The translations under genes and the position numbers were made by a program. Positions 1 to 64,000 of a stretch of 64,000 bases of DNA are shown here, piece by piece (the stretch's first letter is position 1; every line of letters starts with the position of its first letter). Source of the stretch: Saprospiraceae bacterium. Its GTDB lineage: Bacteria; Bacteroidota; Bacteroidia; Chitinophagales; Saprospiraceae. The stretch spans positions 1,266 to 65,265 of the forward strand of contig JAEUUO010000036.1 of the NCBI GenBank assembly GCA_016787575.1, in the 5' to 3' direction. The notes beneath the pieces were generated by a model, which was not told the origin of the DNA, made no database searches, and saw only the letters and a program-made list of their open reading frames with translations.

Positions 1-2
1 TT

Positions 3-281
3 GAGTGGCTCAATAAAATTGTAATAAAAATTGCATCCGAAGTTCACAAAAATAAAATTGAGGACTTTGAGAAACGTATTTTAGTTATTGAACAAGAACA
101 AAAAGTTGTTTTGAAAACACTCAAAGACATTGAAGCAAAACTTGACAAACTTGACGACAGGATTTACGATAATAATTTAAAAACCGCTAGTGCCTTAGGG
201 TTTGTTCAATCACTAAAGGCAACAGCTATTGATAATCCAAAATTTTTAAGTCAAGGTGACATCAACAAAGAACTGCCTTAG
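3..281 (+). CDS. hypothetical coiled-coil protein, 5' end outside the window (first cassette ORF)
   Basis: Frame 3 is open from the window edge to TAG at 279-281 (hand translation ...EQEQKVVLKTLKDIEAKLDKLDDRIY...). An attC-like site follows. Confidence 0.4.
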   Translation, partial: EWLNKIVIKIASEVHKNKIEDFEKRILVIEQEQKVVLKTLKDIEAKLDKLDDRIYDNNLKTASALGFVQSLKATAIDNPKFLSQGDINKELP

Positions 282-315
282 ACAAATTAGACAATGACAG
301 ACAACAAAAAACTAC

Positions 316-451
316 CGTTAACAGGCTATACACTCTACCCCGCCAGCAGCTTTATGGTTTACTTTCAATTTTTTTCGATAAGTTAAAATTATTTTTTTAC
401 TTTTGGATACCAGACTTTGGCGGTGCAGCGTGTATAGCCAATCCGTTGTAT
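316..451 (+). repeat. integron attC site (long AT-rich-centre family)
   Basis: CGTTAAC-aggctatacac ... gtgtatagcc-aatcc-GTTGTAT imperfect inverted repeat. The centre resembles the sites at 8929, 15068, 15824 and 16907. Confidence 0.65.
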
Positions 452-786
452 GAAATCCTGCCGCACGCAAACGCTCAGTACAGGAGCATCAATGGATAGA
501 TAATTTTAGAAGTCACAGCTTTTGGGTATGGTGAAGAGGACCTTAAGGACTTTGTTTAGCTGCAGTGATATCAAGCTCGCTTGAAAGATCAATGAAGCTA
601 AACAAAGTTCGGAAGTATTTAGGACAATGTCAAATAATTAGTCGATAATAGCCGTATATAAACGTTTAATTGTGACTGCTAAAAGGTATTGATGCGCCTG
701 CCGGAATTCAATACTACGCAAATCGAAGATTAACGTAATATTGAATAACCTTACTGAGGTTTCCGTAAAGTCAGCATCAGGACTTC

Positions 787-881
787 ACACAACTGCAGCT
801 TGAAACCATACCGGAAAGATATTTTCGGTAAAATTTAATATCTTTATTTCCGGAACGGTTTCAAGCTGCTTAACGTTATCG
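787..881 (+). repeat. integron attC site (short)
   Basis: ACACAAC-tgcagcttgaaaccataccggaaa ... tttccggaacggtttcaagctgc-ttaac-GTTATCG. The opening 7-mer matches 6/7 the reverse complement of GTTGTAT at 445-451. Confidence 0.7.
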
Positions 882-1049
882 CAGACTCATGGTGACTAAG
901 CATGACGGACTTGCGGAATGACTTCTCCCTCGTAGCAAAGCGTAGCATTATTGGCGGACATCACTCGTTTGCAGTTGCGCTGCTTCTTAAAAAATAAATT
1001 TAAGATTAGAAAGTTATTATTTCTTTTGAGTTTGGATGCCATGAGCCCA

Positions 1050-1144
1050 CGATAACATGGTGCACATCGCAATACCGCTATTCATGTTCTCATTTCTTTT
1101 TATATTTACGGAGCGGCACTGCGTCTGCACCAAGACCGTTGGTG
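1050..1144 (+). repeat. integron attC site (short)
   Basis: CGATAAC-atggtgcacatcgc...agcggcactgcgtctgcacc-GTTGGTG. CGATAAC is the exact reverse complement of GTTATCG at 875-881. Confidence 0.7.
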
Positions 1145-1172
1145 GCAAGCTTAACAGACACATCCCATAAAA

Positions 1173-2288
1173 ATGACAAAGAGAATAAAAACTAAAACAG
1201 TATTCATAATAGGTGCAGGATTTTCAGTTGAAGCCAAAGCACCTTCTCAAGAAAAATTAGTGCAAAAAATATTTGAAGTTCATAAAACTAATCCTGATGT
1301 TTTTAAAGAAAATAGAATTAATGAATTTGTAGAATTTTTAAGCACGACACTTTGCATTCCAAGCGAATTACAGGAAACAATCCCACTTGAAGATATATTT
1401 ACACCATTAGATAGTTGTATTTCAAACAATGTTACTTTTAGAAATTTAGGTGTACAAGAAGTTGTACAAAAAAGAAAATTAGTATTTGAACTAATCGGTT
1501 TAACACTTCAATTTTTATTAGGAGATTCTGATAAGAAATACATTGATGATTTTGCAGAGTATGTTATAAAAGCATCAAAAGTTAGACAAGGAACATACCG
1601 AACAATTGACCCAGTTTCAATTATTAGCACAAATTGGGATATTCTATTAGACAATTCTCTATATAACAAAATAATAAACCAAACTGATTTAGGGGTTGTT
1701 GATTATTGTTGTTATATAAGCTCATATGAAAAAGATGATGATTCCGTAAAGCCAGGGCTTGAAATATTGGGCAAAGGAGGTTTTAATGTAAAACTATTAA
1801 AACTTCATGGCTCTTTGAATTGGTTACAATGCCCTAAATGCCAAAGGATTTATGTAAAGTTTAATGAGAAAATTGCAATGAACCCTTATGCAAATATTGA
1901 TCATCCTACTTGTAGGCATTGTGATGCTAATTATGGCAAACAAAAATCACATAATCTTGTAGCCAATCTGATAATGCCAACATTCTTGAAAGACCTCTCT
2001 AATCCACAATTTAAAATCATTTGGCAGAACGCAGGAATTGAACTATCCGAAGCAAAAAAAATAGTTTTTATTGGTTATTCTTTACCTCAAGCCGACTTTG
2101 AAATGAGACAATTATTATCAAGAATGGTTGACGTGGATACAGAAATTGAAGTAGTAAATTTTAAGGACAATAATAATCCGAAAGTATATGAAGACTTAAT
2201 AAAAAATTACAGACAATTTTTTGGTAGAAGTGTCACAGATTTTAAAGACGGAACTAGAAAATATATAGAGCAACTACTAAAAGAATGA
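1173..2288 (+). CDS. SIR2-family (SIR2_2-like) NAD-binding protein with zinc-ribbon insert; single-gene cassette
   Basis: N-terminal FIIGAGFS, STNWD (TTNYD-like), LKLHGS catalytic-His motif, CPKC...CRHC zinc module, FIGYSLPQAD. Confidence 0.75.
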   Translation: MTKRIKTKTVFIIGAGFSVEAKAPSQEKLVQKIFEVHKTNPDVFKENRINEFVEFLSTTLCIPSELQETIPLEDIFTPLDSCISNNVTFRNLGVQEVVQKRKLVFELIGLTLQFLLGDSDKKYIDDFAEYVIKASKVRQGTYRTIDPVSIISTNWDILLDNSLYNKIINQTDLGVVDYCCYISSYEKDDDSVKPGLEILGKGGFNVKLLKLHGSLNWLQCPKCQRIYVKFNEKIAMNPYANIDHPTCRHCDANYGKQKSHNLVANLIMPTFLKDLSNPQFKIIWQNAGIELSEAKKIVFIGYSLPQADFEMRQLLSRMVDVDTEIEVVNFKDNNNPKVYEDLIKNYRQFFGRSVTDFKDGTRKYIEQLLKE

Positions 2289-2296
2289 AAGCCAGC

Positions 2297-2421
2297 CACC
2301 AACATTATATTGCCTCCATGCCACTTGATGATTTTTCTTTCACGCTTGACAGAAAATTTTTAACTTAGCTTTTGTATAACAGCCGGGGGAGTGGCACGGC
2401 GGCAATACGGATACGTTAGCG
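2297..2421 (+). repeat. integron attC site
   Basis: CACCAAC-attatattgcctccatgccact ... agtggcacggcggcaatacggatac-GTTAGCG. CACCAAC is the exact reverse complement of GTTGGTG at 1138-1144. Confidence 0.8.
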
Positions 2422-2441
2422 GTAATATCAAATCGACAATT

Positions 2442-3965
2442 ATGACAATAGAGCAATTTATAAATAATTTAGGATTTGAAATAAATCCATTTCAATATTC
2501 CAATGCGGATAAAGAAGTTGAGTATTTGGATTCGTATTTTATCAAACCTGATTATTTTGAAGATGTTTGGGGTAATCCGTATAATCCTGTATCTAACATT
2601 GTTTATGCCCCAAGAGGCGGTGGAAAAACTGCTCAAAGAATAATGATTGAAAAACGGGCTAAAGAATCAAAAGACATTCTCGCAATAACTTATACAAATC
2701 ATGACCTTTCAGAATTCAAAAAAATCGAGGACATCAACTTACATTATCATCTAACTTACTTAAATAGACTTCTATTAGTTGCATTTTTCAACAGAATAAA
2801 TGACACTTCATTTGACTTCAATTTCACTTTTAATTTTTCAGAGCGACAATATATTTACAAACTAGCACGCATTTATTTGTTTGATACTCCAGCATCTTTC
2901 CCAAATCAGGCAATTCAATCTCTGAAAACATTAGAGGATTATGCAGTTGATTTATGGAAAGGATTTAAGGAGCCAATAACAAATGTTATAAAACAGATTT
3001 CAAAAAGTAAAGGGCTCGAAGTTGACCTTTCCAAAATTGAAATTGATAAAAAACTAGAGTTAAGCCATAAAAACAACACTTTCAATATAATTCAACTACT
3101 AAAAAAATCAGGGTATAATTCTATTTATATACTTGTGGACAAAGTTGATGAACAAAACTTAACTGGAAATAATCCATCAGCAAGCTTCTCACTAATATCA
3201 GATCTTATCAAAGACCTTGAGTTATTAGAAACTCCCAATCTTAGCTTTAAATTTTTCTTATGGGATGCATTAAAGCCATTTGCAGTTGAAGCTGCTCGTC
3301 CCGACAGAGTATTCTCTTATGACTTAAGGTGGACTTGGATTCAAATCATTGAGATGTTATCAAAGAGGTCAGAAGCATACAGTAGAGGTAAAATCAAAAA
3401 TTTTGAATCTTTGTTTGAAAATAGAAAATCTCTTGGTAGAATTGTTCTGTTTTCAGAGTTGTCACCACGTGATTGTGTTAGAATTTGTAACAGAATACTC
3501 TCGGAACAATTCAAAGAAAATCCTAACTCTCTTAAATTTAGTGAATCGGTTGTAGATAGATCAATCGAACAATTTTGTAGGGAGAAAGCACAAGAACTAA
3601 TAGTGAATGCAACTAACCTTAAACACTTAACTAAAACTAACAGTGTTTCATTTACGATTGAAGAGCTTGTAGCAGCTAAAGTTGCGGCAGACTCTCCTGC
3701 AATTAGAAATATTATAAATCCATGGACGACCGCAGGTTATCTAAAAAAAATTGGACTTGTTGAAAGGAAAAATGCCAAATCTGTAAATGAATATGCCTAC
3801 CAGGACATTCGACTTGCATTTATGGCGACACCTACATTAAGCCTTGACCAATTTATAAAAGAAAAAGTTAGACGTTGTAAAACTGACACTTGTAAAACAT
3901 TTTACTACCGTGATTTTGATAGGAAACCTTATGATTGCCCTGAATGCAATACTGAAAATGAATAA
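2442..3965 (+). CDS. P-loop NTPase with C-terminal zinc ribbon, function unknown; single-gene cassette
   Basis: Walker A APRGGGKT (2613-2630), Walker B-like YILVDKVDE, C-terminal CKTDTC...CPEC. Start moved to ATG 2442 because the tracked GTG start at 2391 lies inside the attC. Confidence 0.6.
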   Translation: MTIEQFINNLGFEINPFQYSNADKEVEYLDSYFIKPDYFEDVWGNPYNPVSNIVYAPRGGGKTAQRIMIEKRAKESKDILAITYTNHDLSEFKKIEDINLHYHLTYLNRLLLVAFFNRINDTSFDFNFTFNFSERQYIYKLARIYLFDTPASFPNQAIQSLKTLEDYAVDLWKGFKEPITNVIKQISKSKGLEVDLSKIEIDKKLELSHKNNTFNIIQLLKKSGYNSIYILVDKVDEQNLTGNNPSASFSLISDLIKDLELLETPNLSFKFFLWDALKPFAVEAARPDRVFSYDLRWTWIQIIEMLSKRSEAYSRGKIKNFESLFENRKSLGRIVLFSELSPRDCVRICNRILSEQFKENPNSLKFSESVVDRSIEQFCREKAQELIVNATNLKHLTKTNSVSFTIEELVAAKVAADSPAIRNIINPWTTAGYLKKIGLVERKNAKSVNEYAYQDIRLAFMATPTLSLDQFIKEKVRRCKTDTCKTFYYRDFDRKPYDCPECNTENE

Positions 3966-3971
3966 TACTAC

Positions 3972-4103
3972 CGCTAACAGCCGTTTTGCAAAAGCGGGGG
4001 TTTCGTGCTTCTATGAAAGTGAAGTGTTAAATTCAAGTTTTGTGCATTTAATGAAGTTTAGTGCTAAAAATCCCCGCCTTCGCAAAGCGGCAAACCGTTA
4101 GGT
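3972..4103 (+). repeat. integron attC site (132-bp GC-rich-arm family)
   Basis: CGCTAAC-agccgttttgcaaaagcggggg ... aatccccgccttcgcaaagcggcaaacc-GTTAGGT. CGCTAAC is the exact reverse complement of GTTAGCG at 2415-2421. Confidence 0.85.
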
Positions 4104-4119
4104 GCAATTTTAAGATATT

Positions 4120-6003
4120 TTGAAAAGTAAAATACCAATATCAATAAGTCACTCAAATCTCCTTGAAGAATGGGACTATAGTTTAAACGAAAGACATCCT
4201 AATGACTTTACTAAAGGATCCAATTTTAAAGCGTTTTGGAAATGTAAAAAAAATCATTCATGGCAAGCTGCTATTTATTCAAGAACAAATGGACATGGCT
4301 GTCCATTTTGTAGATCCAGCACTTCACTGAATGAAATGACTATTTTTTCTGAATTAAGTTATGTTTTTCAAAATTCAATTCATAGGTATATAAAGGGAAA
4401 AAATGAAATTGACATTTTTTTACCGGATGTAGGTATCGGTGTTGAATATGATGGATTGAGGTGGCATATCGAGAATGACCAAAAAGACAGAAATAAAAAT
4501 CTATTCTTTCAAAGAAAAGGTATAAAAATTATCAGAATTAGACAGAAAGGGTTGCCCAAAATAACCGATGACGACATTATAGTTGAAAAGAAAATTGATA
4601 CTAAAGAAGTTATAAATGATTTACTAAAAATAATCTTGAAAACTGGTCAAGCGAAAGCTTATCAATCAAAAATTCTAGAATACATCAAACTTGATGGTGT
4701 AGCGAATGATTCAAAATATCAAGAATTATTAGCTTATCACCCATTTCCTTTCAAAGGAAGAAGTTTGGAAGATAAATTTCCAGCATTATCAGCAGAATGG
4801 GATACTAGTAAAAATAAAAATCTAACACCTAATCATTTCTATCCAAAATCAGCCACTAATGTCTGGTGGAAATGTTCAATGGGGCATGAATGGCTGGCAA
4901 GAATTTCACACCGAGTAAGTGGTAGTGGTTGCCCAATTTGTTCAGGTCGTGTTGCTGGATCAGAAAATAATCTCTCAGTTATTAATTTGGTATTAGCGAA
5001 GGAATGGCATTATCAAAAAAACAAACTGCTGCCTTATGATTACTTACCCAACTCAGGTAAAAAAGTCTGGTGGAAATGTACAAAAGGACATGAATGGCAG
5101 GCGACTATAGCTAGTCGTAACTCCAATGGCGCAGGCTGCCCTTTCTGTTCTGGCAATGATATAGAAGAATCTGATAGTATCTTTTACAATAAGGTAATAA
5201 TGTCAATTTGGAACTTTGAAAAAAACAATTCAATAAATCCAAAGAAACTGAGTAAAAATTCGAATAAAAAAGTTTGGTGGAAGTGTAAAAATAATCACGA
5301 GTGGGAATCAATAATTGCAAATATTTCTAAAGGAAGTGGTTGTCCATTCTGCAGTGGACATAAACCAACATATGAAACTTCATTTGGAAATAATCATCCT
5401 GATTTACTGAAGGAATGGGATTACTCAAAAAATGACAATAGTCCTTTCGATATAAGTTGCCAATCAAAGAAAAAAGTTTGGTGGAAATGTAATGATCAAC
5501 ACCAATGGCAAACTACAGTACAGAATAGAACTAAAGGCTCAAGATGTCCTTATTGTACCAATAAAATTGTACTAATAGCTAAATCTCTTTATACATTAGA
5601 GCCGGAATTAATGAAAGAATGGGATTTTAGTAAAAATCATAAAGTAGACCCAAAAACAATTAGCCTTGGTTCTGGACTTAAAGCCTGGTGGATTTGTAAA
5701 AATGGTCATTCATGGGAAGCATCAATTTATCATCGCACAAAAAACAAATCTGGATGTCCTTTTTGTTCTAACAAGAAAATTTCAATAGAAAATTCTATTG
5801 TGACTAAATATCCACAATTAATGAAGGAATGGGACTTTAAGTTAAATTCAGAGATTAAACCTGAGATGTATTCGCATGGTTCTACAAAAAAAGTTTGGTG
5901 GAAATGCGCTAAAGGACATAGTTGGCTTGCATCAATTGGGAAAAGAACGAGTGGCAGAAGTTGTCCGGAGTGTTATAAATTGAAAAGGAAAAACAGCACC
6001 TAA
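4120..6003 (+). CDS. seven-repeat treble-clef zinc-ribbon protein (DUF4379-like) with embedded Vsr/DUF559-like PD-(D/E)xK endonuclease domain
   Basis: Seven repeats of about 52 aa: EW(D/N)..KN....(V/A)WWKC..GH.W...I..R..G.GCP.C. EIDIFLPDVGIGVEYDGLRWH...IKIIRIR lies between repeats 1 and 2. TTG start. Confidence 0.7.
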   Translation: MKSKIPISISHSNLLEEWDYSLNERHPNDFTKGSNFKAFWKCKKNHSWQAAIYSRTNGHGCPFCRSSTSLNEMTIFSELSYVFQNSIHRYIKGKNEIDIFLPDVGIGVEYDGLRWHIENDQKDRNKNLFFQRKGIKIIRIRQKGLPKITDDDIIVEKKIDTKEVINDLLKIILKTGQAKAYQSKILEYIKLDGVANDSKYQELLAYHPFPFKGRSLEDKFPALSAEWDTSKNKNLTPNHFYPKSATNVWWKCSMGHEWLARISHRVSGSGCPICSGRVAGSENNLSVINLVLAKEWHYQKNKLLPYDYLPNSGKKVWWKCTKGHEWQATIASRNSNGAGCPFCSGNDIEESDSIFYNKVIMSIWNFEKNNSINPKKLSKNSNKKVWWKCKNNHEWESIIANISKGSGCPFCSGHKPTYETSFGNNHPDLLKEWDYSKNDNSPFDISCQSKKKVWWKCNDQHQWQTTVQNRTKGSRCPYCTNKIVLIAKSLYTLEPELMKEWDFSKNHKVDPKTISLGSGLKAWWICKNGHSWEASIYHRTKNKSGCPFCSNKKISIENSIVTKYPQLMKEWDFKLNSEIKPEMYSHGSTKKVWWKCAKGHSWLASIGKRTSGRSCPECYKLKRKNST

Positions 6004-6129
6004 CAACGGTTTTGTGTTATGGGGGCTGTCGTGCTTGGCAGAAACATTTGTGCAAGGCTCAACATTTGTACTTCGTATGAACAGTAGTGCTAAAAATCCC
6101 CCACAACGCAAAGCCGCAAACCGTTATGC
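5998..6129 (+). repeat. integron attC site (132-bp family)
   Basis: ACCTAAC...GTTATGC. ACCTAAC is the exact reverse complement of GTTAGGT at 4097-4103. The arms closely resemble the site at 3972-4103. The ORF stop TAA lies inside the opening core. Confidence 0.85.
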
Positions 6130-6166
6130 ACAAGTGTAGACAGACTTCAATTAAAATTAATAAGAC

Positions 6167-8308
6167 ATGAAAATCAGGCAAATCATAGATAAAATTGACG
6201 AGAACCAACTTTTTGTACCTGCATTCCAAAGAGAATATGTTTGGAAAAGGAATGATGCGAAAAATCTAATTTCTTCACTAATCAAAGATTATCCCACAGG
6301 AACAATGCTAACTTGGGAAACGAACAAACCACCAGAACTAAAAGGCAAATTCAAATATGATGAAAATAAAGGTGCGGTAAAAATAATTCTTGACGGACAA
6401 CAGCGCATTACGACACTATATATGCTAATGCAAGGTGACATTCCTCCATATTATAATGAAAATGAAATAGAAAACGATATTAGAAATTTATACGTAAATG
6501 TTGAATCGCTTGAACTGGAGTATTATAAAGTTAAAATGATGGAAAACAATCCACTTTGGGTGAATATTACAGATATTTTTAAAGGCAAAGTGAGAGAAAG
6601 AGATATAACAGATGAGTTAGAAAGAAGAAACAATGGGGAAAGATTACCAAGAGAAAGAGAAACACTTATTTCAAATAATATCAGATCAATTGAACGAATT
6701 GAAGACAGAGACTTTCTGGAACAGATAATTCCTGTAAAAGCAACAATTAAAGAAGCCATTGACATTTTTTATATTGTCAATGCAAGTGGGGTAAACTTGA
6801 CAGATGCAGAATTGGCCTTAGCTCAAATATCTGGCTATTGGCCAAATGCAAGAGATTTATTCAAGAAAAAATTACAGGAACTAGAAAAACAAGGCTGGGT
6901 TTTTAAACTGGATTTTATTGTGTATGCATTGTTGGCAGTTACACATAAAATGGGTTCCAAAATGGAAAAACTTCACACTGCAGATAACAAGGATAAGTTA
7001 ATGGCGGCATGGAAAAAACTTGACGATACTGTTCTCGACTACGTTTGCAATCTATTACAAAGTCAAGCATTTATTGACCATACTGATGAAATTAACTCAA
7101 TTTATGCACTTATTCCTTTAATTTCATACACTTTCAATAAACCTGACAGTAAACTGAATGAAGAAGAAATAAAGAAATCAATTAAGTGGTTTTACTATTC
7201 TCAAATACGATTTAGATATATAAGTCAGTTGCCGCAAAAATTAGATAAAGACATAGGTATAATTAATGACAATCTCAATCCCTTCGACACACTGCTTGCA
7301 CTAATCGACGAAGAACGGCCCTTAGAAATCAAGTCATCAGAATTTATTGGAAGAGACATACGCCACCCTTTATTTTCATTAATGAAATGGTATTTTAAAA
7401 GCAAAGGTGCTGTTTGTTTGGGGACCGGCCTGTCGCTTCGTAAAAATATGGGTAAAAAGTATAGTCTGGAAAGAGACCATATTTTCGCATACTCCGTTCT
7501 TAGGGATTCCGGTATTTACGACATGGAAAATCAATTCCATTACGCTATAGCACAAGAGATTACTAACCGTGCAATTCTAACATCAACTGAAAATCGGGAA
7601 AAGTCAGCTATGTTTGCTGATGTTTATTTATCTAATGTGAGAAAATTATTTCCAAATGCTTTGAAGTTACAAAGCATTCCAGAAGATGAAAATCTCTGGA
7701 AGGTAGAGAATTACGAAAGGTTCCTTGAAGCAAGAAGAGAAACGCTTGCTAAGGAATTGAATTATTTTCTACAAACTATTTCCATTGGGCAAGTAACAGT
7801 TTCAACATCTGTCGATTTGCTTGACATGATAGCATCTGGAGAGCATGGTTTTTTAGAATTCAAGTCAACTATGCGATGGAATTGGAAAGAGAACCGTCTT
7901 GACAAAAAGATGGAAGAGATCATTTTAAAAACTATTTCAGCATTTAGTAATGCCGAAGGTGGAAAACTGCTTATAGGAGTTACAGACGAAGGAGAAATAC
8001 TTGGACTCGAATCTGATTACAATACATTCAAGGAAGCTAATAAAGACCATTTTGAATTACACCTAAGAAATATAATCAACAATGCCTTTGGCAAAGAGTT
8101 CGGTGCAATTTATTTGAATGTCCGTTTTCCAATAGTGAATGATATAGAAATATGTGAAATAGATATCAAAGCGGCAAAGACACCTCTCTATTGTGAAATT
8201 GCTGACAAAAATGGAGCATCTCAAAAGAAATTTTATATCCGTAGTGGTAATTCATCGCAAGAGCTGGACATTGAAGAAACAGCGTCATACATTAAGAAAA
8301 GATTTTGA
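6167..8308 (+). CDS. GmrSD-like DUF262 (ParB-like) + His-Me/DUF1524-like nuclease fused to a C-terminal AlbA_2/Schlafen-like domain
   Basis: FQREYVW and DGQQR (6392-6406) are DUF262 motifs. ERDHIF...NRAILTSTENREKS is HNH-like. The C-terminal GEHGFLEFKS...FSNAEGGKLLIGVTDEGEILG resembles the AlbA_2/Schlafen fold. Confidence 0.7.
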   Translation: MKIRQIIDKIDENQLFVPAFQREYVWKRNDAKNLISSLIKDYPTGTMLTWETNKPPELKGKFKYDENKGAVKIILDGQQRITTLYMLMQGDIPPYYNENEIENDIRNLYVNVESLELEYYKVKMMENNPLWVNITDIFKGKVRERDITDELERRNNGERLPRERETLISNNIRSIERIEDRDFLEQIIPVKATIKEAIDIFYIVNASGVNLTDAELALAQISGYWPNARDLFKKKLQELEKQGWVFKLDFIVYALLAVTHKMGSKMEKLHTADNKDKLMAAWKKLDDTVLDYVCNLLQSQAFIDHTDEINSIYALIPLISYTFNKPDSKLNEEEIKKSIKWFYYSQIRFRYISQLPQKLDKDIGIINDNLNPFDTLLALIDEERPLEIKSSEFIGRDIRHPLFSLMKWYFKSKGAVCLGTGLSLRKNMGKKYSLERDHIFAYSVLRDSGIYDMENQFHYAIAQEITNRAILTSTENREKSAMFADVYLSNVRKLFPNALKLQSIPEDENLWKVENYERFLEARRETLAKELNYFLQTISIGQVTVSTSVDLLDMIASGEHGFLEFKSTMRWNWKENRLDKKMEEIILKTISAFSNAEGGKLLIGVTDEGEILGLESDYNTFKEANKDHFELHLRNIINNAFGKEFGAIYLNVRFPIVNDIEICEIDIKAAKTPLYCEIADKNGASQKKFYIRSGNSSQELDIEETASYIKKRF

Positions 8309-8345
8309 TGTTAAATCCGAAAGCGATTACAGCCAATAAACCTGT

Positions 8346-8477
8346 GCATAACAGCACCTACCCAAAAGACGGGGTTTTGTGCTCCAAAGACAGATTTGTG
8401 GTAAAAGGAATATTTGTACTATTAATCAACATTTGTGGTGAATCCCCCGCCCTTCGGGTAGCCGCAAAACGCTAGTG
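8346..8477 (+). repeat. integron attC site (132-bp family)
   Basis: GCATAAC...aatcccccgcccttcgggtagccgcaaaac-GCTAGTG. GCATAAC is the exact reverse complement of GTTATGC at 6123-6129. The closing core has C in place of the second T. Confidence 0.75.
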
Positions 8478-8487
8478 GCCATGCAAG

Positions 8488-8934
8488 ATGATAAAAGCTA
8501 TGCTTAATAGAATTGTGATCTCGATAATAATAATAATTATGTCATTAAGTTGCTCAAGGAATGATTATAGTGGAATTTATACACGACCGAGACATGTTAA
8601 ACTTTTAGGAGAAGGAATAACAATATTTAAAGACAGTTCGTATTCATACTTTTTTTCTGGCGGTGATTATCCAAGTATTATAGATAAAAAGGGGAATTAT
8701 AAAATGTTTAATAATAAACTAATCATATTTCATTCAGATAGCATAAGAGATTCAGAAATATCTCTTTACAGAGTGGATAGTTATTCCATAACTGATACTT
8801 ATTACATTCTAAAAATTGATCAAGAATGTATTTTGTATAACAATACAAAATGTTTTATGAAATTGAGGACGAACGGAAAGCTTGATGAATCGAAATATCA
8901 AAAAATCTGTAGAGCTGCAAAGCACGGTCACTAA
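8488..8934 (+). CDS. small hypothetical lipoprotein (cassette)
   Basis: Signal peptide with lipobox-like MSLSC. No recognisable domain. Confidence 0.5.
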   Translation: MIKAMLNRIVISIIIIIMSLSCSRNDYSGIYTRPRHVKLLGEGITIFKDSSYSYFFSGGDYPSIIDKKGNYKMFNNKLIIFHSDSIRDSEISLYRVDSYSITDTYYILKIDQECILYNNTKCFMKLRTNGKLDESKYQKICRAAKHGH

Positions 8935-9060
8935 CATGGTATACACTTAGTTCCACAAGAAAATTTAATTTTTCACTCTTGGCTTTCAATGTAAAATCTA
9001 TCTCCTTATCTTTGGCTTTCTCCCGTTAGCGGGACTGCGTGTATACCAAAACCGTTATGT
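8929..9060 (+). repeat. integron attC site (long AT-rich-centre family)
   Basis: CACTAAC-atggtatacac ... gggactgcgtgtatacc-aaaacc-GTTATGT. The opening core matches 6/7 the reverse complement of GCTAGTG at 8471-8477. Confidence 0.8.
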
Positions 9061-9079
9061 AGCATAAAAACATATAATA

Positions 9080-9727
9080 ATGAAAAGAAACACAATCAAT
9101 ATTCTGATTTCAGTATTATCTATATTTTCAGCTCAACGATTGCTTGCTCAAGAAAATAAATTCTTATTAAGTATTGAATACTCACCGAATTGTTCAAAAA
9201 TTACTGATGAAGTGGTTAATGAAAAATACAAATTAAGTCACAATGCATTAATAAGAATTGAATATAATACAAAAGGAAAGATTAAGCCATCATTAGGTTT
9301 AGGATATCTCAATACCGGTGAGTTAGAAAAATCTGAAATTGGAGGTCAGCAGGGAATTGAAGAAGTAAAATTCATTCATAATTATAATTATCTTTTCATT
9401 CCAATTGGGGTGATAATCAAATTTGGGAAGTTTTATTTCTTACCTGAAATTGGACTTGGAGTTAATATATCAAATAAAACAAGACAAATAACGAAATTTA
9501 CAAACGGTGAAACAGAAAAGGAAACGCGAGATGAAACCCTAATTTCTGGCGAATTTAATAAACTTTCAATCCCATTGTCATTAAGTGTCGCGAGGCAAAT
9601 TTCAATTGGTGGTAAATCATTTTCAACAGGATGCAAAGGATACTATGGAATTAACAAAGTTGTAAGAGATGTGCCTCGAAACAATCATTATTTTGGACTA
9701 GGGGTACTATTAGCAATGAATTTATAA
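9080..9727 (+). CDS. outer-membrane beta-barrel (porin-family-like) protein (cassette)
   Basis: Signal peptide ...FSAQRLLAQE, alternating beta-strand pattern, aromatic C-terminus. Confidence 0.5.
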   Translation: MKRNTINILISVLSIFSAQRLLAQENKFLLSIEYSPNCSKITDEVVNEKYKLSHNALIRIEYNTKGKIKPSLGLGYLNTGELEKSEIGGQQGIEEVKFIHNYNYLFIPIGVIIKFGKFYFLPEIGLGVNISNKTRQITKFTNGETEKETRDETLISGEFNKLSIPLSLSVARQISIGGKSFSTGCKGYYGINKVVRDVPRNNHYFGLGVLLAMNL

Positions 9728-9740
9728 ATGGAAATACGCT

Positions 9741-9808
9741 ACATAACAATACATATGACGATCAGCCTTCCCATTCGGTCAGGCAGCTGCATATGCAAAA
9801 CGTTATGC
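9741..9808 (+). repeat. integron attC site (68 bp, classical short form)
   Basis: ACATAAC-aatacatatgacgatcagcc...ggtcaggcagctgcatatgcaaaac-GTTATGC. ACATAAC is the exact reverse complement of GTTATGT at 9054-9060. Confidence 0.8.
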
Positions 9809-9893
9809 GCCACTTAGATAAACCAATCAAATGTTTAAACAAAATAAACTTAGAATCAAATCGTTTTGATTTTCTAATCAATTTAATAAAGAT

Positions 9894-10259
9894 ATGAAAA
9901 CAAATTACCAGCCTTACTTGATTGTAATAATATTACTCGGATTCGGATTTCTTTTCTTAAGACCTATACCAATTCCAAAAGAACAAGATTGTTTAATAAT
10001 TAAAGGAATTGTCAGTGGGATATACGAAGGTGGCACTCATGATGTTATCTTCAAATTAAAAGATCAAGTAAAACAATTTTATGTAAACCGAGGAACAGAG
10101 TACGGTCTTGATATAAAAAAAATGCAAAATGAATTGATAGATAAAGAGATCGTAATAAAATATCCAAATTATTGGTTATTGACGCTTCCAGGCAATGTTA
10201 TGATTCATGCTTCCAAAATCGAATTCAATGAAAGAACTTTATACACACAATTAGATTAA
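9894..10259 (+). CDS. hypothetical membrane-anchored protein (cassette)
   Basis: N-terminal TM helix. No recognisable domain. Confidence 0.45.
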   Translation: MKTNYQPYLIVIILLGFGFLFLRPIPIPKEQDCLIIKGIVSGIYEGGTHDVIFKLKDQVKQFYVNRGTEYGLDIKKMQNELIDKEIVIKYPNYWLLTLPGNVMIHASKIEFNERTLYTQLD

Positions 10260-10277
10260 TAAAGCGGCGCATAACAG

Positions 10278-11992
10278 GATGTGAAAAAACTACTTTCAAT
10301 TTAATTCAACAATTTCTTGTATATTTTAATTTGATATTGTATTTTTATGTTATATGAATCATATAACAGGTATGCCAAGATTACAAATGCAGATGAGTTC
10401 ATTGGAAGATTCCATTGACCAGGAAAACCCGGTAAGATTTATCGATGCATTTGTAGATCAATTAGATTTATTAAAGATTGGATTTGAAGTAAAAACGTTA
10501 AAAACAGAAGGCCGCCCTAGTTTTGAAGCTTCTACCTTACTTAAAATATATTTATATGGTTACTTAAATGGTTTGCGGAGTAGCCGCAGACTAGAAAGTG
10601 AATGTATTAGAAATATTGAACTACAATGGTTAACCTTGGGATTACAGCCAAATTATCATACCATCTCTGATTTTAGAAAAGACAATCCAAAAGCTTTAAA
10701 AAATGTTTTCAAATTATTTGTTTCATTTCTTAAAGACATTGATTTGATTGGTAGTCAAATTATTGCCATTGATGGGACTAAGTCAAGAGCTCACAACAGC
10801 AAAAAGAATAATTACAATCAAAAGAAAATTGATAGGCACTTAGCTTATATTGAGGAAAAGAGTAATGAATATCTTATTCAATTGGAGGATAATGATATAA
10901 AGGATGATTTAACAAAAGTCTTGAATATCCAGGAAAAAATAAATAGACTTAAACAGAATAAAATTAAGTATGAAGTTCTGCAAGAAAAACTAATAGATTC
11001 TGACGAACCACAAATAAGCACCACGGATCCAGACTCCCGTGCCCTGCTTGTCCATGGACAGGTTGTTGAAGTTTGTTACAATATCCAAACTGCAGTTGAT
11101 GATAAACATAAACTAGTTGTGGCAACTCATACGATTAATCGGAATGACCGTAATGCACTCACAGATATTGCATTAGAAGTAAAAGCAAATTTGAATGCGG
11201 ATGGTTTTGTGGCATTACTGGATAAAGGATATCACAATGGTAGAGAAATTCAGCAATGTACGGATGCCAATATTGATACAATTGCAGCCCCATCACTTAT
11301 TGTCAATAGCAATACATATGGAACAACACCGGAATATGTGGTAACTAATTTTGTTTATAATTATAAACTTGATACGTACACTTGCCCGCAAGGCAAAACA
11401 TTGAACACAACTGGAACATGGCACACTAAAACAAAGGATAACCATTCAGGTTATAAATTTAAAAAATACAGAACTCCTGAGTGCAAAACATGTCCAGCAA
11501 AACACCTTTGCACCAGAAGAGCGAGCGGAGGACGAGAAATAGAAAGAAGTGAATTTGCAACCGCAGTAGAAGCAAACAATACGCGCTACAAAGAAAATGC
11601 CGCATTGTATCGTAAAAGACAAGAAATTAACGAACATATCTTCGGAACAATAAAAAGGAAATGGGGATATTACTACACCAATCTAAAAGGACTAGATAAA
11701 GTCAACGGGGAGCACAGTTTAATTATGCTGGCTTATAATATTAAACGATGCTTTGCATTACCTGGCGTTCCAGAACTTACTGAGAAATTAAAAAATTGGG
11801 CTTCTCCTTACAAGAAAGACCCTGCTTTTCTTCAAAATTGGATTGATTTAAGACCTTTAGAACTCCTGGTGTTTAATCGGACTATTACGCTCTTTAAAAA
11901 ATGCATCGCATGTAACTCATAAAACTGGTTTATATGAGAACATACAATGAATTTTTAAAATTTTGAATATAAAAAATGGTATTTTCACACTC
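10278..11992 (+). mobile_element. IS1182-family (IS5-like DDE) insertion sequence, about 1.7 kb
   Basis: Imperfect terminal inverted repeats GATGTGAAAAAAC... and ...GTATTTTCACACTC, with similarity extending about 45 bp inward. Carries a single transposase ORF. Boundaries are approximate. Confidence 0.65.
10354..11922 (+). CDS. IS1182-family DDE transposase
   Basis: N-terminal FIDAFVDQLDL...RPSF...LLKIYLYGYLNGLRSSRRLE...TISDFRK (DUF772-type). DDE region AIDGTK...LLDKGY. C-terminal cysteine cluster and ...EHIFGTIKR. Confidence 0.85.
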   Translation: MNHITGMPRLQMQMSSLEDSIDQENPVRFIDAFVDQLDLLKIGFEVKTLKTEGRPSFEASTLLKIYLYGYLNGLRSSRRLESECIRNIELQWLTLGLQPNYHTISDFRKDNPKALKNVFKLFVSFLKDIDLIGSQIIAIDGTKSRAHNSKKNNYNQKKIDRHLAYIEEKSNEYLIQLEDNDIKDDLTKVLNIQEKINRLKQNKIKYEVLQEKLIDSDEPQISTTDPDSRALLVHGQVVEVCYNIQTAVDDKHKLVVATHTINRNDRNALTDIALEVKANLNADGFVALLDKGYHNGREIQQCTDANIDTIAAPSLIVNSNTYGTTPEYVVTNFVYNYKLDTYTCPQGKTLNTTGTWHTKTKDNHSGYKFKKYRTPECKTCPAKHLCTRRASGGREIERSEFATAVEANNTRYKENAALYRKRQEINEHIFGTIKRKWGYYYTNLKGLDKVNGEHSLIMLAYNIKRCFALPGVPELTEKLKNWASPYKKDPAFLQNWIDLRPLELLVFNRTITLFKKCIACNS

Positions 11993-12058
11993 TGACGTTT
12001 ATGGTAAGGCGAGAGTTAGTATTCTTTTGAATTTATTCAAACAAAATTTATATCAATA

Positions 12059-15000
12059 ATGAAAGAAGTTAGACAAGACGACATAGAGATTTATTTAGCA
12101 AATGCAGAAAAGCCAATAGCATATTCAAATTATTCTTATCCCATTAATAAGCTAGATGATAGAGTATATGAAGTTTTGACATATTCAATTTTCAAAAAAA
12201 GAATTGCCACAAATGATGCAGGAATTAGTGAGAAGCATTCTAATGTGATTCTGATGCAAGGTATTGGTGAAAAAGGGATGGATTGTATACTTACCTATGA
12301 GAATAGAATAAATGGAGTTATTCAATGTAAAAAGTATTCTAAAAATTTGACTGACACTCAAATATTAACGGAACTTATAAAGTTTGCAATTCACTTTTCT
12401 ATTGATAGTACAAGATTTACTCAAAGCAACAAATTAAAATATTTCTTTGCAACTTCAACAGGTTATACTGCAAAAGCAATTCAACTTATTGAGCTGATTA
12501 AAGACAAATCATTCCAGAGTAAATATGATTATATAAAAATAGTTACATCTATTATTGGAAAATATAAAGAGTTCAAGAATCTGAAATTAATAAGGTTGCA
12601 AGCTGAAATACCAAATATTTTGTCTAATTTTGAATATGAACTAATAAGACCTGATGATTATAACCTTTGGATAAATACCTATCCTGAAATTATTAATACA
12701 TTTTTTGAAGTAAAAAAAGTTACGGATAATTCTCTGATAGAAGAGAAAGGGAATGAGATTTTGAATAAAATTGAAACTCTGTTTTCAGTAAAAGAATCAG
12801 AAGTTATTGATTCTTTTATCAAGAAATACAAAGCTGTTGCTGTTGAGAAGCTAAATCTTGTAAATTTTATTGGTTTTGATTTACACAGATATAGGCAAAA
12901 ACCAGCAGAAATAACATTGACAGAATTATTTGTTATGCCTTCTTTTATTCAAAGAATAAGCGATAAAAATAAAAAAGTTCTAAGTATTGTTGATAAAGAC
13001 TTAAAAGTTGCAAATGTTTTTAAGTCGGATAAAAATATAATCCTTCTTGGAGATCCAGGTGCTGGTAAATCATTACTTGTTAAATTTATTATAGTACAAA
13101 TTTTAAATGGAGCTGAAGATAAAATTGGTCTAAAGCAATTTGGCCATGCCATTCCATTTAGAATAGAATTAAGGAAATACAATGAGGTTCGAGAAAGTAA
13201 AAGTGTTATTGAGTATTTGTCCGATCTACTTGATAAAGAGTATCAAACTGCTATTGGTATTGATATGTTAAGTAAATTAATTCATAATTATGAGTCAATT
13301 GTCTTTTTTGATGGATTAGATGAGATATTTAATGCAACCCATAAAAATAAAATGAAAGAATGCATTGAATTGTTTAGTATTAACTTTCCGAAGTCAAAAA
13401 GTGTAGTAACCTCTAGATTTATTGGTTATCATGATATTAATTTTAATCCTAAGAAGTTTGATGAATTTGCCATTCAGCGTTTTAATCAAAGTCAAATAGA
13501 AGAATTAATAGCAAAATTTTATGCGACTCAAATTTCAAATATTGATAAAAGGCGCATATCAATAGTAAATTGCATTTCGCAAATCGAAAAAGAAGTTGAC
13601 AACGATTTAAAGAGCAACCCACTTATAATGACTCTGATTCTAATTCTTACGAGTAACAATATTATTATTCCGGATTCTAAGCTAGAAATTTATGAAGCAT
13701 GTACCAAGACATTAGTAGATAGTATTGATACTAGAGAGAAAGAATTGAAGATAGAAATGCCAGTAAAAAATAAGCGACTCACATTTGCTCACTTAGCATA
13801 TTGGCAATATGAATCACTTAGTAAGAATTCAAAAATTTCCTATGATAGAGCTGTTAAAGCAATATCAGATTTTCTAATTGATAAAAAAGAAGTTTTAGAT
13901 ATTACAGAAGCAGAGGATAAGGCCAAAAAATTCCTGGATTATGCTGAAAAGCGATCAATATACTTTGAAGATAACTTCACTCATAAAACATTTTTAGAAT
14001 ATTATACCGCAGACTACCTGTATATAAATTTTTTTACGAAAGCAAATGATCAAGCAAGAAAGAAGGTAATTTCTATTATCACTAATTATCTTCCAAAGGC
14101 ATTTTGGTATATCGTTTTTGAGTTGCTATTAACTAGAATAGATAAAGAACAGGCAGACTCTGAATTGTTGGATGAAATATTTTCAAAGCAAATTGAATCC
14201 AATTCTCTTAATGTTTTTTATTTTTTAATTAGTAATTTAACTAAATTTATAAATATTAGTAATGAAATAAAATCGAAAATAATTAAGAAAACTATATTGC
14301 TATGTATCAAAGGAGAAAAGGTATCAGAACTTAGACATGGTTATCATTTTGAAGAAAATAGTTTATTAGCGAAGATAAATTACTTACAAAAGGATGATAG
14401 TTTATTCGATATATTCCAAGCAGCTATCTATGAATTTGAAGATGATGGCCTAGATGATAGAGATTTAATTGAATTTTACATATTTTATTATGAGGTAGTC
14501 TCCTTAAATTTTAAAATGAAGTATGAAAATTCTTTAAAAATTAAAAACAAAAGGAAGCTTAAGGAGCTTAGTTATAAAGACCTTCACTTGTTCTGTCAAT
14601 CTATCGTTCCAAGAAAAAACAAAGATGAAGTGATTTCCATTAATGTGCTTTTGGATCAGATAGAACATTTTGGCACTAAAAGTTTATTTAAAAATTTAAA
14701 ATTTCGTCATCGAGATAATGTATTTAGAATTGATACATTTGATATTTATCTTATGAGTGTAATTGAAAATTTAGATTATGAGGCATTTCAGGAAGATTAT
14801 TTTAAACTTTTAAAAGCTGGTTTAAGACATGACCAGATATTGGATCATGTAAAATCTTCAAAATTATTTTTCTTTCATAGAGGAGAAGGTTTTGAGAAAC
14901 TTCTTAATTTCTTTTTAAAATCTAACAATAAGGAACTAGATGACATTATACTTGGGCTTGTGAGAAATATTGGTGAAATGAGAATTACTTACGAAAAATT

Positions 15001-15061
15001 TAGAGAGACCAATTCTAATTCAAAGCTTAGAATCATAGACAAAATATTTAAGAGGAAATAG
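12059..15061 (+). CDS. NACHT-family STAND NTPase with N-terminal Mrr-like PD-(D/E)xK nuclease domain and large helical C-terminal region (Avs/bNACHT-like)
   Basis: YEVLTYSIF...GEKGMDCIL...GVIQCKKY (D...QxK nuclease motif). Walker A LLGDPGAGKS (13049-13072). Walker B IVFFDGLDE. About 550 aa of C-terminal alpha-helical sequence. Confidence 0.75.
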   Translation: MKEVRQDDIEIYLANAEKPIAYSNYSYPINKLDDRVYEVLTYSIFKKRIATNDAGISEKHSNVILMQGIGEKGMDCILTYENRINGVIQCKKYSKNLTDTQILTELIKFAIHFSIDSTRFTQSNKLKYFFATSTGYTAKAIQLIELIKDKSFQSKYDYIKIVTSIIGKYKEFKNLKLIRLQAEIPNILSNFEYELIRPDDYNLWINTYPEIINTFFEVKKVTDNSLIEEKGNEILNKIETLFSVKESEVIDSFIKKYKAVAVEKLNLVNFIGFDLHRYRQKPAEITLTELFVMPSFIQRISDKNKKVLSIVDKDLKVANVFKSDKNIILLGDPGAGKSLLVKFIIVQILNGAEDKIGLKQFGHAIPFRIELRKYNEVRESKSVIEYLSDLLDKEYQTAIGIDMLSKLIHNYESIVFFDGLDEIFNATHKNKMKECIELFSINFPKSKSVVTSRFIGYHDINFNPKKFDEFAIQRFNQSQIEELIAKFYATQISNIDKRRISIVNCISQIEKEVDNDLKSNPLIMTLILILTSNNIIIPDSKLEIYEACTKTLVDSIDTREKELKIEMPVKNKRLTFAHLAYWQYESLSKNSKISYDRAVKAISDFLIDKKEVLDITEAEDKAKKFLDYAEKRSIYFEDNFTHKTFLEYYTADYLYINFFTKANDQARKKVISIITNYLPKAFWYIVFELLLTRIDKEQADSELLDEIFSKQIESNSLNVFYFLISNLTKFINISNEIKSKIIKKTILLCIKGEKVSELRHGYHFEENSLLAKINYLQKDDSLFDIFQAAIYEFEDDGLDDRDLIEFYIFYYEVVSLNFKMKYENSLKIKNKRKLKELSYKDLHLFCQSIVPRKNKDEVISINVLLDQIEHFGTKSLFKNLKFRHRDNVFRIDTFDIYLMSVIENLDYEAFQEDYFKLLKAGLRHDQILDHVKSSKLFFFHRGEGFEKLLNFFLKSNNKELDDIILGLVRNIGEMRITYEKFRETNSNSKLRIIDKIFKRK

Positions 15062-15067
15062 CCCTGA

Positions 15068-15198
15068 TATCAACTGAGTACTTACGATCATGGCGCAAAT
15101 AAGCTTTAATTTTCACTTTTAGCTTTTAATGAAATAATATTTCTTACTTTTGGATTTGGTGCTAGTGGCGGCCCGTCGCAATTGCCTGGCCGTTATAG
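15068..15198 (+). repeat. integron attC site (long AT-rich-centre family); opening core uncertain
   Basis: ...TATCAAC-tgag-TACTTAC-gatcatggcgc ... ggcggcccgtcgcaattgcctggcc-GTTATAG. The centre is typical (aattttcacttttagc...atttcttacttttgg). Confidence 0.6.
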
Positions 15199-15223
15199 GT
15201 CATAATAGCAAATTAGAATTAAA

Positions 15224-15829
15224 TTGAGAAATGTAATTTTATTTATACTAATTATTTTGAATTGTAACTGTAGGATAGAATCTAATTATGAAGAAGGACT
15301 TAAAAATTGTTTAAATAATTTTGCTTGAGCAAAGAAACTCGGTTCAAATGCAAGCATGTCGATTGGGCCAGATTGTTTGATTGGTGCTAGAGTTCCTGAT
15401 TTTAAGGTAGAACTTATTGATGGAAGTAAATATTCAAACGAAAACCTAAAGGGTAAAGTTAGTGTTATTAATTTTTGGTTTATTGACTGTCCGCCTTGTG
15501 TTGCAGAAATTAATGGCTTAAATAGTTTGGTTGAATTATTTGGAAAAGATAAAATAAATTATGTTGCATTTGGAAGAGATCCAAAAAGTGATATAGAATC
15601 ATTTTTAAAAAATCATGTTTGGAATTATAACCACATTTCTGGTGAAAATAATATTATTGATACTATTTTTAAACTGTATTGGGGTTATCCAGCAACTTTT
15701 ATTTTGAATAAACAAACAGAAATAATTTATACTGCTTCTGGTGGCAAATCAGATTCAACTGCAAGCGAAGAATTACTAAATAAACTTATTCCGATCCTAA
15801 AGAATGCAGAGGAAAATGACGACCTATAA
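15224..15829 (+). pseudogene. TlpA/thioredoxin-like lipoprotein reading frame interrupted by an in-frame TGA (15326-15328)
   Basis: TTG at 15224 opens LRNVILFILIILNCNC... (signal plus lipobox) in the same frame as the 15356 ORF. A single TGA separates them. Confidence 0.45.
15356..15829 (+). CDS. thioredoxin-fold thiol:disulfide oxidoreductase (TlpA/ResA-like), as tracked from the internal ATG
   Basis: VPDFKVELIDG...LKGKVSVINFWFIDCPPCVAE contains a CxxC motif. Confidence 0.7.
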   Translation: MSIGPDCLIGARVPDFKVELIDGSKYSNENLKGKVSVINFWFIDCPPCVAEINGLNSLVELFGKDKINYVAFGRDPKSDIESFLKNHVWNYNHISGENNIIDTIFKLYWGYPATFILNKQTEIIYTASGGKSDSTASEELLNKLIPILKNAEENDDL

Positions 15830-15953
15830 CTTCGTACTTGCGATAATGCCGTCAAGCACCAGATATTTTCACTTTTGGCATGAATTGAAAAACTATTTTC
15901 TATATTTGGTATAATTGGAATGGTTGCACATCGCAAGTATTTCATCGTTGACT
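15824..15953 (+). repeat. integron attC site
   Basis: CTATAAC-ttcgtacttgcgat...atcgcaagtatttcatc-GTTGACT. CTATAAC is the exact reverse complement of GTTATAG at 15192-15198. The ORF stop lies inside the core. Confidence 0.8.
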
Positions 15954-15978
15954 GCATTTGTAAAACATAATTTAGACA

Positions 15979-16896
15979 ATGGGAAGAACAAGTAAACGAC
16001 TTTTAATTGGAGCATCAAGTCCTGTTGGATATTTCTATGAATATGATAGAGTGAAAATTCATGGAAAACCAGCCCCTATTTTGGAAACACCATTAAGCTA
16101 CTGTTTGCTTTATGACGAAATCTGGTTTCTTAGTAGAAAGGTATGTCCTCACAATATGGAGAATTTAAGTTTTGTCCATTTTGTTGACGAAGACTTAATG
16201 CCCAAAGGGCTTCCTTTAGATTTCGCAAAAGACCAAAATCTCAATCCTTTTGGAGAATTCCCTTGGGAATCATGGAAAGATGTGATTAAAAGGACAATTG
16301 GTCTAAGATGGAGTTATGACAACCATTCAAGTAATATGCAATTTGGGGAACTGCGAATGACACCAACACCTGGAAATTATTTGAATTTGCTAGTAGATAG
16401 ATATGTTGCAGCAATGCATGAAATGGATTTAGTAGAAAACTCTGCAAATTTGTTTTGGAGTCAAGAAGTTGACAATGTACAATTGAAATTAAGTATAAGT
16501 GAAAAACTATTAACATCATCAATCGTATCTTTGCAAACTATTAATGGGCCATGGCATCCTGAAATACATAATTTAAGAGAAGATAGTTTATTAAAAAAGT
16601 ATCGTCAGAAAATACAAGACGTCTCAGTTAATGAAATTAATGACGTTGATAAAAGAATTGGTGAATTGTCAAAAGAGTTTGAAAAAATATCACTAAAAAT
16701 AGTTTCTGAGCAATTTGAAACTACTGGACTTTTTACAGGAACAGCAATGTTTTTAGTGGGATTAATACCTACAATTGGAAATATAATTGGTGGTGGGCAA
16801 GTTCTAAATGATATCTATTCAAACATAAAATTAAGAGAACAAAAAGGCTGGGTTGGATTCTTGGGTAGAGCTAAAAGTTCATTAACAGAATTGTGA
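15979..16896 (+). CDS. hypothetical protein with C-terminal glycine-zipper TM helix (cassette)
   Basis: No recognisable domain. C-terminal GLFTGTAMFLVGLIPTIGNIIGGG. Confidence 0.5.
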   Translation: MGRTSKRLLIGASSPVGYFYEYDRVKIHGKPAPILETPLSYCLLYDEIWFLSRKVCPHNMENLSFVHFVDEDLMPKGLPLDFAKDQNLNPFGEFPWESWKDVIKRTIGLRWSYDNHSSNMQFGELRMTPTPGNYLNLLVDRYVAAMHEMDLVENSANLFWSQEVDNVQLKLSISEKLLTSSIVSLQTINGPWHPEIHNLREDSLLKKYRQKIQDVSVNEINDVDKRIGELSKEFEKISLKIVSEQFETTGLFTGTAMFLVGLIPTIGNIIGGGQVLNDIYSNIKLREQKGWVGFLGRAKSSLTEL

Positions 16897-16906
16897 AAAT
16901 AACTGC

Positions 16907-17036
16907 AGTCAACAATGTACTTACAGACATGCCATCTAAAAATTTAGTTTTCACTTTTGACTTAGATTGAAAATACAATTTCTTACTTTTGCCTTCTGGA
17001 CAAGTAGCGGCGCGGCGCAAGTACATAGCGTTATGA
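16907..17036 (+). repeat. integron attC site
   Basis: AGTCAAC-aatgtacttac...gcgcaagtacatagc-GTTATGA. AGTCAAC is the exact reverse complement of GTTGACT at 15947-15953. Confidence 0.8.
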
Positions 17037-17716
17037 CGACAAACCAAACTTCAATATCAACTTATCACGAATATATTCTTGAAGCAATTTATGCTTTGCG
17101 ATACGGACTAGCTTATTATGAAATTGCAAAGCAAATTCCAGCTGACACAGGTTCGGACCAATCAATGCTAATTGCAGAAATAAATAGCCGTTATTCATTT
17201 CTAATGATTTCAAACTCGCTTGAATCAGCAGCAAACGCCTTACTTCTTAGTCTAAACCTAGACAAAGAATATTACGCAGAATTAGAACGGACAAGCACTT
17301 TAGTTAAGTTTAAAATATTCTGTGACTTTTTAGGCAAGCGCCTTGACCAAGGTGATATTAAGTTTGGTAGAATTAAGGATATAATCAACTGTAGAAATGA
17401 ATTTGTTCATCCTAAACCAAGAAAAGCAACTTACCGAATAGACAATTTTAATTCAGAAATTAAGTTTGAGGTCAAATCGACAAAAAACCGAAACTATCCG
17501 GCCTATTTTAGTGAAATAAAGCCTACCCATGTATTGACAGCTTTGGAAGACACTTTGATTTTTATTTCTTGGATTTGTTTTGACATTTGTAAGTTAGAGA
17601 TTCAAGATGGAGCCTTTAAGCTTGGTTTTGGTTCGTACGGTAGCACCGGAGACATAGACAATATTGGTGAAGATTACGAAATTAAATTTGATAAACGGAC
17701 TTTTGGACAGCAATGA
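17033..17716 (+). CDS. hypothetical alpha-helical protein with HEPN-type Rx4H motif (candidate RNase; cassette)
   Basis: CRNEFVHPK (R121-H126, nt 17393-17410) in a predicted helical context. Start moved to the ATG that overlaps the attC closing core (gttATGa). Confidence 0.5.
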   Translation: MTTNQTSISTYHEYILEAIYALRYGLAYYEIAKQIPADTGSDQSMLIAEINSRYSFLMISNSLESAANALLLSLNLDKEYYAELERTSTLVKFKIFCDFLGKRLDQGDIKFGRIKDIINCRNEFVHPKPRKATYRIDNFNSEIKFEVKSTKNRNYPAYFSEIKPTHVLTALEDTLIFISWICFDICKLEIQDGAFKLGFGSYGSTGDIDNIGEDYEIKFDKRTFGQQ

Positions 17717-17864
17717 GTAATATTGGCATTAAGACACGTTTGGCGTCATGTGGATTGACATGGTTACATTCAAGTTCAGTTTTCCAAGTTGGCTTTTGTG
17801 CTGGTTTGTCAGCTTTGTGCTCCGAATATCCGCCGAATGCCAAACGCCAAAACGTTCGTTATCG
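17689..17864 (+). repeat. integron attC site (two possible registers for the opening core: 17689 or 17727)
   Basis: TGATAAAC-ggacttttgg...ttggcatt (or GCATTAAG-acacgtttggcg) pairs with aatgccaaacgccaaaacgttc-GTTATCG at 17836-17864. Confidence 0.55.
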
Positions 17865-17879
17865 GTAATAATTTGTAAA

Positions 17880-18401
17880 ATGGAATTTATAACTAATGAC
17901 AATCCATGGATAAATGGATATCCTATACATGAATCATATTCATTATTAGACTTAAAGGCATTTCATTTAGTTTCAATTTTAAATGCCTCTATGGTTTCAA
18001 ATAATATTGAGGACTTGAATACTTTTCTTATAAAAGAATATGAAATGTCAGAGGTGTCAAGAATTTTATTAGAAATTGCTGTTCAAATTAGAAGTCAAAT
18101 TGATCAAGATTCTCCAATATTTGAAGGAAGAAAATATAATCCCAATTCAATAACAGGAAAGTTAACGATTAACCCTCAGAGTAATTTATGCAAGACAAAA
18201 GATTTATCTTTTAGAGAAGCATGTAATAAAATTATTCATGCTAAACATATTAACTTTGACTTATCAAACGCAATCTCAATTAAGGAATATGATTCTATCA
18301 ACCCAATTATTTATTTGTATGGTGATTTAAATGGAAATGAATGGAAATCTCAATTAGATATATTGAAATTTATTTCAATATTAATTTGTATTAAAAACTA
18401 A
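17880..18401 (+). CDS. hypothetical protein (first gene of an apparent two-gene cassette)
   Basis: Start moved to ATG 17880, downstream of the attC. Contains FREACNKIIHAKH. No confident domain. Confidence 0.45.
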   Translation: MEFITNDNPWINGYPIHESYSLLDLKAFHLVSILNASMVSNNIEDLNTFLIKEYEMSEVSRILLEIAVQIRSQIDQDSPIFEGRKYNPNSITGKLTINPQSNLCKTKDLSFREACNKIIHAKHINFDLSNAISIKEYDSINPIIYLYGDLNGNEWKSQLDILKFISILICIKN

Positions 18402-18506
18402 GTGCACATAGCATCGCATTCACACTATAGCGCAAATATCATGAAGACATTTATCTTGGCGGGCTTGGAAAACATATTTTACATTTAGCTTAAAACCAAG
18501 TGAGGT

Positions 18507-19052
18507 ATGGCGTCAATAGCTGACCGTTTTTTTCATTTAATTTTGAAACCATTTATTTATTCTTTTTTTATTTTTGGATTTATGAACATCTGTTCTGCAG
18601 CTGATTCAATTGATAATGTATTCCTGAAAGATAGTGTTATAAAGGGTGTTTTATCATTTCCAAACTTCAGTTGGGGTAGTTATTATGGCGGGGTAGATAG
18701 TATAATAATCAGGGCAGATAATGAACTCGATAGATTGGAGCAGACCGATTCAGCTTTGTTGACTCCAAATGATGTTGAAACACTTAACATTTATGGAAGG
18801 CTACGCAAAACAAAGCTACTATACAGACCCTTTTTCCATTTGCAAACAGACAGTTCTGAATATATAGTCTATATTGATTCTCTAGCATACGAAAATATCA
18901 ATATTTATAATAAAAAGGAACTCGAGAAAGAAAATTCTATCGTAGAAATTGAATTGATTGGCGAATTTATTAATTTGGGGTCCTTCGATGTAATTAAATG
19001 CAACAAGTTATTGCGCGTTAGGAAAATGATAAAACAAAGCAAGGGTCGATAA
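18507..19052 (+). CDS. hypothetical exported or membrane-anchored protein (second gene of the cassette)
   Basis: Hydrophobic N-terminus ...FIYSFFIFGFMNICSA. Confidence 0.45.
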   Translation: MASIADRFFHLILKPFIYSFFIFGFMNICSAADSIDNVFLKDSVIKGVLSFPNFSWGSYYGGVDSIIIRADNELDRLEQTDSALLTPNDVETLNIYGRLRKTKLLYRPFFHLQTDSSEYIVYIDSLAYENINIYNKKELEKENSIVEIELIGEFINLGSFDVIKCNKLLRVRKMIKQSKGR

Positions 19053-19170
19053 GAAATTTTTCACTCAGTCCTACATGAAAGTTTAATATTTTATTTTGCT
19101 TTTAAACATAATATATTTAACGTTGAATTCCACCTTTAGCAGGACTACATGTATACCATAGTTGTTGTCG
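19047..19170 (+). repeat. integron attC site
   Basis: CGATAAG ... aggactacatgtatacc-ata-GTTGTCG. The opening core matches 6/7 the reverse complement of GTTATCG at 17858-17864. Confidence 0.6.
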
Positions 19171-19237
19171 ATTTCAAATTGATTTCTTAAATAATGAATT
19201 CATATTGACAGGCTAAAATATAGTAAATTGAATTAAA

Positions 19238-19558
19238 ATGAAGTTTGACGTAGAAGATCTTGGATGGCTCTTATTAACTATATGGATAATTCAAACGATT
19301 TTTTATTTAGGGTATTTAGTATTTCACGACACATTCAATTTTGAATTTAGAAAAATCTTGTATATTTCAGTGGCCACCAGCCTGATTCTTTCATTAATAA
19401 TACAATTTGGGGGATTTTATAAAAGCATTCAAGCTGCTACTTGTGGGACTGAAAAATTTAATCCCATTGGAATCATTGGAGTGTATGGAAGTATTGGAAG
19501 TTTGATAATTTATATTATATTTTCAATCTTAAAAAAAGTTATCGATAAACTAACATAA
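19238..19558 (+). CDS. small multi-pass membrane protein (last cassette)
   Basis: Three hydrophobic segments. No recognisable domain. Confidence 0.45.
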   Translation: MKFDVEDLGWLLLTIWIIQTIFYLGYLVFHDTFNFEFRKILYISVATSLILSLIIQFGGFYKSIQAATCGTEKFNPIGIIGVYGSIGSLIIYIIFSILKKVIDKLT

Positions 19559-19695
19559 AAATCCAGCCGTTTAGATTATAAACAAGTAGTCTCTCAAGAA
19601 TTTTATTATTTCACCTTAAGCTTTACTAATAATCTATTTTTTTTGGCCTTAACTTCCATTATTAACAAGACTGCGTGTATACCAAAACGACTCTA
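19543..19695 (+). repeat. terminal, degenerate attC-like site (array end)
   Basis: CGATAAAC... and the conserved right arm caagactgcgtgtataccaaaac are present, but CGACTCT follows where a GTTRRRY core is expected. Confidence 0.45.
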
Positions 19696-20062
19696 TCCTA
19701 ATTCAAATACCCATTTTTAAAACCAATTGGCTATACTCAGAAATTTCTGAATTATTTGATTGCTTGTTCCTCTTATAATATTAAAGACATTTAAGCATTT
19801 AAATTTTTTATAGCATACTGACTTCAAAAGACCTTTAGCTAAACCTTTCTTAAGCCTCCCTTCCATACTAATTTTCCCTATTTTTATGCTCCACTTTAGC
19901 CTACCACAAGGTAAAAGCTATTCCATTTAATATGTTGTTGCTTGCTTGGATATTTTTAATCCATTTAGTAACTTTATGCTGCAATCATCGATATTCTTTT
20001 ACGTTATAGACAAGCATGCCTTGCCTTAATAAAGAAGACGTGTATCAAATAAATCTGCTAGT

Positions 20063-20953
20063 ATGAAAACTGAGAATTTTGAATCGGTTGTAGAACGAAT
20101 GGTGCAGATTAGCAAAGAAAGACCTTTACTTCCTGAAACCTATGTTCCCTGGGCTGATGAGCCGGATAGTCAAACCTTGTTTTTACCTGATAAAATTGTG
20201 TCACTGGAAGGCCATCCTTTGTGGAGCACTTTAACCCGCGACCAACAATCTGAATTGGGCAGACTGGAATCAGTGCAGGTAATGTATTCCTATGCCTGGT
20301 CTGAAACATTGGCTTGTTATTTTTTTAGCAGACACTTGTTGACTCTAAATCCGGATTCGATAGAGTATCGTTTTTTAATTCGCGAGCTCATTGAAGAGTA
20401 TCGTCATCAGGAAATGTTTGGAATGGCTATACGTAAACTGCAACGTGAGCCGGTTCTGCCAACTCGTTTACATAAATTTTTCGGAAATTTTACAATCCGT
20501 TTTCTTCCTCCATCTATGGTATTTATGTCAGTATTATCCATCGAACTGATGGCGGATATTTATGCAAAGCACATTCGGAAAGACCCCAAGGTGTATTCTG
20601 TTATGCGCAAAACAGCTGAGTTGCATCATATTGAAGAACGACGACACATTTTCTATACAGAGGAGTGGCTTAAAAAGTTTACAAGGAATGCTGGTTATAT
20701 AAAAGCTTCTCTATTCAGTTTGCTGGTCATGCTCAATATTTATTTTATACGGACCTTGTATGTTCAAAAGAAATTTTTTATGCAACTGGGCCTGGCAAAT
20801 CCAGAGAAATACTACCGCGCCGCATTGAAAAATTATAACCACAAGTTTTCAGAGTTTGCTTTGCAAGCAACCGTTGATTTTGTGCAATCATTCAATGGGT
20901 TTAATGTAGTTACCAGATTTTTTTGGAAGTGGATATTAAAAGTAAAACTATGA
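20063..20953 (+). CDS. diiron oxygenase (AurF-like family)
   Basis: Two ExxH iron-ligand motifs: ELIEEYRHQE and ELHHIEERRH. Confidence 0.65.
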   Translation: MKTENFESVVERMVQISKERPLLPETYVPWADEPDSQTLFLPDKIVSLEGHPLWSTLTRDQQSELGRLESVQVMYSYAWSETLACYFFSRHLLTLNPDSIEYRFLIRELIEEYRHQEMFGMAIRKLQREPVLPTRLHKFFGNFTIRFLPPSMVFMSVLSIELMADIYAKHIRKDPKVYSVMRKTAELHHIEERRHIFYTEEWLKKFTRNAGYIKASLFSLLVMLNIYFIRTLYVQKKFFMQLGLANPEKYYRAALKNYNHKFSEFALQATVDFVQSFNGFNVVTRFFWKWILKVKL

Positions 20954-21945
20954 AGCAATTTCCAGTTATAAAAGCAATATCCACATACTTACCCAACAAT
21001 CTTGTTCAGACTAAAGATATCGTACAAAAAATAAACTCCGATCATCTTCTTTTGAAAAATGGCCTATTGGAACGACTTCTATATCAAAACACCCGCCATT
21101 TTGCACATACTGAAACGCAAGTTAGTGATTTGGCTTGTGCTGCGGCAGTTAAAATATTAGAACAATGCCCAAACACTGCAATTGACTTTTTGATATTTGC
21201 TGCAGCTTCGTCGGATTTGATAGAGCCGGCAACTGCAAATATTATTCAGCTAAAGTTGGGTTTGAAATGTCCGGTAATGGACATTAAAAATGCTTGCAAC
21301 AGTTTGGTTTCTGCAATGCAAACGGCATCTGCATTTGTTGAAGCGGGCTATTATAAAAATGTGTTGATCGTGAATGGTGAAAAATTGAGTGAAGTAATTA
21401 ATTACAATCCGCGGGATCATGAACATTTGACTCGTTGCCTTGCTTCCTACAGTCTTGGCGATGCAGGTGCAGCTGTTCTGATTGGACTTGGAGAAGGGAG
21501 CAGAATCATTTATCAAAAATTTACTTCGATGGGCACTTATTGGAATTTGAGCACGGTAGCAGGAGGTGGCTCGATGGCTTATCGCGATTTGGATAAATAT
21601 TATTTTGAAAGTGATTCGCGAACATTAAACGATGTATTTAATAAACAGATGCCCGAATTTGTTTTACAATCTTTTCAGGAAGCAAATTGGAAATTAGAGG
21701 ATATCGACTGTGTGATAGCCCATCAAGTATCTAATTCAACAATACCTCAGGTAGCAGAGATATTCAATCTTCCTTTGGAAAAATGTGTGAACACGTTTGG
21801 TCTTTACGGCAACACGGCTGCGGCTACAATTCCACTGGCAATTGATTATGCTTTGAATGAGGGTAAATTGAAAAAAGGAGATAAACTTTTAGTGCTCGGA
21901 ATGGCGGCAGGTATCAGTTTGTCTGTACAACTTATAGAGTGGTAA
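20950..21945 (+). CDS. KASIII/FabH-like thiolase (OleA-like condensing enzyme)
   Basis: Cys-His-Asn triad context: IKNACNS, IAHQVSN, YGNTAAATIP. ATGA overlap with the upstream gene. Confidence 0.75.
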   Translation: MKQFPVIKAISTYLPNNLVQTKDIVQKINSDHLLLKNGLLERLLYQNTRHFAHTETQVSDLACAAAVKILEQCPNTAIDFLIFAAASSDLIEPATANIIQLKLGLKCPVMDIKNACNSLVSAMQTASAFVEAGYYKNVLIVNGEKLSEVINYNPRDHEHLTRCLASYSLGDAGAAVLIGLGEGSRIIYQKFTSMGTYWNLSTVAGGGSMAYRDLDKYYFESDSRTLNDVFNKQMPEFVLQSFQEANWKLEDIDCVIAHQVSNSTIPQVAEIFNLPLEKCVNTFGLYGNTAAATIPLAIDYALNEGKLKKGDKLLVLGMAAGISLSVQLIEW

Positions 21946-23472
21946 ATGGTTTACACCAATTATTTTATAGACATTCTTCAAAAATATGCCGCAGATCAGG
22001 TGTTGCTAATTGAAGGCAAGCAATCAGTAAGAGCATCTGAGCTCTTGCAATCCAGCAAGCAATTAGCCTGTGCCTTGCATAAAAAAGGGATCAAGCAAGG
22101 AGACCGGGTTTTACTTGCTGTCAAACCCAGTATTGAGTTTTTGCAAATCATATACGCCAACATGATGTTGCGTACAATCGTCTCCATTATTGACCCTGAA
22201 ATGGGCCGTGATAATTACAAAGCTAAATTAAAACAATTCAATCCACATCACGCTTTTGTTGACAGTCGTTTGGTGTTGCTGAGCGAACATCCCATTGTGA
22301 AATACATTTTATTGAAATTAAATAAAGCAATTCCTTCTTTTCCAATACTTAAAAATGTAAACATATTTACTGCGGGAATGAGATTGCCAATTTTACAAAA
22401 ACATACTCCTATAAAAAGTTTGTTTAAAACCGTTGAAGAGGAAGTAGACTTTTGTAAAGGAAAAGATGAAGATGAATTTTTAATTACCTATACGAGCGGT
22501 ACATTGTCTCAGCCAAAAGGTGTGGTGCATAGCTATTCTAGTTTAGCAAACAGCATTAGACATTTATCAGACATGCTAAAAAATAATGGAGATACCTCCA
22601 TTGCAACCCACTTACCGCAATTTGCATTGTTAGGAATTAGTGCGGGGGTACAAGTGTATTTGTGGGATCATCAGCTTTCTGCGAAGGCAAAATTAGATTT
22701 TATATCAAGAAATTCTATTAGCTGCTTGTTCGGTCCACCAAGTGATTACTTGCCAATGATGCAGTACCTAGTTTCTGTAAACGAGAAATTCCCAAAATGT
22801 TTAAAAAATATTTATTTAGGCTCTGCACCTGTTTATAGCTCTTTTCTTTCAAAGCTGTCAGCCTGTTGCGAGCAGGTAAAAGTTACTTGCTTGTATGGTA
22901 TGACAGAAAATTTAATGGTTGCCTATGTTGATTCCTATGAAAAACTCACAGCTGATGTTGAGGGCGATTTAGTTGGTACCCCTTTTCCAAAGGTCAAGCT
23001 AAAAATTGAAGCGGATGGCGAAATACGTGTTTCATCCGACCAATTGTTTATACGTTATTTTGAATCAGAAAGGCACAACGGCACGCATCTTACAGGGGAT
23101 TTAGGAAAAATAGATGAAAACGGACGCTTGATTCTTCATGGAAGAAAGAAAGATATGATTATTCGCGGCAATTTTAATGTGTACCCAGGTTTATACGAAC
23201 CAACCATTAATAAAATCGACGGTATAAATGAAGCGGTGATGAAAGGTTTATACAATCCGGAAAAAGCCGATGAAGAAATAATATTGATTGTAGAAAGTGA
23301 GTACCCGATGAAAGCAAACGATGTTTTGCTAAAACTAAAGACGGGTATTCATTCAATTGATAAAGAAGCATTGCCTGATAAAATTATTTTTATGAAGCTG
23401 CCCCGTTCCGGTCGTCAAAACAAAGTGAACCGTAAAGAATTATCGGAACATGTTAAAAAGCTTTTGGCATGA
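21946..23472 (+). CDS. AMP-dependent synthetase/ligase (acyl-adenylate forming; OleC-like candidate)
   Basis: TYTSGTLSQPKGV AMP-binding motif, YGMTE, GDLG...DENG. The start abuts the upstream stop. Confidence 0.8.
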   Translation: MVYTNYFIDILQKYAADQVLLIEGKQSVRASELLQSSKQLACALHKKGIKQGDRVLLAVKPSIEFLQIIYANMMLRTIVSIIDPEMGRDNYKAKLKQFNPHHAFVDSRLVLLSEHPIVKYILLKLNKAIPSFPILKNVNIFTAGMRLPILQKHTPIKSLFKTVEEEVDFCKGKDEDEFLITYTSGTLSQPKGVVHSYSSLANSIRHLSDMLKNNGDTSIATHLPQFALLGISAGVQVYLWDHQLSAKAKLDFISRNSISCLFGPPSDYLPMMQYLVSVNEKFPKCLKNIYLGSAPVYSSFLSKLSACCEQVKVTCLYGMTENLMVAYVDSYEKLTADVEGDLVGTPFPKVKLKIEADGEIRVSSDQLFIRYFESERHNGTHLTGDLGKIDENGRLILHGRKKDMIIRGNFNVYPGLYEPTINKIDGINEAVMKGLYNPEKADEEIILIVESEYPMKANDVLLKLKTGIHSIDKEALPDKIIFMKLPRSGRQNKVNRKELSEHVKKLLA

Positions 23473-24389
23473 AAATTCTTGTGACAGGTGCTTCGGGATT
23501 TATAGGTGGGTATGTAGTAAAGGAATTTGCAAGGAATTCATTGTATTCAATTATTGCCACAGGGCGTTCGTTTACATCTGAATTTGACACACTCTCTAAT
23601 GTAAGTTATTTGCAAGCTGACCTTGCACAGCATTTTCCGGAAACAAGTTGCGATGTCTGCATTCATTGTGCAGGCTTGGCTGATGATCGTGCGACCTCAC
23701 AAGAATTAGAGCGCAACAATGTTGAAGCTACAAATCGATTGTTGCATTCGTTGAAAAATTGTAAATCATTTATTTACATTTCTTCTTCGTCTGTTTATGA
23801 TTTTGAAGATGAACAAGTGAAAACAGAAGACGATGCGACGTTAAATTCCAGCCTTTCATTGTATGGATTGTCTAAATTAAAATCAGAGGATTTGGTAAGA
23901 AACTCAAATATTCCTTCTATTTATATTTTGCGACCCCGGGCTGTATATGGACCTGGCGATCGAGTATTAATGCCCCGGATCTTAAAACTTATTAGAAAGA
24001 ACAAAGTCATTGCACTGGGATCTTTTCAAGTGCAAACAAGCCTGACCCATGTGCATAATTTGTATGAAGCGATTGAAAAGTCTTTAATTCAATCAGCAAA
24101 CAACATTCAGCTTTTTAATATTGCAGATGATTGTGTTTATAATTTATATGAAGTAATTGGTAAATTAGCCTACCATAAATTCGGGCATAAAAACTTTTTT
24201 CACATTCCAGTGTGGTTTATTCAACTCATTATTTCGGCACAATCAGTATTGAACTTACGAGCTGCAGTTTCTCGTCAATCACTCAATTACATGACACAAA
24301 ATTCGGTGTTGTCTATTAGTAAGGCGAAACAGGATTTACAATACAAAGGATCTTATACTTTTTATGAGAGCATTCCTCAATTAGTATAA
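23469..24389 (+). CDS. NAD-dependent epimerase/dehydratase-family reductase (OleD-like candidate)
   Basis: ILVTGASGFIGG Rossmann motif, YGLSK (YxxxK). ATGA overlap with the upstream gene. Confidence 0.75.
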   Translation: MKILVTGASGFIGGYVVKEFARNSLYSIIATGRSFTSEFDTLSNVSYLQADLAQHFPETSCDVCIHCAGLADDRATSQELERNNVEATNRLLHSLKNCKSFIYISSSSVYDFEDEQVKTEDDATLNSSLSLYGLSKLKSEDLVRNSNIPSIYILRPRAVYGPGDRVLMPRILKLIRKNKVIALGSFQVQTSLTHVHNLYEAIEKSLIQSANNIQLFNIADDCVYNLYEVIGKLAYHKFGHKNFFHIPVWFIQLIISAQSVLNLRAAVSRQSLNYMTQNSVLSISKAKQDLQYKGSYTFYESIPQLV

Positions 24390-24609
24390 TTTGCTTATAA
24401 CAAGTTCACAGCTACAAGGACGAATGTAAGGTTTACAAGAATAGGATCCCAGCTGCAATCTAACTCGTCAAGCCAAATTGCACCAGAACTTCTTTTATTT
24501 AATTTAGATTTAGTTTTGGCGATTGAATTAATTACCAGCAAATTCCAGAAAAAACAATTAATCAACTACCATCTTCCACCTACCACCTACCAACTATCCC
24601 CTAATTTCC

Positions 24610-24617
24610 TATTTTTG
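24610..24617 (+). promoter_or_regulatory. Bacteroidota -7 box TAnnTTTG
   Basis: TATTTTTG lies 15 nt upstream of the ATG at 24632. Confidence 0.45.
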
Positions 24618-24631
24618 CAGCAAATTCAACT

Positions 24632-26179
24632 ATGTCCCCGGACACCTCAAAAAATGACTTGCTGTCTGAAGATTCAATTGAACGATGTGTTCAATTGATG
24701 CAGTATTTATGTGAAAACGGAGATCAGTTAGGACATATACATGCCGAACAATTGGATGCTTTACGAAAAGCATCGGGCATTTTCTCAAGACCGGATCGGA
24801 GGGAACGCAAAAAACGATTGAAGGGACTTAAAAATCTGGAGAACCAAAAAATTAAAGAACACAATCGTAAAAGTGTTGCAACTACGGGGATTCGCAAAGC
24901 GCGAACCGACACCGTATTTGTGGCCCCTATGCAATTACAAGAACAGGAGACTCAATCTAAAGTAAAGCAATATTTAAACAGTCCACGCAATTGTTATATC
25001 TGCAAAGCAGAATATACGGAAGTGCATCATTTTTACGATTCCATGTGCACGCCTTGTGGTGACTACAATTATGCCAAGAGATTTCAACATTGCGATTTGA
25101 GTGGGCATGTTGCACTCATTACCGGATCACGATTAAAAATTGGGTATCAGGCAACATTGAAATTACTTAGATCGGGTGCAACTGTTATTGCCACTACGCG
25201 ATTCCCGGTGGATTCTGCATTGCGTTATTCCAAAGAATCCGATTATGCAAGCTGGAAAGACCGTTTGCATATTTATGGTTTGGATTTACGCCACATTCCA
25301 AGTGTGGAATTGTTTTGTTCGCATATTCTGCACCAGTTTTCAAGATTGGATATTCTAATCAACAATGCTGCGCAAACTGTGCGACGACCTCCAGGATTTT
25401 ACAGCCATTTGTTGGAAAATGAATCGCTAACTTTCGAACAATTGCCAGTTGCTGCTCAGGGACTTCTATTTAATCACCATCGGGTTATTCAACAGTTAAA
25501 ACAATTGCAAGTCGATAAACAGGATTTGCAATCATTGCCCGTAAGTTGGGACGTGCATGATTCCGGTATTGGAATCAGCAACTCGGCAGCTTTATCACAA
25601 ATCCCTTATAAAATCGATAAGACCATTGATGCCCATCAATTATTTCCAAGCGGTGCATTGGATGCCGATTTGCAACAAGTTGATTTGCGTAAGACCAATA
25701 GCTGGAGATTGAAATTGGGCGAAATTGAAACAGCTGAAATGATTGAAGTGCAATTGGTCAATGCAATTGCTCCATTTGTTTTAAACAATCAGTTGTTGCA
25801 ATTGATGAAACGTGAACAAACGGGACAAAAACATATTGTCAATGTAACTGCAATGGAAGGTAAATTTTACCGCTTTACCAAAGCTGCCCGACATCCTCAT
25901 ACCAATATGGCAAAAGCAGCACTTAACATGATGACCCATACTGCTGCTGCCGAATTGGCAGAATTTGGAATTTTCATGAATGCGGTAGATACCGGTTGGG
26001 TTACAGATGAAGATCCTGCCGAACTTGCTCAGTACAAATCAGAAGTTCATGATTTTCAACCTCCCTTGGATATTGTAGATGGCGCGGCACGTGTTTGCGA
26101 TCCATTTATAGATGGTATCTTAACAGGAAAACATTGGTGCGGCAAATTTTTAAAAGATTACATGCCAATTGATTGGTAG
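24632..26179 (+). CDS. long SDR-family oxidoreductase with N-terminal extension containing a Cys4 motif
   Basis: [13 protein letters not shown]...NNAAQT, C-terminal NMAKAALN. N-terminal CYICK...CTPC. Confidence 0.65.
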
Positions 26180-26183
26180 GTGT

Positions 26184-26246
26184 CAGTCTATAGTCTTTAG
26201 TCTCTAGTCTCTAGTCTCTAGTCTCTAGCCTCTAGCCTCTAGTCTA
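26184..26246. repeat. tandem heptamer repeat, (TAGTCTC)n, 9 units
   Basis: cagtcta tagtctt tagtctc x4 tagcctc x2 tagtcta, between convergent genes. Confidence 0.9.
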
Positions 26247-26290
26247 TATGCCTCATTGCAGGATTGGAAAATTGCAGCATAAATCATTCT

Positions 26291-26911
26291 CTAGCCTTTC
26301 TTATTTTTCATCCTCCTCCACTTCATCAATCCATAACAGGCAAGTATTAAGAATATAAAAAATTCAAAAGAGACAAAGGCGATTCCTTTTTGTAAATAGA
26401 GATATACGCACAAAATATCTACTACAATCCATAAAATCCAATTTTCAATATATCGTTTGGCCATTAAGGTATTGGCTACAATGCTGGTAATAGCTACCCA
26501 GGTGTCTGCATAGGGGTAAGCCGCTGCTACCGGAAATAAAGAAGGAAACTGTATATGAATTTTAGTCATCCAATATCCAAATACCAAGGTACATATTGCA
26601 ATCAGGGCGGCTAAAGTAAACCGTTGATTTGTGGAAAGCCATTTTAATGGAAGTTTGGCGCGTTTTTCATTTTTCCAAACATACCAACCATAGATACCAA
26701 TTCCAAAAAAATAGATTTGTAAAAACATGTCCGAATACAATCGGACCTGATAATAAATGAAAAATGCACTTGTGATATTGAGCAATCCAATTGGCCAGCT
26801 TAAAATATTTTCTCGCGCTGCCAGATAGACCGCCCAAATTCCGGCAATTACAGAAAACAATTCCAATGCACTTACATTGTAAGTACCTATTGAGAAAACG
26901 ATTTGTTCCAT
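26291..26911 (-). CDS. pnuC: nicotinamide riboside transporter PnuC
   Basis: About 200 aa multi-pass protein with ARENILSWPIGL, YSDMFLQIYFF..GIYGWYVW and ENWILWIVVD. Confidence 0.75.
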   Translation of the reverse strand: MEQIVFSIGTYNVSALELFSVIAGIWAVYLAARENILSWPIGLLNITSAFFIYYQVRLYSDMFLQIYFFGIGIYGWYVWKNEKRAKLPLKWLSTNQRFTLAALIAICTLVFGYWMTKIHIQFPSLFPVAAAYPYADTWVAITSIVANTLMAKRYIENWILWIVVDILCVYLYLQKGIAFVSFEFFIFLILACYGLMKWRRMKNKKG

Positions 26912-26968
26912 TCGTTCATTCAGGCTTAAAAGAATTCAAGCCTTGGTTTTGACTGAACCAGGGTTTTC

Positions 26969-27943
26969 TTATTTCAATTTTAACGTTGATGTTCCGGCTA
27001 AATATCCTTTGTTGAATACTTCAATCTGATATACCCCAGCGCTGAATCCACCAGGATTTTTAAACTTGCAACAAATTTCCTTTTCATCATGTGCATAGGC
27101 TGCAATAGCGACGGTAGAATATTTAATCGTCTCGCCATTGGCATCGTTGCGAATAATTCCGGATCCTTCAGATTCAATAGCCTGAGTTTCTCCGGTTGGA
27201 TTTATTATGCGGACATAGAATTTTTCACTTCCTGCTTCAGCATTTTTATTGACGCTTGTTTTAAAACATACTTCAACAAAATCAGTTTCATTGGCCCTTG
27301 AAACAGATTTTGGTTTTTTGCCTTCGCGGTTTTGATAAGCATCAGCATTTATTTTTTGCACCGGAATTGAAGTGGCGCGATTTACTTTTCTGCTAAGTTG
27401 ATCCTTTTCTTTAGACAGACTTTCTTTTTCGCTGCTTAAGCTGGATTTTGCTTCTGATAGTTGTTGGTTTTCAGCAGATTTGGTTTGTAAATCTTTGGTA
27501 AGATTTTCTTTGTCAGACATTAAGGCTGAATTTGTGGAACTGAGACTGGCATTTTCAGATTTCAAACGATTGATTTCTGTTATGTACTCTTGTGTTTTGA
27601 TACGCATAGATTCCATTTCTTTGCGTGCAATTGCAAGGTTTTTACTGTCTTTTAACAAGCCGGTTACTTTTTCTTTTTGAATGCGGAGGTCTTCCTTCTG
27701 AGCATCAATAACTTTGTTTAACTCTTCGTTATTGGTTTTCATGTCATTCAAATCGCTTACTGCTTGTTGATATTCTTTATCCAGTTTGGCTTTAGCATCT
27801 TCTAATTGCACCAATTCGTTCTCTTTTGATAAATTATCTTTTTGCAAATTGGAGTTGTTTACAAATTGGTAAACATTCAAGCCGAATAATCCTACCAATA
27901 GGATAATTACAAGGGCTTTGATACTTTGATTGGAATTGGCCAT
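26969..27943 (-). CDS. membrane-anchored coiled-coil protein, unknown function
   Basis: Start set at M36 (ATG at 27943), just before the TM helix. The tracked start at 28048 would abut the divergent gene. Confidence 0.5.
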   Translation of the reverse strand: MANSNQSIKALVIILLVGLFGLNVYQFVNNSNLQKDNLSKENELVQLEDAKAKLDKEYQQAVSDLNDMKTNNEELNKVIDAQKEDLRIQKEKVTGLLKDSKNLAIARKEMESMRIKTQEYITEINRLKSENASLSSTNSALMSDKENLTKDLQTKSAENQQLSEAKSSLSSEKESLSKEKDQLSRKVNRATSIPVQKINADAYQNREGKKPKSVSRANETDFVEVCFKTSVNKNAEAGSEKFYVRIINPTGETQAIESEGSGIIRNDANGETIKYSTVAIAAYAHDEKEICCKFKNPGGFSAGVYQIEVFNKGYLAGTSTLKLK

Positions 27944-28049
27944 ATCTAATTGTTTTTGTTTATGTGTAAAAATAAGAGCTTTAACGGTAAATTTCTTAAT
28001 TTTAGTTTCTGATTTGAAAAAATCAGGGTAAACCCTGATTGATAACATT

Positions 28050-28766
28050 ATGGAACTATCTAATATATTATTTATTGATATTGAGACTGTAAGTCAATAT
28101 CAGGCCTATGAATCGCTTGATTTACAATGGCAATCTATGTTCGAAAGAAAGATTCGCTACTTTCAGGAAAAGGAGCCTGATAAGTCACCCGGGCAATTGT
28201 ATATGGACAAAGCAGCCATCTATGCGGAGTTTGGAAAGATCGTTTGCATAGGTTTGGGTTTCTTTCACAAAGGCCAACTTCGAATAACAACTATTTGTGG
28301 AGATGATGAACGCGAATTGATCGATAAATTCTTTCAAATTGTGCAGAGCCACTTTAACAATCCGGATAAGCATTTCATCTGCGGCCACAATATTAAAGAG
28401 TTTGATGTACCGTATATCTGTCGGCGGGCTTTGATTCAAGGAATCCCATTGCCTGCATTATTTAATATTTCATCTAAAAAACCCTGGGAATTAAAATACC
28501 TGCTCGATACCTTGGACATGTGGAAATTTGGCGATCAGAAAAATTATGTTTCCCTGGAATTGTTGACAGCCTGCTTTAATTTAGAAACTTCCAAATCTGA
28601 CATTGATGGATCCATGGTAGGCAAGGTCTATTACGAAGACCGGGACTTTAATCGCATTGCAGAATATTGCTCAAAAGACGTTTGGGTTACAGCCAATGTC
28701 TTTTTGAAAATGAATTTAAAAGAAACGGTTCCGATTGAATCCGTGCATTTTACAGATTCTAAGTAA
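28050..28766 (+). CDS. DEDDy 3'-5' exonuclease (PolB-exonuclease-like, RNase H fold)
   Basis: ExoI FIDIETVS, ExoII GHNIKEFDVPYI, ExoIII YCSKDV. Confidence 0.65.
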   Translation: MELSNILFIDIETVSQYQAYESLDLQWQSMFERKIRYFQEKEPDKSPGQLYMDKAAIYAEFGKIVCIGLGFFHKGQLRITTICGDDERELIDKFFQIVQSHFNNPDKHFICGHNIKEFDVPYICRRALIQGIPLPALFNISSKKPWELKYLLDTLDMWKFGDQKNYVSLELLTACFNLETSKSDIDGSMVGKVYYEDRDFNRIAEYCSKDVWVTANVFLKMNLKETVPIESVHFTDSK

Positions 28767-28862
28767 CTAATACATTATCAAAACAATTATTCGTGTAATC
28801 CATTCACAATGAATGGATTGGACTTTATCTTTACCTAAGACGAATCGATTGAATCCCCCGCT

Positions 28863-29756
28863 ATGAAAAGCTATCTTTTACTCACACTCCTTTGTTTTAT
28901 TGGCGTTTCTGCCAATTCACAAAAATGTATTGATACAGTTGCAAATGGTTTGACATTAATTAGTAAAACCTATGTATCTGGCAATGATTGTAATTTTAAA
29001 ATAAAATTTTGCATTCGGAAAGTAAGCGAACAAGCGCATCACATCGTCTATACCATCAAGTACAGTTACGGAACTTTGACACGTACCATTTATGTTTCCA
29101 ATGTAGCAGTTGGTTCTGTGATATGCGAAGTATTTGAATTTACTGGCAACTGCAGTTCGACTGCTTATTGTGCAGCACATGGCAAAACAGTGAATCACAC
29201 CCTCTGCGGTGCAGTTGATGAACAAATCATCCTGCCTATAAAATTGGTAAGTTTCAGTGCTGAAAATACTGCCAATGGATTGGTAGCATTGAAATGGCAA
29301 ACCGCTACTGAATCCAATGTATCGCATTTTAGCCTTCAACAAAGTGCGGATTCCAAACTGTTTAATGAAATCGCTAAAGTAAAAGCTGTTGGTGAAAGCA
29401 AATCTTTGCAATCATACAGTTACCTGTATAAATCAAATCCAACCGGAAGTTCAAATAAAAGTCAATACTACCGACTTAAAACGGTAGATCGGGATGGATC
29501 AGAAAGTTTTAGTCCAATTGTAAGTATAAAAGATAAAACGAGGAAAAAATTAGAAGTTTATCCAAATCCGGCCTCTCATTACCTTCGTTTAAATGTTCAG
29601 TTATTTGAAGGAAATCCTGTAAAGCTGTACAATATTAACGGAAAAGAAATCCAGTTCCAATATCTGGATGAACAAACAATAAATCTCAGCGAACTGGCTA
29701 ATGGGATTTATTATTTGCAGTATCAAGATGAACTCGTCCGTTTTCTAAAAAATTAG
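28863..29756 (+). CDS. secreted protein with T9SS C-terminal sorting domain
   Basis: Signal peptide. C-terminal LEVYPNPASHYLRLN...NGIYYLQ. Confidence 0.65.
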   Translation: MKSYLLLTLLCFIGVSANSQKCIDTVANGLTLISKTYVSGNDCNFKIKFCIRKVSEQAHHIVYTIKYSYGTLTRTIYVSNVAVGSVICEVFEFTGNCSSTAYCAAHGKTVNHTLCGAVDEQIILPIKLVSFSAENTANGLVALKWQTATESNVSHFSLQQSADSKLFNEIAKVKAVGESKSLQSYSYLYKSNPTGSSNKSQYYRLKTVDRDGSESFSPIVSIKDKTRKKLEVYPNPASHYLRLNVQLFEGNPVKLYNINGKEIQFQYLDEQTINLSELANGIYYLQYQDELVRFLKN

Positions 29757-29759
29757 ACC

Positions 29760-29767
29760 TATTTTTG
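29760..29767 (+). promoter_or_regulatory. Bacteroidota -7 box TAnnTTTG
   Basis: TATTTTTG lies 13 nt upstream of the rpe ATG at 29780. Confidence 0.45.
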
Positions 29768-29779
29768 CATTCATTCGAA

Positions 29780-30448
29780 ATGCATTTAATAGCACCATCT
29801 TTACTAAGTTGTGATTTTCTCCGTATCGGAGAAGAAATTGATTGGATTAATCAAAGTCAGGCAGATTGGTACCATCTCGATGTGATGGATGGTCAATTTG
29901 TTCCGAATATTAGTTTTGGATTGCCTGTAATTGCAGCAGTTAAACGCAGGGCAAGCAAACCCTTGGATGTTCATTTGATGATTTTACAGCCTGAAAAATA
30001 CATTTCAGATTTCAGGAAAGCAGGTGCAGATAGCATCAGCGTTCACCTGGAAGCTTGTACCCATTTGCATCGCGTAATTCATCAAATAAAAGAAAGCGGT
30101 GCCCAGGCCGGAGTTGCAATAAATCCACACACTCCGGTGCAGTTGTTGTTTGATGTTTTGGAAGATGTAGATGTCGTTTGTATGATGTCTGTTAATCCAG
30201 GTTTCGGCGGACAAAAATTTATTTACCGCACGTTACAAAAAATAAGAGATCTCAAAGAAGAAATTGTAAAAAGAAACCTTTCTACCAAAATTGAAATTGA
30301 TGGTGGGGTCGGCTTGCAAAACGCAGAAGTCATCCTGAAAGCGGGTGCAGATGTTTTGGTTGCTGGCAATGCAGTTTTTGCTGATCCAAATCCTGCCGAA
30401 GTGATTCATAAGTTGAAATCAATTGCAGTCAATTCTTTTGAATTTTAA
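29780..30448 (+). CDS. rpe: ribulose-phosphate 3-epimerase
   Basis: PSLLSCDF, HLDVMDGQFVPNISFG, MSVNPGFGGQKF, IEIDGG. Confidence 0.9.
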   Translation: MHLIAPSLLSCDFLRIGEEIDWINQSQADWYHLDVMDGQFVPNISFGLPVIAAVKRRASKPLDVHLMILQPEKYISDFRKAGADSISVHLEACTHLHRVIHQIKESGAQAGVAINPHTPVQLLFDVLEDVDVVCMMSVNPGFGGQKFIYRTLQKIRDLKEEIVKRNLSTKIEIDGGVGLQNAEVILKAGADVLVAGNAVFADPNPAEVIHKLKSIAVNSFEF

Positions 30449-30515
30449 GCCGTTTACTTTGTTTAATTGGAACTGCATTACCGGATGTCGTTTGAATGTG
30501 ATTGAATTTAGTGTC

Positions 30516-33008
30516 ATGTTCATGTTTACAGTTTGTAGTTTATTGAAAGTGCAATCACAATCAAATACTTTTTTGGTGAAAGGATTGGTGCTTGACGATG
30601 AGTCAGGTGCACCAATAGAACACGTTACCATATACATTCCGGAGACAAGTTATTTCGCAGAGTCAAAGCAAGATGGAAAGTTTGAATTAACATTACCAGA
30701 TCGAATGGAATGGAACTTAAAATTGAATCGGCTTGGTTTTCAAACAAAAGAACTTCTACTAAATAAATCTGAATTGCATCCTGATTTTATATTAAAAGTT
30801 GTACTTAAAAAATCAGTGAGTAAAGAAATTGAAATTATAGATAGCAAATCGAAGGAAGCTGCCATTGTAAGGGAAAATGCAGAATCCTTTCAATTGCTTC
30901 CAACCGTTAATTCCAATCTTGAAAGCATTCTTCCGGTTATCGGATTAGGCGTGCGGAGCAGTGCGGGAGGAGAGTTGTCATCTCAATACAGTGTAAGAGG
31001 TGGTTCCTATGATGAGAATTTGGTTTTTGTAAATGATTTTGAAGTGTTTCGACCACAGCTGATTCGCAATGGTCAGCAAGAAGGACTTTCATTTCCGAAT
31101 CCCGATTTGATAAAGGAGATAAAATTTTCGTCGGGTGGTTTTGAATCAAGGTATGGTGATAAAATGTCATCTGTGCTCGATATTCGTTATAAAACACCAG
31201 ACAGCCTTAGGGCAAGCACGGTATTAAGTCCATTGGGAGCGAGTGCACACCTCGAAGGGTCAAAGTTTATTTCAAAAAATGCAGTTCAAAAATTTACCTA
31301 CTTATTGGGCGTTCGTTATAAGACTACCAAATATTTATTAAGCAGTTTGGATGTAGAAGGGGAGTATCAACCCAATTTTTTAGACATTCAATCTTTTCTA
31401 ACTTATAGTTTTAATCGACACTGGAAACTATCCTGGATTGGAAATATAAATAAAAGTGTATTTAAATTAATTCCGGAATCTTCCACTGTTGCAAAAGGAT
31501 CTTTTTTTCAAGTAATAAATTTAAATACCGTTTTTGAAGGAGCAGAAAAAGATGTGTTCGAACAAAACATGAGTGGAATTAGTTTGAATTATTTTTCAGA
31601 CAACAAACACAATCCCTATTTTATTAAATTAGTCAATTCAATACACCAAGGCTATGAAGCAGAGCAATTTGACATCATTGGAGCCTATCGGTTGGTAGAA
31701 GTAGAAGCAGGAAATACCGACGAGAAAGGCAAAGAAGTGAAACTCTGGGGAGAAGGAACGCAGCATCTGTACAATCGGGATTTTTTAAATACCCTTGTTT
31801 GGAATCAAGAGTTACGAGCAGGAATTGAATTTAATTTACATTCAACGCAGCATTTTTTACAAGCGGGAGTTTTTTGGAAGAACGAACACATTGAAGACAA
31901 GATCAATGAATGGGAGCGATTGGATTCTGCAGGATATTCACTGCCTTATGATGAAAGTCGATTGGTGTTGAATTATGTGTATAAGACAAAAAATCAATTT
32001 ACCAATAACAGAGCCGGATTTTGGTTGCAGGATGATATGAGTTGCCTGATTTCGAATAAGCAATTATTAAGAATAACGCCGGGACTGCGATTTCATAACA
32101 GCGATTTAAATCAAGAGTCATTTATAAATCCAAGATTAAAGTTGGAATGGATTCCATTGCAACATGATAACAGGATGCATGTTTGGTTAGCAGGTGGATG
32201 GTATTATCAAGCACCTTTTTACAGAGAAATGCGTTTGGTGGATGGCTCATTAAATTTCGACCAAAAAGCTCAAAAATCAAATCAATTGGTTTTGGGTATT
32301 CAAAGAGATTTTCGGATGCCAAAAATCAGTCCGTCCTTGTTCAGATGGATTTCAGAAATCTATTACAAGAACATGTGGGATTTGGTTTCTTATGATTTAG
32401 AAAATGTGCGCATCCGATATTCGGGAATCAATGATTCCAAAGCCTATGCAATCGGATGGGACAATCGGATTTATGGAGAGTTTGTACCGGGAGCAGAATC
32501 CTGGGTAAATATATCCTTTCTAAGAACCCGTGAAAGACTTAATGATATTCAGCACAAAGAGCATGATGCTGCGAATCCAAGTGGAAATGTTATTAAAGAC
32601 GTACCACGACCAACCGATCAGTTGTTTGCTTTGGGAATGTATTTCCAGGATTACTTACCCAAGAACGATCGTTTTAAAATGCATTTAAACATCAATGTTG
32701 CAGGCGGATTGCCCTACGGATTGAAAGGAGATAATCTCATTTTCAGAAATGACAAACGACTCAAAGCCTATCACAGAGTCGATATTGGTTTTTCATTTTT
32801 AATGTGGGATCGCAACACACCAAACAAAGGATTTCGATTTTTGAATTTCACCAGACAAAGTTGGTTGAGTTTAGAAGTGTTTAATTTACTCAAAGTAAAA
32901 AACGAGGCTTCAGTGAGCTGGATAAAATCTTTGTACAATTACCAATTTGCTATTCCAAACTATTTGAGTTCAAGAAGAATCAATTTAAAGCTGCGAGTAG
33001 ATTTTTGA
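30516..33008 (+). CDS. TonB-dependent receptor-like outer membrane protein with CarboxypepD_reg N-domain
   Basis: VKGLVLDDESGAPIEHVTIYI, plug-like YSVRGGSYDENLVFVNDFEV, long beta-barrel, C-terminal ...LKLRVDF. Confidence 0.75.
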   Translation: MFMFTVCSLLKVQSQSNTFLVKGLVLDDESGAPIEHVTIYIPETSYFAESKQDGKFELTLPDRMEWNLKLNRLGFQTKELLLNKSELHPDFILKVVLKKSVSKEIEIIDSKSKEAAIVRENAESFQLLPTVNSNLESILPVIGLGVRSSAGGELSSQYSVRGGSYDENLVFVNDFEVFRPQLIRNGQQEGLSFPNPDLIKEIKFSSGGFESRYGDKMSSVLDIRYKTPDSLRASTVLSPLGASAHLEGSKFISKNAVQKFTYLLGVRYKTTKYLLSSLDVEGEYQPNFLDIQSFLTYSFNRHWKLSWIGNINKSVFKLIPESSTVAKGSFFQVINLNTVFEGAEKDVFEQNMSGISLNYFSDNKHNPYFIKLVNSIHQGYEAEQFDIIGAYRLVEVEAGNTDEKGKEVKLWGEGTQHLYNRDFLNTLVWNQELRAGIEFNLHSTQHFLQAGVFWKNEHIEDKINEWERLDSAGYSLPYDESRLVLNYVYKTKNQFTNNRAGFWLQDDMSCLISNKQLLRITPGLRFHNSDLNQESFINPRLKLEWIPLQHDNRMHVWLAGGWYYQAPFYREMRLVDGSLNFDQKAQKSNQLVLGIQRDFRMPKISPSLFRWISEIYYKNMWDLVSYDLENVRIRYSGINDSKAYAIGWDNRIYGEFVPGAESWVNISFLRTRERLNDIQHKEHDAANPSGNVIKDVPRPTDQLFALGMYFQDYLPKNDRFKMHLNINVAGGLPYGLKGDNLIFRNDKRLKAYHRVDIGFSFLMWDRNTPNKGFRFLNFTRQSWLSLEVFNLLKVKNEASVSWIKSLYNYQFAIPNYLSSRRINLKLRVDF

Positions 33009-33015
33009 GAAGAAA

Positions 33016-33104
33016 AGACCATAGATAAAAAGACCATATACCTAGAGACCATAGACCAAAGGCTAAAGGCTAAAGGCTAAAGGCCATGGGACTAAGAGAC
33101 CATA
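33016..33104. repeat. cluster of short word repeats: AGACCATA x4 and (AAGGCTA)x3
   Basis: AGACCATA at 33016, 33031, 33046 and 33097. AAGGCTA in tandem at 33059-33079. Confidence 0.85.
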
Positions 33105-33189
33105 TTCCAAAGACGTATTTAATCGGTCCTTGGGGAATTGTCCTTTGTCCTTGGTTCATCGTCAACCTAAATTCTACGAGCAATGTTCA

Positions 33190-33290
33190 AAGCTTTTAGC
33201 TTAATATCTTCAAAGCTTAATCGCTTAACCACCTTAACGCCTAACAGTCTAACAGCCTAATAGCCTAATAGCCTAATAGCCTAATAGCTC
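33190..33290. repeat. low-complexity repeat tract ending in (AGCCTAAT)x4
   Basis: agcttaat/cgcttaac/ccttaacg/cctaacag words, then AGCCTAAT in tandem at 33254-33285. Confidence 0.85.
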
Positions 33291-33339
33291 CTATTAACAA
33301 TTTACCATTCACAATTAACAACTATCCACAAATTCTTTC

Positions 33340-33347
33340 TATATTTG
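33340..33347 (+). promoter_or_regulatory. Bacteroidota -7 box TAnnTTTG upstream of rpsP
   Basis: TATATTTG, followed by a leader of about 70 nt before the ATG at 33420. Confidence 0.45.
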
Positions 33348-33419
33348 CAGCCCTTAAAGTCGGCCCTGTCTGTTTTCAGAGTAGGTCGATTTAGGTCTAA
33401 ACTTTTAAAAATTTAACAA

Positions 33420-33869
33420 ATGGCCGTTAAAATCAGATTACAGCGTAAAGGACGCAAAAAAGCCCCGTTTTACCACATTGTTATTGCCGACTCCAGATCC
33501 CCACGGGATGGTCGATTTATTGAAAAAATCGGTATTTACAACCCAATTTCTAAGCCTGCTACCATTGATTTGGATAGGGATAAAGCCTTTGAATGGCTGA
33601 TGAAAGGTGCTGAGCCTACAGATACGATCAATGCAATTTTACGTTATAAGGGAGTGCTTTACAGAAAGCACCTCGCTCGTGGTGTAAAAAAAGGAGCACT
33701 GACTCAGGAGAAAGCAGATCAAATGTATCAGGATTGGATCGCTGCAAAAGAAGGTCAAATTGCTTTGAAAGTGGAGGCGAGAAAGAAGGAAATTTCAGAT
33801 TTCCACACTAAATTGAGCGGAGAAGCAAAAGTTAAAGAAACACCTGTTGCTTCTGCTGAAGAGGAATAA
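33420..33869 (+). CDS. rpsP: 30S ribosomal protein S16 (with C-terminal extension)
   Basis: [42 protein letters not shown]. Confidence 0.95.
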
Positions 33870-33964
33870 AATAAGTTTTTTAGTAAATTTATAAGAATAT
33901 AATTTTAAAAATAGAATATTATCTAATTATAATTTCTGTTTTTAATTAAAATTCCAAATTAACT

Positions 33965-34000
33965 GAACCTGGACTGGATTCAAATCTGTCCGGGTTCTTT
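33965..34000 (+). terminator. hairpin plus short T-run downstream of rpsP
   Basis: GAACCTGGAC-tggattcaaatct-GTCCGGGTTC (9/10 bp stem), then TTT. Confidence 0.45.
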
Positions 34001-34026
34001 CATTGAAAAAACATAAATTTAGAAGC

Positions 34027-35415
34027 ATGCAAAGCCTACTTCAAGATTACAAAGAAAGACTGCAGGGGGTCGCCGAATTAATTCAGAGTTCTGATGAATT
34101 AGCTACTTATTTGGAAGAAGAAACTCCTGAACTCTACAAATTACTTCAAGATGCTTATGAGCCCTTGATTGCAGAAATCTATCAGGAAGTAGCGGACAAT
34201 CATCCATTGCAATTGCCTGAATTGGAACAGGTACTCATGAATCCTTTTTTTGAGGGTTTGTTTTTACCGCGTATTCTAGGTTACAATGTGTTGCGTGGCG
34301 AAATCAATGATCAAATTAAATATGCGCGCCCTCAGGAAGCATTTAAAAAAGTTTTAATTGCAATTTCTAATTCAACCAATTTTGATGCCATCCGCCAGCG
34401 AATTGGACAAACCGTCCAATTGGGCTTTGCACTCAGCAGTGATATCTGGATTGCCAATTTGTTGGATAAAGTAGAAAACAAAAAAGTTAAAGCGTTTTTA
34501 CAATCGATGATCCACGATCGTTTTCGGGATTTAGAGGAAAGAAGAAATTTATTGAGCCGGTATAAAAAGCAATTTACTCATTACAATTTTTTATACACCA
34601 GCTTTCCTGAAACAGTTTCAGAATTGAAAATGGAAGCTACGGCTCTTAAAAGTTTTTTGTTAAACCGAATCGCTTTTGGAAACAGCCACGATAGTTATAT
34701 TGATGAAATTCACAAGCTGATTGGTCAGAAGTCATTTTATAAAGAAGCTGAATTTATTGAAATCATAGCTATAATTTCAAATTTTATCAATCTCAATCAG
34801 ACAGAAACACAGCATCTATCAAATGCACTGAACTCTTGCAGATACGAAAACACACAATTCAATCAAATCTATTTTCAGTTTTTAAAGAATTGTTACAAAC
34901 AAAATGTTCATTTTGGACCGGATGCAGATCGTAAGTTTTTTGCTTTGCTCAATAAGAACGAAGGGGACGATTTGATAAAATACTACAACCTCTTGGAAAC
35001 AATTCACTCCAAAGGCTTTATCCATGAAGATGCATTGGATGCCGTGAATGCATTTTATGCACAATACGAAGGAATGTCTATCAACAATGAATGCCTCCGA
35101 TTGGAAATACTTCAATTATTTCACAAAGTGGTCGATAATTTAACAGAACCAGAATACCATTCTTTTTTTGAGTTGCAAAAGACGTTTGCTGATTATATGA
35201 ATACATTCGGAAATTCTGCATTCAATCTGGAAACTGAAAGTATGTGTATGAATTACGTTAAACGCCTGTTGGCTTTCTATAAAGACAAACGAAGTAAGGA
35301 ATATCAGGAAGTTAAAAAAGCGGTTAGCTCCGGTTTTACAGAGTTGGAGTTTTTAACAGAAAAGGAATTGGTTGATTTATTTAAAATCAAGCGTAAAAAG
35401 AAGGAAGTCGAGTAA
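34027..35415 (+). CDS. hypothetical helical protein
   Basis: Long ORF with no recognised motif. ATG 34027 is preferred over TTG 34003, which overlaps the hairpin. Confidence 0.5.
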   Translation: MQSLLQDYKERLQGVAELIQSSDELATYLEEETPELYKLLQDAYEPLIAEIYQEVADNHPLQLPELEQVLMNPFFEGLFLPRILGYNVLRGEINDQIKYARPQEAFKKVLIAISNSTNFDAIRQRIGQTVQLGFALSSDIWIANLLDKVENKKVKAFLQSMIHDRFRDLEERRNLLSRYKKQFTHYNFLYTSFPETVSELKMEATALKSFLLNRIAFGNSHDSYIDEIHKLIGQKSFYKEAEFIEIIAIISNFINLNQTETQHLSNALNSCRYENTQFNQIYFQFLKNCYKQNVHFGPDADRKFFALLNKNEGDDLIKYYNLLETIHSKGFIHEDALDAVNAFYAQYEGMSINNECLRLEILQLFHKVVDNLTEPEYHSFFELQKTFADYMNTFGNSAFNLETESMCMNYVKRLLAFYKDKRSKEYQEVKKAVSSGFTELEFLTEKELVDLFKIKRKKKEVE

Positions 35416-35533
35416 AGTCAAAACATTGACAATTCATCTTTCTTATAAGATTATAATTTAATATATATAGTTTTAATAGCCAATTACTTAAAATTCAATC
35501 AGGAAGCTTTACTTGAATTGAAAAAGCTTTGAT

Positions 35534-35541
35534 TAATTTTG
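35534..35541 (+). promoter_or_regulatory. Bacteroidota -7 box TAnnTTTG
   Basis: TAATTTTG lies upstream of the TTG start at 35570. Confidence 0.35.
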
Positions 35542-35569
35542 TTCAAAGCCCCATCGCAAAAACAACGAA

Positions 35570-36568
35570 TTGGCCACTGACCCAAATATTGTCTATCTTT
35601 TACTTTGGCATCTCAATCAATACAATTGGTTTGAATTGCCAGGGATGGGTCGTTTTACTGCAACCAAGCACTCGGCTTACATTCATCACCTAGAGCAAAA
35701 AATTTATCCGGGTTCGCTTGAGCTTCAATTTGAATCGGGCAGTACAAGCAATACTGAACTTATGCTCAAACAGATGGTCCAGGAAACTGGCTATACCTTA
35801 GATACTTTGGAAGAGCATTTGGCAGCTTTGTGTCAGTTCATTCAAGACTCTTTAAAAAATTCGCAGTCATTTTACTTCGAACCATTTGGTCGTTTATACA
35901 ATCTGAATGGCAATTGGGTGTTTAATCAAAGTGAGCAAAACATCCATCTAGATTTTTATAAATTAGCTCCGTTGCCTTTAAAGCCCATTCAATTTAAGAA
36001 TACGGAAAAGCATATTCCAATTGAAACTAAAATTGCAATTCAAAAACCACAAAAGTCTTTTGAATTTCGTTCGTTGTTGATTGCACTTGGACTCTTATGG
36101 ATTATTTTTCTATGCTTGTACTTTTGTCCGAGTAAAAAAGTGAATACAGATATTGGCAATGGACTGCTGGAAGATAGTGCTAATAGATCCCGCCCTCTTT
36201 CTTTTCAGGATTCATTGAATCAGGATACACTTTCTCAGGATTCACTAGTTGCGATTGCAAACCCTGCAGTAAGCAATGCAGATAGCTTGAAAAATGAAAT
36301 CGCTGTCGATGAATCAAACGTCCATTCTTTAAATGACAGCATTCAAAACAAACCCTGCGTTATCATTGTTGGCTCATTTTTAAAACTTGCTAATGCCAAT
36401 CGTCTTGCAGCTAAATTGCAAAGCAACAACTATGAAGTATATCGTGGAAATTATGAGAGATTTAATAGGGTGGGAGTTCAATTCAATTGCTTTAAAAAGG
36501 ATTTGAAACAAGTTTTAGTAGACTTAAAAAAACAATACCATCCAGATGCCTGGGTATTAAAATATTAA
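35570..36568 (+). CDS. SPOR domain-containing membrane protein
   Basis: Central TM helix. C-terminal CVIIVGSFLKLANANRLAAKLQSNNYEVY...FNRVGVQF is SPOR-like. Confidence 0.6.
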   Translation: MATDPNIVYLLLWHLNQYNWFELPGMGRFTATKHSAYIHHLEQKIYPGSLELQFESGSTSNTELMLKQMVQETGYTLDTLEEHLAALCQFIQDSLKNSQSFYFEPFGRLYNLNGNWVFNQSEQNIHLDFYKLAPLPLKPIQFKNTEKHIPIETKIAIQKPQKSFEFRSLLIALGLLWIIFLCLYFCPSKKVNTDIGNGLLEDSANRSRPLSFQDSLNQDTLSQDSLVAIANPAVSNADSLKNEIAVDESNVHSLNDSIQNKPCVIIVGSFLKLANANRLAAKLQSNNYEVYRGNYERFNRVGVQFNCFKKDLKQVLVDLKKQYHPDAWVLKY

Positions 36569-37390
36569 ATGACTATGAGCAATGAATTAATAAATCGCAT
36601 TCAACAAAAATCTTTGGATAATTTTTTTTTAATTGCAGGACCCTGTGTAGTAGAATCCAAAGATTTATGTGAAGAGATTGCCGGAACTGTTCAACAAATT
36701 TGTTTTGAGTTAAACATTCCATACATTTTTAAAGCTTCTTACCGAAAAGCTAATCGTTCGAGATTGGATTCATTCACTGGAATTGGAGATGAAATTGGTT
36801 TGGAAATTTTGAAGCATATTGCTACTAATTTTAATGTTCCTGTTACTACGGACATCCATACGGATGATGAGGCACATACTGCTGCAGCTTTTGCAGATAT
36901 TTTACAAATCCCGGCCTTTCTTTGCCGGCAGACTTCCTTATTGGTTGCTGCTGCACAAACAGGCAAAGTTGTAAATATCAAAAAAGGACAATTCATGAGT
37001 CCCGAAGGAATGAAATATGCAGTTGACAAAGTAAAGCAAGCTGGTAATCAGTATGCTTGGTTGACCGAGCGTGGCACTACATTTGGTTACCAGGATTTAA
37101 TCGTGGATTATCGGGGCATTCCAGCCATGAAGGAATTTGAAGTACCGGTAATCATGGATTGTACACATTCGTTGCAACAACCCAATCAAAGTTCAGGAGT
37201 TACCGGAGGACGGCCGGATTTAATCGAGACAATTGCCAAAGCTGCCATTGCTGTAGGTGCAGATGGTTTGTTTATTGAAACGCATCCTAAACCGGAAATT
37301 GCAAAATCCGATGGCGCCAACATGCTTCGTCTCGAATATTTAAAGCCACTTCTGGAAAAACTTTGCAAAATTCGAAAAGCCATTGCTTAA
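36569..37390 (+). CDS. kdsA: 3-deoxy-8-phosphooctulonate synthase
   Basis: FFLIAGPCVVES, FKASYRKANRSRLDSFTG, DCTHSLQQPN. Confidence 0.9.
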   Translation: MTMSNELINRIQQKSLDNFFLIAGPCVVESKDLCEEIAGTVQQICFELNIPYIFKASYRKANRSRLDSFTGIGDEIGLEILKHIATNFNVPVTTDIHTDDEAHTAAAFADILQIPAFLCRQTSLLVAAAQTGKVVNIKKGQFMSPEGMKYAVDKVKQAGNQYAWLTERGTTFGYQDLIVDYRGIPAMKEFEVPVIMDCTHSLQQPNQSSGVTGGRPDLIETIAKAAIAVGADGLFIETHPKPEIAKSDGANMLRLEYLKPLLEKLCKIRKAIA

Positions 37391-37391
37391 C

Positions 37392-38963
37392 ATGCAGCTT
37401 GTTGATTATCGTTTGTTGCCTGAGGAGATTGACGATGATGCAGCCCATCGAAAGGCACTAGCAGAGCAATTGGAATTAAAAGATCCTCATTCATTTGATT
37501 ATAAAATTATCAGACGAAATATTGATGCACGTGCAAGAAATGTATATTTCGTATTTCGTGCGGAAGTTTTTAAGGAAGCTGCATCAAGTTCAAGTTCAAT
37601 TTCAATTGAATTTAATTATAAAAATGTTTCAGATGCCAAGCAGGTTCATGTTATCGGTGCAGGGCCTTGTGGTTATTTTGCAGCCTTAAAATTGATTGAG
37701 TTGGGTCTAAAACCCATCGTCATTGAACGAGGTAAAGATGTGCGTGATCGACGCAGAGATTTAAAAAGCATCCAACAAGATGGAATTGTCAATCCGGATT
37801 CAAATTATTGTTTTGGTGAAGGTGGTGCAGGTACGTATTCAGATGGTAAACTGTATACACGTTCTGATAAACGTGGCAGCATTCAAAGTGTCTTGAATAT
37901 TTTGGTTGACCATGGCGCTGATCCTGAAATAGTCATCGATGTGCATCCACATATTGGGAGCAACCGACTCCCGGAAATTGTTGCAAATATTCGCAAAACC
38001 ATTTTAAAATTTGGCGGTGAAATTCATTTCAATACCAAATTGCAAGATTTAGAAATTGAAAATCAACTTGTAAAAAAAATTATCACCAACCATACAACAT
38101 ATGACTGTTCGGATGTTATTCTTGCAACAGGACACTCTGCGCGCGATATTTTTGAATTGTTGAATACTAAAAATTGTTCATTAAGCTACAAGCCCTTTGC
38201 ATTAGGTGTTCGAATTGAACATCCACAGCAGGTTATAGATCAGATACAGTATAAACAAAATCCAAGGCATGCTAAATTACCCGCTGCCAGTTACAGCATT
38301 TCTTGTCAGATTGATGGGAATGGCGTATTTTCTTTTTGCATGTGTCCCGGAGGTCTCATAGTTCCAGCAGCAACCGCACCAGGTGAATTGGTGATGAATG
38401 GAATGTCTTTGTCAAGAAGAGATTCTCCATTTGCGAATAGTGGATTTGTATGTACCGTTGATGCAAGCGATTTTAAAAAACATGCACATTACCATGCATT
38501 GCAGGGAATGTATTTTCAAAAAGAAGTTGAACAAAAGATGTTTGGTCTGGGAGATGGTTCTCAAAAAGCTCCGGCTCAGCGTTTAGTGGATTTTATTAAA
38601 AAGAGAAAGAGCTTGGATCTTCCGGATTGTTCTTACATACCAGGAATCTTTCCGGCTTCTTTGCATACGGAGCTTCCAAATGCAATTTCTGATCGATTGC
38701 GGAATGCATTTATATATTTTGGTGAACGAATGAGCCAGTTTCTTCATCCGGATGCCATCATGGTATCGCCGGAATCAAGAACCAGTTCTCCTGTTAAAAT
38801 TCCACGAGATCAGCAAAGCTTAATGCATCCTGATATTAAGGGTTTGTTTCCAGCCGGCGAAGGTGCCGGATATGCCGGGGGGATTTTATCTGCTGCAATG
38901 GATGGACAACGGGTTGCACAAGCAGTTTATAATAAAATAAATGGGAAGCTTGTCAATGCATGA
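37392..38963 (+). CDS. FAD-dependent oxidoreductase (COG2509-like)
   Basis: VIGAGPCGYFAA dinucleotide motif, GEGGAGTYSDGKL, C-terminal PAGEGAGYAGGI. Confidence 0.7.
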   Translation: MQLVDYRLLPEEIDDDAAHRKALAEQLELKDPHSFDYKIIRRNIDARARNVYFVFRAEVFKEAASSSSSISIEFNYKNVSDAKQVHVIGAGPCGYFAALKLIELGLKPIVIERGKDVRDRRRDLKSIQQDGIVNPDSNYCFGEGGAGTYSDGKLYTRSDKRGSIQSVLNILVDHGADPEIVIDVHPHIGSNRLPEIVANIRKTILKFGGEIHFNTKLQDLEIENQLVKKIITNHTTYDCSDVILATGHSARDIFELLNTKNCSLSYKPFALGVRIEHPQQVIDQIQYKQNPRHAKLPAASYSISCQIDGNGVFSFCMCPGGLIVPAATAPGELVMNGMSLSRRDSPFANSGFVCTVDASDFKKHAHYHALQGMYFQKEVEQKMFGLGDGSQKAPAQRLVDFIKKRKSLDLPDCSYIPGIFPASLHTELPNAISDRLRNAFIYFGERMSQFLHPDAIMVSPESRTSSPVKIPRDQQSLMHPDIKGLFPAGEGAGYAGGILSAAMDGQRVAQAVYNKINGKLVNA

Positions 38964-39022
38964 TCCTATGTACCTTACTAATACCAGGTTAAAATAGATT
39001 ATAGAATCAAATGATGGTTTAA

Positions 39023-39030
39023 TACTTTTG
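39023..39030 (+). promoter_or_regulatory. Bacteroidota -7 box TAnnTTTG
   Basis: TACTTTTG lies 14 nt upstream of the ATG at 39044. Confidence 0.45.
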
Positions 39031-39043
39031 CAAGCAATAGATT

Positions 39044-41101
39044 ATGGCGAAAATAAGTAAAGTAAAATTGGACAAAGAAGTTTTGGAAAAAGCTTTTCGT
39101 CTTATGTGCACTGCAAAATTTTTAACGGAACATTACGAAGCAAATTTTAAGTTTGTTTCTAAGTATGTTCATGCGACTTCGAGAGGTCATGAGGCTGTCC
39201 AAATTGCTTTGGGATTGCAATTGACTTCAGAAGATTTTCTGTCGGCATATTATCGGGATGACAGTTTGCTTTTAGCAATTGGGATGCAACCCTGGGAGAT
39301 CATGTTGCAATTAATGGCTAAGCGGGACGATCCTTTTTCAGGTGGCCGATCCTATTATTCACATCCCAGTTTAAAAAGGGAGGGCATGCCAAAAATTCCA
39401 CATCAATCTTCTGCTACGGGCATGCAAGCCATTCCTTCCACAGGTTTAGCTATGGGTTTGCAGTACAGGACTCTGGCAAAATTAAATGCTACAAAAGGCA
39501 TTGCTATTTGTTCACTTGGCGATGCATCCATTACAGAAGGGGAGGTTGCAGAAGCTTTTCACATGGCATCTTTAAAGCAATTGCCAATTTTATATTTGGT
39601 TCAGGACAATGAATGGGACATCAGTGCACATGCATCCGAAATTAGAAAAGGAAATGCAATGGATTTTGCAAAGGGATTTCCGGGATTGGAAGCAGTAAGT
39701 ATTGATGGAACGGATTTCGAATTGTGTTACGATACGTTTAAATTAGTTTTAAATAAAATACGCAAAGAACAACGGCCTTTTTTGGTGCATGCAACAGTTC
39801 CATTATTAAATCATCACACGAGCGGTGTTCGTAAAGAATGGTATCGGGATGATCTTGAAAAACAACAATTGGATGATCCTTTTCCAAAGTTTAAAAATTA
39901 TTTGCAACGAAACGGTTTTAGTGAATCCTATCTTGCTCAATTGGAATTGGAATCCAAACAACAAGTGACCATTGATTTTGAACGTGCAAAAAATGCTGAT
40001 GATCCTGTACCTTCAGATTTATATCTTCATGATTTTGCTCCTGCAAGTGTTTTGGAAGAAACTGGTATACGGCATCCCCAACAAGGTGAAGAAAAGGTAA
40101 TGGTCGATTGTGCTTTGTTTGCAATTGATGAATTGATGCAAAAACATCCGGAATGTCTGTTATATGGGCAGGATGTTGGCAAACGCTTAGGAGGCGTTTT
40201 CAGAGAAGCTGCAACCCTTGCACAAAAATTTGGAGATCATCGGGTATTCAATACACCAATTCAAGAAGCTTTTATAGTTGGTAGTACCGTTGGAATGTCA
40301 GCTGTTGGATTAAAACCAATTGTAGAGGTTCAATTTGCTGATTACATCTGGCCGGGATTAAACCAATTATTCACAGAGGTAGCAAGATCCTGTTATTTGA
40401 CAAATGGAAAATATCCTGTGAGCATGATTTTGAGAGTTCCCATCGGAGCGTATGGTAGTGGTGGTCCTTATCATTCTTCAAGTGTTGAATCGGTTGTTTG
40501 CAACATCAAAGGTGTGAAAGTTGTGTATCCTTCCAACGGAGCAGATTTAAAAGGATTGATAAAGGCCGCTTATGAAGATCCAAATCCTGTTGTAATTTTT
40601 GAACATAAGGGATTGTATTGGTCGAAGGTACCAGGAACCGATGCTGCCAAAGTCATCATGCCAGATGCAGATTATAAAATACCATTGGGAAAAGCTCGCA
40701 TCGCATTGCAAGCAGCCGAAGACAATTCGCAAACTACGCTGGTCATTATTAGTTATGGCATGGGCGTGCATTGGGCATTAAACGCCGCAAAGAATTTTAC
40801 AGATCGAATCGAAATTATTGATCTCCGAACCTTGGTTCCATTAGACGAAACGTTTGTTTTTGATGCTGTAAAAAAACACAACCGCTGTTTGGTGCTGACT
40901 GAAGAAACCCTTGAGAATAGTTTTGCACAAGCATTGGCAGGAAAGATTAGTGATACCTGTTTCCAGTATCTGGATGCACCGGTCAAATCCATTGGATCTA
41001 AAAATTTGCCGGCGATTCCACTGAATAGCATACTAGAAAAAGAAATGCTGCCGAGTATGGATGAAATTCAAAAAACCATCCGGTACCTGTTGGATTTTTA
41101 A
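39044..41101 (+). CDS. fused alpha/beta E1 component of a 2-oxoacid dehydrogenase (TPP-dependent)
   Basis: An E1-alpha region (GDASITEGEVAEAFH...) is fused to an E1-beta/transketolase-like region (FNTPIQEAFIVG...). Confidence 0.8.
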   Translation: MAKISKVKLDKEVLEKAFRLMCTAKFLTEHYEANFKFVSKYVHATSRGHEAVQIALGLQLTSEDFLSAYYRDDSLLLAIGMQPWEIMLQLMAKRDDPFSGGRSYYSHPSLKREGMPKIPHQSSATGMQAIPSTGLAMGLQYRTLAKLNATKGIAICSLGDASITEGEVAEAFHMASLKQLPILYLVQDNEWDISAHASEIRKGNAMDFAKGFPGLEAVSIDGTDFELCYDTFKLVLNKIRKEQRPFLVHATVPLLNHHTSGVRKEWYRDDLEKQQLDDPFPKFKNYLQRNGFSESYLAQLELESKQQVTIDFERAKNADDPVPSDLYLHDFAPASVLEETGIRHPQQGEEKVMVDCALFAIDELMQKHPECLLYGQDVGKRLGGVFREAATLAQKFGDHRVFNTPIQEAFIVGSTVGMSAVGLKPIVEVQFADYIWPGLNQLFTEVARSCYLTNGKYPVSMILRVPIGAYGSGGPYHSSSVESVVCNIKGVKVVYPSNGADLKGLIKAAYEDPNPVVIFEHKGLYWSKVPGTDAAKVIMPDADYKIPLGKARIALQAAEDNSQTTLVIISYGMGVHWALNAAKNFTDRIEIIDLRTLVPLDETFVFDAVKKHNRCLVLTEETLENSFAQALAGKISDTCFQYLDAPVKSIGSKNLPAIPLNSILEKEMLPSMDEIQKTIRYLLDF

Positions 41102-41179
41102 TATTTATTAGCATCCGATTGCATAAATAGCTTTATAAAATTAGCTTAAGTTTGACTGTGTTTATCAAATGGCATGCTG

Positions 41180-43162
41180 TTATTGGATATTGACATAATA
41201 AGTATCAATCTTCAGTGCGTCATTGGTAAAGATTCCAAATGAGTTTTGAGCTTTCTCCGTTTGCTTGCTAACTTCAGGTTGGTCACTGATTTGTTTGATC
41301 CAATTGCCTAATTCATGATGATTTGTGCGATTCATGGATCGGCTTGCATCCAAACTATTAAAGTCAATTGGATTTGTACTGAGTAATAATTTAAGGACAT
41401 AAGTTCCCTTTGGTGGAATAAGCTTAAATGATTGTGACTGGTAGGTATTGCCGGGTGTTAAATAATAGTCGCCACTGGTTTTAGTTTGTTCGGGAAAAAT
41501 ACGGTGGATGCTAAAATCCGGTCGAATCTCCAGAATCGAAAAATAGAAATTTTGTGGACCGCTGTTTTTTAGTGTAAACGAAATCGTATCGCTTAAACTT
41601 AGATTTAGATTGTGCTCCCTAAGTTCAATTGATTTTCCTTTGTAATTTAGTGAAAAGTCAGCAATCAGTTGTTCATCAGGTAACTCAAGCTTGATTAATT
41701 TTTGTGCTTTTTGATATTTAACCAAAAGGCTTTTTATATTTTCTATTTCTGTTTGTTCATTGGTTGAATTTATTTGCTTCTGGTAAATTAAAGACTCATT
41801 GCGATCATAAATAGTCATGTAATCGGAGTTGGCAAAACCTTCCGGATTTTCAAAGTATAAATCTGGATTTTCATCAACTACCTGAAAGACATTCAGGCTG
41901 GATAAAACTTCCTTCATTCTGGAACTAAGCAATGTATCCTTTAATGCAAATTGAAGTCGCATTTTGTCTCTGCCATATTGAATTTTAGAAACGACTGCTT
42001 TGGCATTTCTAAGTGTTTCTGCCGGAATGTTGTCATACAATATTACATCGGCATCCAATGCTGAGCTTTCATCAACGATTCCTTTCGCTAAATAGGCTTT
42101 ACCTGTAGGGTCACGTACGGATTCCGCATAGAAGAGTATCTCACTGCCATCATAAATTTGGTGTAATATGCCCTTGTCAATTAAAACCATATTCGTGCTT
42201 ATGATATCTTTGACATGTATGAATTTTGAATTTTGAGTAAGTTGATTATTGAAAACGCAATATTCAGTAGGGCCTTCAATTTGAGGATGCTGCAATCCAG
42301 TGTATGCGCTGACATTAGTTGCAATGTGATGATACAATTCGTTATAACTTAAACAAGCTTTATTTGTCAATAAATTTTTACATAAAAAATAGGTAAATAA
42401 ACCATATAGTTGTGTCGATTCATTTAAAAATTCATAGGATTTTTCATTAGGACTGGAGCTTGCAATTGAAATAAATGGAGCTAATCCCGAATTTGATTCC
42501 GTTGACCGAATCAGAATGCCGGATGATTCAGATTTAAAAGATCGGTGAGATTGAATGTATGCCTCATCAGCCATAATGACATCGGTACCTCTGCCGATGT
42601 TTCGCCCACGGGTAATGGTTCCGGAATGGCATGCATCCATGGTAACGAGCAACTGTCCTTCACTTCCAATTAAATGGCGTATATCTGAAATCAATGAATC
42701 CAGTTGGTCATCTGCTATTAAATTTTGTCCTACATTTATTTTTGTTTTATAATTTTTTGGAGAATCAAATGGAACGAATGCTTCATCATAGCCATCTATT
42801 TCATCACTATTTTTATCTTGTACCTGTTGACCATGTCCACTGAAATGAATGTGAACGATTGACTTTTGGCTGATTTGTTTTTTTAATGATTCAAATGCCA
42901 GAAGAATATTCCTTTTTGTAGCTTCTTCATTGATTAAACTACTTATGTTTTGTCTTGGAAAACCAACTTTTAACAAAGTGGATTTAACCAATTGAACATC
43001 TGCATCACCATGCAATGGTTCCCAATTGCTTTCAGGAGGATAGCTTCCTATCCCAATTAATAAAGCATAGTTGGACTTTTTTTCGGGCTTTATATTTTGA
43101 GTATAGGCGGTTGAGTAGGAAATTGAAATAAAAATCAGAAATAAAAATAGATAAAGCTTCAT
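41180..43162 (-). CDS. secreted caspase-family (peptidase C14) protein with large C-terminal domain
   Basis: Signal peptide. YALLIGIGSY, catalytic HFSGHGQ and MDACHSG. Confidence 0.8.
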   Translation of the reverse strand: MKLYLFLFLIFISISYSTAYTQNIKPEKKSNYALLIGIGSYPPESNWEPLHGDADVQLVKSTLLKVGFPRQNISSLINEEATKRNILLAFESLKKQISQKSIVHIHFSGHGQQVQDKNSDEIDGYDEAFVPFDSPKNYKTKINVGQNLIADDQLDSLISDIRHLIGSEGQLLVTMDACHSGTITRGRNIGRGTDVIMADEAYIQSHRSFKSESSGILIRSTESNSGLAPFISIASSSPNEKSYEFLNESTQLYGLFTYFLCKNLLTNKACLSYNELYHHIATNVSAYTGLQHPQIEGPTEYCVFNNQLTQNSKFIHVKDIISTNMVLIDKGILHQIYDGSEILFYAESVRDPTGKAYLAKGIVDESSALDADVILYDNIPAETLRNAKAVVSKIQYGRDKMRLQFALKDTLLSSRMKEVLSSLNVFQVVDENPDLYFENPEGFANSDYMTIYDRNESLIYQKQINSTNEQTEIENIKSLLVKYQKAQKLIKLELPDEQLIADFSLNYKGKSIELREHNLNLSLSDTISFTLKNSGPQNFYFSILEIRPDFSIHRIFPEQTKTSGDYYLTPGNTYQSQSFKLIPPKGTYVLKLLLSTNPIDFNSLDASRSMNRTNHHELGNWIKQISDQPEVSKQTEKAQNSFGIFTNDALKIDTYYVNIQ

Positions 43163-43260
43163 TATTTTATTTTTTTAAGCATTCATTGAAAATAGAGGGA
43201 AAAAGGCATATGTTTTCTGAACTGATTGCCCGATTCTTTTTGCCGATTGTTAGTTTCATA

Positions 43261-43986
43261 TTATAATCCCAGACTGCCGGTCCAAAATACTAAGGGAAAA
43301 ATTCCGGATTCATGAATAATACGTACTCTCCACAACCTGGCAATACCTAATGGATCTGCAAAGCCTGTTACTAACAAGGGATCATTCGGTTTTCCTTTTA
43401 GGATAGTGATTGCCGGACTATTGGATGGATCTTCTCGATTTTCAACCATGACATGAAAATTTTTTTTGCTTTGGCTTGCATTGAAATAAGCCTGAATATA
43501 GCCACCTATTGAAGCATAGGCTGAAATAAACTCAGATTGAATTAGGCGTAAAGATCTTCTACTTTCCATTAGAATGGACTCCTGATTGCGCTTAATACTA
43601 TATGCTATTACATTTGGTTGAATGTTTTGTTGCAGCACAGTAATTCGTAAATGATCCATGGTTTGATCCTGGTTTGTTGATTGATTGTTAATAACTTCCA
43701 GATCATTTTCTAAAAAGGTGTCGCCAATTTTTAAAGCAACCAATTCAAGCGAACTTTCTTGTAGAGTCCGAATCAACAATTCATTGTCAGATTGAAATTG
43801 AACTTTTATTGAATTATCACCACTGCCATCAACAAGTTTAACGATAGTGGAGAATTTTAAAATTGATTGGTCAGCTTCGATCTGCAAGGAATGGTCGTTG
43901 TGGTTGTTTTCATTAATTTCACACGAGCCGGCAAATATAAATAGGATTGCTAACAGCAGATTTTTTAGATTTTGTAAATTTTTCAT
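43261..43986 (-). CDS. hypothetical lipoprotein
   Basis: Start set at MKNLQNL...FAGSC (lipobox). No domain recognised. Confidence 0.45.
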   Translation of the reverse strand: MKNLQNLKNLLLAILFIFAGSCEINENNHNDHSLQIEADQSILKFSTIVKLVDGSGDNSIKVQFQSDNELLIRTLQESSLELVALKIGDTFLENDLEVINNQSTNQDQTMDHLRITVLQQNIQPNVIAYSIKRNQESILMESRRSLRLIQSEFISAYASIGGYIQAYFNASQSKKNFHVMVENREDPSNSPAITILKGKPNDPLLVTGFADPLGIARLWRVRIIHESGIFPLVFWTGSLGL

Positions 43987-44137
43987 AATATTTAATTTAA
44001 GGATGATCAATTTTGTATTGATATCTAATTACAAAAAAGTGTATAAGTTATCATTGGATTATTTCTAAATAGACCTTTAATTTAGTTTAATGAAATGCAA
44101 TCTATTCAAAATTTAAAAAGCATGCTATGAATGGCAT

Positions 44138-44173
44138 AAAAAAAACTCACAAGAGGTTTACGGACCTCTTGTG
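44138..44173 (-). terminator. rho-independent terminator
   Basis: Perfect 10-bp stem CACAAGAGGT/ACCTCTTGTG with a 6-nt loop, followed on the - strand by a T-run (A-run at 44138-44145 on the + strand). It lies downstream of the gene ending at 44197. Confidence 0.75.
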
Positions 44174-44196
44174 ATAATATAAGAGTATGTGTATGC

Positions 44197-44919
44197 TTAC
44201 CAAAGGATTATGACTGGATCTGAAAATCGATTGTTAAGGCTTAGTTCAAAGTTTGCTTTTACTTTATCAGTAAATTTAATGCAACGATCCAGGGGTGAAA
44301 ATGTAGGTGCAAGATATCGGACATTGCAATCATCGCAGGTACTGGATGCGCAATTAATGCGAAATGCATCGGATTGTTTTACCCTGCCAGACACATATGC
44401 AGCTTGAACGCCATGGTTCTTGTAAGTAAATTTGTATGCATCTGACCCTGGAAGCAATTCAGGTTTGGTAAATTCAACTCCATAGAATTTAACCCATTTT
44501 GCAAGATGAACTTCAATCACTTCGATGCCTACATCTTGTAGACCAGAGCGTTTCTCCATTACCAATGGATAGGATGATTCAGGTATTTTTCCATCAAATC
44601 GCAATTTATCGGTTACATGTAATTTAACGGTTTCACTGTTAAGCGCATGCAAAAGGGTGGGATCTTTTGTGGTGATTTTTATTGCGATTCCACTGGTTTT
44701 TGCATCGTCAAACAGAGTTAGGTATTTAAAGTCTTCACCATGATTGGCATAAAGCGGATTGGAGCGAATGGACAATGCATCAGAAGCTACCGGTAGAATG
44801 TTGTAATCTACTTCCGGAAAATCCAATGGTGGAACTGCATTTTCTGAATCGCAGGAAATAAAGCTACTGATAAATAAACCAGCAAGTAATAAAAAGTTGA
44901 ATTTAAAATACGTTTTCAT
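44197..44919 (-). CDS. hypothetical lipoprotein
   Basis: Start set at MKTYFKFNFLLLAGLFISSFISC (lipobox). Confidence 0.45.
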   Translation of the reverse strand: MKTYFKFNFLLLAGLFISSFISCDSENAVPPLDFPEVDYNILPVASDALSIRSNPLYANHGEDFKYLTLFDDAKTSGIAIKITTKDPTLLHALNSETVKLHVTDKLRFDGKIPESSYPLVMEKRSGLQDVGIEVIEVHLAKWVKFYGVEFTKPELLPGSDAYKFTYKNHGVQAAYVSGRVKQSDAFRINCASSTCDDCNVRYLAPTFSPLDRCIKFTDKVKANFELSLNNRFSDPVIILW

Positions 44920-45003
44920 TGTAATAAGATTTAGGGTGAATAAAATTAATTTCATTAGATAATTGCACAATTTATAATTGGTAATCAGTTAAATAGTAGT
45001 TAT

Positions 45004-48000
45004 TTAATAATTAACCAAAATAAATCCTGCCCAGAAATAAGGATCTCTATATTTCTCTTTAAGAGACATCTGAGCTTTGGTAAAAGCACTCGGAATGTCA
45101 TTTTTATTTGTGATCCAGAATTTGTAAAATTGTTGCATTAATTCCTGAGTTTGATAATCAGGAACCTCCCACAAGGACATGATGATTTTTTTAACTCCAG
45201 CAATTTGAAATGCTCTTTGTAAACCAAGTACGCCATCATTTCCATTGATGTCGCCCAAACCGGTTTCACAGGCAGACAATACCACCAATTTTGTGTTTTT
45301 CAAATCCATTTGACTTACTTCCAAAGCAGTTAAAACTCCATCGTTGGAATTTAAAAATTCCTGTGGACCACTTTGCCAGGTCTTTAATCCATTTGCAAGA
45401 ATCAGTCCTGAACGTAGCATTGGCTGGTTTTTAATAGATTGAAATGAATCGGTTTGTGGATTTGATTTAATAAGTTGGTCTTTTGATATAAAGTATCCAT
45501 GAGTTGCAAGGTGGATGATATCCGGGGAAGGTTTGCCTTCACCCAATTTGTTAAACTGAGTTTCACTTGCTTCTGATCCTAAATAGGATTTTACCTGCAC
45601 GCCGGATTTTTTTAATAAACTGCCGATTTGCAATATTTCAGATTGCGTATGTTTTAACTCCGGCCAGTCTGCATTAGAAGTTTTTATACTATTTAAGCCC
45701 GTAATAGATCGACTTGCTATTTCATTACCTTGAATGTAATTTCTATGAGCGTTTGAGTCTTTCATATAATAGTTGATTCCACCAAAAAGATGTGCATTTT
45801 TTAAACGATATGCAGTTGTTTGGATGTGGTTTAAATCTCTGCCAGATGCCAATTGTATAACATTGAAATTTTGACCAAAAACCTTTGCTCCAGAAACGGG
45901 AATAGCTTGAATATTTATTTTATGCAAACCACCGGAAGGTGCATAATAAATGATTTTTGTATTCTTTAAGGCAGGTAAAAGTGGTTGAATAAGAAATTGA
46001 TATAAATTATTGGCATTCGCCTGTTGTATTGGTTCAAAACCCCTTGAAGCAACTCCATAAATAGCATTTACATAATCGGCTTTTAGTACTTCTGACTTAG
46101 GAAATAGTTGAGTCAGTTGGCTTTCGCTTCCTAATTTTATAAGACTTGGTGCTGTTGATTTTGAATCAAATACAAATGCAATATATTGACAACTGTCTAT
46201 CTTGATATCTGTTGACGTATTAATATATGAAATTTCAACAACAGATTCACCTGTTTTCAATTTGGTTTTAAGCTCCCCAAAACGAACGGTTCTAATAAAT
46301 CGATGGTATCCGGATAAATTTAGACACAAGCGTTGTTCCAATCCACGTATTGTTTGATTGAGTTTAGCTGCATAATCTTTGTTTGGCGTTGATTTTAAAA
46401 ATTCTTTGCTTAAAAGTTTGCAGTAAGATTTGAGGCTGTCATGCAATTCCTGGTTTTTTTTATTTGTGCCAATTAAATTATTAACTTCTAGTTGGTAGTT
46501 TAAGCTGAACCCTTTATAAAACAACTCATTATCGTAAGCTTCCAGCAGGAGTTCATTTTTGGGTTGAGGACAGTTTATTAAGAATGCATTAAATAAGTTG
46601 ATTCCTCTTTTAAACGTTTTAATAAAACCATCGACCTCGGATGGGCTCAGGTATTTAAATGAATCGTATATAATACGTTTCCGTATTTTACTGGCTTCAA
46701 CAAATAACTGGCTTGCTTTTTCATATTGGTTCATTCTAGTGTAGAGTTCAGCCAAATTGTCAAGAATCCACAAATACGTTTTGTTGTAGTTCCCAAATTG
46801 AGTCTCATAATACGATTTTACCAGCAACAGGGTTTTTTCAGCTTTTTCAAATTGACCGGTTTTACTATAGAGTAATCCAAGATTGATAGATATGAAAGGA
46901 TATTTCATTTCAATGCCTTTGTAATTGCTTAAGCGGATGGCTTCAAGGTAAAGCGATTCTGCTTTTGCATAGTGTTCTTTCATTAAGTAGAGGCTTCCAA
47001 GGCGGCTTAAATTTTCAGCCAAGGAATAGTGACTAATTCCATAAAGTTGTTGACGCAAGGCATTGCTTTTTAACAACAGCAACTCAGATTCATCCCATCT
47101 TTTTTCATTATATTGTATGTTTGCTATTAGCTCCAGACATTGGATGTATTCTGAACCAGCTGTCATTGCATGGTTTTCAAAGTTTAATTTAGCCTGAATA
47201 GCAAGGGTCTCAGCATCCGCGCGTTTTCCATAGGAATTGTATAGGGATGACAAATTAAGTAGCAACATATTATACTCCACAGTATTGCTCAGTTTGCTAA
47301 TCTGAGCAATTTCGATCGCTTTGTTTAGCAGCATTTCACTTGAATTGTTTTCACCAAGTTCGCGGTATAATCTAGCCTGGTATCTTAAAATCTGTATGTA
47401 CTCTAAACTGTTTATGCCGAAAAACGAAATGCATTTGTGTTCTGCATTTTCGAAATGAAATTTGGCGGAATCATAATTCATTAAATCCTGATATGCGCTG
47501 GCAATTGCACAATGAAAATGGTAATCTTGTGTCGGATTTGAATCTAAATAGTTTTGGAATCGTTTTTGAATCCTTTGTAAGTTAATTAAGGCTTTTTCTT
47601 TTTCATTGATTTCTTTAAAAAAAGAGCTTAATTTATACTCGCAATTTAAGTATTCATCTATATCAGAAGAAGATACCGGTTCGAATTTATTTAGTTCTCT
47701 TTCATAAACAAGAATGCATGAATCATCCTTGGTTTCTTTAAAGTTGAGTATTGTTCTTAGTTTTAATTCAAGAAGCTTATTGGCAGATGACAAATTGGTG
47801 TTTTGTGAATTTATATCTGAAGCCAGGTTACTAAGGGCTAGTTTGGCATTTTTTAGTAAATTCAGCTGCAATTGAATTTGGATAAGCCGTAAATTAAAAT
47901 AAGATTGGGTTTGAAATTCAAGACGGCAAAAATTGCTATCTGTTACATAATCGGTTAATATAGTCTTTGCATTTGTCAATTGACCTTGGCGTTCCATTAA

Positions 48001-48213
48001 TTCAAATTTCTCGAAGGCAAGCGGTAAGGATTCCATTTTGCATTGAACTGTCGTATCACTCGCATTTAATTTTTTGAATCCATAAGGGAATTGTAAATTG
48101 TAACTTGATTGTTCAACAACACTTGCATTTTTTAATGATGACATTATTATATCTTGACCAGTCACAGGTTGAAGATGAAAGATCATGCATAAGGATAAAA
48201 TAATTATTTTCAT
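45004..48213 (-). CDS. TPR-repeat CHAT-domain (caspase-fold) protein with signal peptide
   Basis: N-terminal signal, multiple TPR-like repeats. CHAT dyad IIHLATHGYF and LVVLSACETGLG. Confidence 0.8.
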   Translation of the reverse strand: MKIIILSLCMIFHLQPVTGQDIIMSSLKNASVVEQSSYNLQFPYGFKKLNASDTTVQCKMESLPLAFEKFELMERQGQLTNAKTILTDYVTDSNFCRLEFQTQSYFNLRLIQIQLQLNLLKNAKLALSNLASDINSQNTNLSSANKLLELKLRTILNFKETKDDSCILVYERELNKFEPVSSSDIDEYLNCEYKLSSFFKEINEKEKALINLQRIQKRFQNYLDSNPTQDYHFHCAIASAYQDLMNYDSAKFHFENAEHKCISFFGINSLEYIQILRYQARLYRELGENNSSEMLLNKAIEIAQISKLSNTVEYNMLLLNLSSLYNSYGKRADAETLAIQAKLNFENHAMTAGSEYIQCLELIANIQYNEKRWDESELLLLKSNALRQQLYGISHYSLAENLSRLGSLYLMKEHYAKAESLYLEAIRLSNYKGIEMKYPFISINLGLLYSKTGQFEKAEKTLLLVKSYYETQFGNYNKTYLWILDNLAELYTRMNQYEKASQLFVEASKIRKRIIYDSFKYLSPSEVDGFIKTFKRGINLFNAFLINCPQPKNELLLEAYDNELFYKGFSLNYQLEVNNLIGTNKKNQELHDSLKSYCKLLSKEFLKSTPNKDYAAKLNQTIRGLEQRLCLNLSGYHRFIRTVRFGELKTKLKTGESVVEISYINTSTDIKIDSCQYIAFVFDSKSTAPSLIKLGSESQLTQLFPKSEVLKADYVNAIYGVASRGFEPIQQANANNLYQFLIQPLLPALKNTKIIYYAPSGGLHKINIQAIPVSGAKVFGQNFNVIQLASGRDLNHIQTTAYRLKNAHLFGGINYYMKDSNAHRNYIQGNEIASRSITGLNSIKTSNADWPELKHTQSEILQIGSLLKKSGVQVKSYLGSEASETQFNKLGEGKPSPDIIHLATHGYFISKDQLIKSNPQTDSFQSIKNQPMLRSGLILANGLKTWQSGPQEFLNSNDGVLTALEVSQMDLKNTKLVVLSACETGLGDINGNDGVLGLQRAFQIAGVKKIIMSLWEVPDYQTQELMQQFYKFWITNKNDIPSAFTKAQMSLKEKYRDPYFWAGFILVNY

Positions 48214-48232
48214 TTTTGTAAAATTTGTATTT

Positions 48233-48240
48233 CAAAGGTA
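48233..48240 (-). promoter_or_regulatory. Bacteroidota -7 box TAnnTTTG (TACCTTTG on the - strand)
   Basis: Lies 20 nt upstream of the CHAT gene ATG at 48213. Confidence 0.35.
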
Positions 48241-48581
48241 TGCTGAACGATTTGGCAGATTGAAACGGGCGATTTTAACTTGATTGACATTTGCTTGATT
48301 ACAGGTCGCTTTGAAAATTAGTCCATACTTTTAATTAAGATGCAGTCAATAATATTAATAGGAATGACTATTTGTATTTAATTCAAATTGAATGCATTAT
48401 GCAATAATTTGAAGCCTGTTTCTAAACTATAAGGTTTTGAAAATCAGATTTCTGGAGGAAATTTTTAAATGCTTCTTTTGCTTTTTAAAATACTACTAAA
48501 GAACCAATTTGCACAGATTTATTGATTTTTTGGAATCATTTAGAGTCAAACAATCGTTAGCATTTTTAGAAGATTAAATTT

Positions 48582-49145
48582 ATGAAAGAAGAACTACTTA
48601 TTCAAGAATTGCGCGATGGACAGGATCGGGCATTCATTTATTTGTATCGTGAAAATTTTTCTAACACCTTTCACTATGTAACAAATAACAGCGGTACCAG
48701 TGAAGACGCGGAAGATATTTTTCAGGAAGCCTTAATTGTACTGGTTAAGAAATTGCGCGAGCAGACTTTTGAGCTGAATGTTAAGGTTTCCAGTTATCTG
48801 TACGCTGTGGCAACTAAAATGTGGCTGTATAAACTTAGAAGCCGTAAGGGAATTTATGAAAATCCTGATTTTTTGGAAAATCAGATGGATCTGAATATTT
48901 CTTTAGGCGATAGTGATAACCATGAGGCTCACTTTGCAATTGTTGAGCATACCATGTCAATTCTTAAAGAAGAATGTAGAAAAATGTTGAGCTTGTTTTA
49001 TTTTGAAAGAAAGTCAATGATTGAAATCTCCGGATTACTGGGTTATTCTCAGGATTTTGTCAAAGTAAAGAAAAGTCGTTGTATGAATGAGCTTCGTAAA
49101 AGACTGCTTCAACATGAAGAATTTCAGGATTTAATTAAAATTTAA
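48582..49145 (+). CDS. ECF-type RNA polymerase sigma-70 family factor
   Basis: Region 2 (EDAEDIFQEALIVLV...YLYAVATKMW) and region 4 (MIEISGLLGYSQDFVKVKKSRCMNELR). Confidence 0.8.
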   Translation: MKEELLIQELRDGQDRAFIYLYRENFSNTFHYVTNNSGTSEDAEDIFQEALIVLVKKLREQTFELNVKVSSYLYAVATKMWLYKLRSRKGIYENPDFLENQMDLNISLGDSDNHEAHFAIVEHTMSILKEECRKMLSLFYFERKSMIEISGLLGYSQDFVKVKKSRCMNELRKRLLQHEEFQDLIKI

Positions 49146-49152
49146 TAAGAAG

Positions 49153-49959
49153 ATGAGTTCAGAAAATAAACAATTGGATTTATTTGACCGGTATTTATTT
49201 GGTCAATTAAATACAGAGCAAAAAGCGGAATTTGAAAACTATCTGGCAACGGATGAGCTGTTTGCCCGTTCCTTTGATGTATATAAAAAAATGATCAGAG
49301 GGATACAACATGCCGAAGAAAATAAGATGCGAGTACAGATCCGTGAAATAATGAACAAAGAGAAAAGTTATTTAAATTCACATAAAACCCTAAAAAAAAT
49401 GAAAAAGTATTTTAGTTTTCGATTTGCAGCCGCAGCAGCGGTGCTTTTATTATTGTCTACCGGGATATACTTTTACCTGAATAAAGGCAATCTGGAGCAA
49501 GACTATATGGCTCAAGTTAACAAGATGGAAATTCGAGATGTAAATTCCTATATGGATCAATTGAGAGCTCCTGGTTTTGCAAAGATGGATGAAGGAAGAT
49601 TGGATAGCTTACAGGTTGCCATTGAATTGTATCAGCTTGGTAATTTTAAAGAAGCAAGAGCTAAATTTGATACCTATTTAAGGATTTATACAAATGATGC
49701 AATGGCAATTTATCACCTTGGTGAAATTGAGATGGGTGAACAGAATTATAATAAAGCAATTGAAAAATTTCAATTGGTAATCAATGATACTACTTTTGAA
49801 TTGAAGGATTATGCCCTTTTGCATTTAGGTCAATGTCTTGCATTATTTGATGGTAATCAATCTAAGAAATTAGCAGTGAAATATTTTAAAATGGTGTTAA
49901 ATCATCCCAATCCAAGATTGCATGCTATAGCCGGAGCATTAATTTCAATGTATCAATAA
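49153..49959 (+). CDS. putative anti-sigma factor, single TM, TPR-like extracytoplasmic domain
   Basis: Lies immediately downstream of the ECF sigma gene. TM helix FAAAAAVLLLLSTGIYFYL. Confidence 0.5.
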   Translation: MSSENKQLDLFDRYLFGQLNTEQKAEFENYLATDELFARSFDVYKKMIRGIQHAEENKMRVQIREIMNKEKSYLNSHKTLKKMKKYFSFRFAAAAAVLLLLSTGIYFYLNKGNLEQDYMAQVNKMEIRDVNSYMDQLRAPGFAKMDEGRLDSLQVAIELYQLGNFKEARAKFDTYLRIYTNDAMAIYHLGEIEMGEQNYNKAIEKFQLVINDTTFELKDYALLHLGQCLALFDGNQSKKLAVKYFKMVLNHPNPRLHAIAGALISMYQ

Positions 49960-49978
49960 CTTATATAAACAAAAGTTT

Positions 49979-51532
49979 ATGAATTTGAGAACCTGTTTTT
50001 TTCTAATAAGTATTCTTTGGATTTTACCTAATGCACCTGCGCGTGAATTAAGTATGGAATCTGCGAAGCAGGTGTTGGATAAGTTGTATCAAACCAATGG
50101 AAATTTGATATTTATTAAGCCTGGGATTCGGATTTCAGATCAGGAGTTTGCAGTTGCTCAATACTTATCTGGAGAAAATGTAATTGTTTTAGAGCGAAAG
50201 CTGCTTCGGCTTTGTTATGATTTTGGTCAAGATTCAATGAATGCATTGGCTTTTGTGCTTGGACATGAATTGATACATTGTAGTTCTATTCAAAGTAAAA
50301 CCAAGCATTTTCGCAGCAATTTTTTGGCTAGATCTCATGAGCATTCAACACCGGATGAAGATGAACGCATGGCAGATGTACAGGGACTCTTTTCCTGTTG
50401 GCTGGCCAATTACAATGCATCTGCCATACTTCCAGAGTTGTTGCAAGCGATTTATTCTAGTTATGGTTTGAATCATAAACTAAAGGGATATCCATCTTTG
50501 GCTGAACGTATGAATACTACCCAAGAATTAGTGGATCAGGTTAAAATTTTAACTCAAGTATTTGAAAATGCATTGTATTTAATGGCAGCACATGAATTTC
50601 AATTAGCAAGAAGTTCTTTCTTATACCTGGAAAAATTTTACCCCAGCTATGAAATATATAACAATCTCGGGGTGTGCTATTTGTTGGATGCGTTACAACT
50701 TCATAATCCATATGGTGATTATTTTTATCCAATTGTAATTGATCCCAGTTATCAGATTGAGAAACTGGCCAACCCTAGAGGAGAACAAAATGCACAAAAT
50801 GCAGCAACGCGAATTGAATATCTTAAAAGAGCACAATTTTATCTCAACAAAGCCTTACGTCTTAATTATAATTATTTTACGGCTGAACTAAATTTGATGT
50901 GTGTTCAAAATTTGTTAGGGAACAGCAAGGAAGTTATCACTAAATATAAGGAAACTGAATTGGCAAAACGCAAGCTTATGGGTGTGATTTCAGGCCTTGA
51001 GTTTAACCAGGGAAGGGCAATATTGGCGTTGGCATATCTGAATGCACATCAATCTGAAAATGCATTAATACTATTTGATAAAATCATACTGCATTCAGCA
51101 GATAGTTTTTTAGTAAGGCAAACCAGATGCAATAAAGCATTGCTTACAAAACATATTTGCTTTATGGAGTCTGAAAAAATGAGTGTAGAAATGGTAAACT
51201 CAAAACGTTTGGTTGATGGAGTTAAACTCCACAGGCAAATTTATATTGGGCACCAAATTTCATTAATTGATCAATTTGAATTGGCTATTAAAACAATGCC
51301 AGAATCAACGGTTTATATTTACTCAAATAACAAACAAGTTCAATTTGCTATGCAACGTATGTCTAATAGTAATTTTTACAATAAATCGGTAAAACTAAAT
51401 TCCGGGAATTCCTTGTTAAGGTTAAAATCAAATTCATTAGTTAATTACAAAATCAACAACTTGATTTTTATGGTCAATAATGCAAATGAAAAAATCAAAG
51501 AAGTTGTTTACTACAATTCGTATAGAACGTGA
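49979..51532 (+). CDS. secreted HExxH-motif protein with TPR-like region
   Basis: Signal peptide. VLGHELIHC is a candidate zinc-metalloprotease motif. Confidence 0.45.
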   Translation: MNLRTCFFLISILWILPNAPARELSMESAKQVLDKLYQTNGNLIFIKPGIRISDQEFAVAQYLSGENVIVLERKLLRLCYDFGQDSMNALAFVLGHELIHCSSIQSKTKHFRSNFLARSHEHSTPDEDERMADVQGLFSCWLANYNASAILPELLQAIYSSYGLNHKLKGYPSLAERMNTTQELVDQVKILTQVFENALYLMAAHEFQLARSSFLYLEKFYPSYEIYNNLGVCYLLDALQLHNPYGDYFYPIVIDPSYQIEKLANPRGEQNAQNAATRIEYLKRAQFYLNKALRLNYNYFTAELNLMCVQNLLGNSKEVITKYKETELAKRKLMGVISGLEFNQGRAILALAYLNAHQSENALILFDKIILHSADSFLVRQTRCNKALLTKHICFMESEKMSVEMVNSKRLVDGVKLHRQIYIGHQISLIDQFELAIKTMPESTVYIYSNNKQVQFAMQRMSNSNFYNKSVKLNSGNSLLRLKSNSLVNYKINNLIFMVNNANEKIKEVVYYNSYRT

Positions 51533-51540
51533 TTACAGAA

Positions 51541-52359
51541 TTAACGGAGATAAATTCTGCTGGTATTTTGATTGGTTCCGGAATGAATACGAAGCAAATA
51601 AATTCCTTCTGAATGTGCTTGCAACTGAATGTTTGAATCCAAACTTCCAAATTGAACTTGTTGACCATTCAATGCAGTCAGTTCGTATGAATACATAGTT
51701 GGATTTTCAATTCCTGCTATGACCAAACTGTTTGCGAACTGAAACGCTTTAAAATGTTCAAAGGAATTGTTAGATTCTTGGGTTGCTGTAGGAATTTGAA
51801 AAACAACCGTCTTTAAACTTTTAATGGAGTTGTCCTTGCTTTTATCGCCATCTCCATTAGCGAGCATTCCGGCAAAATAAAAAGTCAGTTTGTTGTCAGT
51901 AACACTTGCAGGTGCTTTCCATTTAAAAGTCCAGCTAACCATTCCGTTATTAAAGTTTTTTGCTAAAGCTTGACGAGCATAAGTTCTGCCGGTAGTATTG
52001 TCTTTTGCAACATTTACATCCGTATTGCCAGTTAGTGTACCTGTAAATTTATTATTGACATCGAGTGAAGTAAGCTGAAAACCAGATCGAATTGCATCTG
52101 AACTGTTGGTAAGTGTAAGGTTGTAAGTTTGATCTGCTAATACCGTGTCTGGAATGCCACTAATTGAAATAACGCCTGTAAATGCACCTCCTGAATGGCA
52201 TCCTGTCAACATACAGGATGTTTCTCCCGGCGCACCAGAATTGCCTAAAGGAGGATTTCTGGGTTCAGGCAATGAGTTAACAAATAATTCAAAAATGAAT
52301 ATGCAGCCTAATAAGCTGATGTAAGTAGTTTTTTTCACTTGAAGCAATAATTTGAGCAA
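51541..52359 (-). CDS. T9SS-sorted protein with N-terminal GxPGE..C...GCHSGG motif
   Basis: C-terminal EGIYLLRI...IYLR sorting-domain-like tail. N-terminal cysteine/histidine motif. Confidence 0.5.
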   Translation of the reverse strand: MLKLLLQVKKTTYISLLGCIFIFELFVNSLPEPRNPPLGNSGAPGETSCMLTGCHSGGAFTGVISISGIPDTVLADQTYNLTLTNSSDAIRSGFQLTSLDVNNKFTGTLTGNTDVNVAKDNTTGRTYARQALAKNFNNGMVSWTFKWKAPASVTDNKLTFYFAGMLANGDGDKSKDNSIKSLKTVVFQIPTATQESNNSFEHFKAFQFANSLVIAGIENPTMYSYELTALNGQQVQFGSLDSNIQLQAHSEGIYLLRIHSGTNQNTSRIYLR

Positions 52360-52399
52360 TACCTAAGCAATACGACGGATTTATAAATCCGGTTGCTTG

Positions 52400-53287
52400 T
52401 TAAATTTTATTTTTCTTTAATTGAAATACACGGGATAGATTAAATCCAAATTGGATATCTCCATCTAACCACGAACCGTTTTCTTCATTTATATAAGCAC
52501 GTTCATTCATTCCATTAGCATTTGAAAAATGAAGTTGAAATACGTGTCCGCCCGTTTCAATATCCACCCCAATCGAAAGTGGATTGTTTGAGTAATCAAT
52601 TGGAAAACTATTAAAAGGTAAGGAATAATCTACTACAACGGCCATTCGTTTGGTAATTTTACAACGACCTCCAACACCAAGGGCATAAATATTATTTGGG
52701 ATCAGTTGATTGTCTACAATATTGTCATGAACCAGGATTGGACTAACTTGAACTGAGATCCGTTCATTTATTTTTCTGCCAATTACCAATTGATGGTAAT
52801 AGGCCAATCTTCTTGCAAACGTAACTTTTAACTCCGGATCTGATAATGGATTCTTTAATCCATTCCGGATAATTCCGGATGTCCAGATCACACTTAATGG
52901 AAACGATTTGGCACCTGTTGATTGCCAAAAAATCCGATAACGTAAGAAACCATCCAACTCTTTTTTAAAGGTACTTCTGCCAATACCAACCGTCATGTTT
53001 TTTGTGATGCCGTAATCAAAACCCATACGCATACTGGCTTGATCTAAGCCAAAAAACTCCTGATATCCCTGACTTACCGGACCGAAACGATGCAATATTC
53101 TAAAGTCTAATACCCCGGCACCCAGCATTTCCATGCTATGGCTGTTGATTACTCTTGGAGATTTGAACGCATTGGTAATTTTTGTGTTTTCTGGATCTGT
53201 ATTTCCCAGAGCATCCAATAAATCCTGAGAGATTAAAGAACAACTTATAAATAAAAATATAAAAAAGGAAGGTACTATTTTTTGCAT
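52400..53287 (-). CDS. outer-membrane beta-barrel protein, unknown function
   Basis: Signal peptide, alternating strand pattern, C-terminal ...GFNLSRVF. Confidence 0.5.
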   Translation of the reverse strand: MQKIVPSFFIFLFISCSLISQDLLDALGNTDPENTKITNAFKSPRVINSHSMEMLGAGVLDFRILHRFGPVSQGYQEFFGLDQASMRMGFDYGITKNMTVGIGRSTFKKELDGFLRYRIFWQSTGAKSFPLSVIWTSGIIRNGLKNPLSDPELKVTFARRLAYYHQLVIGRKINERISVQVSPILVHDNIVDNQLIPNNIYALGVGGRCKITKRMAVVVDYSLPFNSFPIDYSNNPLSIGVDIETGGHVFQLHFSNANGMNERAYINEENGSWLDGDIQFGFNLSRVFQLKKNKI

Positions 53288-53384
53288 ATAGAAACGGTTA
53301 ACGTTATAAACTTTTTATTGTCAGGGTCTGAGTACTATTTAAAGAATCGATATAAAAAACGTGTATCAAATAAATTCGTAATTG

Positions 53385-54023
53385 TTAATTGTTCTTCGCC
53401 CCATCCTGAACCCACTTCTTTATTTGTTGAATTTTACAATCTGGAAGTTTATTCCCATTCTTTGGCATATTGACGGTATTTCCATCCCGAATTATTGAAC
53501 TTATTAATGACCCATCATCTACTGTAGTTCGCACGCCATTAAAGCTATTGTAATCAACGCCTCCCTGAGGTCTTGGACCAGCATGACATCCGTTGCAGTA
53601 AAGATCCAAAATAGGTTTTACAATTCCACTGTAACTGACAAAGCTGGTATCACAGGCTTCAGCCATACAAACTGCATTTACCGCACCCTGTTCAATCCAT
53701 AACGAAATAGTCGTTATTTGTTCTTTGCTCAACCGGTCGTAAGGCTTAGGTGGCATTGGACTAAACGGATTGGTAATTACCTTGTACAATTCGCTTTTGC
53801 GATAGGAGCCAGGTTCAACCATTTTCAGGATATCGTTGAATTGGGTTAAATCATAGTCTTTTTCTCGGGTAGCAGGATTGTGACAACCTTCTCGTGCACA
53901 AGTAGATACGATTAAAGGTAAAACTTCCTGTTCAAAACAAACTTGCCTCCCATCGGAAATGTATTCATTCGTGCAAGATGAAATGCCCAGGAGCATTAAT
54001 ATATATAAGATAAATCTATTCAT
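53385..54023 (-). CDS. lipoprotein with two c-type-cytochrome-like heme motifs
   Basis: Lipobox GISSC. CNGCH (CxxCH) and CAREGCH. Confidence 0.5.
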   Translation of the reverse strand: MNRFILYILMLLGISSCTNEYISDGRQVCFEQEVLPLIVSTCAREGCHNPATREKDYDLTQFNDILKMVEPGSYRKSELYKVITNPFSPMPPKPYDRLSKEQITTISLWIEQGAVNAVCMAEACDTSFVSYSGIVKPILDLYCNGCHAGPRPQGGVDYNSFNGVRTTVDDGSLISSIIRDGNTVNMPKNGNKLPDCKIQQIKKWVQDGAKNN

Positions 54024-54145
54024 AAATGAAAAACGGATAATTTACGACTGCAAATATAAGGTGGGCAGAGAATCCTACTGAAATTGCTTCTTAAACCAAC
54101 AAAAATACCTCCCGAAGGAGGTATTTTAAAGGTTGAACGGTGGTT

Positions 54146-54757
54146 TTATTTTAATTCTTTTATAAAAACTCCATTTTCATCAAATAATAGCAATTTTCGC
54201 TTTCCATTAAAGCTTATGGCTATTACAAATTTGCCGTCATCAGTTAGTCCAGCTCGTTCGACGCTAGCCCCGGCATAATTGGCATCTATATAATTCGTAA
54301 TGTCTGAAAGCAGGGTGGTAATGTCAACAGCAGTCAAATGTTTTCCCTTACCGTGTTTGCGGTGATCCTTAGGACTTAATTCTGAGACAAAATTCCCACC
54401 GGCATCAAATAACAGCATTTTCAAACTTTTATCGGCTAATTGTATGATTACCACAATTTTACCTGCTTTTCCACTTCCGGCTCTTTTTATGGTTGCTCCA
54501 GGATAATTCACAGCAATGTAATCTAAAATCGATGGTGCTAGTGAATCAATTGGAATTTTACGACAAGAACTGTCTCGCTCTGGTCGATGCCTTTGCCCTA
54601 ATTCCAGTGCTGTGGTGCTTTCACCGGTGTTTAAGTCAGTAATTGTGATACCGTTAAGAGCTTGATCCTGACTGTTCAGATCCGAGGTATCCGTTTCTTT
54701 TTGGCATGAAGCCATCCCTATGGCACATAGTGCCAATAATCCCATAATTTTTTTCAT
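54146..54757 (-). CDS. PepSY-like (DUF2874-type) repeat lipoprotein
   Basis: Lipobox MASC. Repeated ...I..YI..NY.GA.I.RA....GK.V..I modules. Confidence 0.5.
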   Translation of the reverse strand: MKKIMGLLALCAIGMASCQKETDTSDLNSQDQALNGITITDLNTGESTTALELGQRHRPERDSSCRKIPIDSLAPSILDYIAVNYPGATIKRAGSGKAGKIVVIIQLADKSLKMLLFDAGGNFVSELSPKDHRKHGKGKHLTAVDITTLLSDITNYIDANYAGASVERAGLTDDGKFVIAISFNGKRKLLLFDENGVFIKELK

Positions 54758-54990
54758 GGTGAATAAATGATTAAGTTAAAAAATAAAAATTAGTATAGGT
54801 ATTGTGTTTCATCAAATTCAAGAGTCTCAAAAATGTTTATAATATCCATTACGAAAACTTGGATCAAAAAGTATGAATTAGGTTTAACGAAATTTTAAAT
54901 ATTTTTTTATTTTTAATTTTAAATAGAAGTAGGCAACCTCTTTATCCGTAATTTCGTAGGATTAATTAATAGGATTCAATACGGACCGAT

Positions 54991-55596
54991 TTGGCCAACG
55001 AAGAGTTACATATCAATCCGCCTGATTTGGATGAATGGATTCAGTTAAGTATTGCGCAACATCCCCTGGGTCAAAGGCGACTTTATGAGCACTTTTTCCC
55101 ATATGTTAAGAGTATTTGCCTGCGTTACACATCCCGATTGGAAGATTGTGAAGAAGTCATGGACGATTCATTTATTAAGATGTTTAAAAATCTTGATAAG
55201 TATGATTTTTCCAGGCCTTTTAAGTTTTGGTTGCGAACGGTTGTGGTAAATACGGCAATTGATTTTTACAGACAATCTACCCGTAAGATTCAATCTCAGA
55301 CTATTGATGATTATTATGATTTGAGTATTGAAGATCACACCATAAGCAATATGTCAGTTAATGAAATTATGGCTGTAATCCAAAAATTAAGTCCGTCCTA
55401 TCGTTCTGTTTTTATGATGTTTGTTGTAGATGGCTATAGCCATAAGGAAATTGGAGAGTTGCTTAATATTACAGAAGGTACTTCCAAATCCAATCTGGCT
55501 AAAGCACGAATGAAATTACAGGACATGTTGCAAAAAGAATATTCAAAAAATTCAGGAATTCCTGAATTAAAATTAAGCTTACCATCAGAAATATGA
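54991..55596 (+). CDS. ECF-type sigma-70 family factor
   Basis: Region 2 (CEEVMDDSFIKMF...FWLRTVVVNTAIDFYR) and region 4 (HKEIGELLNITEGTSKSNLAKARMKL). TTG start. Confidence 0.75.
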   Translation: MANEELHINPPDLDEWIQLSIAQHPLGQRRLYEHFFPYVKSICLRYTSRLEDCEEVMDDSFIKMFKNLDKYDFSRPFKFWLRTVVVNTAIDFYRQSTRKIQSQTIDDYYDLSIEDHTISNMSVNEIMAVIQKLSPSYRSVFMMFVVDGYSHKEIGELLNITEGTSKSNLAKARMKLQDMLQKEYSKNSGIPELKLSLPSEI

Positions 55597-56921
55597 AACC
55601 AGAAGAATTTGACCACCGACTGAATCAGAAACTGGATGAACTACATCCTGTGTTTGAAGAAAGAGACTGGAATCGCTTTTATGCAAAGTATCAATCGCAA
55701 TCACAAGTTGGAGCAAAGTATTCATCAAAAAAGAAATACTTGCTTTTATTATTGTTGTTGTTCTTTACATTAGGTGTTGCTTATCAAATGAATGCCTTTC
55801 AATGGGTGCAAGGATTGTGGAATCGTCAGAATGCGATTTCAAATCCGGTTATGGCAACCACAAAAATCCCAACTAGCAAACCACTAACGACCAAAGACCT
55901 TTCCGGTACATCTCAAGCGGAACTTTCAACAAAAAATGGTGTTGCTGATGCTGTTCATTCGATTGCAAATTCAAATTCTGATTCCAAAGTAAATGAGTCA
56001 ATTCAAAAACATTCAAATGCTAGTTCAACAATTTTTAATTCTACCGAAACTTTAAACAAAAACAAGAATATTAAATCAGGGCAAAATTCAAATAAATTGG
56101 CATTTACACATGCAATAAATAATCAATCGTTCACAACAAATAATTCTGCCGAGTTTGCAACGAGTTTAAATAAAGGAGAGCCAAATTCAGAATTAAATGC
56201 GGAGACCATTATACTTGAAAACCCAAAGCAAACAACAGAGGAGCTCTTGTTTATGGAAAATCTGGACGCTGGGCCTTTGGCAATTGATTTTAAACCTGAT
56301 TTGAATGCAAAATTTATTGAGGCCATTCACAGTTTTAAATATTCAATTGGTGCATTGACCTTGCTTACTGAAAAACATTTTAACCAGGGCATAGCATTTG
56401 AATTAAAAACTAAGAAATACATTTCATTCAGTACCGGTTTAATTCGGCAAGCTTATTTTGAGCAAGCTTACAGCGATACGTATTCTTTTTCTGAAACAAC
56501 TGCCGATGAATTTTCTGATCTGATCAAGCCTCGTCACAGTCGTTCTGAAAATATCCGTAACATTCGAATCAATTCCCGCGAGTGGTTATTGCCACTTCAG
56601 TTAAAATATTATCTGCCATTCAGTTCGAAATATGCAGCCTATTTTTCTGGAGGAATCCAGTTAACACTTTCCAGCAGAGTAAGTATGGATTTTGAGTATC
56701 TGTCGTACGTTACGCAACAAGTAATGTCTGAAAATGATTTTGACCAGGCATCCAATAGATCCACTTTAATCAATCAATTCAATTTAGGCTCTGGAATTCA
56801 AAGAAGTTTTAACAAACTTAATTGTCAGTTGGGAATTTCACTTCAAAAGAACAACAGCAACCAGTCGTTTATCAGTAAATATGAACCTGCTGTCCAATTT
56901 GGATTGTTTTATAAAATATAA
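55593..56921 (+). CDS. putative anti-sigma/membrane protein with C-terminal beta-barrel-like domain
   Basis: ATGA overlap with the sigma gene. One TM helix (LLLLLLLFFTLGVAY). Low-complexity linker. Confidence 0.45.
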   Translation: MKPEEFDHRLNQKLDELHPVFEERDWNRFYAKYQSQSQVGAKYSSKKKYLLLLLLLFFTLGVAYQMNAFQWVQGLWNRQNAISNPVMATTKIPTSKPLTTKDLSGTSQAELSTKNGVADAVHSIANSNSDSKVNESIQKHSNASSTIFNSTETLNKNKNIKSGQNSNKLAFTHAINNQSFTTNNSAEFATSLNKGEPNSELNAETIILENPKQTTEELLFMENLDAGPLAIDFKPDLNAKFIEAIHSFKYSIGALTLLTEKHFNQGIAFELKTKKYISFSTGLIRQAYFEQAYSDTYSFSETTADEFSDLIKPRHSRSENIRNIRINSREWLLPLQLKYYLPFSSKYAAYFSGGIQLTLSSRVSMDFEYLSYVTQQVMSENDFDQASNRSTLINQFNLGSGIQRSFNKLNCQLGISLQKNNSNQSFISKYEPAVQFGLFYKI

Positions 56922-56974
56922 TACCTGATTAATTCTAGATACAGGATCCTTGATTTGTAAAACAGAGCACTTGA

Positions 56975-57733
56975 TTAGCTTTTCTTTTTAAAAGCTGCGA
57001 TCGCATTTTTACTAAAATCAGATAACACCAATCGACCACTAATAGCTGCACGTTCCAATAGCTTTTGATCCCAGGAAGGACAATCTTCCCAAAATATTTT
57101 TTTAAGTTGGCGCAAAGCTTCCGGATTATAAGTTAATAAAGTTTGGATGAAATGTTCCAGATAACGATCTAATTGTTCGATGGAGTCAAACACTTCAGTG
57201 TACAGTCCTTTATCCTTTGCCCATTGGGCAGTTTGCCATTCAGCCGGACTCAATGCCATTTTTTGAAATGCTGCCAATCCCATTTTACGTTCCACAACCG
57301 GTCCAATCACAAAGGGTCCAATGCCAACTGCCAATTCACTGAGCCGAATGCTGGCATATTGACTGGCGATGGCATAATCCATTGCAGCAGCCAATCCAAC
57401 ACCACCTCCGATTGCTTTGCCGTGGATGCGTCCAATTATCGGAACCGGACAGTTTCGGATGGCAAGAATTACATTGGCAAAACCGGAAAAAAATTGTTGC
57501 CCGCTTGAAAGATCTTCAATGTTGGCCAATTCATCAAAACTTGCACCTGCACAAAAGCTTTTTTCGCCATCACTTTTCACCAACACTAAATCAACTGCAG
57601 GATTGATTCCACATTCCTGAATTTGTTGGGCCAATTGAGATAAAATTACTCCAGGTAAAGAGTTTTGTGCCGGATGAAAAAAAACGATTGTTGCAAGTCG
57701 GTTTTCAATGTTTGTTTTTACAAATGCCTCCAT
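56975..57733 (-). CDS. enoyl-CoA hydratase/isomerase family protein
   Basis: FCAGASFDEL, GKAIGGGVGLAAAMD. Start set at MEAFVK (ATG at 57733), downstream of the preceding gene's stop. Confidence 0.75.
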   Translation of the reverse strand: MEAFVKTNIENRLATIVFFHPAQNSLPGVILSQLAQQIQECGINPAVDLVLVKSDGEKSFCAGASFDELANIEDLSSGQQFFSGFANVILAIRNCPVPIIGRIHGKAIGGGVGLAAAMDYAIASQYASIRLSELAVGIGPFVIGPVVERKMGLAAFQKMALSPAEWQTAQWAKDKGLYTEVFDSIEQLDRYLEHFIQTLLTYNPEALRQLKKIFWEDCPSWDQKLLERAAISGRLVLSDFSKNAIAAFKKKS

Positions 57734-57743
57734 CTTAATTAAG

Positions 57744-58340
57744 CTATTTTTGATTTGTTTTTTTCCAGGAAATGAAATCTCCTTCAGGTGTTTTGTAATT
57801 ATCAGGACGCACCGTATAAGCTTCACAAGGTTTAATGTCCTGATGCGCATTGCGGGCTAATTCCTGATACAATTGTGTGCCTTTTGTCTTCCAGGCTAAC
57901 ATTTCATCAGAAACTTGTTTGATGATTTTTGAAGGATTTCCAACGACCAAACTCCGGGCAGGTATTTTAATTCCTTCTCTTATAAAACTAAGAGCACCCA
58001 CTATGCATGCTTCTCCTAATTCAACATCGTCCATTATGACTGCATGCATCCCTATCAAACAATTTTCTCCAATGCATGCTCCGTGTATGACAGCACCATG
58101 ACCGATGTGTGCATTTTTTTTAAGAATGGTTTGAACACCGGGAAACATATGGATTGTACAACTTTCTTGGACATTGCAACCATCTTCAATGATAATTTCA
58201 CCAAAATCTCCCCTAATTGCAGCAAAGGGTCCAATATAAACGTCTTTTCCGATGCTTACACAACCGGTTACTGCAGCTTGTGGATGCACAAATGCTGAAG
58301 GATGGATTACTGGAATAAACTCTTTATAAGAATAAATCAT
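57744..58340 (-). CDS. gamma-carbonic-anhydrase/PaaY-like hexapeptide-repeat protein
   Basis: Left-handed beta-helix repeats (IGKDVYIGPFAAIRGD..., IGHGAVIHG..IGENCLIG). Confidence 0.7.
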   Translation of the reverse strand: MIYSYKEFIPVIHPSAFVHPQAAVTGCVSIGKDVYIGPFAAIRGDFGEIIIEDGCNVQESCTIHMFPGVQTILKKNAHIGHGAVIHGACIGENCLIGMHAVIMDDVELGEACIVGALSFIREGIKIPARSLVVGNPSKIIKQVSDEMLAWKTKGTQLYQELARNAHQDIKPCEAYTVRPDNYKTPEGDFISWKKTNQK

Positions 58341-58395
58341 ATTGTAAGTATTTGCAAATGTAGGTCGGTCAGTGTAATTTTATCAAAAAAAAAGA

Positions 58396-59067
58396 ATGAG
58401 TAGCTACTTCACAAAAAAATGCACCGATTTTTTAAAAGATTTGAGCCTGAATAACAATAGAGAATGGTTTAATGAACACAAAGAAACGTTTAAGGAATTT
58501 GTTGAAAAGCCATTCCATCAATTCATTGAAGATCTGATTGAGCAATTGCGCGAATTGGATCCTAAAATTCAAATTACTTCCAAAGAAGCAGTGTTCAGAA
58601 TTTACAAAGACATCCGGTTTAGCAAAGACAAAACACCTTATAAAGAATATATGGCGGCTCTGATATCAAAAAACGGACGCAAAGATCATTCGACTCCAGG
58701 ATTGTACCTTGAATTACAGAAGGACTGCATACAGATTTATACAGGAGTTTATGAGCCTAATAAGGAGCAGTTGTCCAATATCCGTTATTTTATTGCGGAA
58801 AATTTACCAACATTCAATAAAATAATACAACAGAAGTCCTTTGTAAAAAGATACGGAAGCATTCAAGGTGAGAAAAATAAAATCATTCCTTCAGATCTTA
58901 AACAGGCAGCTGAAAAGCAAAAACTAATCTACAACAAGAATTTTTATTGCGCATGCCAACTGGATAAATCATCTATCTTCTCCGATAAATTGATCAAGGA
59001 AATAATTAGTTGTTATAAAGATGCGAAAGCACTCAATCAATTTTTTGAACAAGCTCTAAATGCTTGA
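58396..59067 (+). CDS. DUF2461 (TIGR02453) family protein
   Basis: FLKDLSLNNNREWFNEHKETF...FRIYKDIRFSKDKTPYK. Confidence 0.7.
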   Translation: MSSYFTKKCTDFLKDLSLNNNREWFNEHKETFKEFVEKPFHQFIEDLIEQLRELDPKIQITSKEAVFRIYKDIRFSKDKTPYKEYMAALISKNGRKDHSTPGLYLELQKDCIQIYTGVYEPNKEQLSNIRYFIAENLPTFNKIIQQKSFVKRYGSIQGEKNKIIPSDLKQAAEKQKLIYNKNFYCACQLDKSSIFSDKLIKEIISCYKDAKALNQFFEQALNA

Positions 59068-59075
59068 TGGAGCTC

Positions 59076-60059
59076 TTACAAATCTTCTGAGTCAAAAATA
59101 CGCTTGTTTAAACTTTTTTGAAGCATCAAGTCTCTGTTGACAACTATTGCAGCATTTAATTCAAATCCGAGGATTAAAATCAAGGTATTTAAACGCATCC
59201 AGATAAGTGTAATTATCAAGGCACTGATAGCGCCGTATATTTTGTGATACGAACTGAATCGATCGACAAAGATTCCAAACAATATAGAGGTAATTATGGA
59301 AGCTACTGTCGCAAACAATGCTCCGGGAGAAATGCCTTTAATCGGTTTTTTTATTGCTGGTCCGTAACGGTAAACTATTGCAATTACAGAATAAAATAAA
59401 ATCAGGGTGACCGCATATTTCAAACTGGTAATGCTTATTTTGGTAAAAGCATTCATTTTAAAATAATTTAAAAATTGCTTCAATATTTTTTCACCAAAAA
59501 TGATAACCAGAACAGAAAAAATCATCAGGATGCCAAATCCAAAAGTAATTGCAATGGCAGTCATTTGACGTTCGAGCCAATTGCGTTTTCTAAAACTTGA
59601 CTTATAGGTTTTATCAAATCCCCGCATCAAAGACAAAATGCCTTCCGAACCAAACCAAATTGCCAATATAAAACCAATGGACAAAAGACCGCTTCTTGCC
59701 TGTGGCCGGATGCTGTTGATCATGTCTGTTATAACATATTCTTTAGCACCCGAAGGCAATATGGATAAAATGGTATGCTCCAGATTTTTATAAAAATCAA
59801 GATTGCCAGGTAAGTAAGCAGTTAGTGTAAAGAAAAAAATCAAAGATGGAAACAAGGCTAAAAAAAAGTGATATGTCATAGCACTTGCCCGCATATTTAA
59901 GTCATTCCGTCGTGCTTCCTGAATTAGAAATGAAAAAACCTGAAAGATAGGCACGTTGCGGAAACCCGGAAATGAATGGGTTTTAGTCCAATCAAGTATT
60001 TGGCTGGTAACAGGAAGTTGTGAAATCCTTTGGCCTAAACTTAATTTATTTTTCTTCAA
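59076..60059 (-). CDS. YihY/BrkB family membrane protein
   Basis: ASAMTYHFFLALFPSLIF plus six hydrophobic segments. Confidence 0.7.
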   Translation of the reverse strand: MKKNKLSLGQRISQLPVTSQILDWTKTHSFPGFRNVPIFQVFSFLIQEARRNDLNMRASAMTYHFFLALFPSLIFFFTLTAYLPGNLDFYKNLEHTILSILPSGAKEYVITDMINSIRPQARSGLLSIGFILAIWFGSEGILSLMRGFDKTYKSSFRKRNWLERQMTAIAITFGFGILMIFSVLVIIFGEKILKQFLNYFKMNAFTKISITSLKYAVTLILFYSVIAIVYRYGPAIKKPIKGISPGALFATVASIITSILFGIFVDRFSSYHKIYGAISALIITLIWMRLNTLILILGFELNAAIVVNRDLMLQKSLNKRIFDSEDL

Positions 60060-60462
60060 AGTAAGGATATAATTTGTCTAAAATAAATTGTGGGGTTGAC
60101 AATCGAACTTTAGTCTCAGAATTTAAAAAACACAAAATGACCTGTGCAGAATTGATGCGTTCATTTTCTTCATTGAAAATCAGGGTGTCAAAATGGATGC
60201 TGTTTGCGGGTAATTTTTGTATAGATGTTTCAATCGTTAGCAAATTGTCGTAGTAGGCTGGACGTAAGTAACGAATCGAAACTGAAACAACCGGCATAAA
60301 AATTCCATGACGACTTTCGAGATCAGCATAAGATATTCCCAAACTGCGTAATGCTTCTACGCGGCCGATTTCATAGTATTGCATGTAATTGCCATAATAA
60401 ACATAACCCATTTGATCGGTCTCTGCATATCGAACCCTGAATTGAAACTGGTGTGTAAACAT
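60046..60462 (-). CDS. acyl-CoA thioesterase (4HBT/YbgC-like hotdog fold)
   Basis: RVRYAETDQMGYVYYGNY. Confidence 0.75.
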   Translation of the reverse strand: MFTHQFQFRVRYAETDQMGYVYYGNYMQYYEIGRVEALRSLGISYADLESRHGIFMPVVSVSIRYLRPAYYDNLLTIETSIQKLPANSIHFDTLIFNEENERINSAQVILCFLNSETKVRLSTPQFILDKLYPYFEEK

Positions 60463-60471
60463 GAATGTGAA

Positions 60472-61722
60472 TTACAATGCTCTTAAAACAGGACAAGACA
60501 TGCAATGTGGTCCACCCCGTGCACGGGACAATTCGCTGGAAGGCAGGGTTATGATGGTATTTTCAACGCTTGCCGGATCGATGTTCATGCGTAAAAAATC
60601 GGTAGCATGGATGACCTGATAACCAGCATTTTTAAATGCAATTTCGGTTTTCGGATTCCGGTCATAAGTAAGTGCAACGCCAGGTCGTAAGGTCAATAAA
60701 TTGCATCCATCTGTCCATTGTTCTCGTTCCTGATAAGGCGACTCTCCGTTGCCACTCCATATAAATTGAATGGAAGAATCTAATTCTGCATGCAGAAAAT
60801 CCAACACCGATGGATATTCTACCAAACTTCCATCGTTGCGATGGATGGTAACGTACGAACCCAAGCCATCTTTTACTATGGGTTTGTAACCAACAAAATG
60901 TTTGTGGTTGATTTGTGTAAAAATGGTATCGATGTGCATAAAAGAACGTTCTTTTGGAACATCAATTTCAACGACATTTTTAACAATGTTTTTTTCAAAT
61001 AAAACCCGCTTCAAAGATTGCAAAGCATGATCCGTTGTGCGTTCACTGCTTCCGATTAATAAATAATCTTTATGGATCATCATCAAGTCACCTCCTTCAA
61101 TGGAAATGGGTTCGCCTTTTTTGGAAGGTGGAAATTCATCCACCACATTTAAATTGATGAGTTTATTTTCTTTAGCCAAATAACTAAAAAATGGATGTGC
61201 ATGAAATATAAATCGCGTTAGCAAATTTTCGCGGTAACGTACATACTTGGAAGCCTTGGTTATTACTACATGGTCATTGATGGTAGTAGCAATGTCTCTG
61301 GTAAATATAAAATTTGGCACAGGATCAAATACGATTTGTTCTTCCTTTTTATAATATCCGGAAATTAAAACTTCAGATAAGGTTTCATGATCCAGGTCTA
61401 ACAAAAGTTTGTAAGTATCTGTGGGTAACTCTTCAAAATCTTTAATCAGATTTAATACTTCTTCCTTGATTTTTGAATCTGCATCCAGGGATTCTTTAAT
61501 TAAAGTTTGTGTTTCCAATACATGTTCTGAACCTATAAATCGTCGCAAGACATCCTGGTAAACACGATGCTCATTTTGCATAGTAGGTAAATGCACAATA
61601 TCATCAAATAGCAATTCACCGGCACGACGTGGACTGATCCGGTCAATTCCCTCATCCGGATTGTGGATAATTAATTTTTTTAACGGTTTAATTTCGGAAT
61701 CTACATAAACTGCAGGGCTCAT
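60472..61722 (-). CDS. arcA: arginine deiminase-family (guanidino-modifying) enzyme
   Basis: N-terminal SEIKPLKKLIIHNPDEG, C-terminal GGPHCMSCPV catalytic-Cys motif, about 416 aa. Confidence 0.65.
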   Translation of the reverse strand: MSPAVYVDSEIKPLKKLIIHNPDEGIDRISPRRAGELLFDDIVHLPTMQNEHRVYQDVLRRFIGSEHVLETQTLIKESLDADSKIKEEVLNLIKDFEELPTDTYKLLLDLDHETLSEVLISGYYKKEEQIVFDPVPNFIFTRDIATTINDHVVITKASKYVRYRENLLTRFIFHAHPFFSYLAKENKLINLNVVDEFPPSKKGEPISIEGGDLMMIHKDYLLIGSSERTTDHALQSLKRVLFEKNIVKNVVEIDVPKERSFMHIDTIFTQINHKHFVGYKPIVKDGLGSYVTIHRNDGSLVEYPSVLDFLHAELDSSIQFIWSGNGESPYQEREQWTDGCNLLTLRPGVALTYDRNPKTEIAFKNAGYQVIHATDFLRMNIDPASVENTIITLPSSELSRARGGPHCMSCPVLRAL

Positions 61723-62013
61723 ACATTGAATTGAATCACAAAGGTAACGAATTCAAACCGAAGCCATTTTTGCTGACAAAATCGAGTGATTTAAAGAAAC
61801 ATTATATTTATTTATAATATTAAATATATTGATAAACAAGGTACTAATATCCATGTGCCTTATTTTATTTTTAAGAAGTATTTAAAACTTTTATGACATT
61901 TCCAATTCCAAATAGCCGATTAGACATAGGTTTTGTTTGTAAAATGCACGAAAATTGAGGCTATTGGGTTGCCATTTCACAGATTCCTTATCTTTCGACC
62001 AGATTTTCTATAT

Positions 62014-62961
62014 ATGTCATCAGAACGCATTTTAATTTTAGGAGCCAACGGACAGATTGGTACGGTATTGACGGAAGCTCTGCGGAATAAATTTGGAAAT
62101 GAATCTGTTATCAGTACGGACCTACATCCATCCAAGCTGACCAGCGGTCCTCATGAAATCCTAAATGTTTTGGATAAATCAGGATTGGAAGCCATGGTAA
62201 ATAAGCATCGGATCACCCAGATTTATCATTTAGCAGCAATACTCTCTGCAAGAGGGGAGCAAGACCCGCAAAATACCTGGAAGATCAACATGGAAGGACT
62301 GATGAATGTATTGACGGTTTCGGTGGAACAGAAAATTTCAAAACTATTTTATCCAAGTACGATTGCCATATACGGGCACAGCACGCCAAAACAAAATACC
62401 CCACAAGAAGCTAGTTTTATTCCAGCAACCGTTTATGGCATTAGTAAAATTGCCGGTGAACATTGGTGCAATTATTTTTACAATCGTTACAAATTGGATG
62501 TTCGCTCACTCAGATATCCGGGAGTCATTAGTTGGCAGTCAGATCCCGGAGGTGGAACGACAGATTATGCGGTTGAAATTTTTCATGCAGCATTAAAAGA
62601 AAAAAAGTATTGCTGTTTTCTGGAAGCAGATACCCGTTTGCCGATGATCCACATGGATGATTGCATTCGTGCTACTCTCGAGCTAATGGATGCACCCGCA
62701 GAATTAATTCACATACACACTTCATACAATTTGGCCAGCATGAGCTTTACACCTGCTGAAATTGCTGCTGAAATTAAAAAACACATTCCGGAATTTGAGA
62801 TATCATATAAGCCGGATTTTCGACAAGCAATTGCAGCATCTTGGTCTGAAAGCATTGACGATTCAGTAGCACGCCGCGATTGGAATTGGAGACCCAAATT
62901 TGATCTTGCCTCATTAACAGAAGATATGTTACACAATCTAAAAATTAAATTGAATCATTAA
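62014..62961 (+). CDS. tdh: L-threonine 3-dehydrogenase (short-chain/epimerase type)
   Basis: [12 protein letters not shown] Rossmann motif, YGISK (YxxxK). Lies immediately upstream of kbl. Confidence 0.65.
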
Positions 62962-62989
62962 TCAGCAGAAGCTGCAGAAATATTTAAAT

Positions 62990-64000
62990 ATGTTTGGAGA
63001 AATTAAAAACCAATTAGCAGAAGAATTGAATGCCATTGATTTGGCAGGACTTTATAAAAAAGAACGCACCATTACTTCACCACAGGGAGCAATTATTCAA
63101 ACTGTTGAAGGAGGTGAAGTATTGAATTTTTGTGCAAACAATTATTTGGGATTGTCTTCGCATCCGGATGTGATTCAAGCTGCAAAAGATGCAATCGATC
63201 AGTATGGATATGGAATGTCTTCTGTCCGTTTTATATGCGGTACACAGGATCAACACAAGGAATTGGAAAAAAAGACTGCTGCTTTTTTAGGAATGGAAGA
63301 TTGCATATTGTATGCAGCCGCATTTGATGCCAACGGTGGAATTTTCGAACCGATACTTCAGGAGCAGGATGCTATTATTTCCGACGAACTGAATCACGCG
63401 TCCATCATTGATGGAATTCGTTTGTGCAAAGCCCAAAGATATCGTTATAAAAACAACGACATGAATGACCTGGAATTGCAATTGCAAGCAGCTTCAGGTG
63501 CTAGAAGAAAATTGATCGTAAGCGATGGGGTATTTTCTATGGATGGCACCATTGCTCAATTGGATAAAATTTGTGATCTGGCGGATCGTTATCAAGCGAT
63601 GGTAATGATTGATGAATGCCATGCAAGCGGGTTTATGGGGAAGACAGGAAGAGGCACTCATGAATTCCGTAATGTGATGGATCGAATTGATATTGTTACC
63701 GGGACCTATGGGAAAGCATTGGGTGGAGCCTCCGGAGGATTTACAGCAGCCCGAAAAGAAATTGTAGCCATGTTGAGACAACGATCCAGGCCTTATTTGT
63801 TCTCCAATACACTTGCACCTTCAATAGTGGGAGCTTCTATAAAAGTATTGGATTTGCTTTCTTCTACAACTGCATTGCGTGATACCCTTGAAAGCAATAC
63901 GAAGTTTTTTCGAAACGCAATGACTCAAGCAGGTTTTAATATTTTGCCTGGTGAACATCCTATCGTGCCCGTCATGTTGTATGATGCGCCACTGGCTCAA
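62990..64000 (+). CDS. kbl: glycine C-acetyltransferase (2-amino-3-ketobutyrate CoA ligase), 3' end outside the window
   Basis: Hand translation gives [26 protein letters not shown]...[14 protein letters not shown]...[15 protein letters not shown] (PLP lysine). The frame is open to the window end and is absent from the ORF track. Confidence 0.85.

Follow-up and report, generated by a model that had tools for sequence, protein, structure and literature searches.

A probable sedentary integron-type cassette array in a Saprospiraceae bacterium, with variant attC-like sites and a putative promoter box in the site loops

The first 19.7 kb of the 64,000-nucleotide stretch of Saprospiraceae DNA analysed here (the window) represent, with a probability that we put at roughly 80%, the distal part of an integron-type array that is chromosomal and sedentary, with variant attC sites, a putative promoter in the site loops and no recombinase gene in cis. 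In the integron model the integrase is linked to attI and Pc, the cassettes are promoterless and their expression drops with distance from Pc, and the attC sites share a folded architecture that is modelled by detection tools. The array keeps the G|TT junction rule of this model and departs from it in site geometry, in the putative promoter box and in the array starts of its relatives, which have no IntI-type integrase beside them. It stands in a Bacteroidota background, as the first-pass annotation had supposed.

By our own count the array comprises about 17 cassettes, against about 16 in the first-pass annotation. The left window edge cuts it, and more of the array lies upstream of coordinate 1. 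All ORFs of at least 100 aa within 1-19700 were found on the + strand with an imperfect hairpin site of 68-149 nt after each; the earlier claim that an inverted repeat follows every + strand ORF holds for these, but the last three or four sites, at 17.7-19.7 kb, are decayed. The sites are bounded by inverted core boxes, RYYYAAC (R'') on the 5' side and GTTRRRY (R') on the 3' side, and stop codons were found in or beside R'' (e.g. 6001-6003 and 15827-15829). An opening xxxTAAC had been reported and applies to many sites, but several open with xxxCAAC, so that the common form is xxxYAAC. The reported closing GTTxxxx is general; the exceptions to these forms are the decayed sites and one GTT-to-GCT mutation, in R' at 8471 (GCTAGTG). 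In the largest site family, family (a), AAC and GTT were invariant in 27 of 27 sites from this and related arrays, and the fourth position was T or A in 22.

When R' of each site was compared with R'' of the next over the junctions S0-S13, all seven positions were complementary in 9 of 13, six in two and five in one. The nine 7-mer pairs listed earlier were all found at their coordinates and all are exact reverse complements. Three further junctions had been proposed to match at 6/7; two do so among S0-S13, another reaches 5/7, and the third may be an extra 6/7 junction that we read from the sequence, GTTATCG at 17858 with CGATAAG at 19046. R'' and R' of one and the same site never matched exactly (0/14; mean 3.8/7). 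Random re-pairing of the junction boxes gave a mean of 0.84 exact pairs, and nine or more were reached in none of 100,000 permutations. The same rule holds in an array of a Bacteroidota MAG. In the window array each cassette thus has, at its 5' boundary, the final six bases of its own site, and the six bases after GTT complement the next opening box because cassettes moved at G|TT. Integron-type recombination at G|TT, as proposed earlier, is borne out by this junction rule together with the polymorphism at GTT, the stem covariation, the confinement of the sites to the array and the related arrays described below.

All features of the array lie on the + strand. The 3' part of an edge-cut cassette (1-315; partial ORF 1-281, read from the sequence) is followed by S0 (316-451, CGTTAAC...GTTGTAT), a family (a) site with a TACTTTTG box at 398-405. 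The next cassette body (452-786) is ORF-less and a candidate structured RNA; it matched no Rfam family, and a homologue of about 72% identity in the related locus L128 revealed 11 compensatory pairs. It ends in S1 (787-881, ACACAAC...GTTATCG), and a short ORF-less cassette (882-1049) is closed by S2 (1050-1144, CGATAAC...GTTGGTG). The ORF at 1173-2288 is SIR2-like, matching defence-type SIR2 models (PADLOC SIR2, E=6e-10; Pfam SIR2 weakly), and precedes S3 (2297-2421, CACCAAC...GTTAGCG), of which L128 holds an 89% identical copy. Three family (b) sites follow. S4 (3972-4103, CGCTAAC...GTTAGGT) closes a cassette for a DS41_1 anti-phage protein, a Sll1717-family P-loop ATPase (2442-3965; NCBIfam NF053860, 498 bits, cut-off 370). 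S5 (5998-6129, ACCTAAC...GTTATGC) closes one with seven DUF4379 treble-clef zinc-finger repeats (4120-6003; Pfam PF14311, E=4e-137), whose TAA stop falls within R'' of the site. S6 (8346-8477), the site with the mutated R', which matches the next R'' at 6/7, follows an ORF with GmrSD_N and Schlafen AlbA_2 domains (6167-8308; Pfam), a HEC-05-like defence candidate (PADLOC HEC-05, E=5e-46). An ORF of 148 aa without assigned family (8488-8934) leads to S7 (8929-9060, CACTAAC...GTTATGT), the prototype of family (a), with a TATCTTTG box at 9007-9014.

The following ORF of 215 aa (9080-9727) is present in 15 other contigs examined, with a different upstream neighbour in all 8 places shown. Its site S8 (9741-9808, ACATAAC...GTTATGC) is short, with 68 nt, and the most canonical-looking, having a 4/6 spacer. 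An ORF of 121 aa (9894-10259) precedes S9 (10269-12003, GCATAAC...GTTTATG), which is split by an insertion sequence in its loop with an IS1182-family transposase gene (10354-11922; NCBIfam NF033551, 333 bits, cut-off 270; Pfam DUF772/DDE_Tnp_1). The arms of S9 are intact (10275-10296 and 11973-11994), and in this it resembles attC sites interrupted by the IS1111-attC family and by group IIC-attC introns; its element differs in belonging to the IS1182 family, and no sign of attC targeting by it was seen. The 1000-aa ORF at 12059-15061, a NACHT NTPase with a LmuA-like N-terminus (Pfam NACHT; PADLOC LmuA), is a candidate STAND-type defence gene and is closed by S10 (15068-15198, TATCAAC...GTTATAG; TACTTTTG box at 15145-15152). 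An AhpC/TSA-type thiol-disulfide oxidoreductase gene (15356-15829), which has a TAATTTTG box of its own at 15316, precedes S11 (15824-15953, CTATAAC...GTTGACT; TATATTTG box at 15901-15908). S12 (16907-17036, AGTCAAC...GTTATGA; TACTTTTG box at 16984-16991) follows an ORF of 305 aa without assigned family (15979-16896). The next ORF (17033-17716), 227 aa per public assemblies, ends at the decayed site S13 (17716-17864), which keeps R' (GTTATCG, 17858) and has a rearranged 5' arm and no recognisable R''. Positions 17865-19045 are taken up by one cassette or two, with ORFs of 173-217 aa and of 181 aa and no more than a decayed site between them. Next comes the decayed family (a) site S15 (19046-19171, CGATAAG...GTTGTTG/GTTGTCG). 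After the last cassette ORF, of 106 aa (19238-19558), the last site S16 (19548-19693) retains R'' (AACTAAC) and the family (a) 3' arm and has lost R' (AAAACGACTCTA). A conserved chromosomal flank, common to locus L123, begins at about 19873. The set of cassettes is one typical of chromosomal integrons and includes SIR2-like, DS41_1, GmrSD/Schlafen and NACHT genes as anti-phage candidates.

The near-identical contig L001 shows a strain polymorphism: it shares 99.9% identity with the window downstream from 874, whereas the sequences before this point are unrelated; as identity begins at 874/875, the breakpoint is the GTT of S1. One junction polymorphism in other samples was not a clean G|TT event. 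The array starts visible in L001, L008 and L041 consist of a lone GTT junction, which fits the canonical polarity, and the relatives' starts share a conserved attI-like junction resembling the 3' half of an attC. The L128 homologue of the ORF-less cassette at 452-786 carries a different attC, and we concluded that site and cassette body are not always inherited together.

The sites act like attC sites and differ from canonical ones. A cluster of attC sites lacking an integrase is what IntegronFinder defines as a CALIN, and with CALINs and sedentary arrays such as the Vibrio superintegron (VCR) the window array has in common its co-oriented single-ORF cassettes, imperfect inverted repeats, RYYYAAC/GTTRRRY-type cores, G|TT crossover, homogeneous lineage-specific site families, a content rich in defence, toxin and unknown genes, and the lack of an integrase in cis. 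Like canonical attC sites (about 57-141 nt), the sites stand at the 3' ends of co-oriented ORFs and have a variable loop and a length of 59-149 nt (59-140 nt when intact). They have a 4-bp AAC/GTT core, then a fixed asymmetric internal loop of 1 and 5 nt and a 10-bp helix; conserved mismatches and a long loop complete them. Across 27 family (a) sites drawn from five or more sources, 87% of the cells were paired as against 27-41% in slid controls, and compensatory changes were present in 15 of 20 stem pairs, a number equalled in 0 of 500 shuffles. The R and L boxes therefore pair in an imperfect hairpin maintained by selection. A bottom-strand fold with extrahelical bases had been suggested as a check; of the 13 sites with a recognisable hairpin, 10 did fold more stably as the bottom strand, but no conserved extrahelical bases were found. 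We infer that the sites recombine as bottom strands.

The canonical unpaired spacer measures about 5-6 nt on either arm, and the bottom strand has two or three extrahelical bases on the arm opposite AAC (PMC5027507). In S0-S7 and nearly all sites of the related arrays the central spacer has a single nucleotide on the R'' arm against 5 nt on the R' arm, so that in the bottom strand it is the AAC arm that has a 4-nt excess, opposite to the canonical attC. As a control for the (1,5) geometry, a scan of 826 kb returned 22 matches summed over all 9 geometries tested. Conserved single-base bulges were absent from the sites, and conserved mismatches take their place (columns 21/121 and 24/118 of the family alignment A4). 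The class 1 attCs used as controls (aadA1, aadB, aacA4, dfrA5 and others) share the AAC...GTT cores, hairpin and variable loop, and in class 1 plasmid arrays adjacent-site complementarity is also seen; they differ in their 5/6-nt spacer, which is followed by 3 bp, a 1-nt bulge and 6 bp or more. A covariance model (R1) trained on 13 bona fide class 1 attCs gave its trained and untrained class 1 controls 25-67 bits. The window sites reached at most 9.7 bits with this 13-site model (E above 5), the best being S8 with a non-significant 9.7 bits, so that one of the refuting conditions named in the first-pass annotation, the failure of an attC covariance model to score the sites, did arise with R1. 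We ascribe this failure to a real difference in architecture, namely the 1/5-nt spacer without extrahelical bases.

An ordinary CALIN, with standard attC sites, an IntI elsewhere in the genome or upstream on the contig, and a loop motif that reflects shared ancestry and no promoter, is a possible reading, which we hold to be rather doubtful. CALINs are common, and the R''/R' cores, junction rule, hairpins, lengths and cassette content all fit integrons. The R1 model is small and, with its 13 class 1 sites, may be too narrow; the integrase search starts at the window edge while the array continues upstream. Integrons have also been reported in Bacteroidota before (PMC9024848, PMC8618304, PMC9668308). 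Against this reading stand the spacer fixed at 1/5 and the missing bulged bases, and likewise the behaviour of the loop motif and the array starts of the relatives.

The -7 box of Bacteroidota sigma-A promoters is TAnnTTTG, and a -33 TTG or TTTG lies about 19-21 nt upstream of it in promoter studies of Bacteroides and Flavobacterium. In all 27 family (a) sites TAnnTTTG was invariant on the coding strand at a near-fixed position, 36-40 nt before GTT. The invariant blocks of the family alignment were AAC, GTT and TA..TTTG, plus seven isolated invariant columns. The nn of the box varied (CT, TC, TA, AA, GT, TT, AT) and the surrounding loop has diverged, which shared ancestry alone would not lead one to expect. 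Of 44 sites, 27 had the box on the top strand and none had it on the bottom strand. Non-array host genes carried it in 8 of 22 upstream regions, an enrichment of about 5-fold, and seven of these eight boxes lay 21-36 nt before the start codon. At the canonical distance of 19-21 nt the sites have no -33 TTG, the nearest conserved TTTG being 23-30 nt upstream of the box, and the exact box was limited to family (a), that is 5 of about 16 window sites. We infer from these patterns that the family (a) loop box is a putative outward promoter that would transcribe the following cassette, and many array sites thus appear to carry a putative promoter of their own. Cassette-borne promoters (cmlA, qac, toxin-antitoxin) and the outward promoters of group IIC-attC introns allow distal transcription independent of Pc (PMC8876359, PMC3001079). 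The box in the window sites would likewise supply distal cassettes without Pc; in contrast to those promoters, which lie in the 5' UTR of a cassette or within an element that has entered attC, it is intrinsic to the loop and family-wide, so that each cassette would carry the promoter of its downstream neighbour.

The window contains a cluster of attC-like sites and no integron integrase, as noted before. Neither in the window nor in any related array locus did tblastn and phmmer find such an integrase, and no complete integron, with an intI bearing the IntI-specific insertion beside attI and Pc, was seen in the window or in the relatives. Tyrosine recombinases were absent from the window, L001, L041, L063 and L128-L130. 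The expectation that intI and attI lie just upstream failed in the relatives, in which none of the three visible starts (L001, L008 and L041, from two genomes) adjoins an IntI-type integrase. The recombinase, presumably an IntI, would therefore act in trans or have been lost.

A non-IntI recombinase could instead run the cassettes. One candidate would be a Bacteroidota-type tyrosine recombinase like the divergently oriented 440-aa enzyme of L008, which lies beside the first cassette, 620 bp from the array start; in that case the AAC/GTT cores would be convergent with those of integrons or distantly related to them. The site geometry departs from known IntI-bound sites and no array start has an IntI-type integrase close by, but we consider this explanation improbable. 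In its Arm-DNA-bind_5/SAM_5 architecture the L008 enzyme matches integrative-element integrases, and as it lies next to a Xis-like gene and a tRNA 3' fragment it looks like part of a neighbouring mobile element; the starts in L001 and L041 lack any recombinase, and a G|TT crossover combined with inverted RYYYAAC/GTTRRRY cores is what marks an integron. That the sites are REP/MITE-like intergenic repeats or plain terminators with no role in mobility, as hairpins after ORFs that fall into sequence families might suggest, is hardly credible and was rejected: dispersed, ORF-unlinked copies in both orientations would be expected, whereas blastn, in a check that the first-pass annotation had called for, gave 91 matches within the array, 90 of them on one strand, and 0 in the remaining 44 kb, and neither repeats nor terminators can produce the junction rule. 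Cassettes were, moreover, replaced as units precisely at GTT, and the scanned motif lacks a T-run.

We thus favour an integron-type array in which each cassette ends in an attC-like hairpin, a lineage-specific variant of attC, and site-specific recombination at G|TT has moved the cassettes. The family (a) loop box would act as the -7 element for the following cassette, and with such loop promoters expression would be independent of the distance to the platform promoter. More tentatively, the array may belong to a distinct Bacteroidota integron-like lineage with re-spaced, promoter-bearing sites that would let every cassette be transcribed whatever its position, arrays seeded at dispersed attI-like half-sites and an unlinked recombinase that may differ from a canonical IntI; it would have no platform and no 'silent memory', and would be largely invisible to current finders.

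If this is true, detection bias would help to explain the apparent rarity of integrons in Bacteroidota, and sites with their own promoters would give a phylum with unusual promoters a route to express captured genes. The question whether the gene sets in large arrays are expressed or form silent reserves would become directly testable. The array also offers, in compact form, candidate anti-phage genes of Bacteroidota.

The array occupies window 1-19.7 kb and contains about 17 cassettes, the left window edge cutting through it. The sites were delimited by sequence reading and ordered from S0 to S13 for the junction test, in which the closing box of each site (R', GTTxxxx) was compared with the opening box of the next (R'', xxxYAAC). 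The two boxes were complementary at all seven positions in 9 of the 13 junctions, at six positions in two and at five in one. The opening and closing boxes of one and the same site were exact complements in 0 of 14 cases, with a mean of 3.8 of 7 positions. When the boxes were re-paired at random, 0.84 exact matches were obtained on average, and nine were reached in none of 100,000 permutations. We concluded that the complementarity between adjacent sites is real and far beyond chance. Nine such 7-mer pairs had been listed with their coordinates in the first-pass annotation, and all of them proved exact, both in position and as reverse complements.

All ORFs of at least 100 aa in 1-19.7 kb lay on the + strand. 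Most sites formed long imperfect hairpins when folded; the weakest belonged to the distal end, where the last three or four sites are decayed. Of the 13 sites with a recognisable hairpin, 10 folded more stably on the bottom strand. Most sites were missed by an inverted-repeat search without gaps and by a simple scan with anchored alignments, since the two arms are shifted by 4 nt relative to each other; a geometry-aware detector was used in their place. At S6 the closing box (8471-8477) reads GCTAGTG instead of GTTAGTG, and the next opening box still matches at 6/7. Such a point mutation from GTT to GCT would be expected to join two cassettes in a single unit.

We put the probability that the locus is an integron-type cassette array at about 0.9. 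Four independent lines support this reading: a break relative to a near-identical contig, the existence of related arrays, covariation in the stems and the confinement of the sites. The near-identical contig (L001, 211 kb, public) carries the same SIR2-like cassette and, from window position 874 on, matches the window at 99.9% identity. Upstream of this position its sequence is unrelated; the identity breaks off at the GTT of S1, and beyond this point L001 has another cassette and another site family. Arrays were also found at three loci (L008, L041 and L063) of JAKOVW01, a MAG labelled Bacteroidota, and on three metagenome contigs (L128-L130). Their sites are 70-89% identical to those of the window, the intervening genes are unrelated and the junction rule is obeyed there too. 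JAKOVW01 was the one useful genome from a genome scan with a 14-mer of the site, a query too short to give much other than chance matches; the metagenome scan gave the three further arrays, and a viral scan for related arrays gave no match. When 27 distinct sites from the main family, family (a), were aligned, 87% of cells were paired, compared with 27-41% when the partners were slid. Compensatory double changes were seen in 15 of the 20 stem pairs, and the observed values were reached by none of 500 shuffles.

For comparison with canonical attC we used 13 bona fide sites of plasmid-borne class 1 integrons, whose arrays show complementarity between adjacent sites just as the window array does. 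In their alignment, an R helix of 7 bp led into a spacer with 5/6 unpaired nt, after which came 3 bp, a bulge of a single base and 6 bp or more, in agreement with the published architecture, in which the spacer typically measures 5-6 bases per arm and the extrahelical bases lie, on the bottom strand, in the arm opposite AAC (PMC5027507). R1, a covariance model trained on these 13 sites, scored class 1 sites, trained and untrained, at 25-67 bits. The first-pass annotation had proposed an attC covariance model as a check, and here the outcome went against it: with R1, a small model distinct from that of IntegronFinder, no window site scored more than 9.7 bits, and E exceeded 5. R1 fails on them because their geometry differs. 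In contrast to class 1 attC, S0-S7 and nearly all sites of the related arrays have one unpaired base after AAC and five unpaired bases before GTT (consensus AAACC), followed by a perfect 10-bp helix without a bulge. On the bottom strand the four extra bases thus sit on the AAC arm, the reverse of canonical attC. The R1 result shows a real architectural difference, and the sites may still be related to attC.

Since the extra bases are on the unusual arm, we also considered a mirrored polarity, in which the top strand would be recombined at R'' and the units would be "attC plus downstream ORF". The junction rule is symmetric and makes the same prediction under both polarities. The mirrored polarity was provisionally dropped because the break between the window and L001 is at R', lone GTT junctions stand at the array starts and stability favours the bottom strand; crossover at G|TT in R' was kept. 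A dispersed REP/MITE family, the alternative raised by the first-pass annotation, is excluded as far as the window reaches, because the blastn homologues of the sites are confined to the array (91 matches within 1-19.7 kb, none in the other 44 kb) and 90 of the 91 are on the same strand.

Look-ups in other samples for clean cassette swaps gave mostly identical arrays or one non-clean junction. The latter corresponds to window 9040-9070: in eight other samples (L141-L148) a different gene, lacking an intact site, stands before the 215-aa cassette, and the junction is AAAACCG|CT, where the window has AAAACCG|TTATGTAG. This non-canonical junction is probably a decayed or deleted site.

The integrase was searched for by tblastn with IntI1 (query 100% identical to annotated IntI1) and by phmmer on all stop-to-stop ORFs. 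No tyrosine recombinase was found in the window, as had been read from the sequence before, nor in L001, L041, L063 or L128-L130. Among the relatives, three array starts can be seen (L001 5699-5728; L008 6366-6387; L041 about 7450, minus strand), each as a lone GTT junction complementary to the opening box of the first site. The junction is preceded by the conserved stretch TAGCrTGTATAArCnAG in L001 and L008 and by a looser CTAGCGAGTAT...CAACC stretch in L041. These stretches look like the 3' arm of family (a) sites, and G|TTA comes next. The genes flanking the three starts are unrelated to one another, as are the chromosomal positions, and no IntI-type integrase adjoins any of the three. Judged by these sequences, the start junction may act as a secondary, attI-like target at which arrays are seeded. 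The only recombinase near a start is in L008, where 3898-5757 holds a 440-aa tyrosine recombinase of Bacteroidota type (domains Arm-DNA-bind_5, SAM_5 and Phage_integrase), an Xis-like gene and a 3' fragment of a tRNA; the recombinase gene is divergent and 620 bp from the array start. As an integron integrase it was dropped on domain architecture and context, and it would most simply be part of a neighbouring integrative element. As no IntI-type integrase lies by the arrays searched, the recombinase therefore acts in trans, has been lost or is not an IntI, the last of which we regard as improbable.

Apart from AAC and GTT, the columns invariant in the 27-site alignment were the six defined positions of a loop box, TAnnTTTG, and seven isolated ones; the 27 sites were chosen by the presence of the box, which makes the family definition partly circular, though they comprise all intact long-loop sites. 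The nn of the box varies (CT, TC, TA, AA, GT, TT, AT), and the loop sequence around the box has diverged. In 26 of the 27 sites, 36-40 nt lie between the end of the box and GTT; of 44 sites, 27 have the box on the coding strand and none has it on the opposite strand. TAnnTTTG is the -7 element of housekeeping promoters in Bacteroidota such as Bacteroides and Flavobacterium. Among the non-array genes of the window, 8 of 22 upstream regions had the box on the strand of the gene, about 5 times background, and in seven of the eight it lay 21-36 nt before the start codon. Pairing of TTTGG with CCAAA of the 3' arm was ruled out as the cause of the motif, the box being kept in sites that have no CCAAA; a structural reason is unlikely because the box does not covary with this CCAAA. 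No -33 TTG was found at the canonical distance from the box in family (a) sites, and the exact box is present in five window sites only. The second family, family (b) (S4, S5 and S6; 3972-4103, 5998-6129 and 8346-8477), has only a box resembling AAnnTTTG, which precedes GTT by about 35 nt and occupies the place of the family (a) box. Its sites have GGGG/CCCC arms and repeated TTTGTGC/TTTGTAC motifs. From motif and position we slightly favour the box being a working promoter. Such a promoter would point outward: transcription would begin within the site's 3' arm and proceed into the next cassette. Cassette promoters in a review are located in cassette 5' UTRs or in elements inserted into attC and are not intrinsic to a site family (PMC8876359; see also PMC3001079). 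A full-text literature search for TAnnTTTG together with "integron" returned nothing relevant.

The cassettes encode the SIR2-like protein (identified by PADLOC), an anti-phage ATPase, DS41_1 (NCBIfam score 498 bits, cut-off 370), a protein carrying seven repeats of the DUF4379 zinc finger, a GmrSD_N and Schlafen protein matching HEC-05, a NACHT protein of 1000 aa whose N-terminus is LmuA-like, an AhpC/TSA-type oxidoreductase and several small proteins without a family; two cassettes have no ORF. An IS1182-family element (transposase 10354-11922) lies within the loop of S9 (10269-12003), whose arms are intact around it (10275-10296 and 11973-11994). The same insertion was also seen in several other samples (L141, L122).

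One ORF-less cassette (452-786) has an approximately 72% identical counterpart in an unrelated metagenome array (L128 5401-5741). The pair shares a multi-stem fold with long-range closing pairs, 11 compensatory pairs and conserved G-U pairs on the + strand. Rfam gave no family match for this cassette and no family at the gathering threshold for the whole window; matches on 1-1200 at E up to 1 were hairpin-like miRNAs only and were rejected as false positives. From these two sequences, the cassette is a candidate structured ncRNA.

A chromosomal flank conserved between the window and another sample starts near 19873. Directly 3' of the array, 20063-26179 encodes an AurF-like di-iron oxygenase, KAS III, an AMP-binding enzyme, an epimerase/dehydratase and a short-chain dehydrogenase; this conserved cluster may be a small biosynthetic operon and has no relation to the array. 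T9SS sorting domains in the cassettes of the relatives, a SusC-like gene and promoter usage support a Bacteroidota host. Compared with a sedentary chromosomal integron array or CALIN (a cluster of attC sites without an integrase), the locus differs in spacer length, extrahelical bases, score with the class 1 attC model and linked integrase, but it shares the core boxes, the crossover position, selection on the hairpin, length and position. It is likely that the locus behaves as a sedentary chromosomal integron array or CALIN; in published surveys integrons are rare in Bacteroidota (PMC9024848, PMC8618304, PMC9668308).

Follow-up and report, generated by a model that had tools for sequence, protein, structure and literature searches.

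The cassette array and its attC sites

The window, i.e., the whole 64,000-nucleotide stretch analysed here, carries from position 1 to about 19,690 a genuine integron-type array of 16 attC-bounded, co-oriented cassettes. The housekeeping proteins of the window cluster with proteins of Saprospiraceae MAGs, and the host would be a Saprospiraceae genome from activated sludge. The features of the array, with R''/R' complementarity where it bears on a single cassette, are as follows.

314-451, + strand: attC1 (type 1), which ends a partial first cassette; 108.8 bits; R'' at 316, R' GTTGTAT at 445
446-1138, + strand: two ORF-less cassettes, 446-875 and 876-1138
786-881, + strand: attC2; covariance model 26 bits, E 2.4e-4
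1049-1144, + strand: attC3; covariance model 35.9 bits, E 6.5e-7
1139-2415, + strand: C4, SIR2-only protein (ORF 1173-2288, 371 aa) and attC4 (2296-2421); complementarity 6/7
2416-4097, + strand: C5, P-loop ATPase with a zinc ribbon at its C terminus (ORF 2442-3965, 507 aa) and attC5 (3970-4103); complementarity 7/7
4098-6123, + strand: C6, seven treble-clef zinc ribbons with a Vsr-like nuclease at residues ~72-140 (ORF 4120-6003, 627 aa) and attC6 (5996-6129)
6124-8471, + strand: C7, GmrSD-type protein (DUF262 and His-Me) with C-terminal Schlafen/AlbA_2 domain (ORF 6167-8308, 713 aa) and attC7 (8344-8477); complementarity 7/7
8472-11997, + strand: C8-C10, proteins of 148, 215 and 121 aa
10354-11922: transposase of the IS1182-family insertion that splits attC10 (transpos_IS1182, 2.6e-99)
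11998-15192, + strand: C11, Mrr-like nuclease, NACHT and helical C-terminal region of ~500 aa (ORF 12059-15061, 1000 aa) and decayed attC11 (15067-15198)
15193-17030, + strand: C12, AhpC/TSA redoxin (15356-15829), and C13, 305-aa protein (15979-16896), with attC12 and attC13; complementarity 7/7 each
17031-17858, + strand: C14, HEPN-like protein (ORF 17033-17716, 227 aa) and degenerate attC (about 17726-17864)
17859-19689, + strand: C15 (173 and 181 aa) and C16 (106 aa), the array end, with degenerate attCs

A covariance model run over the whole window returned attC-like matches on the + strand only and between 314 and 19172 only, with no significant match in the remaining 44 kb. attC1 was a training sequence of this model, while attC2 and attC3, which close cassettes devoid of any ORF of at least 60 aa, were held out. 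The repeats have conserved AAC...GTT ends, loops of 70-139 nt and imperfect, bulged stems with compensatory changes, and covariation was detected in 9 of 10 stem pairs. The sequence that follows GTT pairs with the start of the next repeat and not with its own; R''/upstream R' complementarity averages 5.47 of 7 variable positions for adjacent sites and 2.41 of 7 for non-adjacent ones, and 5-7/7 is retained at nine consecutive proximal junctions. Such complementarity to the next repeat is explicable only by cassette excision and insertion. The locus might also be read as a defence island whose intergenic repeats are unrelated to integrons (REP- or MITE-like hairpins, or terminators), which would fit the weak DNA-folding z-scores of single attC sites (-3.6 to +1.3) and the lack of a visible integrase. 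Nevertheless, the repeat ends, stems and loops, the pairing between successive repeats and a breakpoint at G|TT in the metagenome contig L001, described below, make this reading highly improbable.

The preliminary description had proposed six defence-like cassettes between 1139 and 17858, each separately bounded by attC sites. All six ORFs are present where it had placed them, with the domains it had named, and both ends are exact G|TT cassette boundaries, but some of the sites are interrupted or decayed. The R' of attC7 is GCT, not GTT. The IS1182 element breaks up attC10, the site before the NACHT cassette; the arms of this site (10267 and 11997) pair with each other over the insertion, and R'' complementarity is 7/7. 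The stem of attC11 is decayed and was not recovered on folding, and the R''/R' complementarity of this site is 3/7. With the covariance model, the C14 site is non-significant (8.4 bits, E 8), and attC15 and attC16 score 19.9 bits (E 0.0085) and 11.5 bits (E 1.3), respectively. In contigs that are array-less or carry an alternative at this locus, homology to the window picks up again at 19865.

No integron integrase was found in the window, in L001 (where the search covered the 5.7 kb that precede the array) or in the contigs L013 and L019. Since none adjoins it, the array is classed as CALIN-like or as belonging to a sedentary integron. The tyrosine recombinases of contig L004 were rejected as IntI because the IntI-specific insertion is missing.

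The six immune-type cassette genes

The protein of C5 scores 498 bits against NCBIfam NF053860 (DS41_1_antiphage; cut-off 370) over profile positions 1-448 and matches ATPase_Sll1717 (2.3e-46). Its Walker motifs read GGGKT(59) for A and LVDKVDE(231) for B, and a CxxxxC...CxxC arrangement lies towards the C terminus. By sequence, therefore, ORF 2442-3965 is assigned to DS-41 at equivalog level. DS-41 is a DefensePredictor-discovered system, a Sll1717-family P-loop ATPase with anti-phage activity validated on E. coli phages (PMC13092281, in whose consulted text no mechanism is described). Both Walker motifs and the NF053860 match are shared, whereas validation was done on an E. coli protein and the window protein comes from a Bacteroidota cassette gene and adds a zinc-ribbon extension past the end of the profile. 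The C5 product would act as a DS-41 P-loop ATPase, from a family with demonstrated anti-phage activity. Alignments to the homologues on contigs L003 and L005 begin at window position 2415/2416, the exact cassette boundary; another homologue is flanked by attCs in a Lentimicrobiaceae MAG, and an Aquirufa protein is 94% identical.

ORF 6167-8308 matches GmrSD_N (4e-29), SLFN_AlbA_2 (7e-18), BrxU (7P9K, 4e-14), SLFN12 (1e-4) and, over residues 2-537, the PADLOC candidate HEC-05 (4.6e-46). GmrSD_C is weak (E 0.07), and an ERDHIF motif was found. These matches point to a GmrSD/BrxU-type enzyme with a fused Schlafen domain. The N-terminal DUF262 with DGQQR and, towards the C terminus, the His-Me-like region with its DH motif are as in the type IV restriction enzymes GmrSD/BrxU and in HEC-05, from which the protein differs by the additional Schlafen/AlbA_2 domain (residues 560-700) and the weak GmrSD_C match. 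Like its relatives, this nuclease would target modified DNA.

ORF 12059-15061 combines an Mrr nuclease with NACHT (4.7e-8; Walker A at 331, DGLDE at 418), which is the architecture of the validated bNACHT25. Mrr_cat was matched in 18 of 20 family members, D75 and Q89-C-K91 are invariant, and the high-confidence structure model (pLDDT 90.5) has Cap4, EcoT38I, AF1548 and LmuA as top Foldseek matches. As in bNACHT25 and its kin (Kibby et al.), the organization is tripartite, with an N-terminal Mrr-like effector of restriction-endonuclease fold, a central NACHT and a long C-terminal region. The window protein differs in that none of the named NACHT defence models matches its sequence significantly, EruA aligning at the P-loop only, and in its C-terminal 500 aa, where neither repeats nor a known sensor domain were recognised. 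As proposed for bNACHT25, this STAND protein would sense a phage cue, oligomerise and cut DNA.

The SIR2 protein of C4 carries GAGFS(14), TNWD(153), KLHGS(210) and two CxxC pairs. It matches the PADLOC SIR2 family (E 5.9e-10) and scores 17.9 bits against Pfam SIR2, under the Pfam threshold; a PDB sequence search returned no match. ORF 1173-2288 encodes a minimal SIR2 with intact catalytic motifs (candidate catalytic residues N154 and H212), which, by family analogy, would deplete NAD+. A Chryseobacterium piscicola protein lies within its cluster of at least 90% identity.

In C6, DUF4379 is matched seven times (E 4e-137), and the family profile of the nuclease insert matches PDB 3R3P (2.7e-5), the homing endonuclease I-Bth0305I, its nearest solved relative. 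Among 24 relatives, MTES_1575 was matched in 19, DUF559 in 10 and Vsr in 2. Candidate catalytic residues of the Vsr-like module are D98, E109 and H116. The module shares the E...D...E-x-D-G...H core of these families and of I-Bth0305I but differs in being embedded among seven zinc ribbons, and the product is probably a Vsr-like DNA nuclease borne on them. A defence or repair role is undocumented for this architecture, and the very large family to which it belongs (about 8,000 matches) has no defence annotation. A 96%-identical copy of the gene is flanked by attCs in a different array, on L019.

ORF 17033-17716 has 115 homologues, none annotated, and no match among Pfam, NCBIfam or PADLOC families. 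The sequence CRNEFVHPKP (R121-N-E-F-V-H126) is invariant across 39 relatives. The best PDB matches of its structure model (pLDDT 93) are HepT HEPN toxins, at Foldseek E > 1. The match to the fold is non-significant; with an unannotated family and an invariant RNEFVH, HEPN identity is plausible but not proven, the fold evidence being suggestive. HepT of the MntA-HepT pair (7BXO, 5YEP), whose chains are the top structural neighbours, is likewise helical with an invariant R-N-x-x-x-H, but at ~130 aa it is about half the size, and the window protein has no MNT antitoxin partner. The product may be a small HEPN-like RNase. One homologue, on contig L022, sits between clear attCs, and another, on L020, adjoins a PARIS-like pair (AAA_15/21 and DUF4435).

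Several of these architectures had been held to match no named system, which no longer applies to the P-loop protein (DS-41), the Mrr-NACHT protein (bNACHT25 architecture) or the DUF262 protein (GmrSD/BrxU relative, HEC-05 match); the PADLOC search proposed earlier also bore out the SIR2 assignment. Counted against the reading of the array as a bank of defence genes, set out below, were the lack of an integrase, the eight cassette ORFs with no defence signal, the sub-threshold Pfam score of SIR2 and its lack of a PDB match, the non-significant HEPN fold match, the size of the zinc-ribbon/Vsr family, its lack of defence annotation and its kinship with a homing endonuclease, the degenerate attCs flanking the NACHT and HEPN-like cassettes and the invariance of that block across 8 contigs.

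Cassette exchange and apparent fixation

The window and L001 diverge exactly at the G|TT of attC2 (874/875), with 99.94% identity downstream, so that the two share cassettes but have different upstream neighbours. A junction at this position, next to near-identical cassettes, implies a recent event of the integrase type. In contigs L014 and L024, different cassettes occupy this locus, two cassettes have near-identical copies in other attC arrays, and sister arrays hold further PADLOC-positive cassettes. A unit combines a single promoter-poor ORF with an attC behind it that forms an imperfect hairpin, and, following established integron biology, an IntI-type tyrosine recombinase encoded elsewhere would excise and insert such units at the R' box G|TT.

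The distal block (IS, NACHT, redoxin and the 305-, 227-, 173- and 181-aa proteins) is identical in 8 metagenome contigs from different samples and therefore looks fixed. The suggestion that each of the six cassettes can mobilise on its own is unsupported or overstated, given this identity, the lack of an integrase and the degenerate or interrupted attCs of 2 of the 6. The whole array may be a fossil, a decayed CALIN in which recombination has ceased, the cassettes are now fixed genes and library behaviour is only historical. The absence of an integrase at either end, the degenerate attC11, attC14, attC15 and attC16, the altered R' of attC7 and the insertion in attC10 are in line with this, as is the distal block. 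We regard it as a minority possibility, however, since the nine proximal junctions keep their complementarity and both the L001 junction and the alternative contents of L014 and L024 speak for exchange. Under our preferred reading of a cassette bank, the proximal cassettes would be in flux, and the distal block would be largely fixed, with its attCs decaying.

A proposed bank of compact defence genes

An unusually large share of the array consists of immune-type single-gene cassettes, a conclusion supported by their number (6/14 cassette ORFs) and extent (62% of bases 1139-17858). The other 8 of 14 ORFs have no defence signal and comprise the redoxin (AhpC-TSA, 3e-17), secreted or membrane proteins and unknowns; the C8-C10 proteins have no PADLOC or Pfam defence match, and profile searches with the 305-aa C13 protein gave no match of any kind. 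The locus might accordingly be an ordinary mixed accessory array whose defence-like genes are incidental, or selfish or addiction modules, and not anti-phage immunity. Toxin-antitoxin cassettes stabilise Vibrio superintegrons, and a toxin-type HEPN or SIR2 could stabilise this array in the same way, with the Vsr-like protein as a homing-endonuclease-like selfish nuclease. The kinship of the latter with I-Bth0305I, the HepT neighbours of the HEPN-like protein, which are toxins of toxin-antitoxin pairs, and a Gp49/HTH toxin-antitoxin pair in the sister array L019 agree with this view. Nevertheless, we consider it unlikely: a validated anti-phage family is represented above its equivalog cut-off, the Mrr-NACHT and GmrSD layouts belong to validated types of defence, and the SIR2 and HEPN-like cassettes have no antitoxin partner. 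Additionally, we infer that 6 of 14 lies far above the genome-wide defence background, about 1.5% of genes according to a published abstract.

The integrons of Vibrio cholerae and V. parahaemolyticus (Darracq et al., Science; Getz et al., Nat Microbiol) and the BRiC cassettes of mobile integrons (Kieffer et al., Science), all reported in 2025 as anti-phage libraries, likewise contain co-oriented, attC-bounded, streamlined single-gene defence cassettes, strain-variable in content and mixed with cassettes of unknown function. With these reports, and with integrons already recorded in Bacteroidota, where they are rare in complete genomes, the newness claimed in the preliminary description is unsupported or overstated. 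The sedentary Vibrio integrons belong to Gammaproteobacteria, whereas the Saprospiraceae array has no intI, attI or Pc in view and, unlike Vibrio repeats, its attCs form two local sequence families. The repertoires also differ (DS-41, GmrSD-Schlafen, Mrr-NACHT, SIR2-only, zinc-ribbon/Vsr and HEPN-like here), and the array is known from sequence alone.

The defence-library interpretation is therefore upheld in part: the array is real, 6 of 14 ORFs are immune-type, one is a DS-41 member and exchange is visible at the level of cassettes, while independent mobility, unnamed architectures and newness are unsupported or overstated. We put at about 70% the probability that the window holds the distal portion of a chromosomal array of integron type that banks compact defence genes. 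Judging from their families, the six cassette proteins would be self-contained, a sensing or NTPase module being joined to a toxic effector, and such an array would be a store of compact defence genes that strains, and different classes of Bacteroidota, acquire, lose and shuffle among themselves. This would extend to Saprospiraceae (Bacteroidota) the idea of integrons as defence libraries shown in Vibrio in 2025, and the two architectures that still lack a name merit experimental study.

Array layout and the cassette-boundary test

The first 19.7 kb of the window contain 15 ORFs of at least 100 aa, every one on the + strand, with a G+C content of 0.28-0.35, compared with 0.35-0.41 in the rest of the window. 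The intergenic segments of this array contain imperfect inverted repeats that start with ...AAC and end with GTT..., and the alignment of 19 sites from the window and one related contig revealed a common plan that is the one described for attC, i.e., R''-L''...L'-R' with conserved AAC/GTT ends and a variable loop. RNAalifold recovered the inner stem, with compensatory changes in nine of its ten pairs. A covariance model trained on 13 attC sites, run unfiltered on both strands of the window, matched exclusively the + strand between positions 314 and 19172, with no significant match in the remaining 44 kb. Three sites held out of the training were recovered at E 0.0085 or better: 1048-1148 (35.9 bits), 785-884 (26 bits) and 19045-19172 (19.9 bits). 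Two further held-out sites were weaker (E 0.18 and 1.3), and the site at 17725, after the HEPN-like gene, scored a non-significant 8.4 bits and forms a local hairpin on folding. This lineage-trained model missed clear attCs of a Chitinophagaceae locus (L022); therefore, its negatives in distant genomes are uninformative. An Rfam scan of window positions 1-20100 matched zero families. Folding the single attCs as DNA gave z-scores that were weak or uninformative, owing to the long AT-rich loops, and these scores were set aside as evidence either way.

Integron recombination takes place within the R' box, with the crossover between G and TT; whatever follows a GTT in an array is thus part of the next cassette and is expected to complement the R'' of that cassette's attC rather than the R'' of the site in which it lies. 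For the same reason, a search for strict R''/R' pairs with regular expressions returned zero pairs and was replaced by duplex scoring, the covariance model and a complementarity test of adjacent sites. In this test, adjacent R''/R' pairs matched at a mean of 5.47 of the 7 variable positions, compared with 2.41 of 7 for non-adjacent pairs. Complementarity reached at least 5/7 at 11 of the 15 junctions, seven of which scored 7/7, and the four junctions that failed are distal. The positions 1139 and 17858, between which the preliminary description had placed a library of single-gene, defence-like cassettes, proved to be true cassette boundaries. The array comprises 13 one-ORF cassettes, one two-ORF cassette and two without an ORF of at least 60 aa.

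Cassettes of the array (window coordinates, + strand)
446-875: ORF-less cassette
876-1138: ORF-less cassette
1139-2415: C4, SIR2
2416-4097: C5, DS-41
4098-6123: C6, zinc ribbon / Vsr
6124-8471: C7, GmrSD-Schlafen
8472-9054: C8, 148-aa protein
9055-9802: C9, 215-aa protein
9803-11997: C10, 121-aa protein, insertion sequence (IS) in its attC
11998-15192: C11, Mrr-NACHT
15193-15947: C12, redoxin
15948-17030: C13, 305-aa protein
17031-17858: C14, HEPN-like
17859-19161: C15, two ORFs
19162 to ~19689: C16, 106-aa protein

Several attC sites are damaged. The R' box of attC7, at window position 8471, reads GCTAGTG instead of GTTAGTG, a change that would prevent recombination here and join C7 and C8 into one cassette. 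An IS1182-family element (transposase 10354-11922, 2.6e-99) occupies the loop of attC10 (window 10267-12006), splitting a site whose two arms still pair across the insertion. At attC11, which follows the NACHT gene, much of the stem is gone and complementarity drops to a failing 3/7, and the last two sites of the array are degenerate. From these features, the proximal half of the array looks recombination-competent and the distal half looks to be decaying. The proposal that each of the six immune-type cassettes is bounded by attC sites has to be qualified for attC7, the split attC10, the decayed attC11 and the 8.4-bit site of C14.

Two other features of the non-coding DNA were observed. The first ORF-less cassette contains a strong hairpin with 28-nt arms at 542-615, with no Rfam match. 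A second attC family, found at window 3968-4107, 5996-6133 and 8344-8475 and at 9575-9710 of the related contig L001, has a loop with three or four copies of TTTGTGC/TTTGTAC at a spacing of ~20 nt, which might be a protein-binding array.

The sequence TAnnTTTG, which we take to be the Bacteroidota -7 promoter box, faces the downstream gene in five type-1 attCs: attC1, attC8, attC11, attC12 and attC13, at window positions 398, 9007, 15145, 15901 and 16984, respectively. These five occurrences compare with 1.25 expected (P ~0.008), and the opposite strand has none. No -33 element was seen at canonical spacing in these attCs. Since the five sites are mutually homologous, and hence not independent, the boxes are a lead only and may be attC-borne candidate promoters.

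Cassette exchange between genomes and the search for an integrase

Some of the cassettes recur in other genomes with different neighbours. L001, a 211,883-bp ENA contig, likewise encodes the SIR2 protein at its end and is 99.94% identical to the window over 874-2562; the shared stretch begins at the G|TT of attC2, and upstream of this junction L001 contains other cassettes, encoding two Por_Secre_tail, a RelA_SpoT and a 242-aa protein. In a different array, on the 2.06-Mb JGI contig L019, the zinc-ribbon/Vsr gene recurs at 96% identity, flanked by two attCs that the model detects; its neighbours there are a P63C gene and a Gp49/HTH toxin-antitoxin pair. For the DS-41 homologues in a Flavobacterium genome and in a Bacteroidia MAG, the alignment to the window begins at 2415/2416, the start of the cassette, and decayed attC remnants are kept, and the homologue of a Lentimicrobiaceae MAG sits between attCs. 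At the chromosomal end of the array, a different terminal cassette is present in another sample, and eight contigs share the distal block, from the IS through the 181-aa ORF, in identical form. The breakpoint between contig L024 and the window was considered as a second clean G|TT event; it lies ~9 nt past G|TT with a small deletion and is not counted as integrase-mediated. Cassette exchange between genomes, cassette architecture and the domain content of the proteins are direct observations. Additionally, cassettes recur at 90-96% identity in different Bacteroidota classes, a mark of horizontal trade and hence of modules that probably do not depend on the host.

The housekeeping proteins encoded at 21-48 kb of the window cluster at 90% identity or more with Saprospiraceae MAG proteins. 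Phmmer searches with IntI1 and XerD queries detected no tyrosine recombinase encoded in the window, L001, L019 or contig L013, and the array of L001 starts after 440 nt of non-coding DNA, on the far side of which lie unrelated genes. The combination that defines a complete integron, i.e., an adjacent intI with the IntI-specific insertion, attI and Pc, was found in none of the contigs examined. As judged from these sequences, the element in view is a CALIN in IntegronFinder terms, an attC array with no adjacent integrase. In the Lentimicrobiaceae MAG, two identical copies of a tyrosine recombinase (L004 7804-8718 and 11796-13862) flank the DS-41 homologue, and one of them continues into the ORF of an IS91-like zinc-finger transposase. 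These recombinases, the only hits of the integrase search, were considered as a divergent intI and rejected, given the absence of the IntI-specific insertion and of IntI1 residues ~190-257, the two identical copies and the read-through. From established integron biology, excision and insertion at G|TT would be mediated by IntI.

Proteins encoded by the cassettes

The six immune-type genes, at 1173-2288, 2442-3965, 4120-6003, 6167-8308, 12059-15061 and 17033-17716, occupy 10,353 of the 16,720 bases in 1139-17858. The preliminary description had assigned domains to these ORFs, and its SIR2, multi-zinc-ribbon/Vsr-like and Mrr-NACHT assignments are corroborated by the matches reported below. It had also stated that several architectures match no named system, which is incorrect for the DS-41, GmrSD/HEC-05 and bNACHT25-type proteins and stands for the zinc-ribbon/Vsr protein and the HEPN-like protein with the RNEFVH motif.

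The SIR2 protein (1173-2288) is matched by 13 PADLOC SIR2 and Aga_SIR2 models, with a best E of 5.9e-10, and below threshold by Pfam SIR2. It carries the GAGxS, TNWD (N154) and KLHGS (H212) motifs, which include the catalytic Asn and His, and a zinc site. The SIR2 fold is common to Thoeris ThsA, DSR1/2, SIR2-HerA and SIR2-pAgo, but the partner or sensor that defines each of these (ThsB/SLOG, the long C-terminal region of DSR, HerA or Argonaute) is absent here, and the 371-aa protein is the sole ORF of its cassette. The lack of a partner gene places it outside Thoeris, DSR, SIR2-HerA and SPARSA, and we describe it as a streamlined variant. By analogy with the family, it would deplete NAD+. Sequence searches of the PDB with the SIR2 and NACHT proteins yielded nothing useful.

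The protein encoded at 2442-3965 matches the NCBIfam equivalog DS41_1_antiphage (NF053860) with 498 bits against a cut-off of 370, over profile positions 1-448 of 448. The DefensePredictor study validated 42 systems against E. coli phages, DS-41 among them, with protection shown for the E. coli representative only (PMC13092281). Family members, at 60-94% identity, occur widely in Bacteroidota. We assign 2442-3965 to the DS-41 family, with phage protection predicted from the E. coli relative; family knowledge suggests that it would act in some ATP-dependent manner.

The 4120-6003 protein contains seven DUF4379 treble-clef fingers and a module, at residues ~72-140, that is kept in nearly all its relatives. 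The family profile of this module matches the Vsr-like homing endonuclease 3R3P (2.7e-5), and MTES_1575 is matched by 19 of 24 relatives (best 3.7e-10); the window protein on its own gave no better than E 9.4e-4, which is below threshold. E72, D98, E109, D111 and H116 are invariant in the module, which may nick or cleave DNA as its family does. The defence libraries of PADLOC and NCBIfam returned zero matches to this protein.

GmrSD_N (4.3e-29) and SLFN_AlbA_2 match the 6167-8308 protein above their gathering score and threshold, respectively. PADLOC HEC-05 aligns through residue 537 (4.6e-46), the BrxU structure 7P9K matches at 4e-14, and a DGQQR motif is found at residue 76. The DUF262 and Schlafen parts of the preliminary assignment are consequently secure, and its His-Me part corresponds to a GmrSD_C (DUF1524 His-Me finger) match at E 0.07, below threshold, and an ERDHIF motif at residue 435. 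A GmrSD-type enzyme would be expected to cleave modified DNA.

In the 12059-15061 protein, Pfam NACHT scores 33.5 bits against a cut-off of 26.7, with the motifs GDPGAGKS at residue 331 and FFDGLDE at residue 416. Mrr_cat is matched by 18 of 20 relatives (best E 4e-9), and the N-terminal 240 aa have an invariant D75 / Q89-x-K91. The model of this N-terminal region (pLDDT 90.5) has a restriction-endonuclease fold; its best Foldseek matches are Cap4 (probability 0.97), EcoT38I, AF1548, EndoMS and LmuA, and PADLOC LmuA matches the protein at 3e-6. Residues 500-1000 are conserved in relatives, with no Pfam match at E up to 10. The layout of an Mrr-like domain followed by NACHT is shared with bNACHT25, a validated defence protein. 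From family knowledge, the NACHT protein would oligomerise when triggered by a ligand and thereby switch on the Mrr nuclease.

The 227-aa HEPN-like protein (17033-17716) belongs to a family of 115 relatives, none of them annotated, with no Pfam entry. The sequence CRNEFVHPKP is invariant, and R121-N-E-F-V-H126 is kept in 39 sequences down to 39% identity. The top PDB neighbours of its model (pLDDT 93.2) are HepT HEPN toxins, with target-normalised TM-scores of 0.53-0.59 but E of 1.3-4, and a Foldseek search against viral structures gave nothing significant. The Rx4H motif proposed for this protein is thus firmly present, and its HEPN fold is a suggestion from these HepT neighbours; as a HEPN protein, it might cleave RNA. 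A homologue is a cassette between clear attCs in the Chitinophagaceae MAG of L022. Another, in the Kapaibacterium locus L020 (7400-11328), lies just downstream of a tRNA gene, beside an AAA_15/21 ATPase and DUF4435 pair, which we take to be the domain pair of PARIS; this stretch has the appearance of a small, tRNA-associated defence island. Separately, ~15 tandem copies of the 22-nt unit TTTAGACCGAGCGAGTTTCTA were observed at ~6900-7250 of L022, upstream of a cassette ORF.

The eight other cassette ORFs, i.e., those of 148, 215, 121, 305, 173, 181 and 106 aa and the AhpC/TSA redoxin, gave no defence signal in Pfam, NCBIfam and PADLOC searches. The 173-aa ORF (window 17880-18401), with no match in these three collections, contains a segment, FREACNKIIHAKH, reminiscent of nuclease/HEPN-type motifs. 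In the related arrays, the RelA_SpoT cassette of L001 (7652-8695) matches PADLOC PDC-S33 (1.2e-15), and L019 has PD-Lambda-2_B-like (7025-8239, 5e-22) and PD-T4-5/AbiD-like (9061-9732, 2.5e-9) cassettes.

Two regions outside the array also drew attention. Directly past it, window 20063-26179 encodes an AurF-like N-oxygenase, a FabH-like KAS III, an AMP-binding enzyme, an epimerase and a double SDR, a biosynthetic-looking gene set. On the - strand, 41180-43162 and 45004-48213 encode 660-aa and 1069-aa proteins whose clusters at 90% identity or more are named 'caspase family protein' and 'CHAT domain-containing protein', maybe another conflict-type pair.

Meaning for Bacteroidota integrons

Integron arrays as banks of compact anti-phage systems were established in 2025 for the sedentary integrons of Vibrio and for mobile integrons. 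Integrons have been recorded in Bacteroidota, but IntegronFinder 2 detected hardly any in complete genomes. The suggestion that a Bacteroidota repertoire would be new has been overtaken by these reports. The present locus leaves the concept itself unchanged; it is a useful and clean case, unsurprising to a specialist after 2025.

Based on their sequences, the zinc-ribbon/Vsr and RNEFVH proteins are defence candidates. The joint proposal that both are new cassette-borne, single-gene anti-phage systems across Bacteroidota and that the type-1 attCs carry promoters is speculative, and we give it about three chances in ten. The locus provides a short list of compact cloning candidates (SIR2-only, GmrSD-Schlafen, Mrr-NACHT, zinc-ribbon/Vsr and the RNEFVH family), for which the cassette boundaries set the exact cloning units. 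If the attC promoters are true, deep cassettes would be transcribed from their own attC and not from a single Pc, unlike the canonical model of integron expression. If confirmed, the defence-bank principle would extend past Vibrio and clinical mobile integrons to environmental Bacteroidota, whose integrons are barely catalogued in complete genomes.

Follow-up and report, generated by a model that had tools for sequence, protein, structure and literature searches.

What does a gene do that strings seven small zinc modules around a nuclease-like domain and travels, as the only gene of its integron cassette, among genes of bacterial defence? We considered this question for one locus within a 64,000-nucleotide stretch of DNA from a Saprospiraceae bacterium (the window). 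Sequence and fold place the encoded nuclease in the Vsr superfamily, as an EDxHD enzyme whose catalytic residues are intact and conserved; it is inserted behind the first of seven CHCC modules. We propose that the protein is a stand-alone, single-chain, zinc-module-guided DNA endonuclease that probably cuts foreign DNA as a one-gene defence cassette, a reading to which, taken as a whole, we give an even chance. An active DNA endonuclease targeted by its zinc modules seems to us quite probable; that defence is the role for which it has been selected is a tentative proposal, somewhat short of evenly balanced.

A one-gene integron cassette

The open reading frame (ORF) encodes 627 aa and coincides exactly with the one delimited in an earlier note on this DNA. 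It begins with a TTG codon right behind an in-frame TAA, and orthologues use GTG at that codon. The cassette and its recombination sites are arranged as follows:

3973..4103, + strand: attC of the preceding cassette (R'' GCTAAC to R' GTTAGGT), an imperfect palindrome
4098..6123, + strand: integron gene cassette of 2,026 bp with one ORF, from the T of G|TTAGGT to the G of the next G|TTATGC
4120..6003, + strand: ORF for the zinc-module array and nuclease, with its TAA stop within the R'' box
5997..6129, + strand: attC of the nuclease cassette (R'' CACCTAAC at 5997 to R' GTTATGC at 6123), from its boxes and comparison with locus L001

The attC boxes were located by direct comparison, and the recombination point G|TT is present together with paired R'' and R' boxes, as expected of an integron cassette. 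The earlier note had taken the gene to be such a cassette, and the boundaries bear this out, as they agree with a second copy, with metagenome contig breaks and with the complementarity of the R'' box. Locus L001, in another array, is a 96% identical copy in which the similarity starts exactly at GTTAG and stops at the R' box, the flanks of the two copies being unrelated. In metagenomes, contigs end or take a different course at 4097-4100 and 6129, with loose ends and a joint at 6129/6135; TTAGGTG, with which the cassette begins, is the reverse complement of the cassette's own R'' box, CACCTAA. The last six bases of the preceding attC are part of the nuclease cassette; the bottom strand of that site folds with paired ends (z -2.5), and its metagenome depth is 10-20 times that of the flanks. 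The ends of the nuclease cassette's attC likewise pair in the fold, with a free-energy z-score (-0.07) that is not significant; this site is identified from its boxes and comparative boundaries.

The integron array continues past the left end of the window, and no integrase turned up in a scan of the ORFs that reached 28 kb. Since the cassette contributes only 21 nt of sequence 5' of the start codon, expression would depend on upstream transcription; in one run labelled RNA-Seq, the depth over the gene was low, equal to that of its neighbours and indistinguishable from DNA carry-over. A single-protein scan for related loci returned 16, and the gene, to judge from dN/dS values of 0.10-0.16 against orthologues across dS up to ~1.4, is under purifying selection.

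Zinc modules and the nuclease domain between them

Seven treble-clef zinc units had been proposed from the letters alone, and both their number and their identity hold. The Pfam family DUF4379 (PF14311, 'Probable Treble clef zinc finger') matches the 627-aa protein in seven separate stretches, far beyond chance, with an E-value of 4.3e-137 (446.8 bits; gathering cut-off 24.5), and the unit motif had been given correctly. The predicted domains, all encoded on the + strand, are:

4159..4323, + strand: DUF4379 zinc module 1 (aa 14-68; ligands C42, H46, C61, C64)
4324..4599, + strand: EDxHD/Vsr-like nuclease core (aa 69-160), from conservation, profile, AF2 and Foldseek
4600..4788, + strand: helical extension of the nuclease domain and linker (aa 161-223), aligned in closer homologues
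4789..4953, + strand: DUF4379 zinc module 2 (aa 224-278), Pfam stretch
4993..5157, + strand: DUF4379 zinc module 3 (aa 292-346), Pfam stretch
5200..5364, + strand: DUF4379 zinc module 4 (aa 361-415), Pfam stretch
5404..5568, + strand: DUF4379 zinc module 5 (aa 429-483), Pfam stretch
5611..5775, + strand: DUF4379 zinc module 6 (aa 498-552), Pfam stretch
5821..5985, + strand: DUF4379 zinc module 7 (aa 568-622), Pfam stretch

The modules are 39-55% identical to one another and follow the motif EW..KN...P...S..(V/A)WWKC..GH.W...I..R...G.GCP.C. The putative zinc ligands C-x3-H ... C-x2-C are present in all seven and are 94-100% conserved across 1,151 units, in which W, N, P, S, WW, C, GH, W, R, C, P and C form a near-invariant scaffold. 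Helix and loop positions are of high entropy across the same units, and the variable positions cluster in the loop ahead of the β-hairpin and along the short helix behind it. A given unit is 63-92% identical to the unit at the same place in orthologues and 33-56% identical to other units, each module retaining a distinct identity from one orthologue to the next. No tandem repeat was found in the DNA by TRF, so the modules are old duplications, and recent module duplication was rejected on the same ground. NCBIfam gave no meaningful match for the protein, and minor Pfam or NCBIfam matches, among them glutaredoxin, Lar, RZ finger, PIR1-like_C and Permu_RdRp_palm, were set aside as artefacts of the Cys/Trp-rich repeats, without independent stretches. 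The CapR and DUF4379 models cross-match, and DUF4379 is likewise matched (E 6.7e-15) by an 'endonuclease' of a T4-like phage that has six CapR domains.

The nuclease domain, of ~150 aa (aa 69-~206), is set between modules 1 and 2, where the earlier note had placed its nuclease block; that block, EIDIFLPD...VEYDGLRWH...IKIIRIR, corresponds to aa 96-141 (nt 4405-4543). The note had also proposed structure prediction as a check, and the AF2 model of the domain, of high confidence (pLDDT 89.2), has a Vsr-like fold, with extension helices at 161-174, 179-189 and 197-206 that are present in both structure models. A profile of 50 homologues compared with the PDB had as its sole significant match I-Bth0305I (3r3p, E 2.2e-5), the prototype of the EDxHD/Vsr-like homing endonucleases, which is also ranked first by Foldseek (probability 1.00, TM (target) 0.65). 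The DUF559 structure 3hrl is third (probability 0.99) and Vsr itself (1cw0) matches less well, at rank 29 (probability 0.57), all of which supports the Vsr/DUF559-like core originally suggested.

Key residues of the core are S69, E72, E96, D98, E109, D111, G112, H116, D123, K126 and R139. Loss of the core residues among homologues had been named as grounds for abandoning the nuclease, and we find them near-invariant instead: E72 and D98 are each present in 113 of 113 homologues, D111 and H116 each in 111, and D123 in 99, the remaining 14 having E. By the residues published for that enzyme (PMC3239194), E72, D98, D111, H116 and D123 map onto E170, D196, N208, H213 and D222 of I-Bth0305I itself, and the composite EDxHD motif is complete at all five positions. 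Formal family membership is another matter. The REase_MTES_1575 model (PF18741) gives the protein 16.3 bits, below the cut-off of 38.2, Pfam reports no DUF559 (PF04480) match, and the highest homologue scores with the two models are 35.9 and 18.5 bits, respectively. The domain belongs to the Vsr/DUF559 superfamily, yet it is a formal member of neither DUF559 nor REase_MTES_1575. Pfam found no NUMOD/HTH DNA-binding region in the protein, only the DUF4379 modules.

The family that shares this nuclease subfamily comprises at least 7,500 clusters at 50% identity, its members named merely 'zinc-ribbon domain-containing protein' by NCBI and UniRef. Module number, module order and nuclease position vary widely across it, with 7-13 modules in bacterial members versus 1-6 in phage members. 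The family is large and already visible in databases, and our protein is a further member of it.

Defence and competing readings

Integron arrays are known to store defence cassettes (bioRxiv 10.1101/2024.07.02.601686). Within its array the nuclease cassette has SIR2-like, HEC-05/GmrSD-like (PADLOC) and NACHT genes as neighbours, and the adjoining cassette encodes a GmrSD-like, Type IV-type enzyme. One orthologue adjoins SMODS+SLATT; homologues lie directly behind PglZ-BrxD-BrxHI and near LmuB; one adjoins nSTAND3, and another context is near AbiJ and PIN-Phd. Defence neighbours occur in roughly 6 of 18 contexts, by raw count a modest apparent enrichment, and many homologue loci have no recognisable defence neighbour. 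A search for a conserved partner gene found no family in more than three of 102 neighbour ORFs, PADLOC-DB 2.0 gave no family for the 627-aa protein at E up to 0.01, and the methyltransferase expected of Type II restriction-modification is found neither in the cassette nor conserved near homologues. The earlier suggestion of a single-protein restriction or defence factor has only a circumstantial standing: some loci have defence neighbours, others have none, and no PADLOC model recognises the protein.

In the mechanism that we favour, the zinc modules would bind double-stranded DNA next to one another and choose the target, as suggested by CapR-type relatives in phage homing endonucleases, which are sequence-specific DNA binders. 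The nuclease would hydrolyse the backbone with Mg2+ through D98, D111, H116 and D123, a monomer giving a nick and a dimer, as in I-Bth0305I, a double-strand break. The host's own DNA would presumably escape, either for want of the long composite site or because only foreign DNA has the feature that is targeted. Most probably the gene would serve as a one-gene defence cassette that cuts incoming phage or plasmid DNA.

Alternatively, the gene may be selfish, encoding a free-standing endonuclease of the homing type or having recently evolved from such a gene, and the integron may merely have captured it without benefit to the host; the long zinc-module footprint would then specify one rare site, and the gene would spread through break repair. 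We regard this as unlikely, though the main rival, since among characterised nucleases I-Bth0305I, a homing endonuclease, is the nearest, and phage introns encode nucleases that join such modules to an EDxHD/Vsr domain (PMC12350094). Phage homologues also occupy classic free-standing sites (the helicase/primase gap, and the gene 32/frd gap of T4-like phage), a 210-aa Listeria phage protein consists of exactly one module and the same nuclease, a Mesobacillus plasmid copy is split into fragments, as a homing cycle predicts, and module number and order vary, as reported for the DNA-binding regions of homing endonucleases (PMC10448857). However, it is attC recombination, with exact cassette boundaries, that moves the gene in the window, and the gene has no intron or intein, Rfam returning no intron or other RNA match in positions 1-20000. 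Its orthologues are found in unrelated contexts with no target gene common to them, and defence genes often adjoin. Purifying selection across dS up to about 1.4 and the larger number of modules in bacteria than in phages also argue against homing.

Returning to the preferred reading of a zinc-module-guided defence nuclease, we can also envisage, although we think it rather improbable, that DUF4379 arrays are natural modular DNA readers in which the variable side of each module's short helix, together with the loop ahead of it, would contact a few base pairs. Such 'natural zinc-finger nucleases' would recognise sites of 20-40 bp, and gain, loss and reordering of modules would retarget them to conserved phage or plasmid sequences with no need of a methylase. 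This view is suggested by the one-to-one identity of modules across orthologues, the extreme variation in their number and order, the combination of a constant scaffold with a variable helix, and the frequent defence neighbours. If the modules do read DNA in succession, the family could yield a new protein-based DNA-targeting scaffold; if they do not, the result is a routine improvement in annotation.

A slightly more doubtful possibility is a modification-dependent (Type IV-like) nuclease, in which many weak modules would jointly sense densely modified phage DNA. It would explain the missing methylase, as the nuclease stands alone with no methyltransferase in its cassette or conserved nearby; it is in keeping with the GmrSD-like enzyme next door, and the aromatic and polar residues W, N, S and R that recur in every module could form a common ligand pocket. 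Against it, similarity to known readers of modified bases is absent, the distinct, conserved identities of the modules fit different partners for each module better than a single ligand, and the CapR relatives bind a specific unmodified sequence (PMC8096241).

A role on RNA, or as a scaffold that binds nucleic acid without catalysis, is very unlikely; the models for it are the DUF4379 proteins of the trypanosome mitoribosome and the Vsr-like RAP domains of organellar RNA-binding proteins. All solved structures of DUF4379 belong to components or assembly factors of the trypanosome mitoribosome, Foldseek lists Toxoplasma mitoribosome proteins for the nuclease domain, and the nuclease is absent in 7 of the best 120 homologues; but the full Mg2+-binding and catalytic set is invariant, whereas RAP-type domains are degenerate, the relatives in phages are genes for DNA endonucleases, and the setting is one of mobile DNA and defence genes. 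Finally, a very-short-patch repair endonuclease nicking T:G mismatches, as implied by the Vsr-superfamily fold and by the JGI name 'very-short-patch-repair endonuclease' for orthologues P0003 and P0005, is effectively refuted, and that label is wrong for both: the Pfam Vsr and NCBIfam vsr models do not match the protein at E up to 0.1, the absence of any Cys from aa 65 to 251 means that the nuclease domain lacks the Vsr zinc site, the cassette carries no dcm, and Vsr has no zinc-module array.

Relation to known systems

For the zinc-module-guided endonuclease that we favour, the experimentally characterised relatives of nuclease and zinc module are only homing endonucleases and a domesticated derivative (PMC3239194, PMC8096241, PMC12350094). 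As a lone integron cassette among defence genes, the locus offers a clean, one-gene test of homing-endonuclease-type recruitment into bacterial immunity. Homing-endonuclease relatives were absent from the earlier note's interpretation.

The closest structural counterpart, I-Bth0305I of the EDxHD family (3r3p; PMC3239194), shares the Vsr-like fold and the five catalytic positions, with D in our protein at the 'x' position occupied by N208. It is, however, intron-encoded in a phage recA gene and carries two N-terminal NUMOD/HTH motifs ahead of a C-terminal nuclease, whereas the protein in the window belongs to a bacterial integron cassette and has seven zinc modules, with the nuclease embedded behind the first. 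More generally, EDxHD homing endonucleases sit in an intron or intein, or free-standing beside a phage target, unlike this attC-bounded bacterial cassette. Phage group I and II introns also encode nucleases with 3-5 CapR/DUF4379/DUF723-like modules and an EDxHD/Vsr domain; their authors treat them as an outgroup of the EDxHD homing endonucleases that is large and had gone unrecognised, and note thousands of unannotated relatives (PMC12350094). These share our protein's building blocks, zinc modules of ~60 aa and a Vsr-like nuclease, but place 3-5 modules before a C-terminal nuclease within phage introns; here, one and six modules surround the nuclease, there is no intron, and mobility is through attC. 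A further relative is AIA64412.1, a 210-aa 'DUF4379 containing protein' of a Listeria phage (Pecentumvirus), in which one module is followed by the same nuclease subfamily (E 2.5e-28; 40.6% identity over query aa 5-126); it is phage-encoded and lacks the six C-terminal modules.

The modules themselves are homologous to those of CapR and of CapR-domain T5orf172 enzymes, in which they are likewise repeated and shuffled (PMC8096241, PMC10448857). The CapR protein of the Vibrio PLE satellite recognises a specific promoter, an ability lost in its Cys mutants (PMC8096241), and in the T5orf172 homing endonucleases of phage ICP1 it is repeated CapR/DUF723 modules that bind the DNA (PMC10448857). Sequence-specific, zinc-ligand-dependent DNA binding is thus proven experimentally for the CapR side, where the ligands are CxxC...CxC as opposed to C-x3-H...C-x2-C in our modules, and where the partner is a GIY-YIG-like T5orf172 nuclease or, in CapR itself, a repressor, none. 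With Vsr, DUF559 (PF04480) and REase_MTES_1575 (PF18741) the protein shares the superfamily fold and the motif D...ExDG..H...D..(K/R)...R, but it falls below every family cut-off and lacks a Vsr zinc site and a helicase or dcm partner. Although unrelated in fold and origin, and with a per-module DNA code for DUF4379 being hypothetical, engineered zinc-finger nucleases and TALENs provide a purely functional analogy: a string of small DNA-reading modules on a nuclease.

Zinc modules and nuclease domain

The gene at 4120-6003 (+) is a single ORF of 627 aa in the ORF listing, with a TTG start immediately after an in-frame TAA; its orthologues have a GTG start at the matching codon. Pfam identifies seven separate stretches of DUF4379 ('Probable Treble clef zinc finger domain', E 4.3e-137) in the protein, numbered here from the N-terminus:

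Module 1: aa 14-68
Module 2: aa 224-278
Module 3: aa 292-346
Module 4: aa 361-415
Module 5: aa 429-483
Module 6: aa 498-552
Module 7: aa 568-622

The earlier note was thus correct in its repeat motif, its count of seven units and its placement of a nuclease block between units 1 and 2. The modules are 39-55% identical to one another and all seven contain C-x3-H ... C-x2-C; no DNA-level repeat was found in the gene, indicating that they are old duplications. In the full-length model each module, composed of a short helix, a β-hairpin, a helix and a CPxC knuckle, is well formed (pLDDT mostly 80-90), and the low pTM (0.34) is as expected for modules arranged like beads on a string.

Because the region between modules 1 and 2 gave only a sub-threshold Pfam match (MTES_1575, E 0.01), it was taken from the top homologues. 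A homologous region is present in 113 of the 120 best matches, where S69, E72, E96, D98, E109, D111, G112, H116, D123, K126 and R139 show little or no variation; the earlier note had made its nuclease reading depend on conservation of the core residues, and that reading stands. A profile of 50 such regions had a single significant match among PDB sequences, the catalytic domain of I-Bth0305I (3r3p, E 2.2e-5). The structure prediction that had been proposed as a check (AlphaFold2, aa 60-222) had a mean pLDDT of 89.2, and with it Foldseek ranked 3r3p first and the DUF559 structure 3hrl third, with Vsr (1cw0) weaker and further down the list, so that the suggested Vsr/DUF559-like core is upheld by both profile and fold. 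The best matches in a viral structure library were phage 'endonuclease-like', DUF559 and homing endonuclease proteins, together with giant-virus proteins.

I-Bth0305I typifies the EDxHD homing endonucleases, and its composite motif consists of E170, D196, N208, H213 and D222, with E25, D51, H64, H69 and D97 as the Vsr counterparts (PMC3239194). In the HMMER alignment, D98, D111, H116 and D123 align to D196, N208, H213 and D222; the alignment starts downstream of E72, which was assigned to E170 by its place in a conserved T/S-x-x-E motif. We consider it likely that the protein is an active-looking EDxHD/Vsr-type DNA endonuclease, predicted to be targeted by its chain of zinc modules.

The integron cassette and its array

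On both sides of the gene lie imperfect palindromes in which R'' (xxTAAC) and R' (GTTxxxx) boxes can be recognised. An orthologue with 96% identity is found on a 2-Mb metagenomic contig (L001) in another gene setting, and similarity between the two loci begins exactly at GTTAG upstream and, downstream, ends at the R' box. The cassette opens with TTAGGTG, the reverse complement of the R'' (CACCTAA) that belongs to it, which fits a cassette able to circularise, and contigs from activated-sludge and bioreactor metagenomes break or diverge at 4097-4100 and 6129. These three observations bear out the proposal that the gene is an integron cassette. In the same metagenomes, attC stretches reach 10-20 times the depth of their flanks, so many cassettes in sludge communities evidently share the attC type of ~130 nt. 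One metagenome contig joins 6135 to 8335, so part of the population lacks the next cassette, that of the GmrSD_N fusion. Among genomes, Bacteroidota MAGs are the nearest.

The cassette array starts outside the window, to the left of position 1, and extends to about 19.6 kb. It takes up the whole left third of the window (1-19600), and its attC-bounded cassettes all lie on the + strand; no integron integrase was seen among the ORFs of the window, scanned up to 28 kb.

Within 1173-3965 (+): SIR2-like gene (PADLOC E 6e-10, no Pfam match), then a gene for a 524-aa protein without family match
3973-4103, 5997-6129, 8346-8478: attC of the ~130-nt type (10-20 times the depth of flanks in sludge metagenomes)
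4098-6123: cassette of the module-nuclease gene, starting 21 nt before the start codon
6167-8308 (+): GmrSD_N and Schlafen/AlbA_2 fusion in its own cassette (PADLOC HEC-05, E 5e-46)
8488-10259, 15979-19558: several cassettes without family match, around the AhpC/TSA gene
10354-11922: DDE transposase (DUF772 and DDE_Tnp_1_6)
12059-15061: NACHT-domain protein, 1000 aa
15356-15829: AhpC/TSA peroxiredoxin-like gene
20063-26179: AurF-like N-oxygenase, KAS III, AMP-binding enzyme, NAD-dependent epimerase and double short-chain dehydrogenase

An R'' box follows the SIR2-like gene and no R' box was seen before the ORF of the 524-aa protein; they may be mobile together, either in a single cassette of two genes or as a fused pair. 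The transposase is an insertion sequence within the integron. The NACHT protein, unusually large for a cassette, is likely a STAND-type immune sensor. The genes directly past the array form a biosynthetic-looking cluster.

Family, selection and gene neighbourhoods

Searching with the full-length protein returned about 8,000 matches, the best 120 of which are 626-1089 aa long with about 7-13 modules. Among 1.84 billion 50%-identity clusters, the nuclease profile matched 30,883 representatives at E ≤1e-3, 7,518 at ≤1e-10 and 910 at ≤1e-30. The family is represented in Bacillota, Actinomycetota, Bacteroidota and others, on 158 of 72,556 plasmids and in 140 of 50,697 phage records. Its domain architecture varies greatly: in the top 120, modules before and after the nuclease range from (0,10) to (10,3), and in seven proteins (P0035, P0044, P0056, P0073, P0075, P0085 and P0110), which have 9-11 DUF4379 modules in an array, no nuclease was detected.

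Comparison of the gene with orthologues at dS 0.6-1.4 gave dN/dS of 0.10-0.16, similar in nuclease and modules. A given module shares 63-92% identity with its positional counterpart in orthologues, versus only 33-56% with modules at other positions. Among 1,151 modules drawn from non-orthologous top homologues, with close orthologues left out, W, N, P, S, WW, C, G-H, W, R and C-P-x-C show almost no entropy, and variability is high at model columns 38, 40, 41, 43, 44 and 46, which lie in the loop preceding the hairpin and on the helix that follows it. These variable positions differ between modules of one protein and are conserved among orthologues, the pattern that would be expected if every module had a separate partner on the target; sequence reading would fit this pattern but is not proved by it. 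That the modules form a natural code for reading DNA, module by module, and serve immunity in this way is improbable on present evidence.

Across 12 homologue loci there is no conserved partner gene, any one family occurring in at most 3 of 102 neighbour ORFs. SMODS and SLATT lie directly upstream of a 79% orthologue, LmuB is near a Neobacillus homologue, nSTAND3 adjoins a Priestia gene, and AbiJ with PIN-Phd is near one further homologue. A PglZ-BrxD-BrxHI block ends 240 nt before a homologue in Ureibacillus sp. (L024 1862-9599), in the same orientation, and this homologue may serve a BREX-type island as an accessory nuclease. No defence genes were seen at the other homologue loci examined.

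Biological role and known relatives

A role in defence is the leading candidate, though at somewhat less than even odds, favoured because the cassette carries this gene alone, because the array and several homologue loci are rich in defence genes, because it has no immunity partner and is under long-term purifying selection, and because chromosomal integrons are reported to store defence cassettes (bioRxiv 10.1101/2024.07.02.601686). The main rival is a selfish homing-type element: all characterised relatives are of that type, phage members occupy typical free-standing positions, and at least one plasmid copy is decaying, that of Mesobacillus foraminis (NZ_CP033045.1; L038 8721-10982), which is split into four short 'zinc-ribbon domain-containing protein' ORFs. 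However, it is attC recombination that mobilises the gene, an Rfam scan of 1-20000 gave no intron, and its orthologues have no common target locus. Less likely than either are a modification-dependent mode, although no adjacent methylase was found on the plasmids examined; an RNA-directed role, although the only solved structures with a DUF4379 module are trypanosome mitoribosome proteins; and true Vsr repair, the domain being rejected as a true Vsr for lack of a Vsr model match (Pfam, NCBIfam) and of a cysteine for the Vsr zinc site.

Thousands of database entries already show the combination of modules and nuclease, which publications have noted in giant viruses and phage introns. Its setting in an integron cassette appears to be undescribed so far, as the literature searched on DUF4379, EDxHD, treble clefs with Vsr and anti-phage functions yielded no report of it or of a tested bacterial member. 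Nucleases with 3-5 modules followed by an EDxHD/Vsr-like domain are reported to be encoded by four group II introns of phages and by related group I introns, and are described there as an outgroup of the EDxHD homing endonucleases that is large and had gone unrecognised; their modules, of roughly 60 aa, are related to CapR, DUF4379 and DUF723 (PMC12350094, 2025). In T5orf172 homing endonucleases, repeated CapR/DUF723 modules are described as shuffled DNA-binding parts (PMC10448857). CapR of the Vibrio PLE satellite is a domesticated homing-endonuclease DNA-binding domain that binds a specific promoter and loses binding when its four cysteines are mutated (PMC8096241); by analogy, the nuclease-less arrays may be derivatives that only bind DNA, in the way that CapR relates to T5orf172 endonucleases. 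Among phages, a T4-like 'endonuclease' located between gene 32 and frd carries six CapR domains, which also match DUF4379; in a Sporosarcina phage, a gene flanked by helicase and primase combines two DUF4379 modules with a DUF2726-like nuclease; and a 210-aa Listeria phage protein consists of one module joined to the same nuclease subfamily as the cassette protein.
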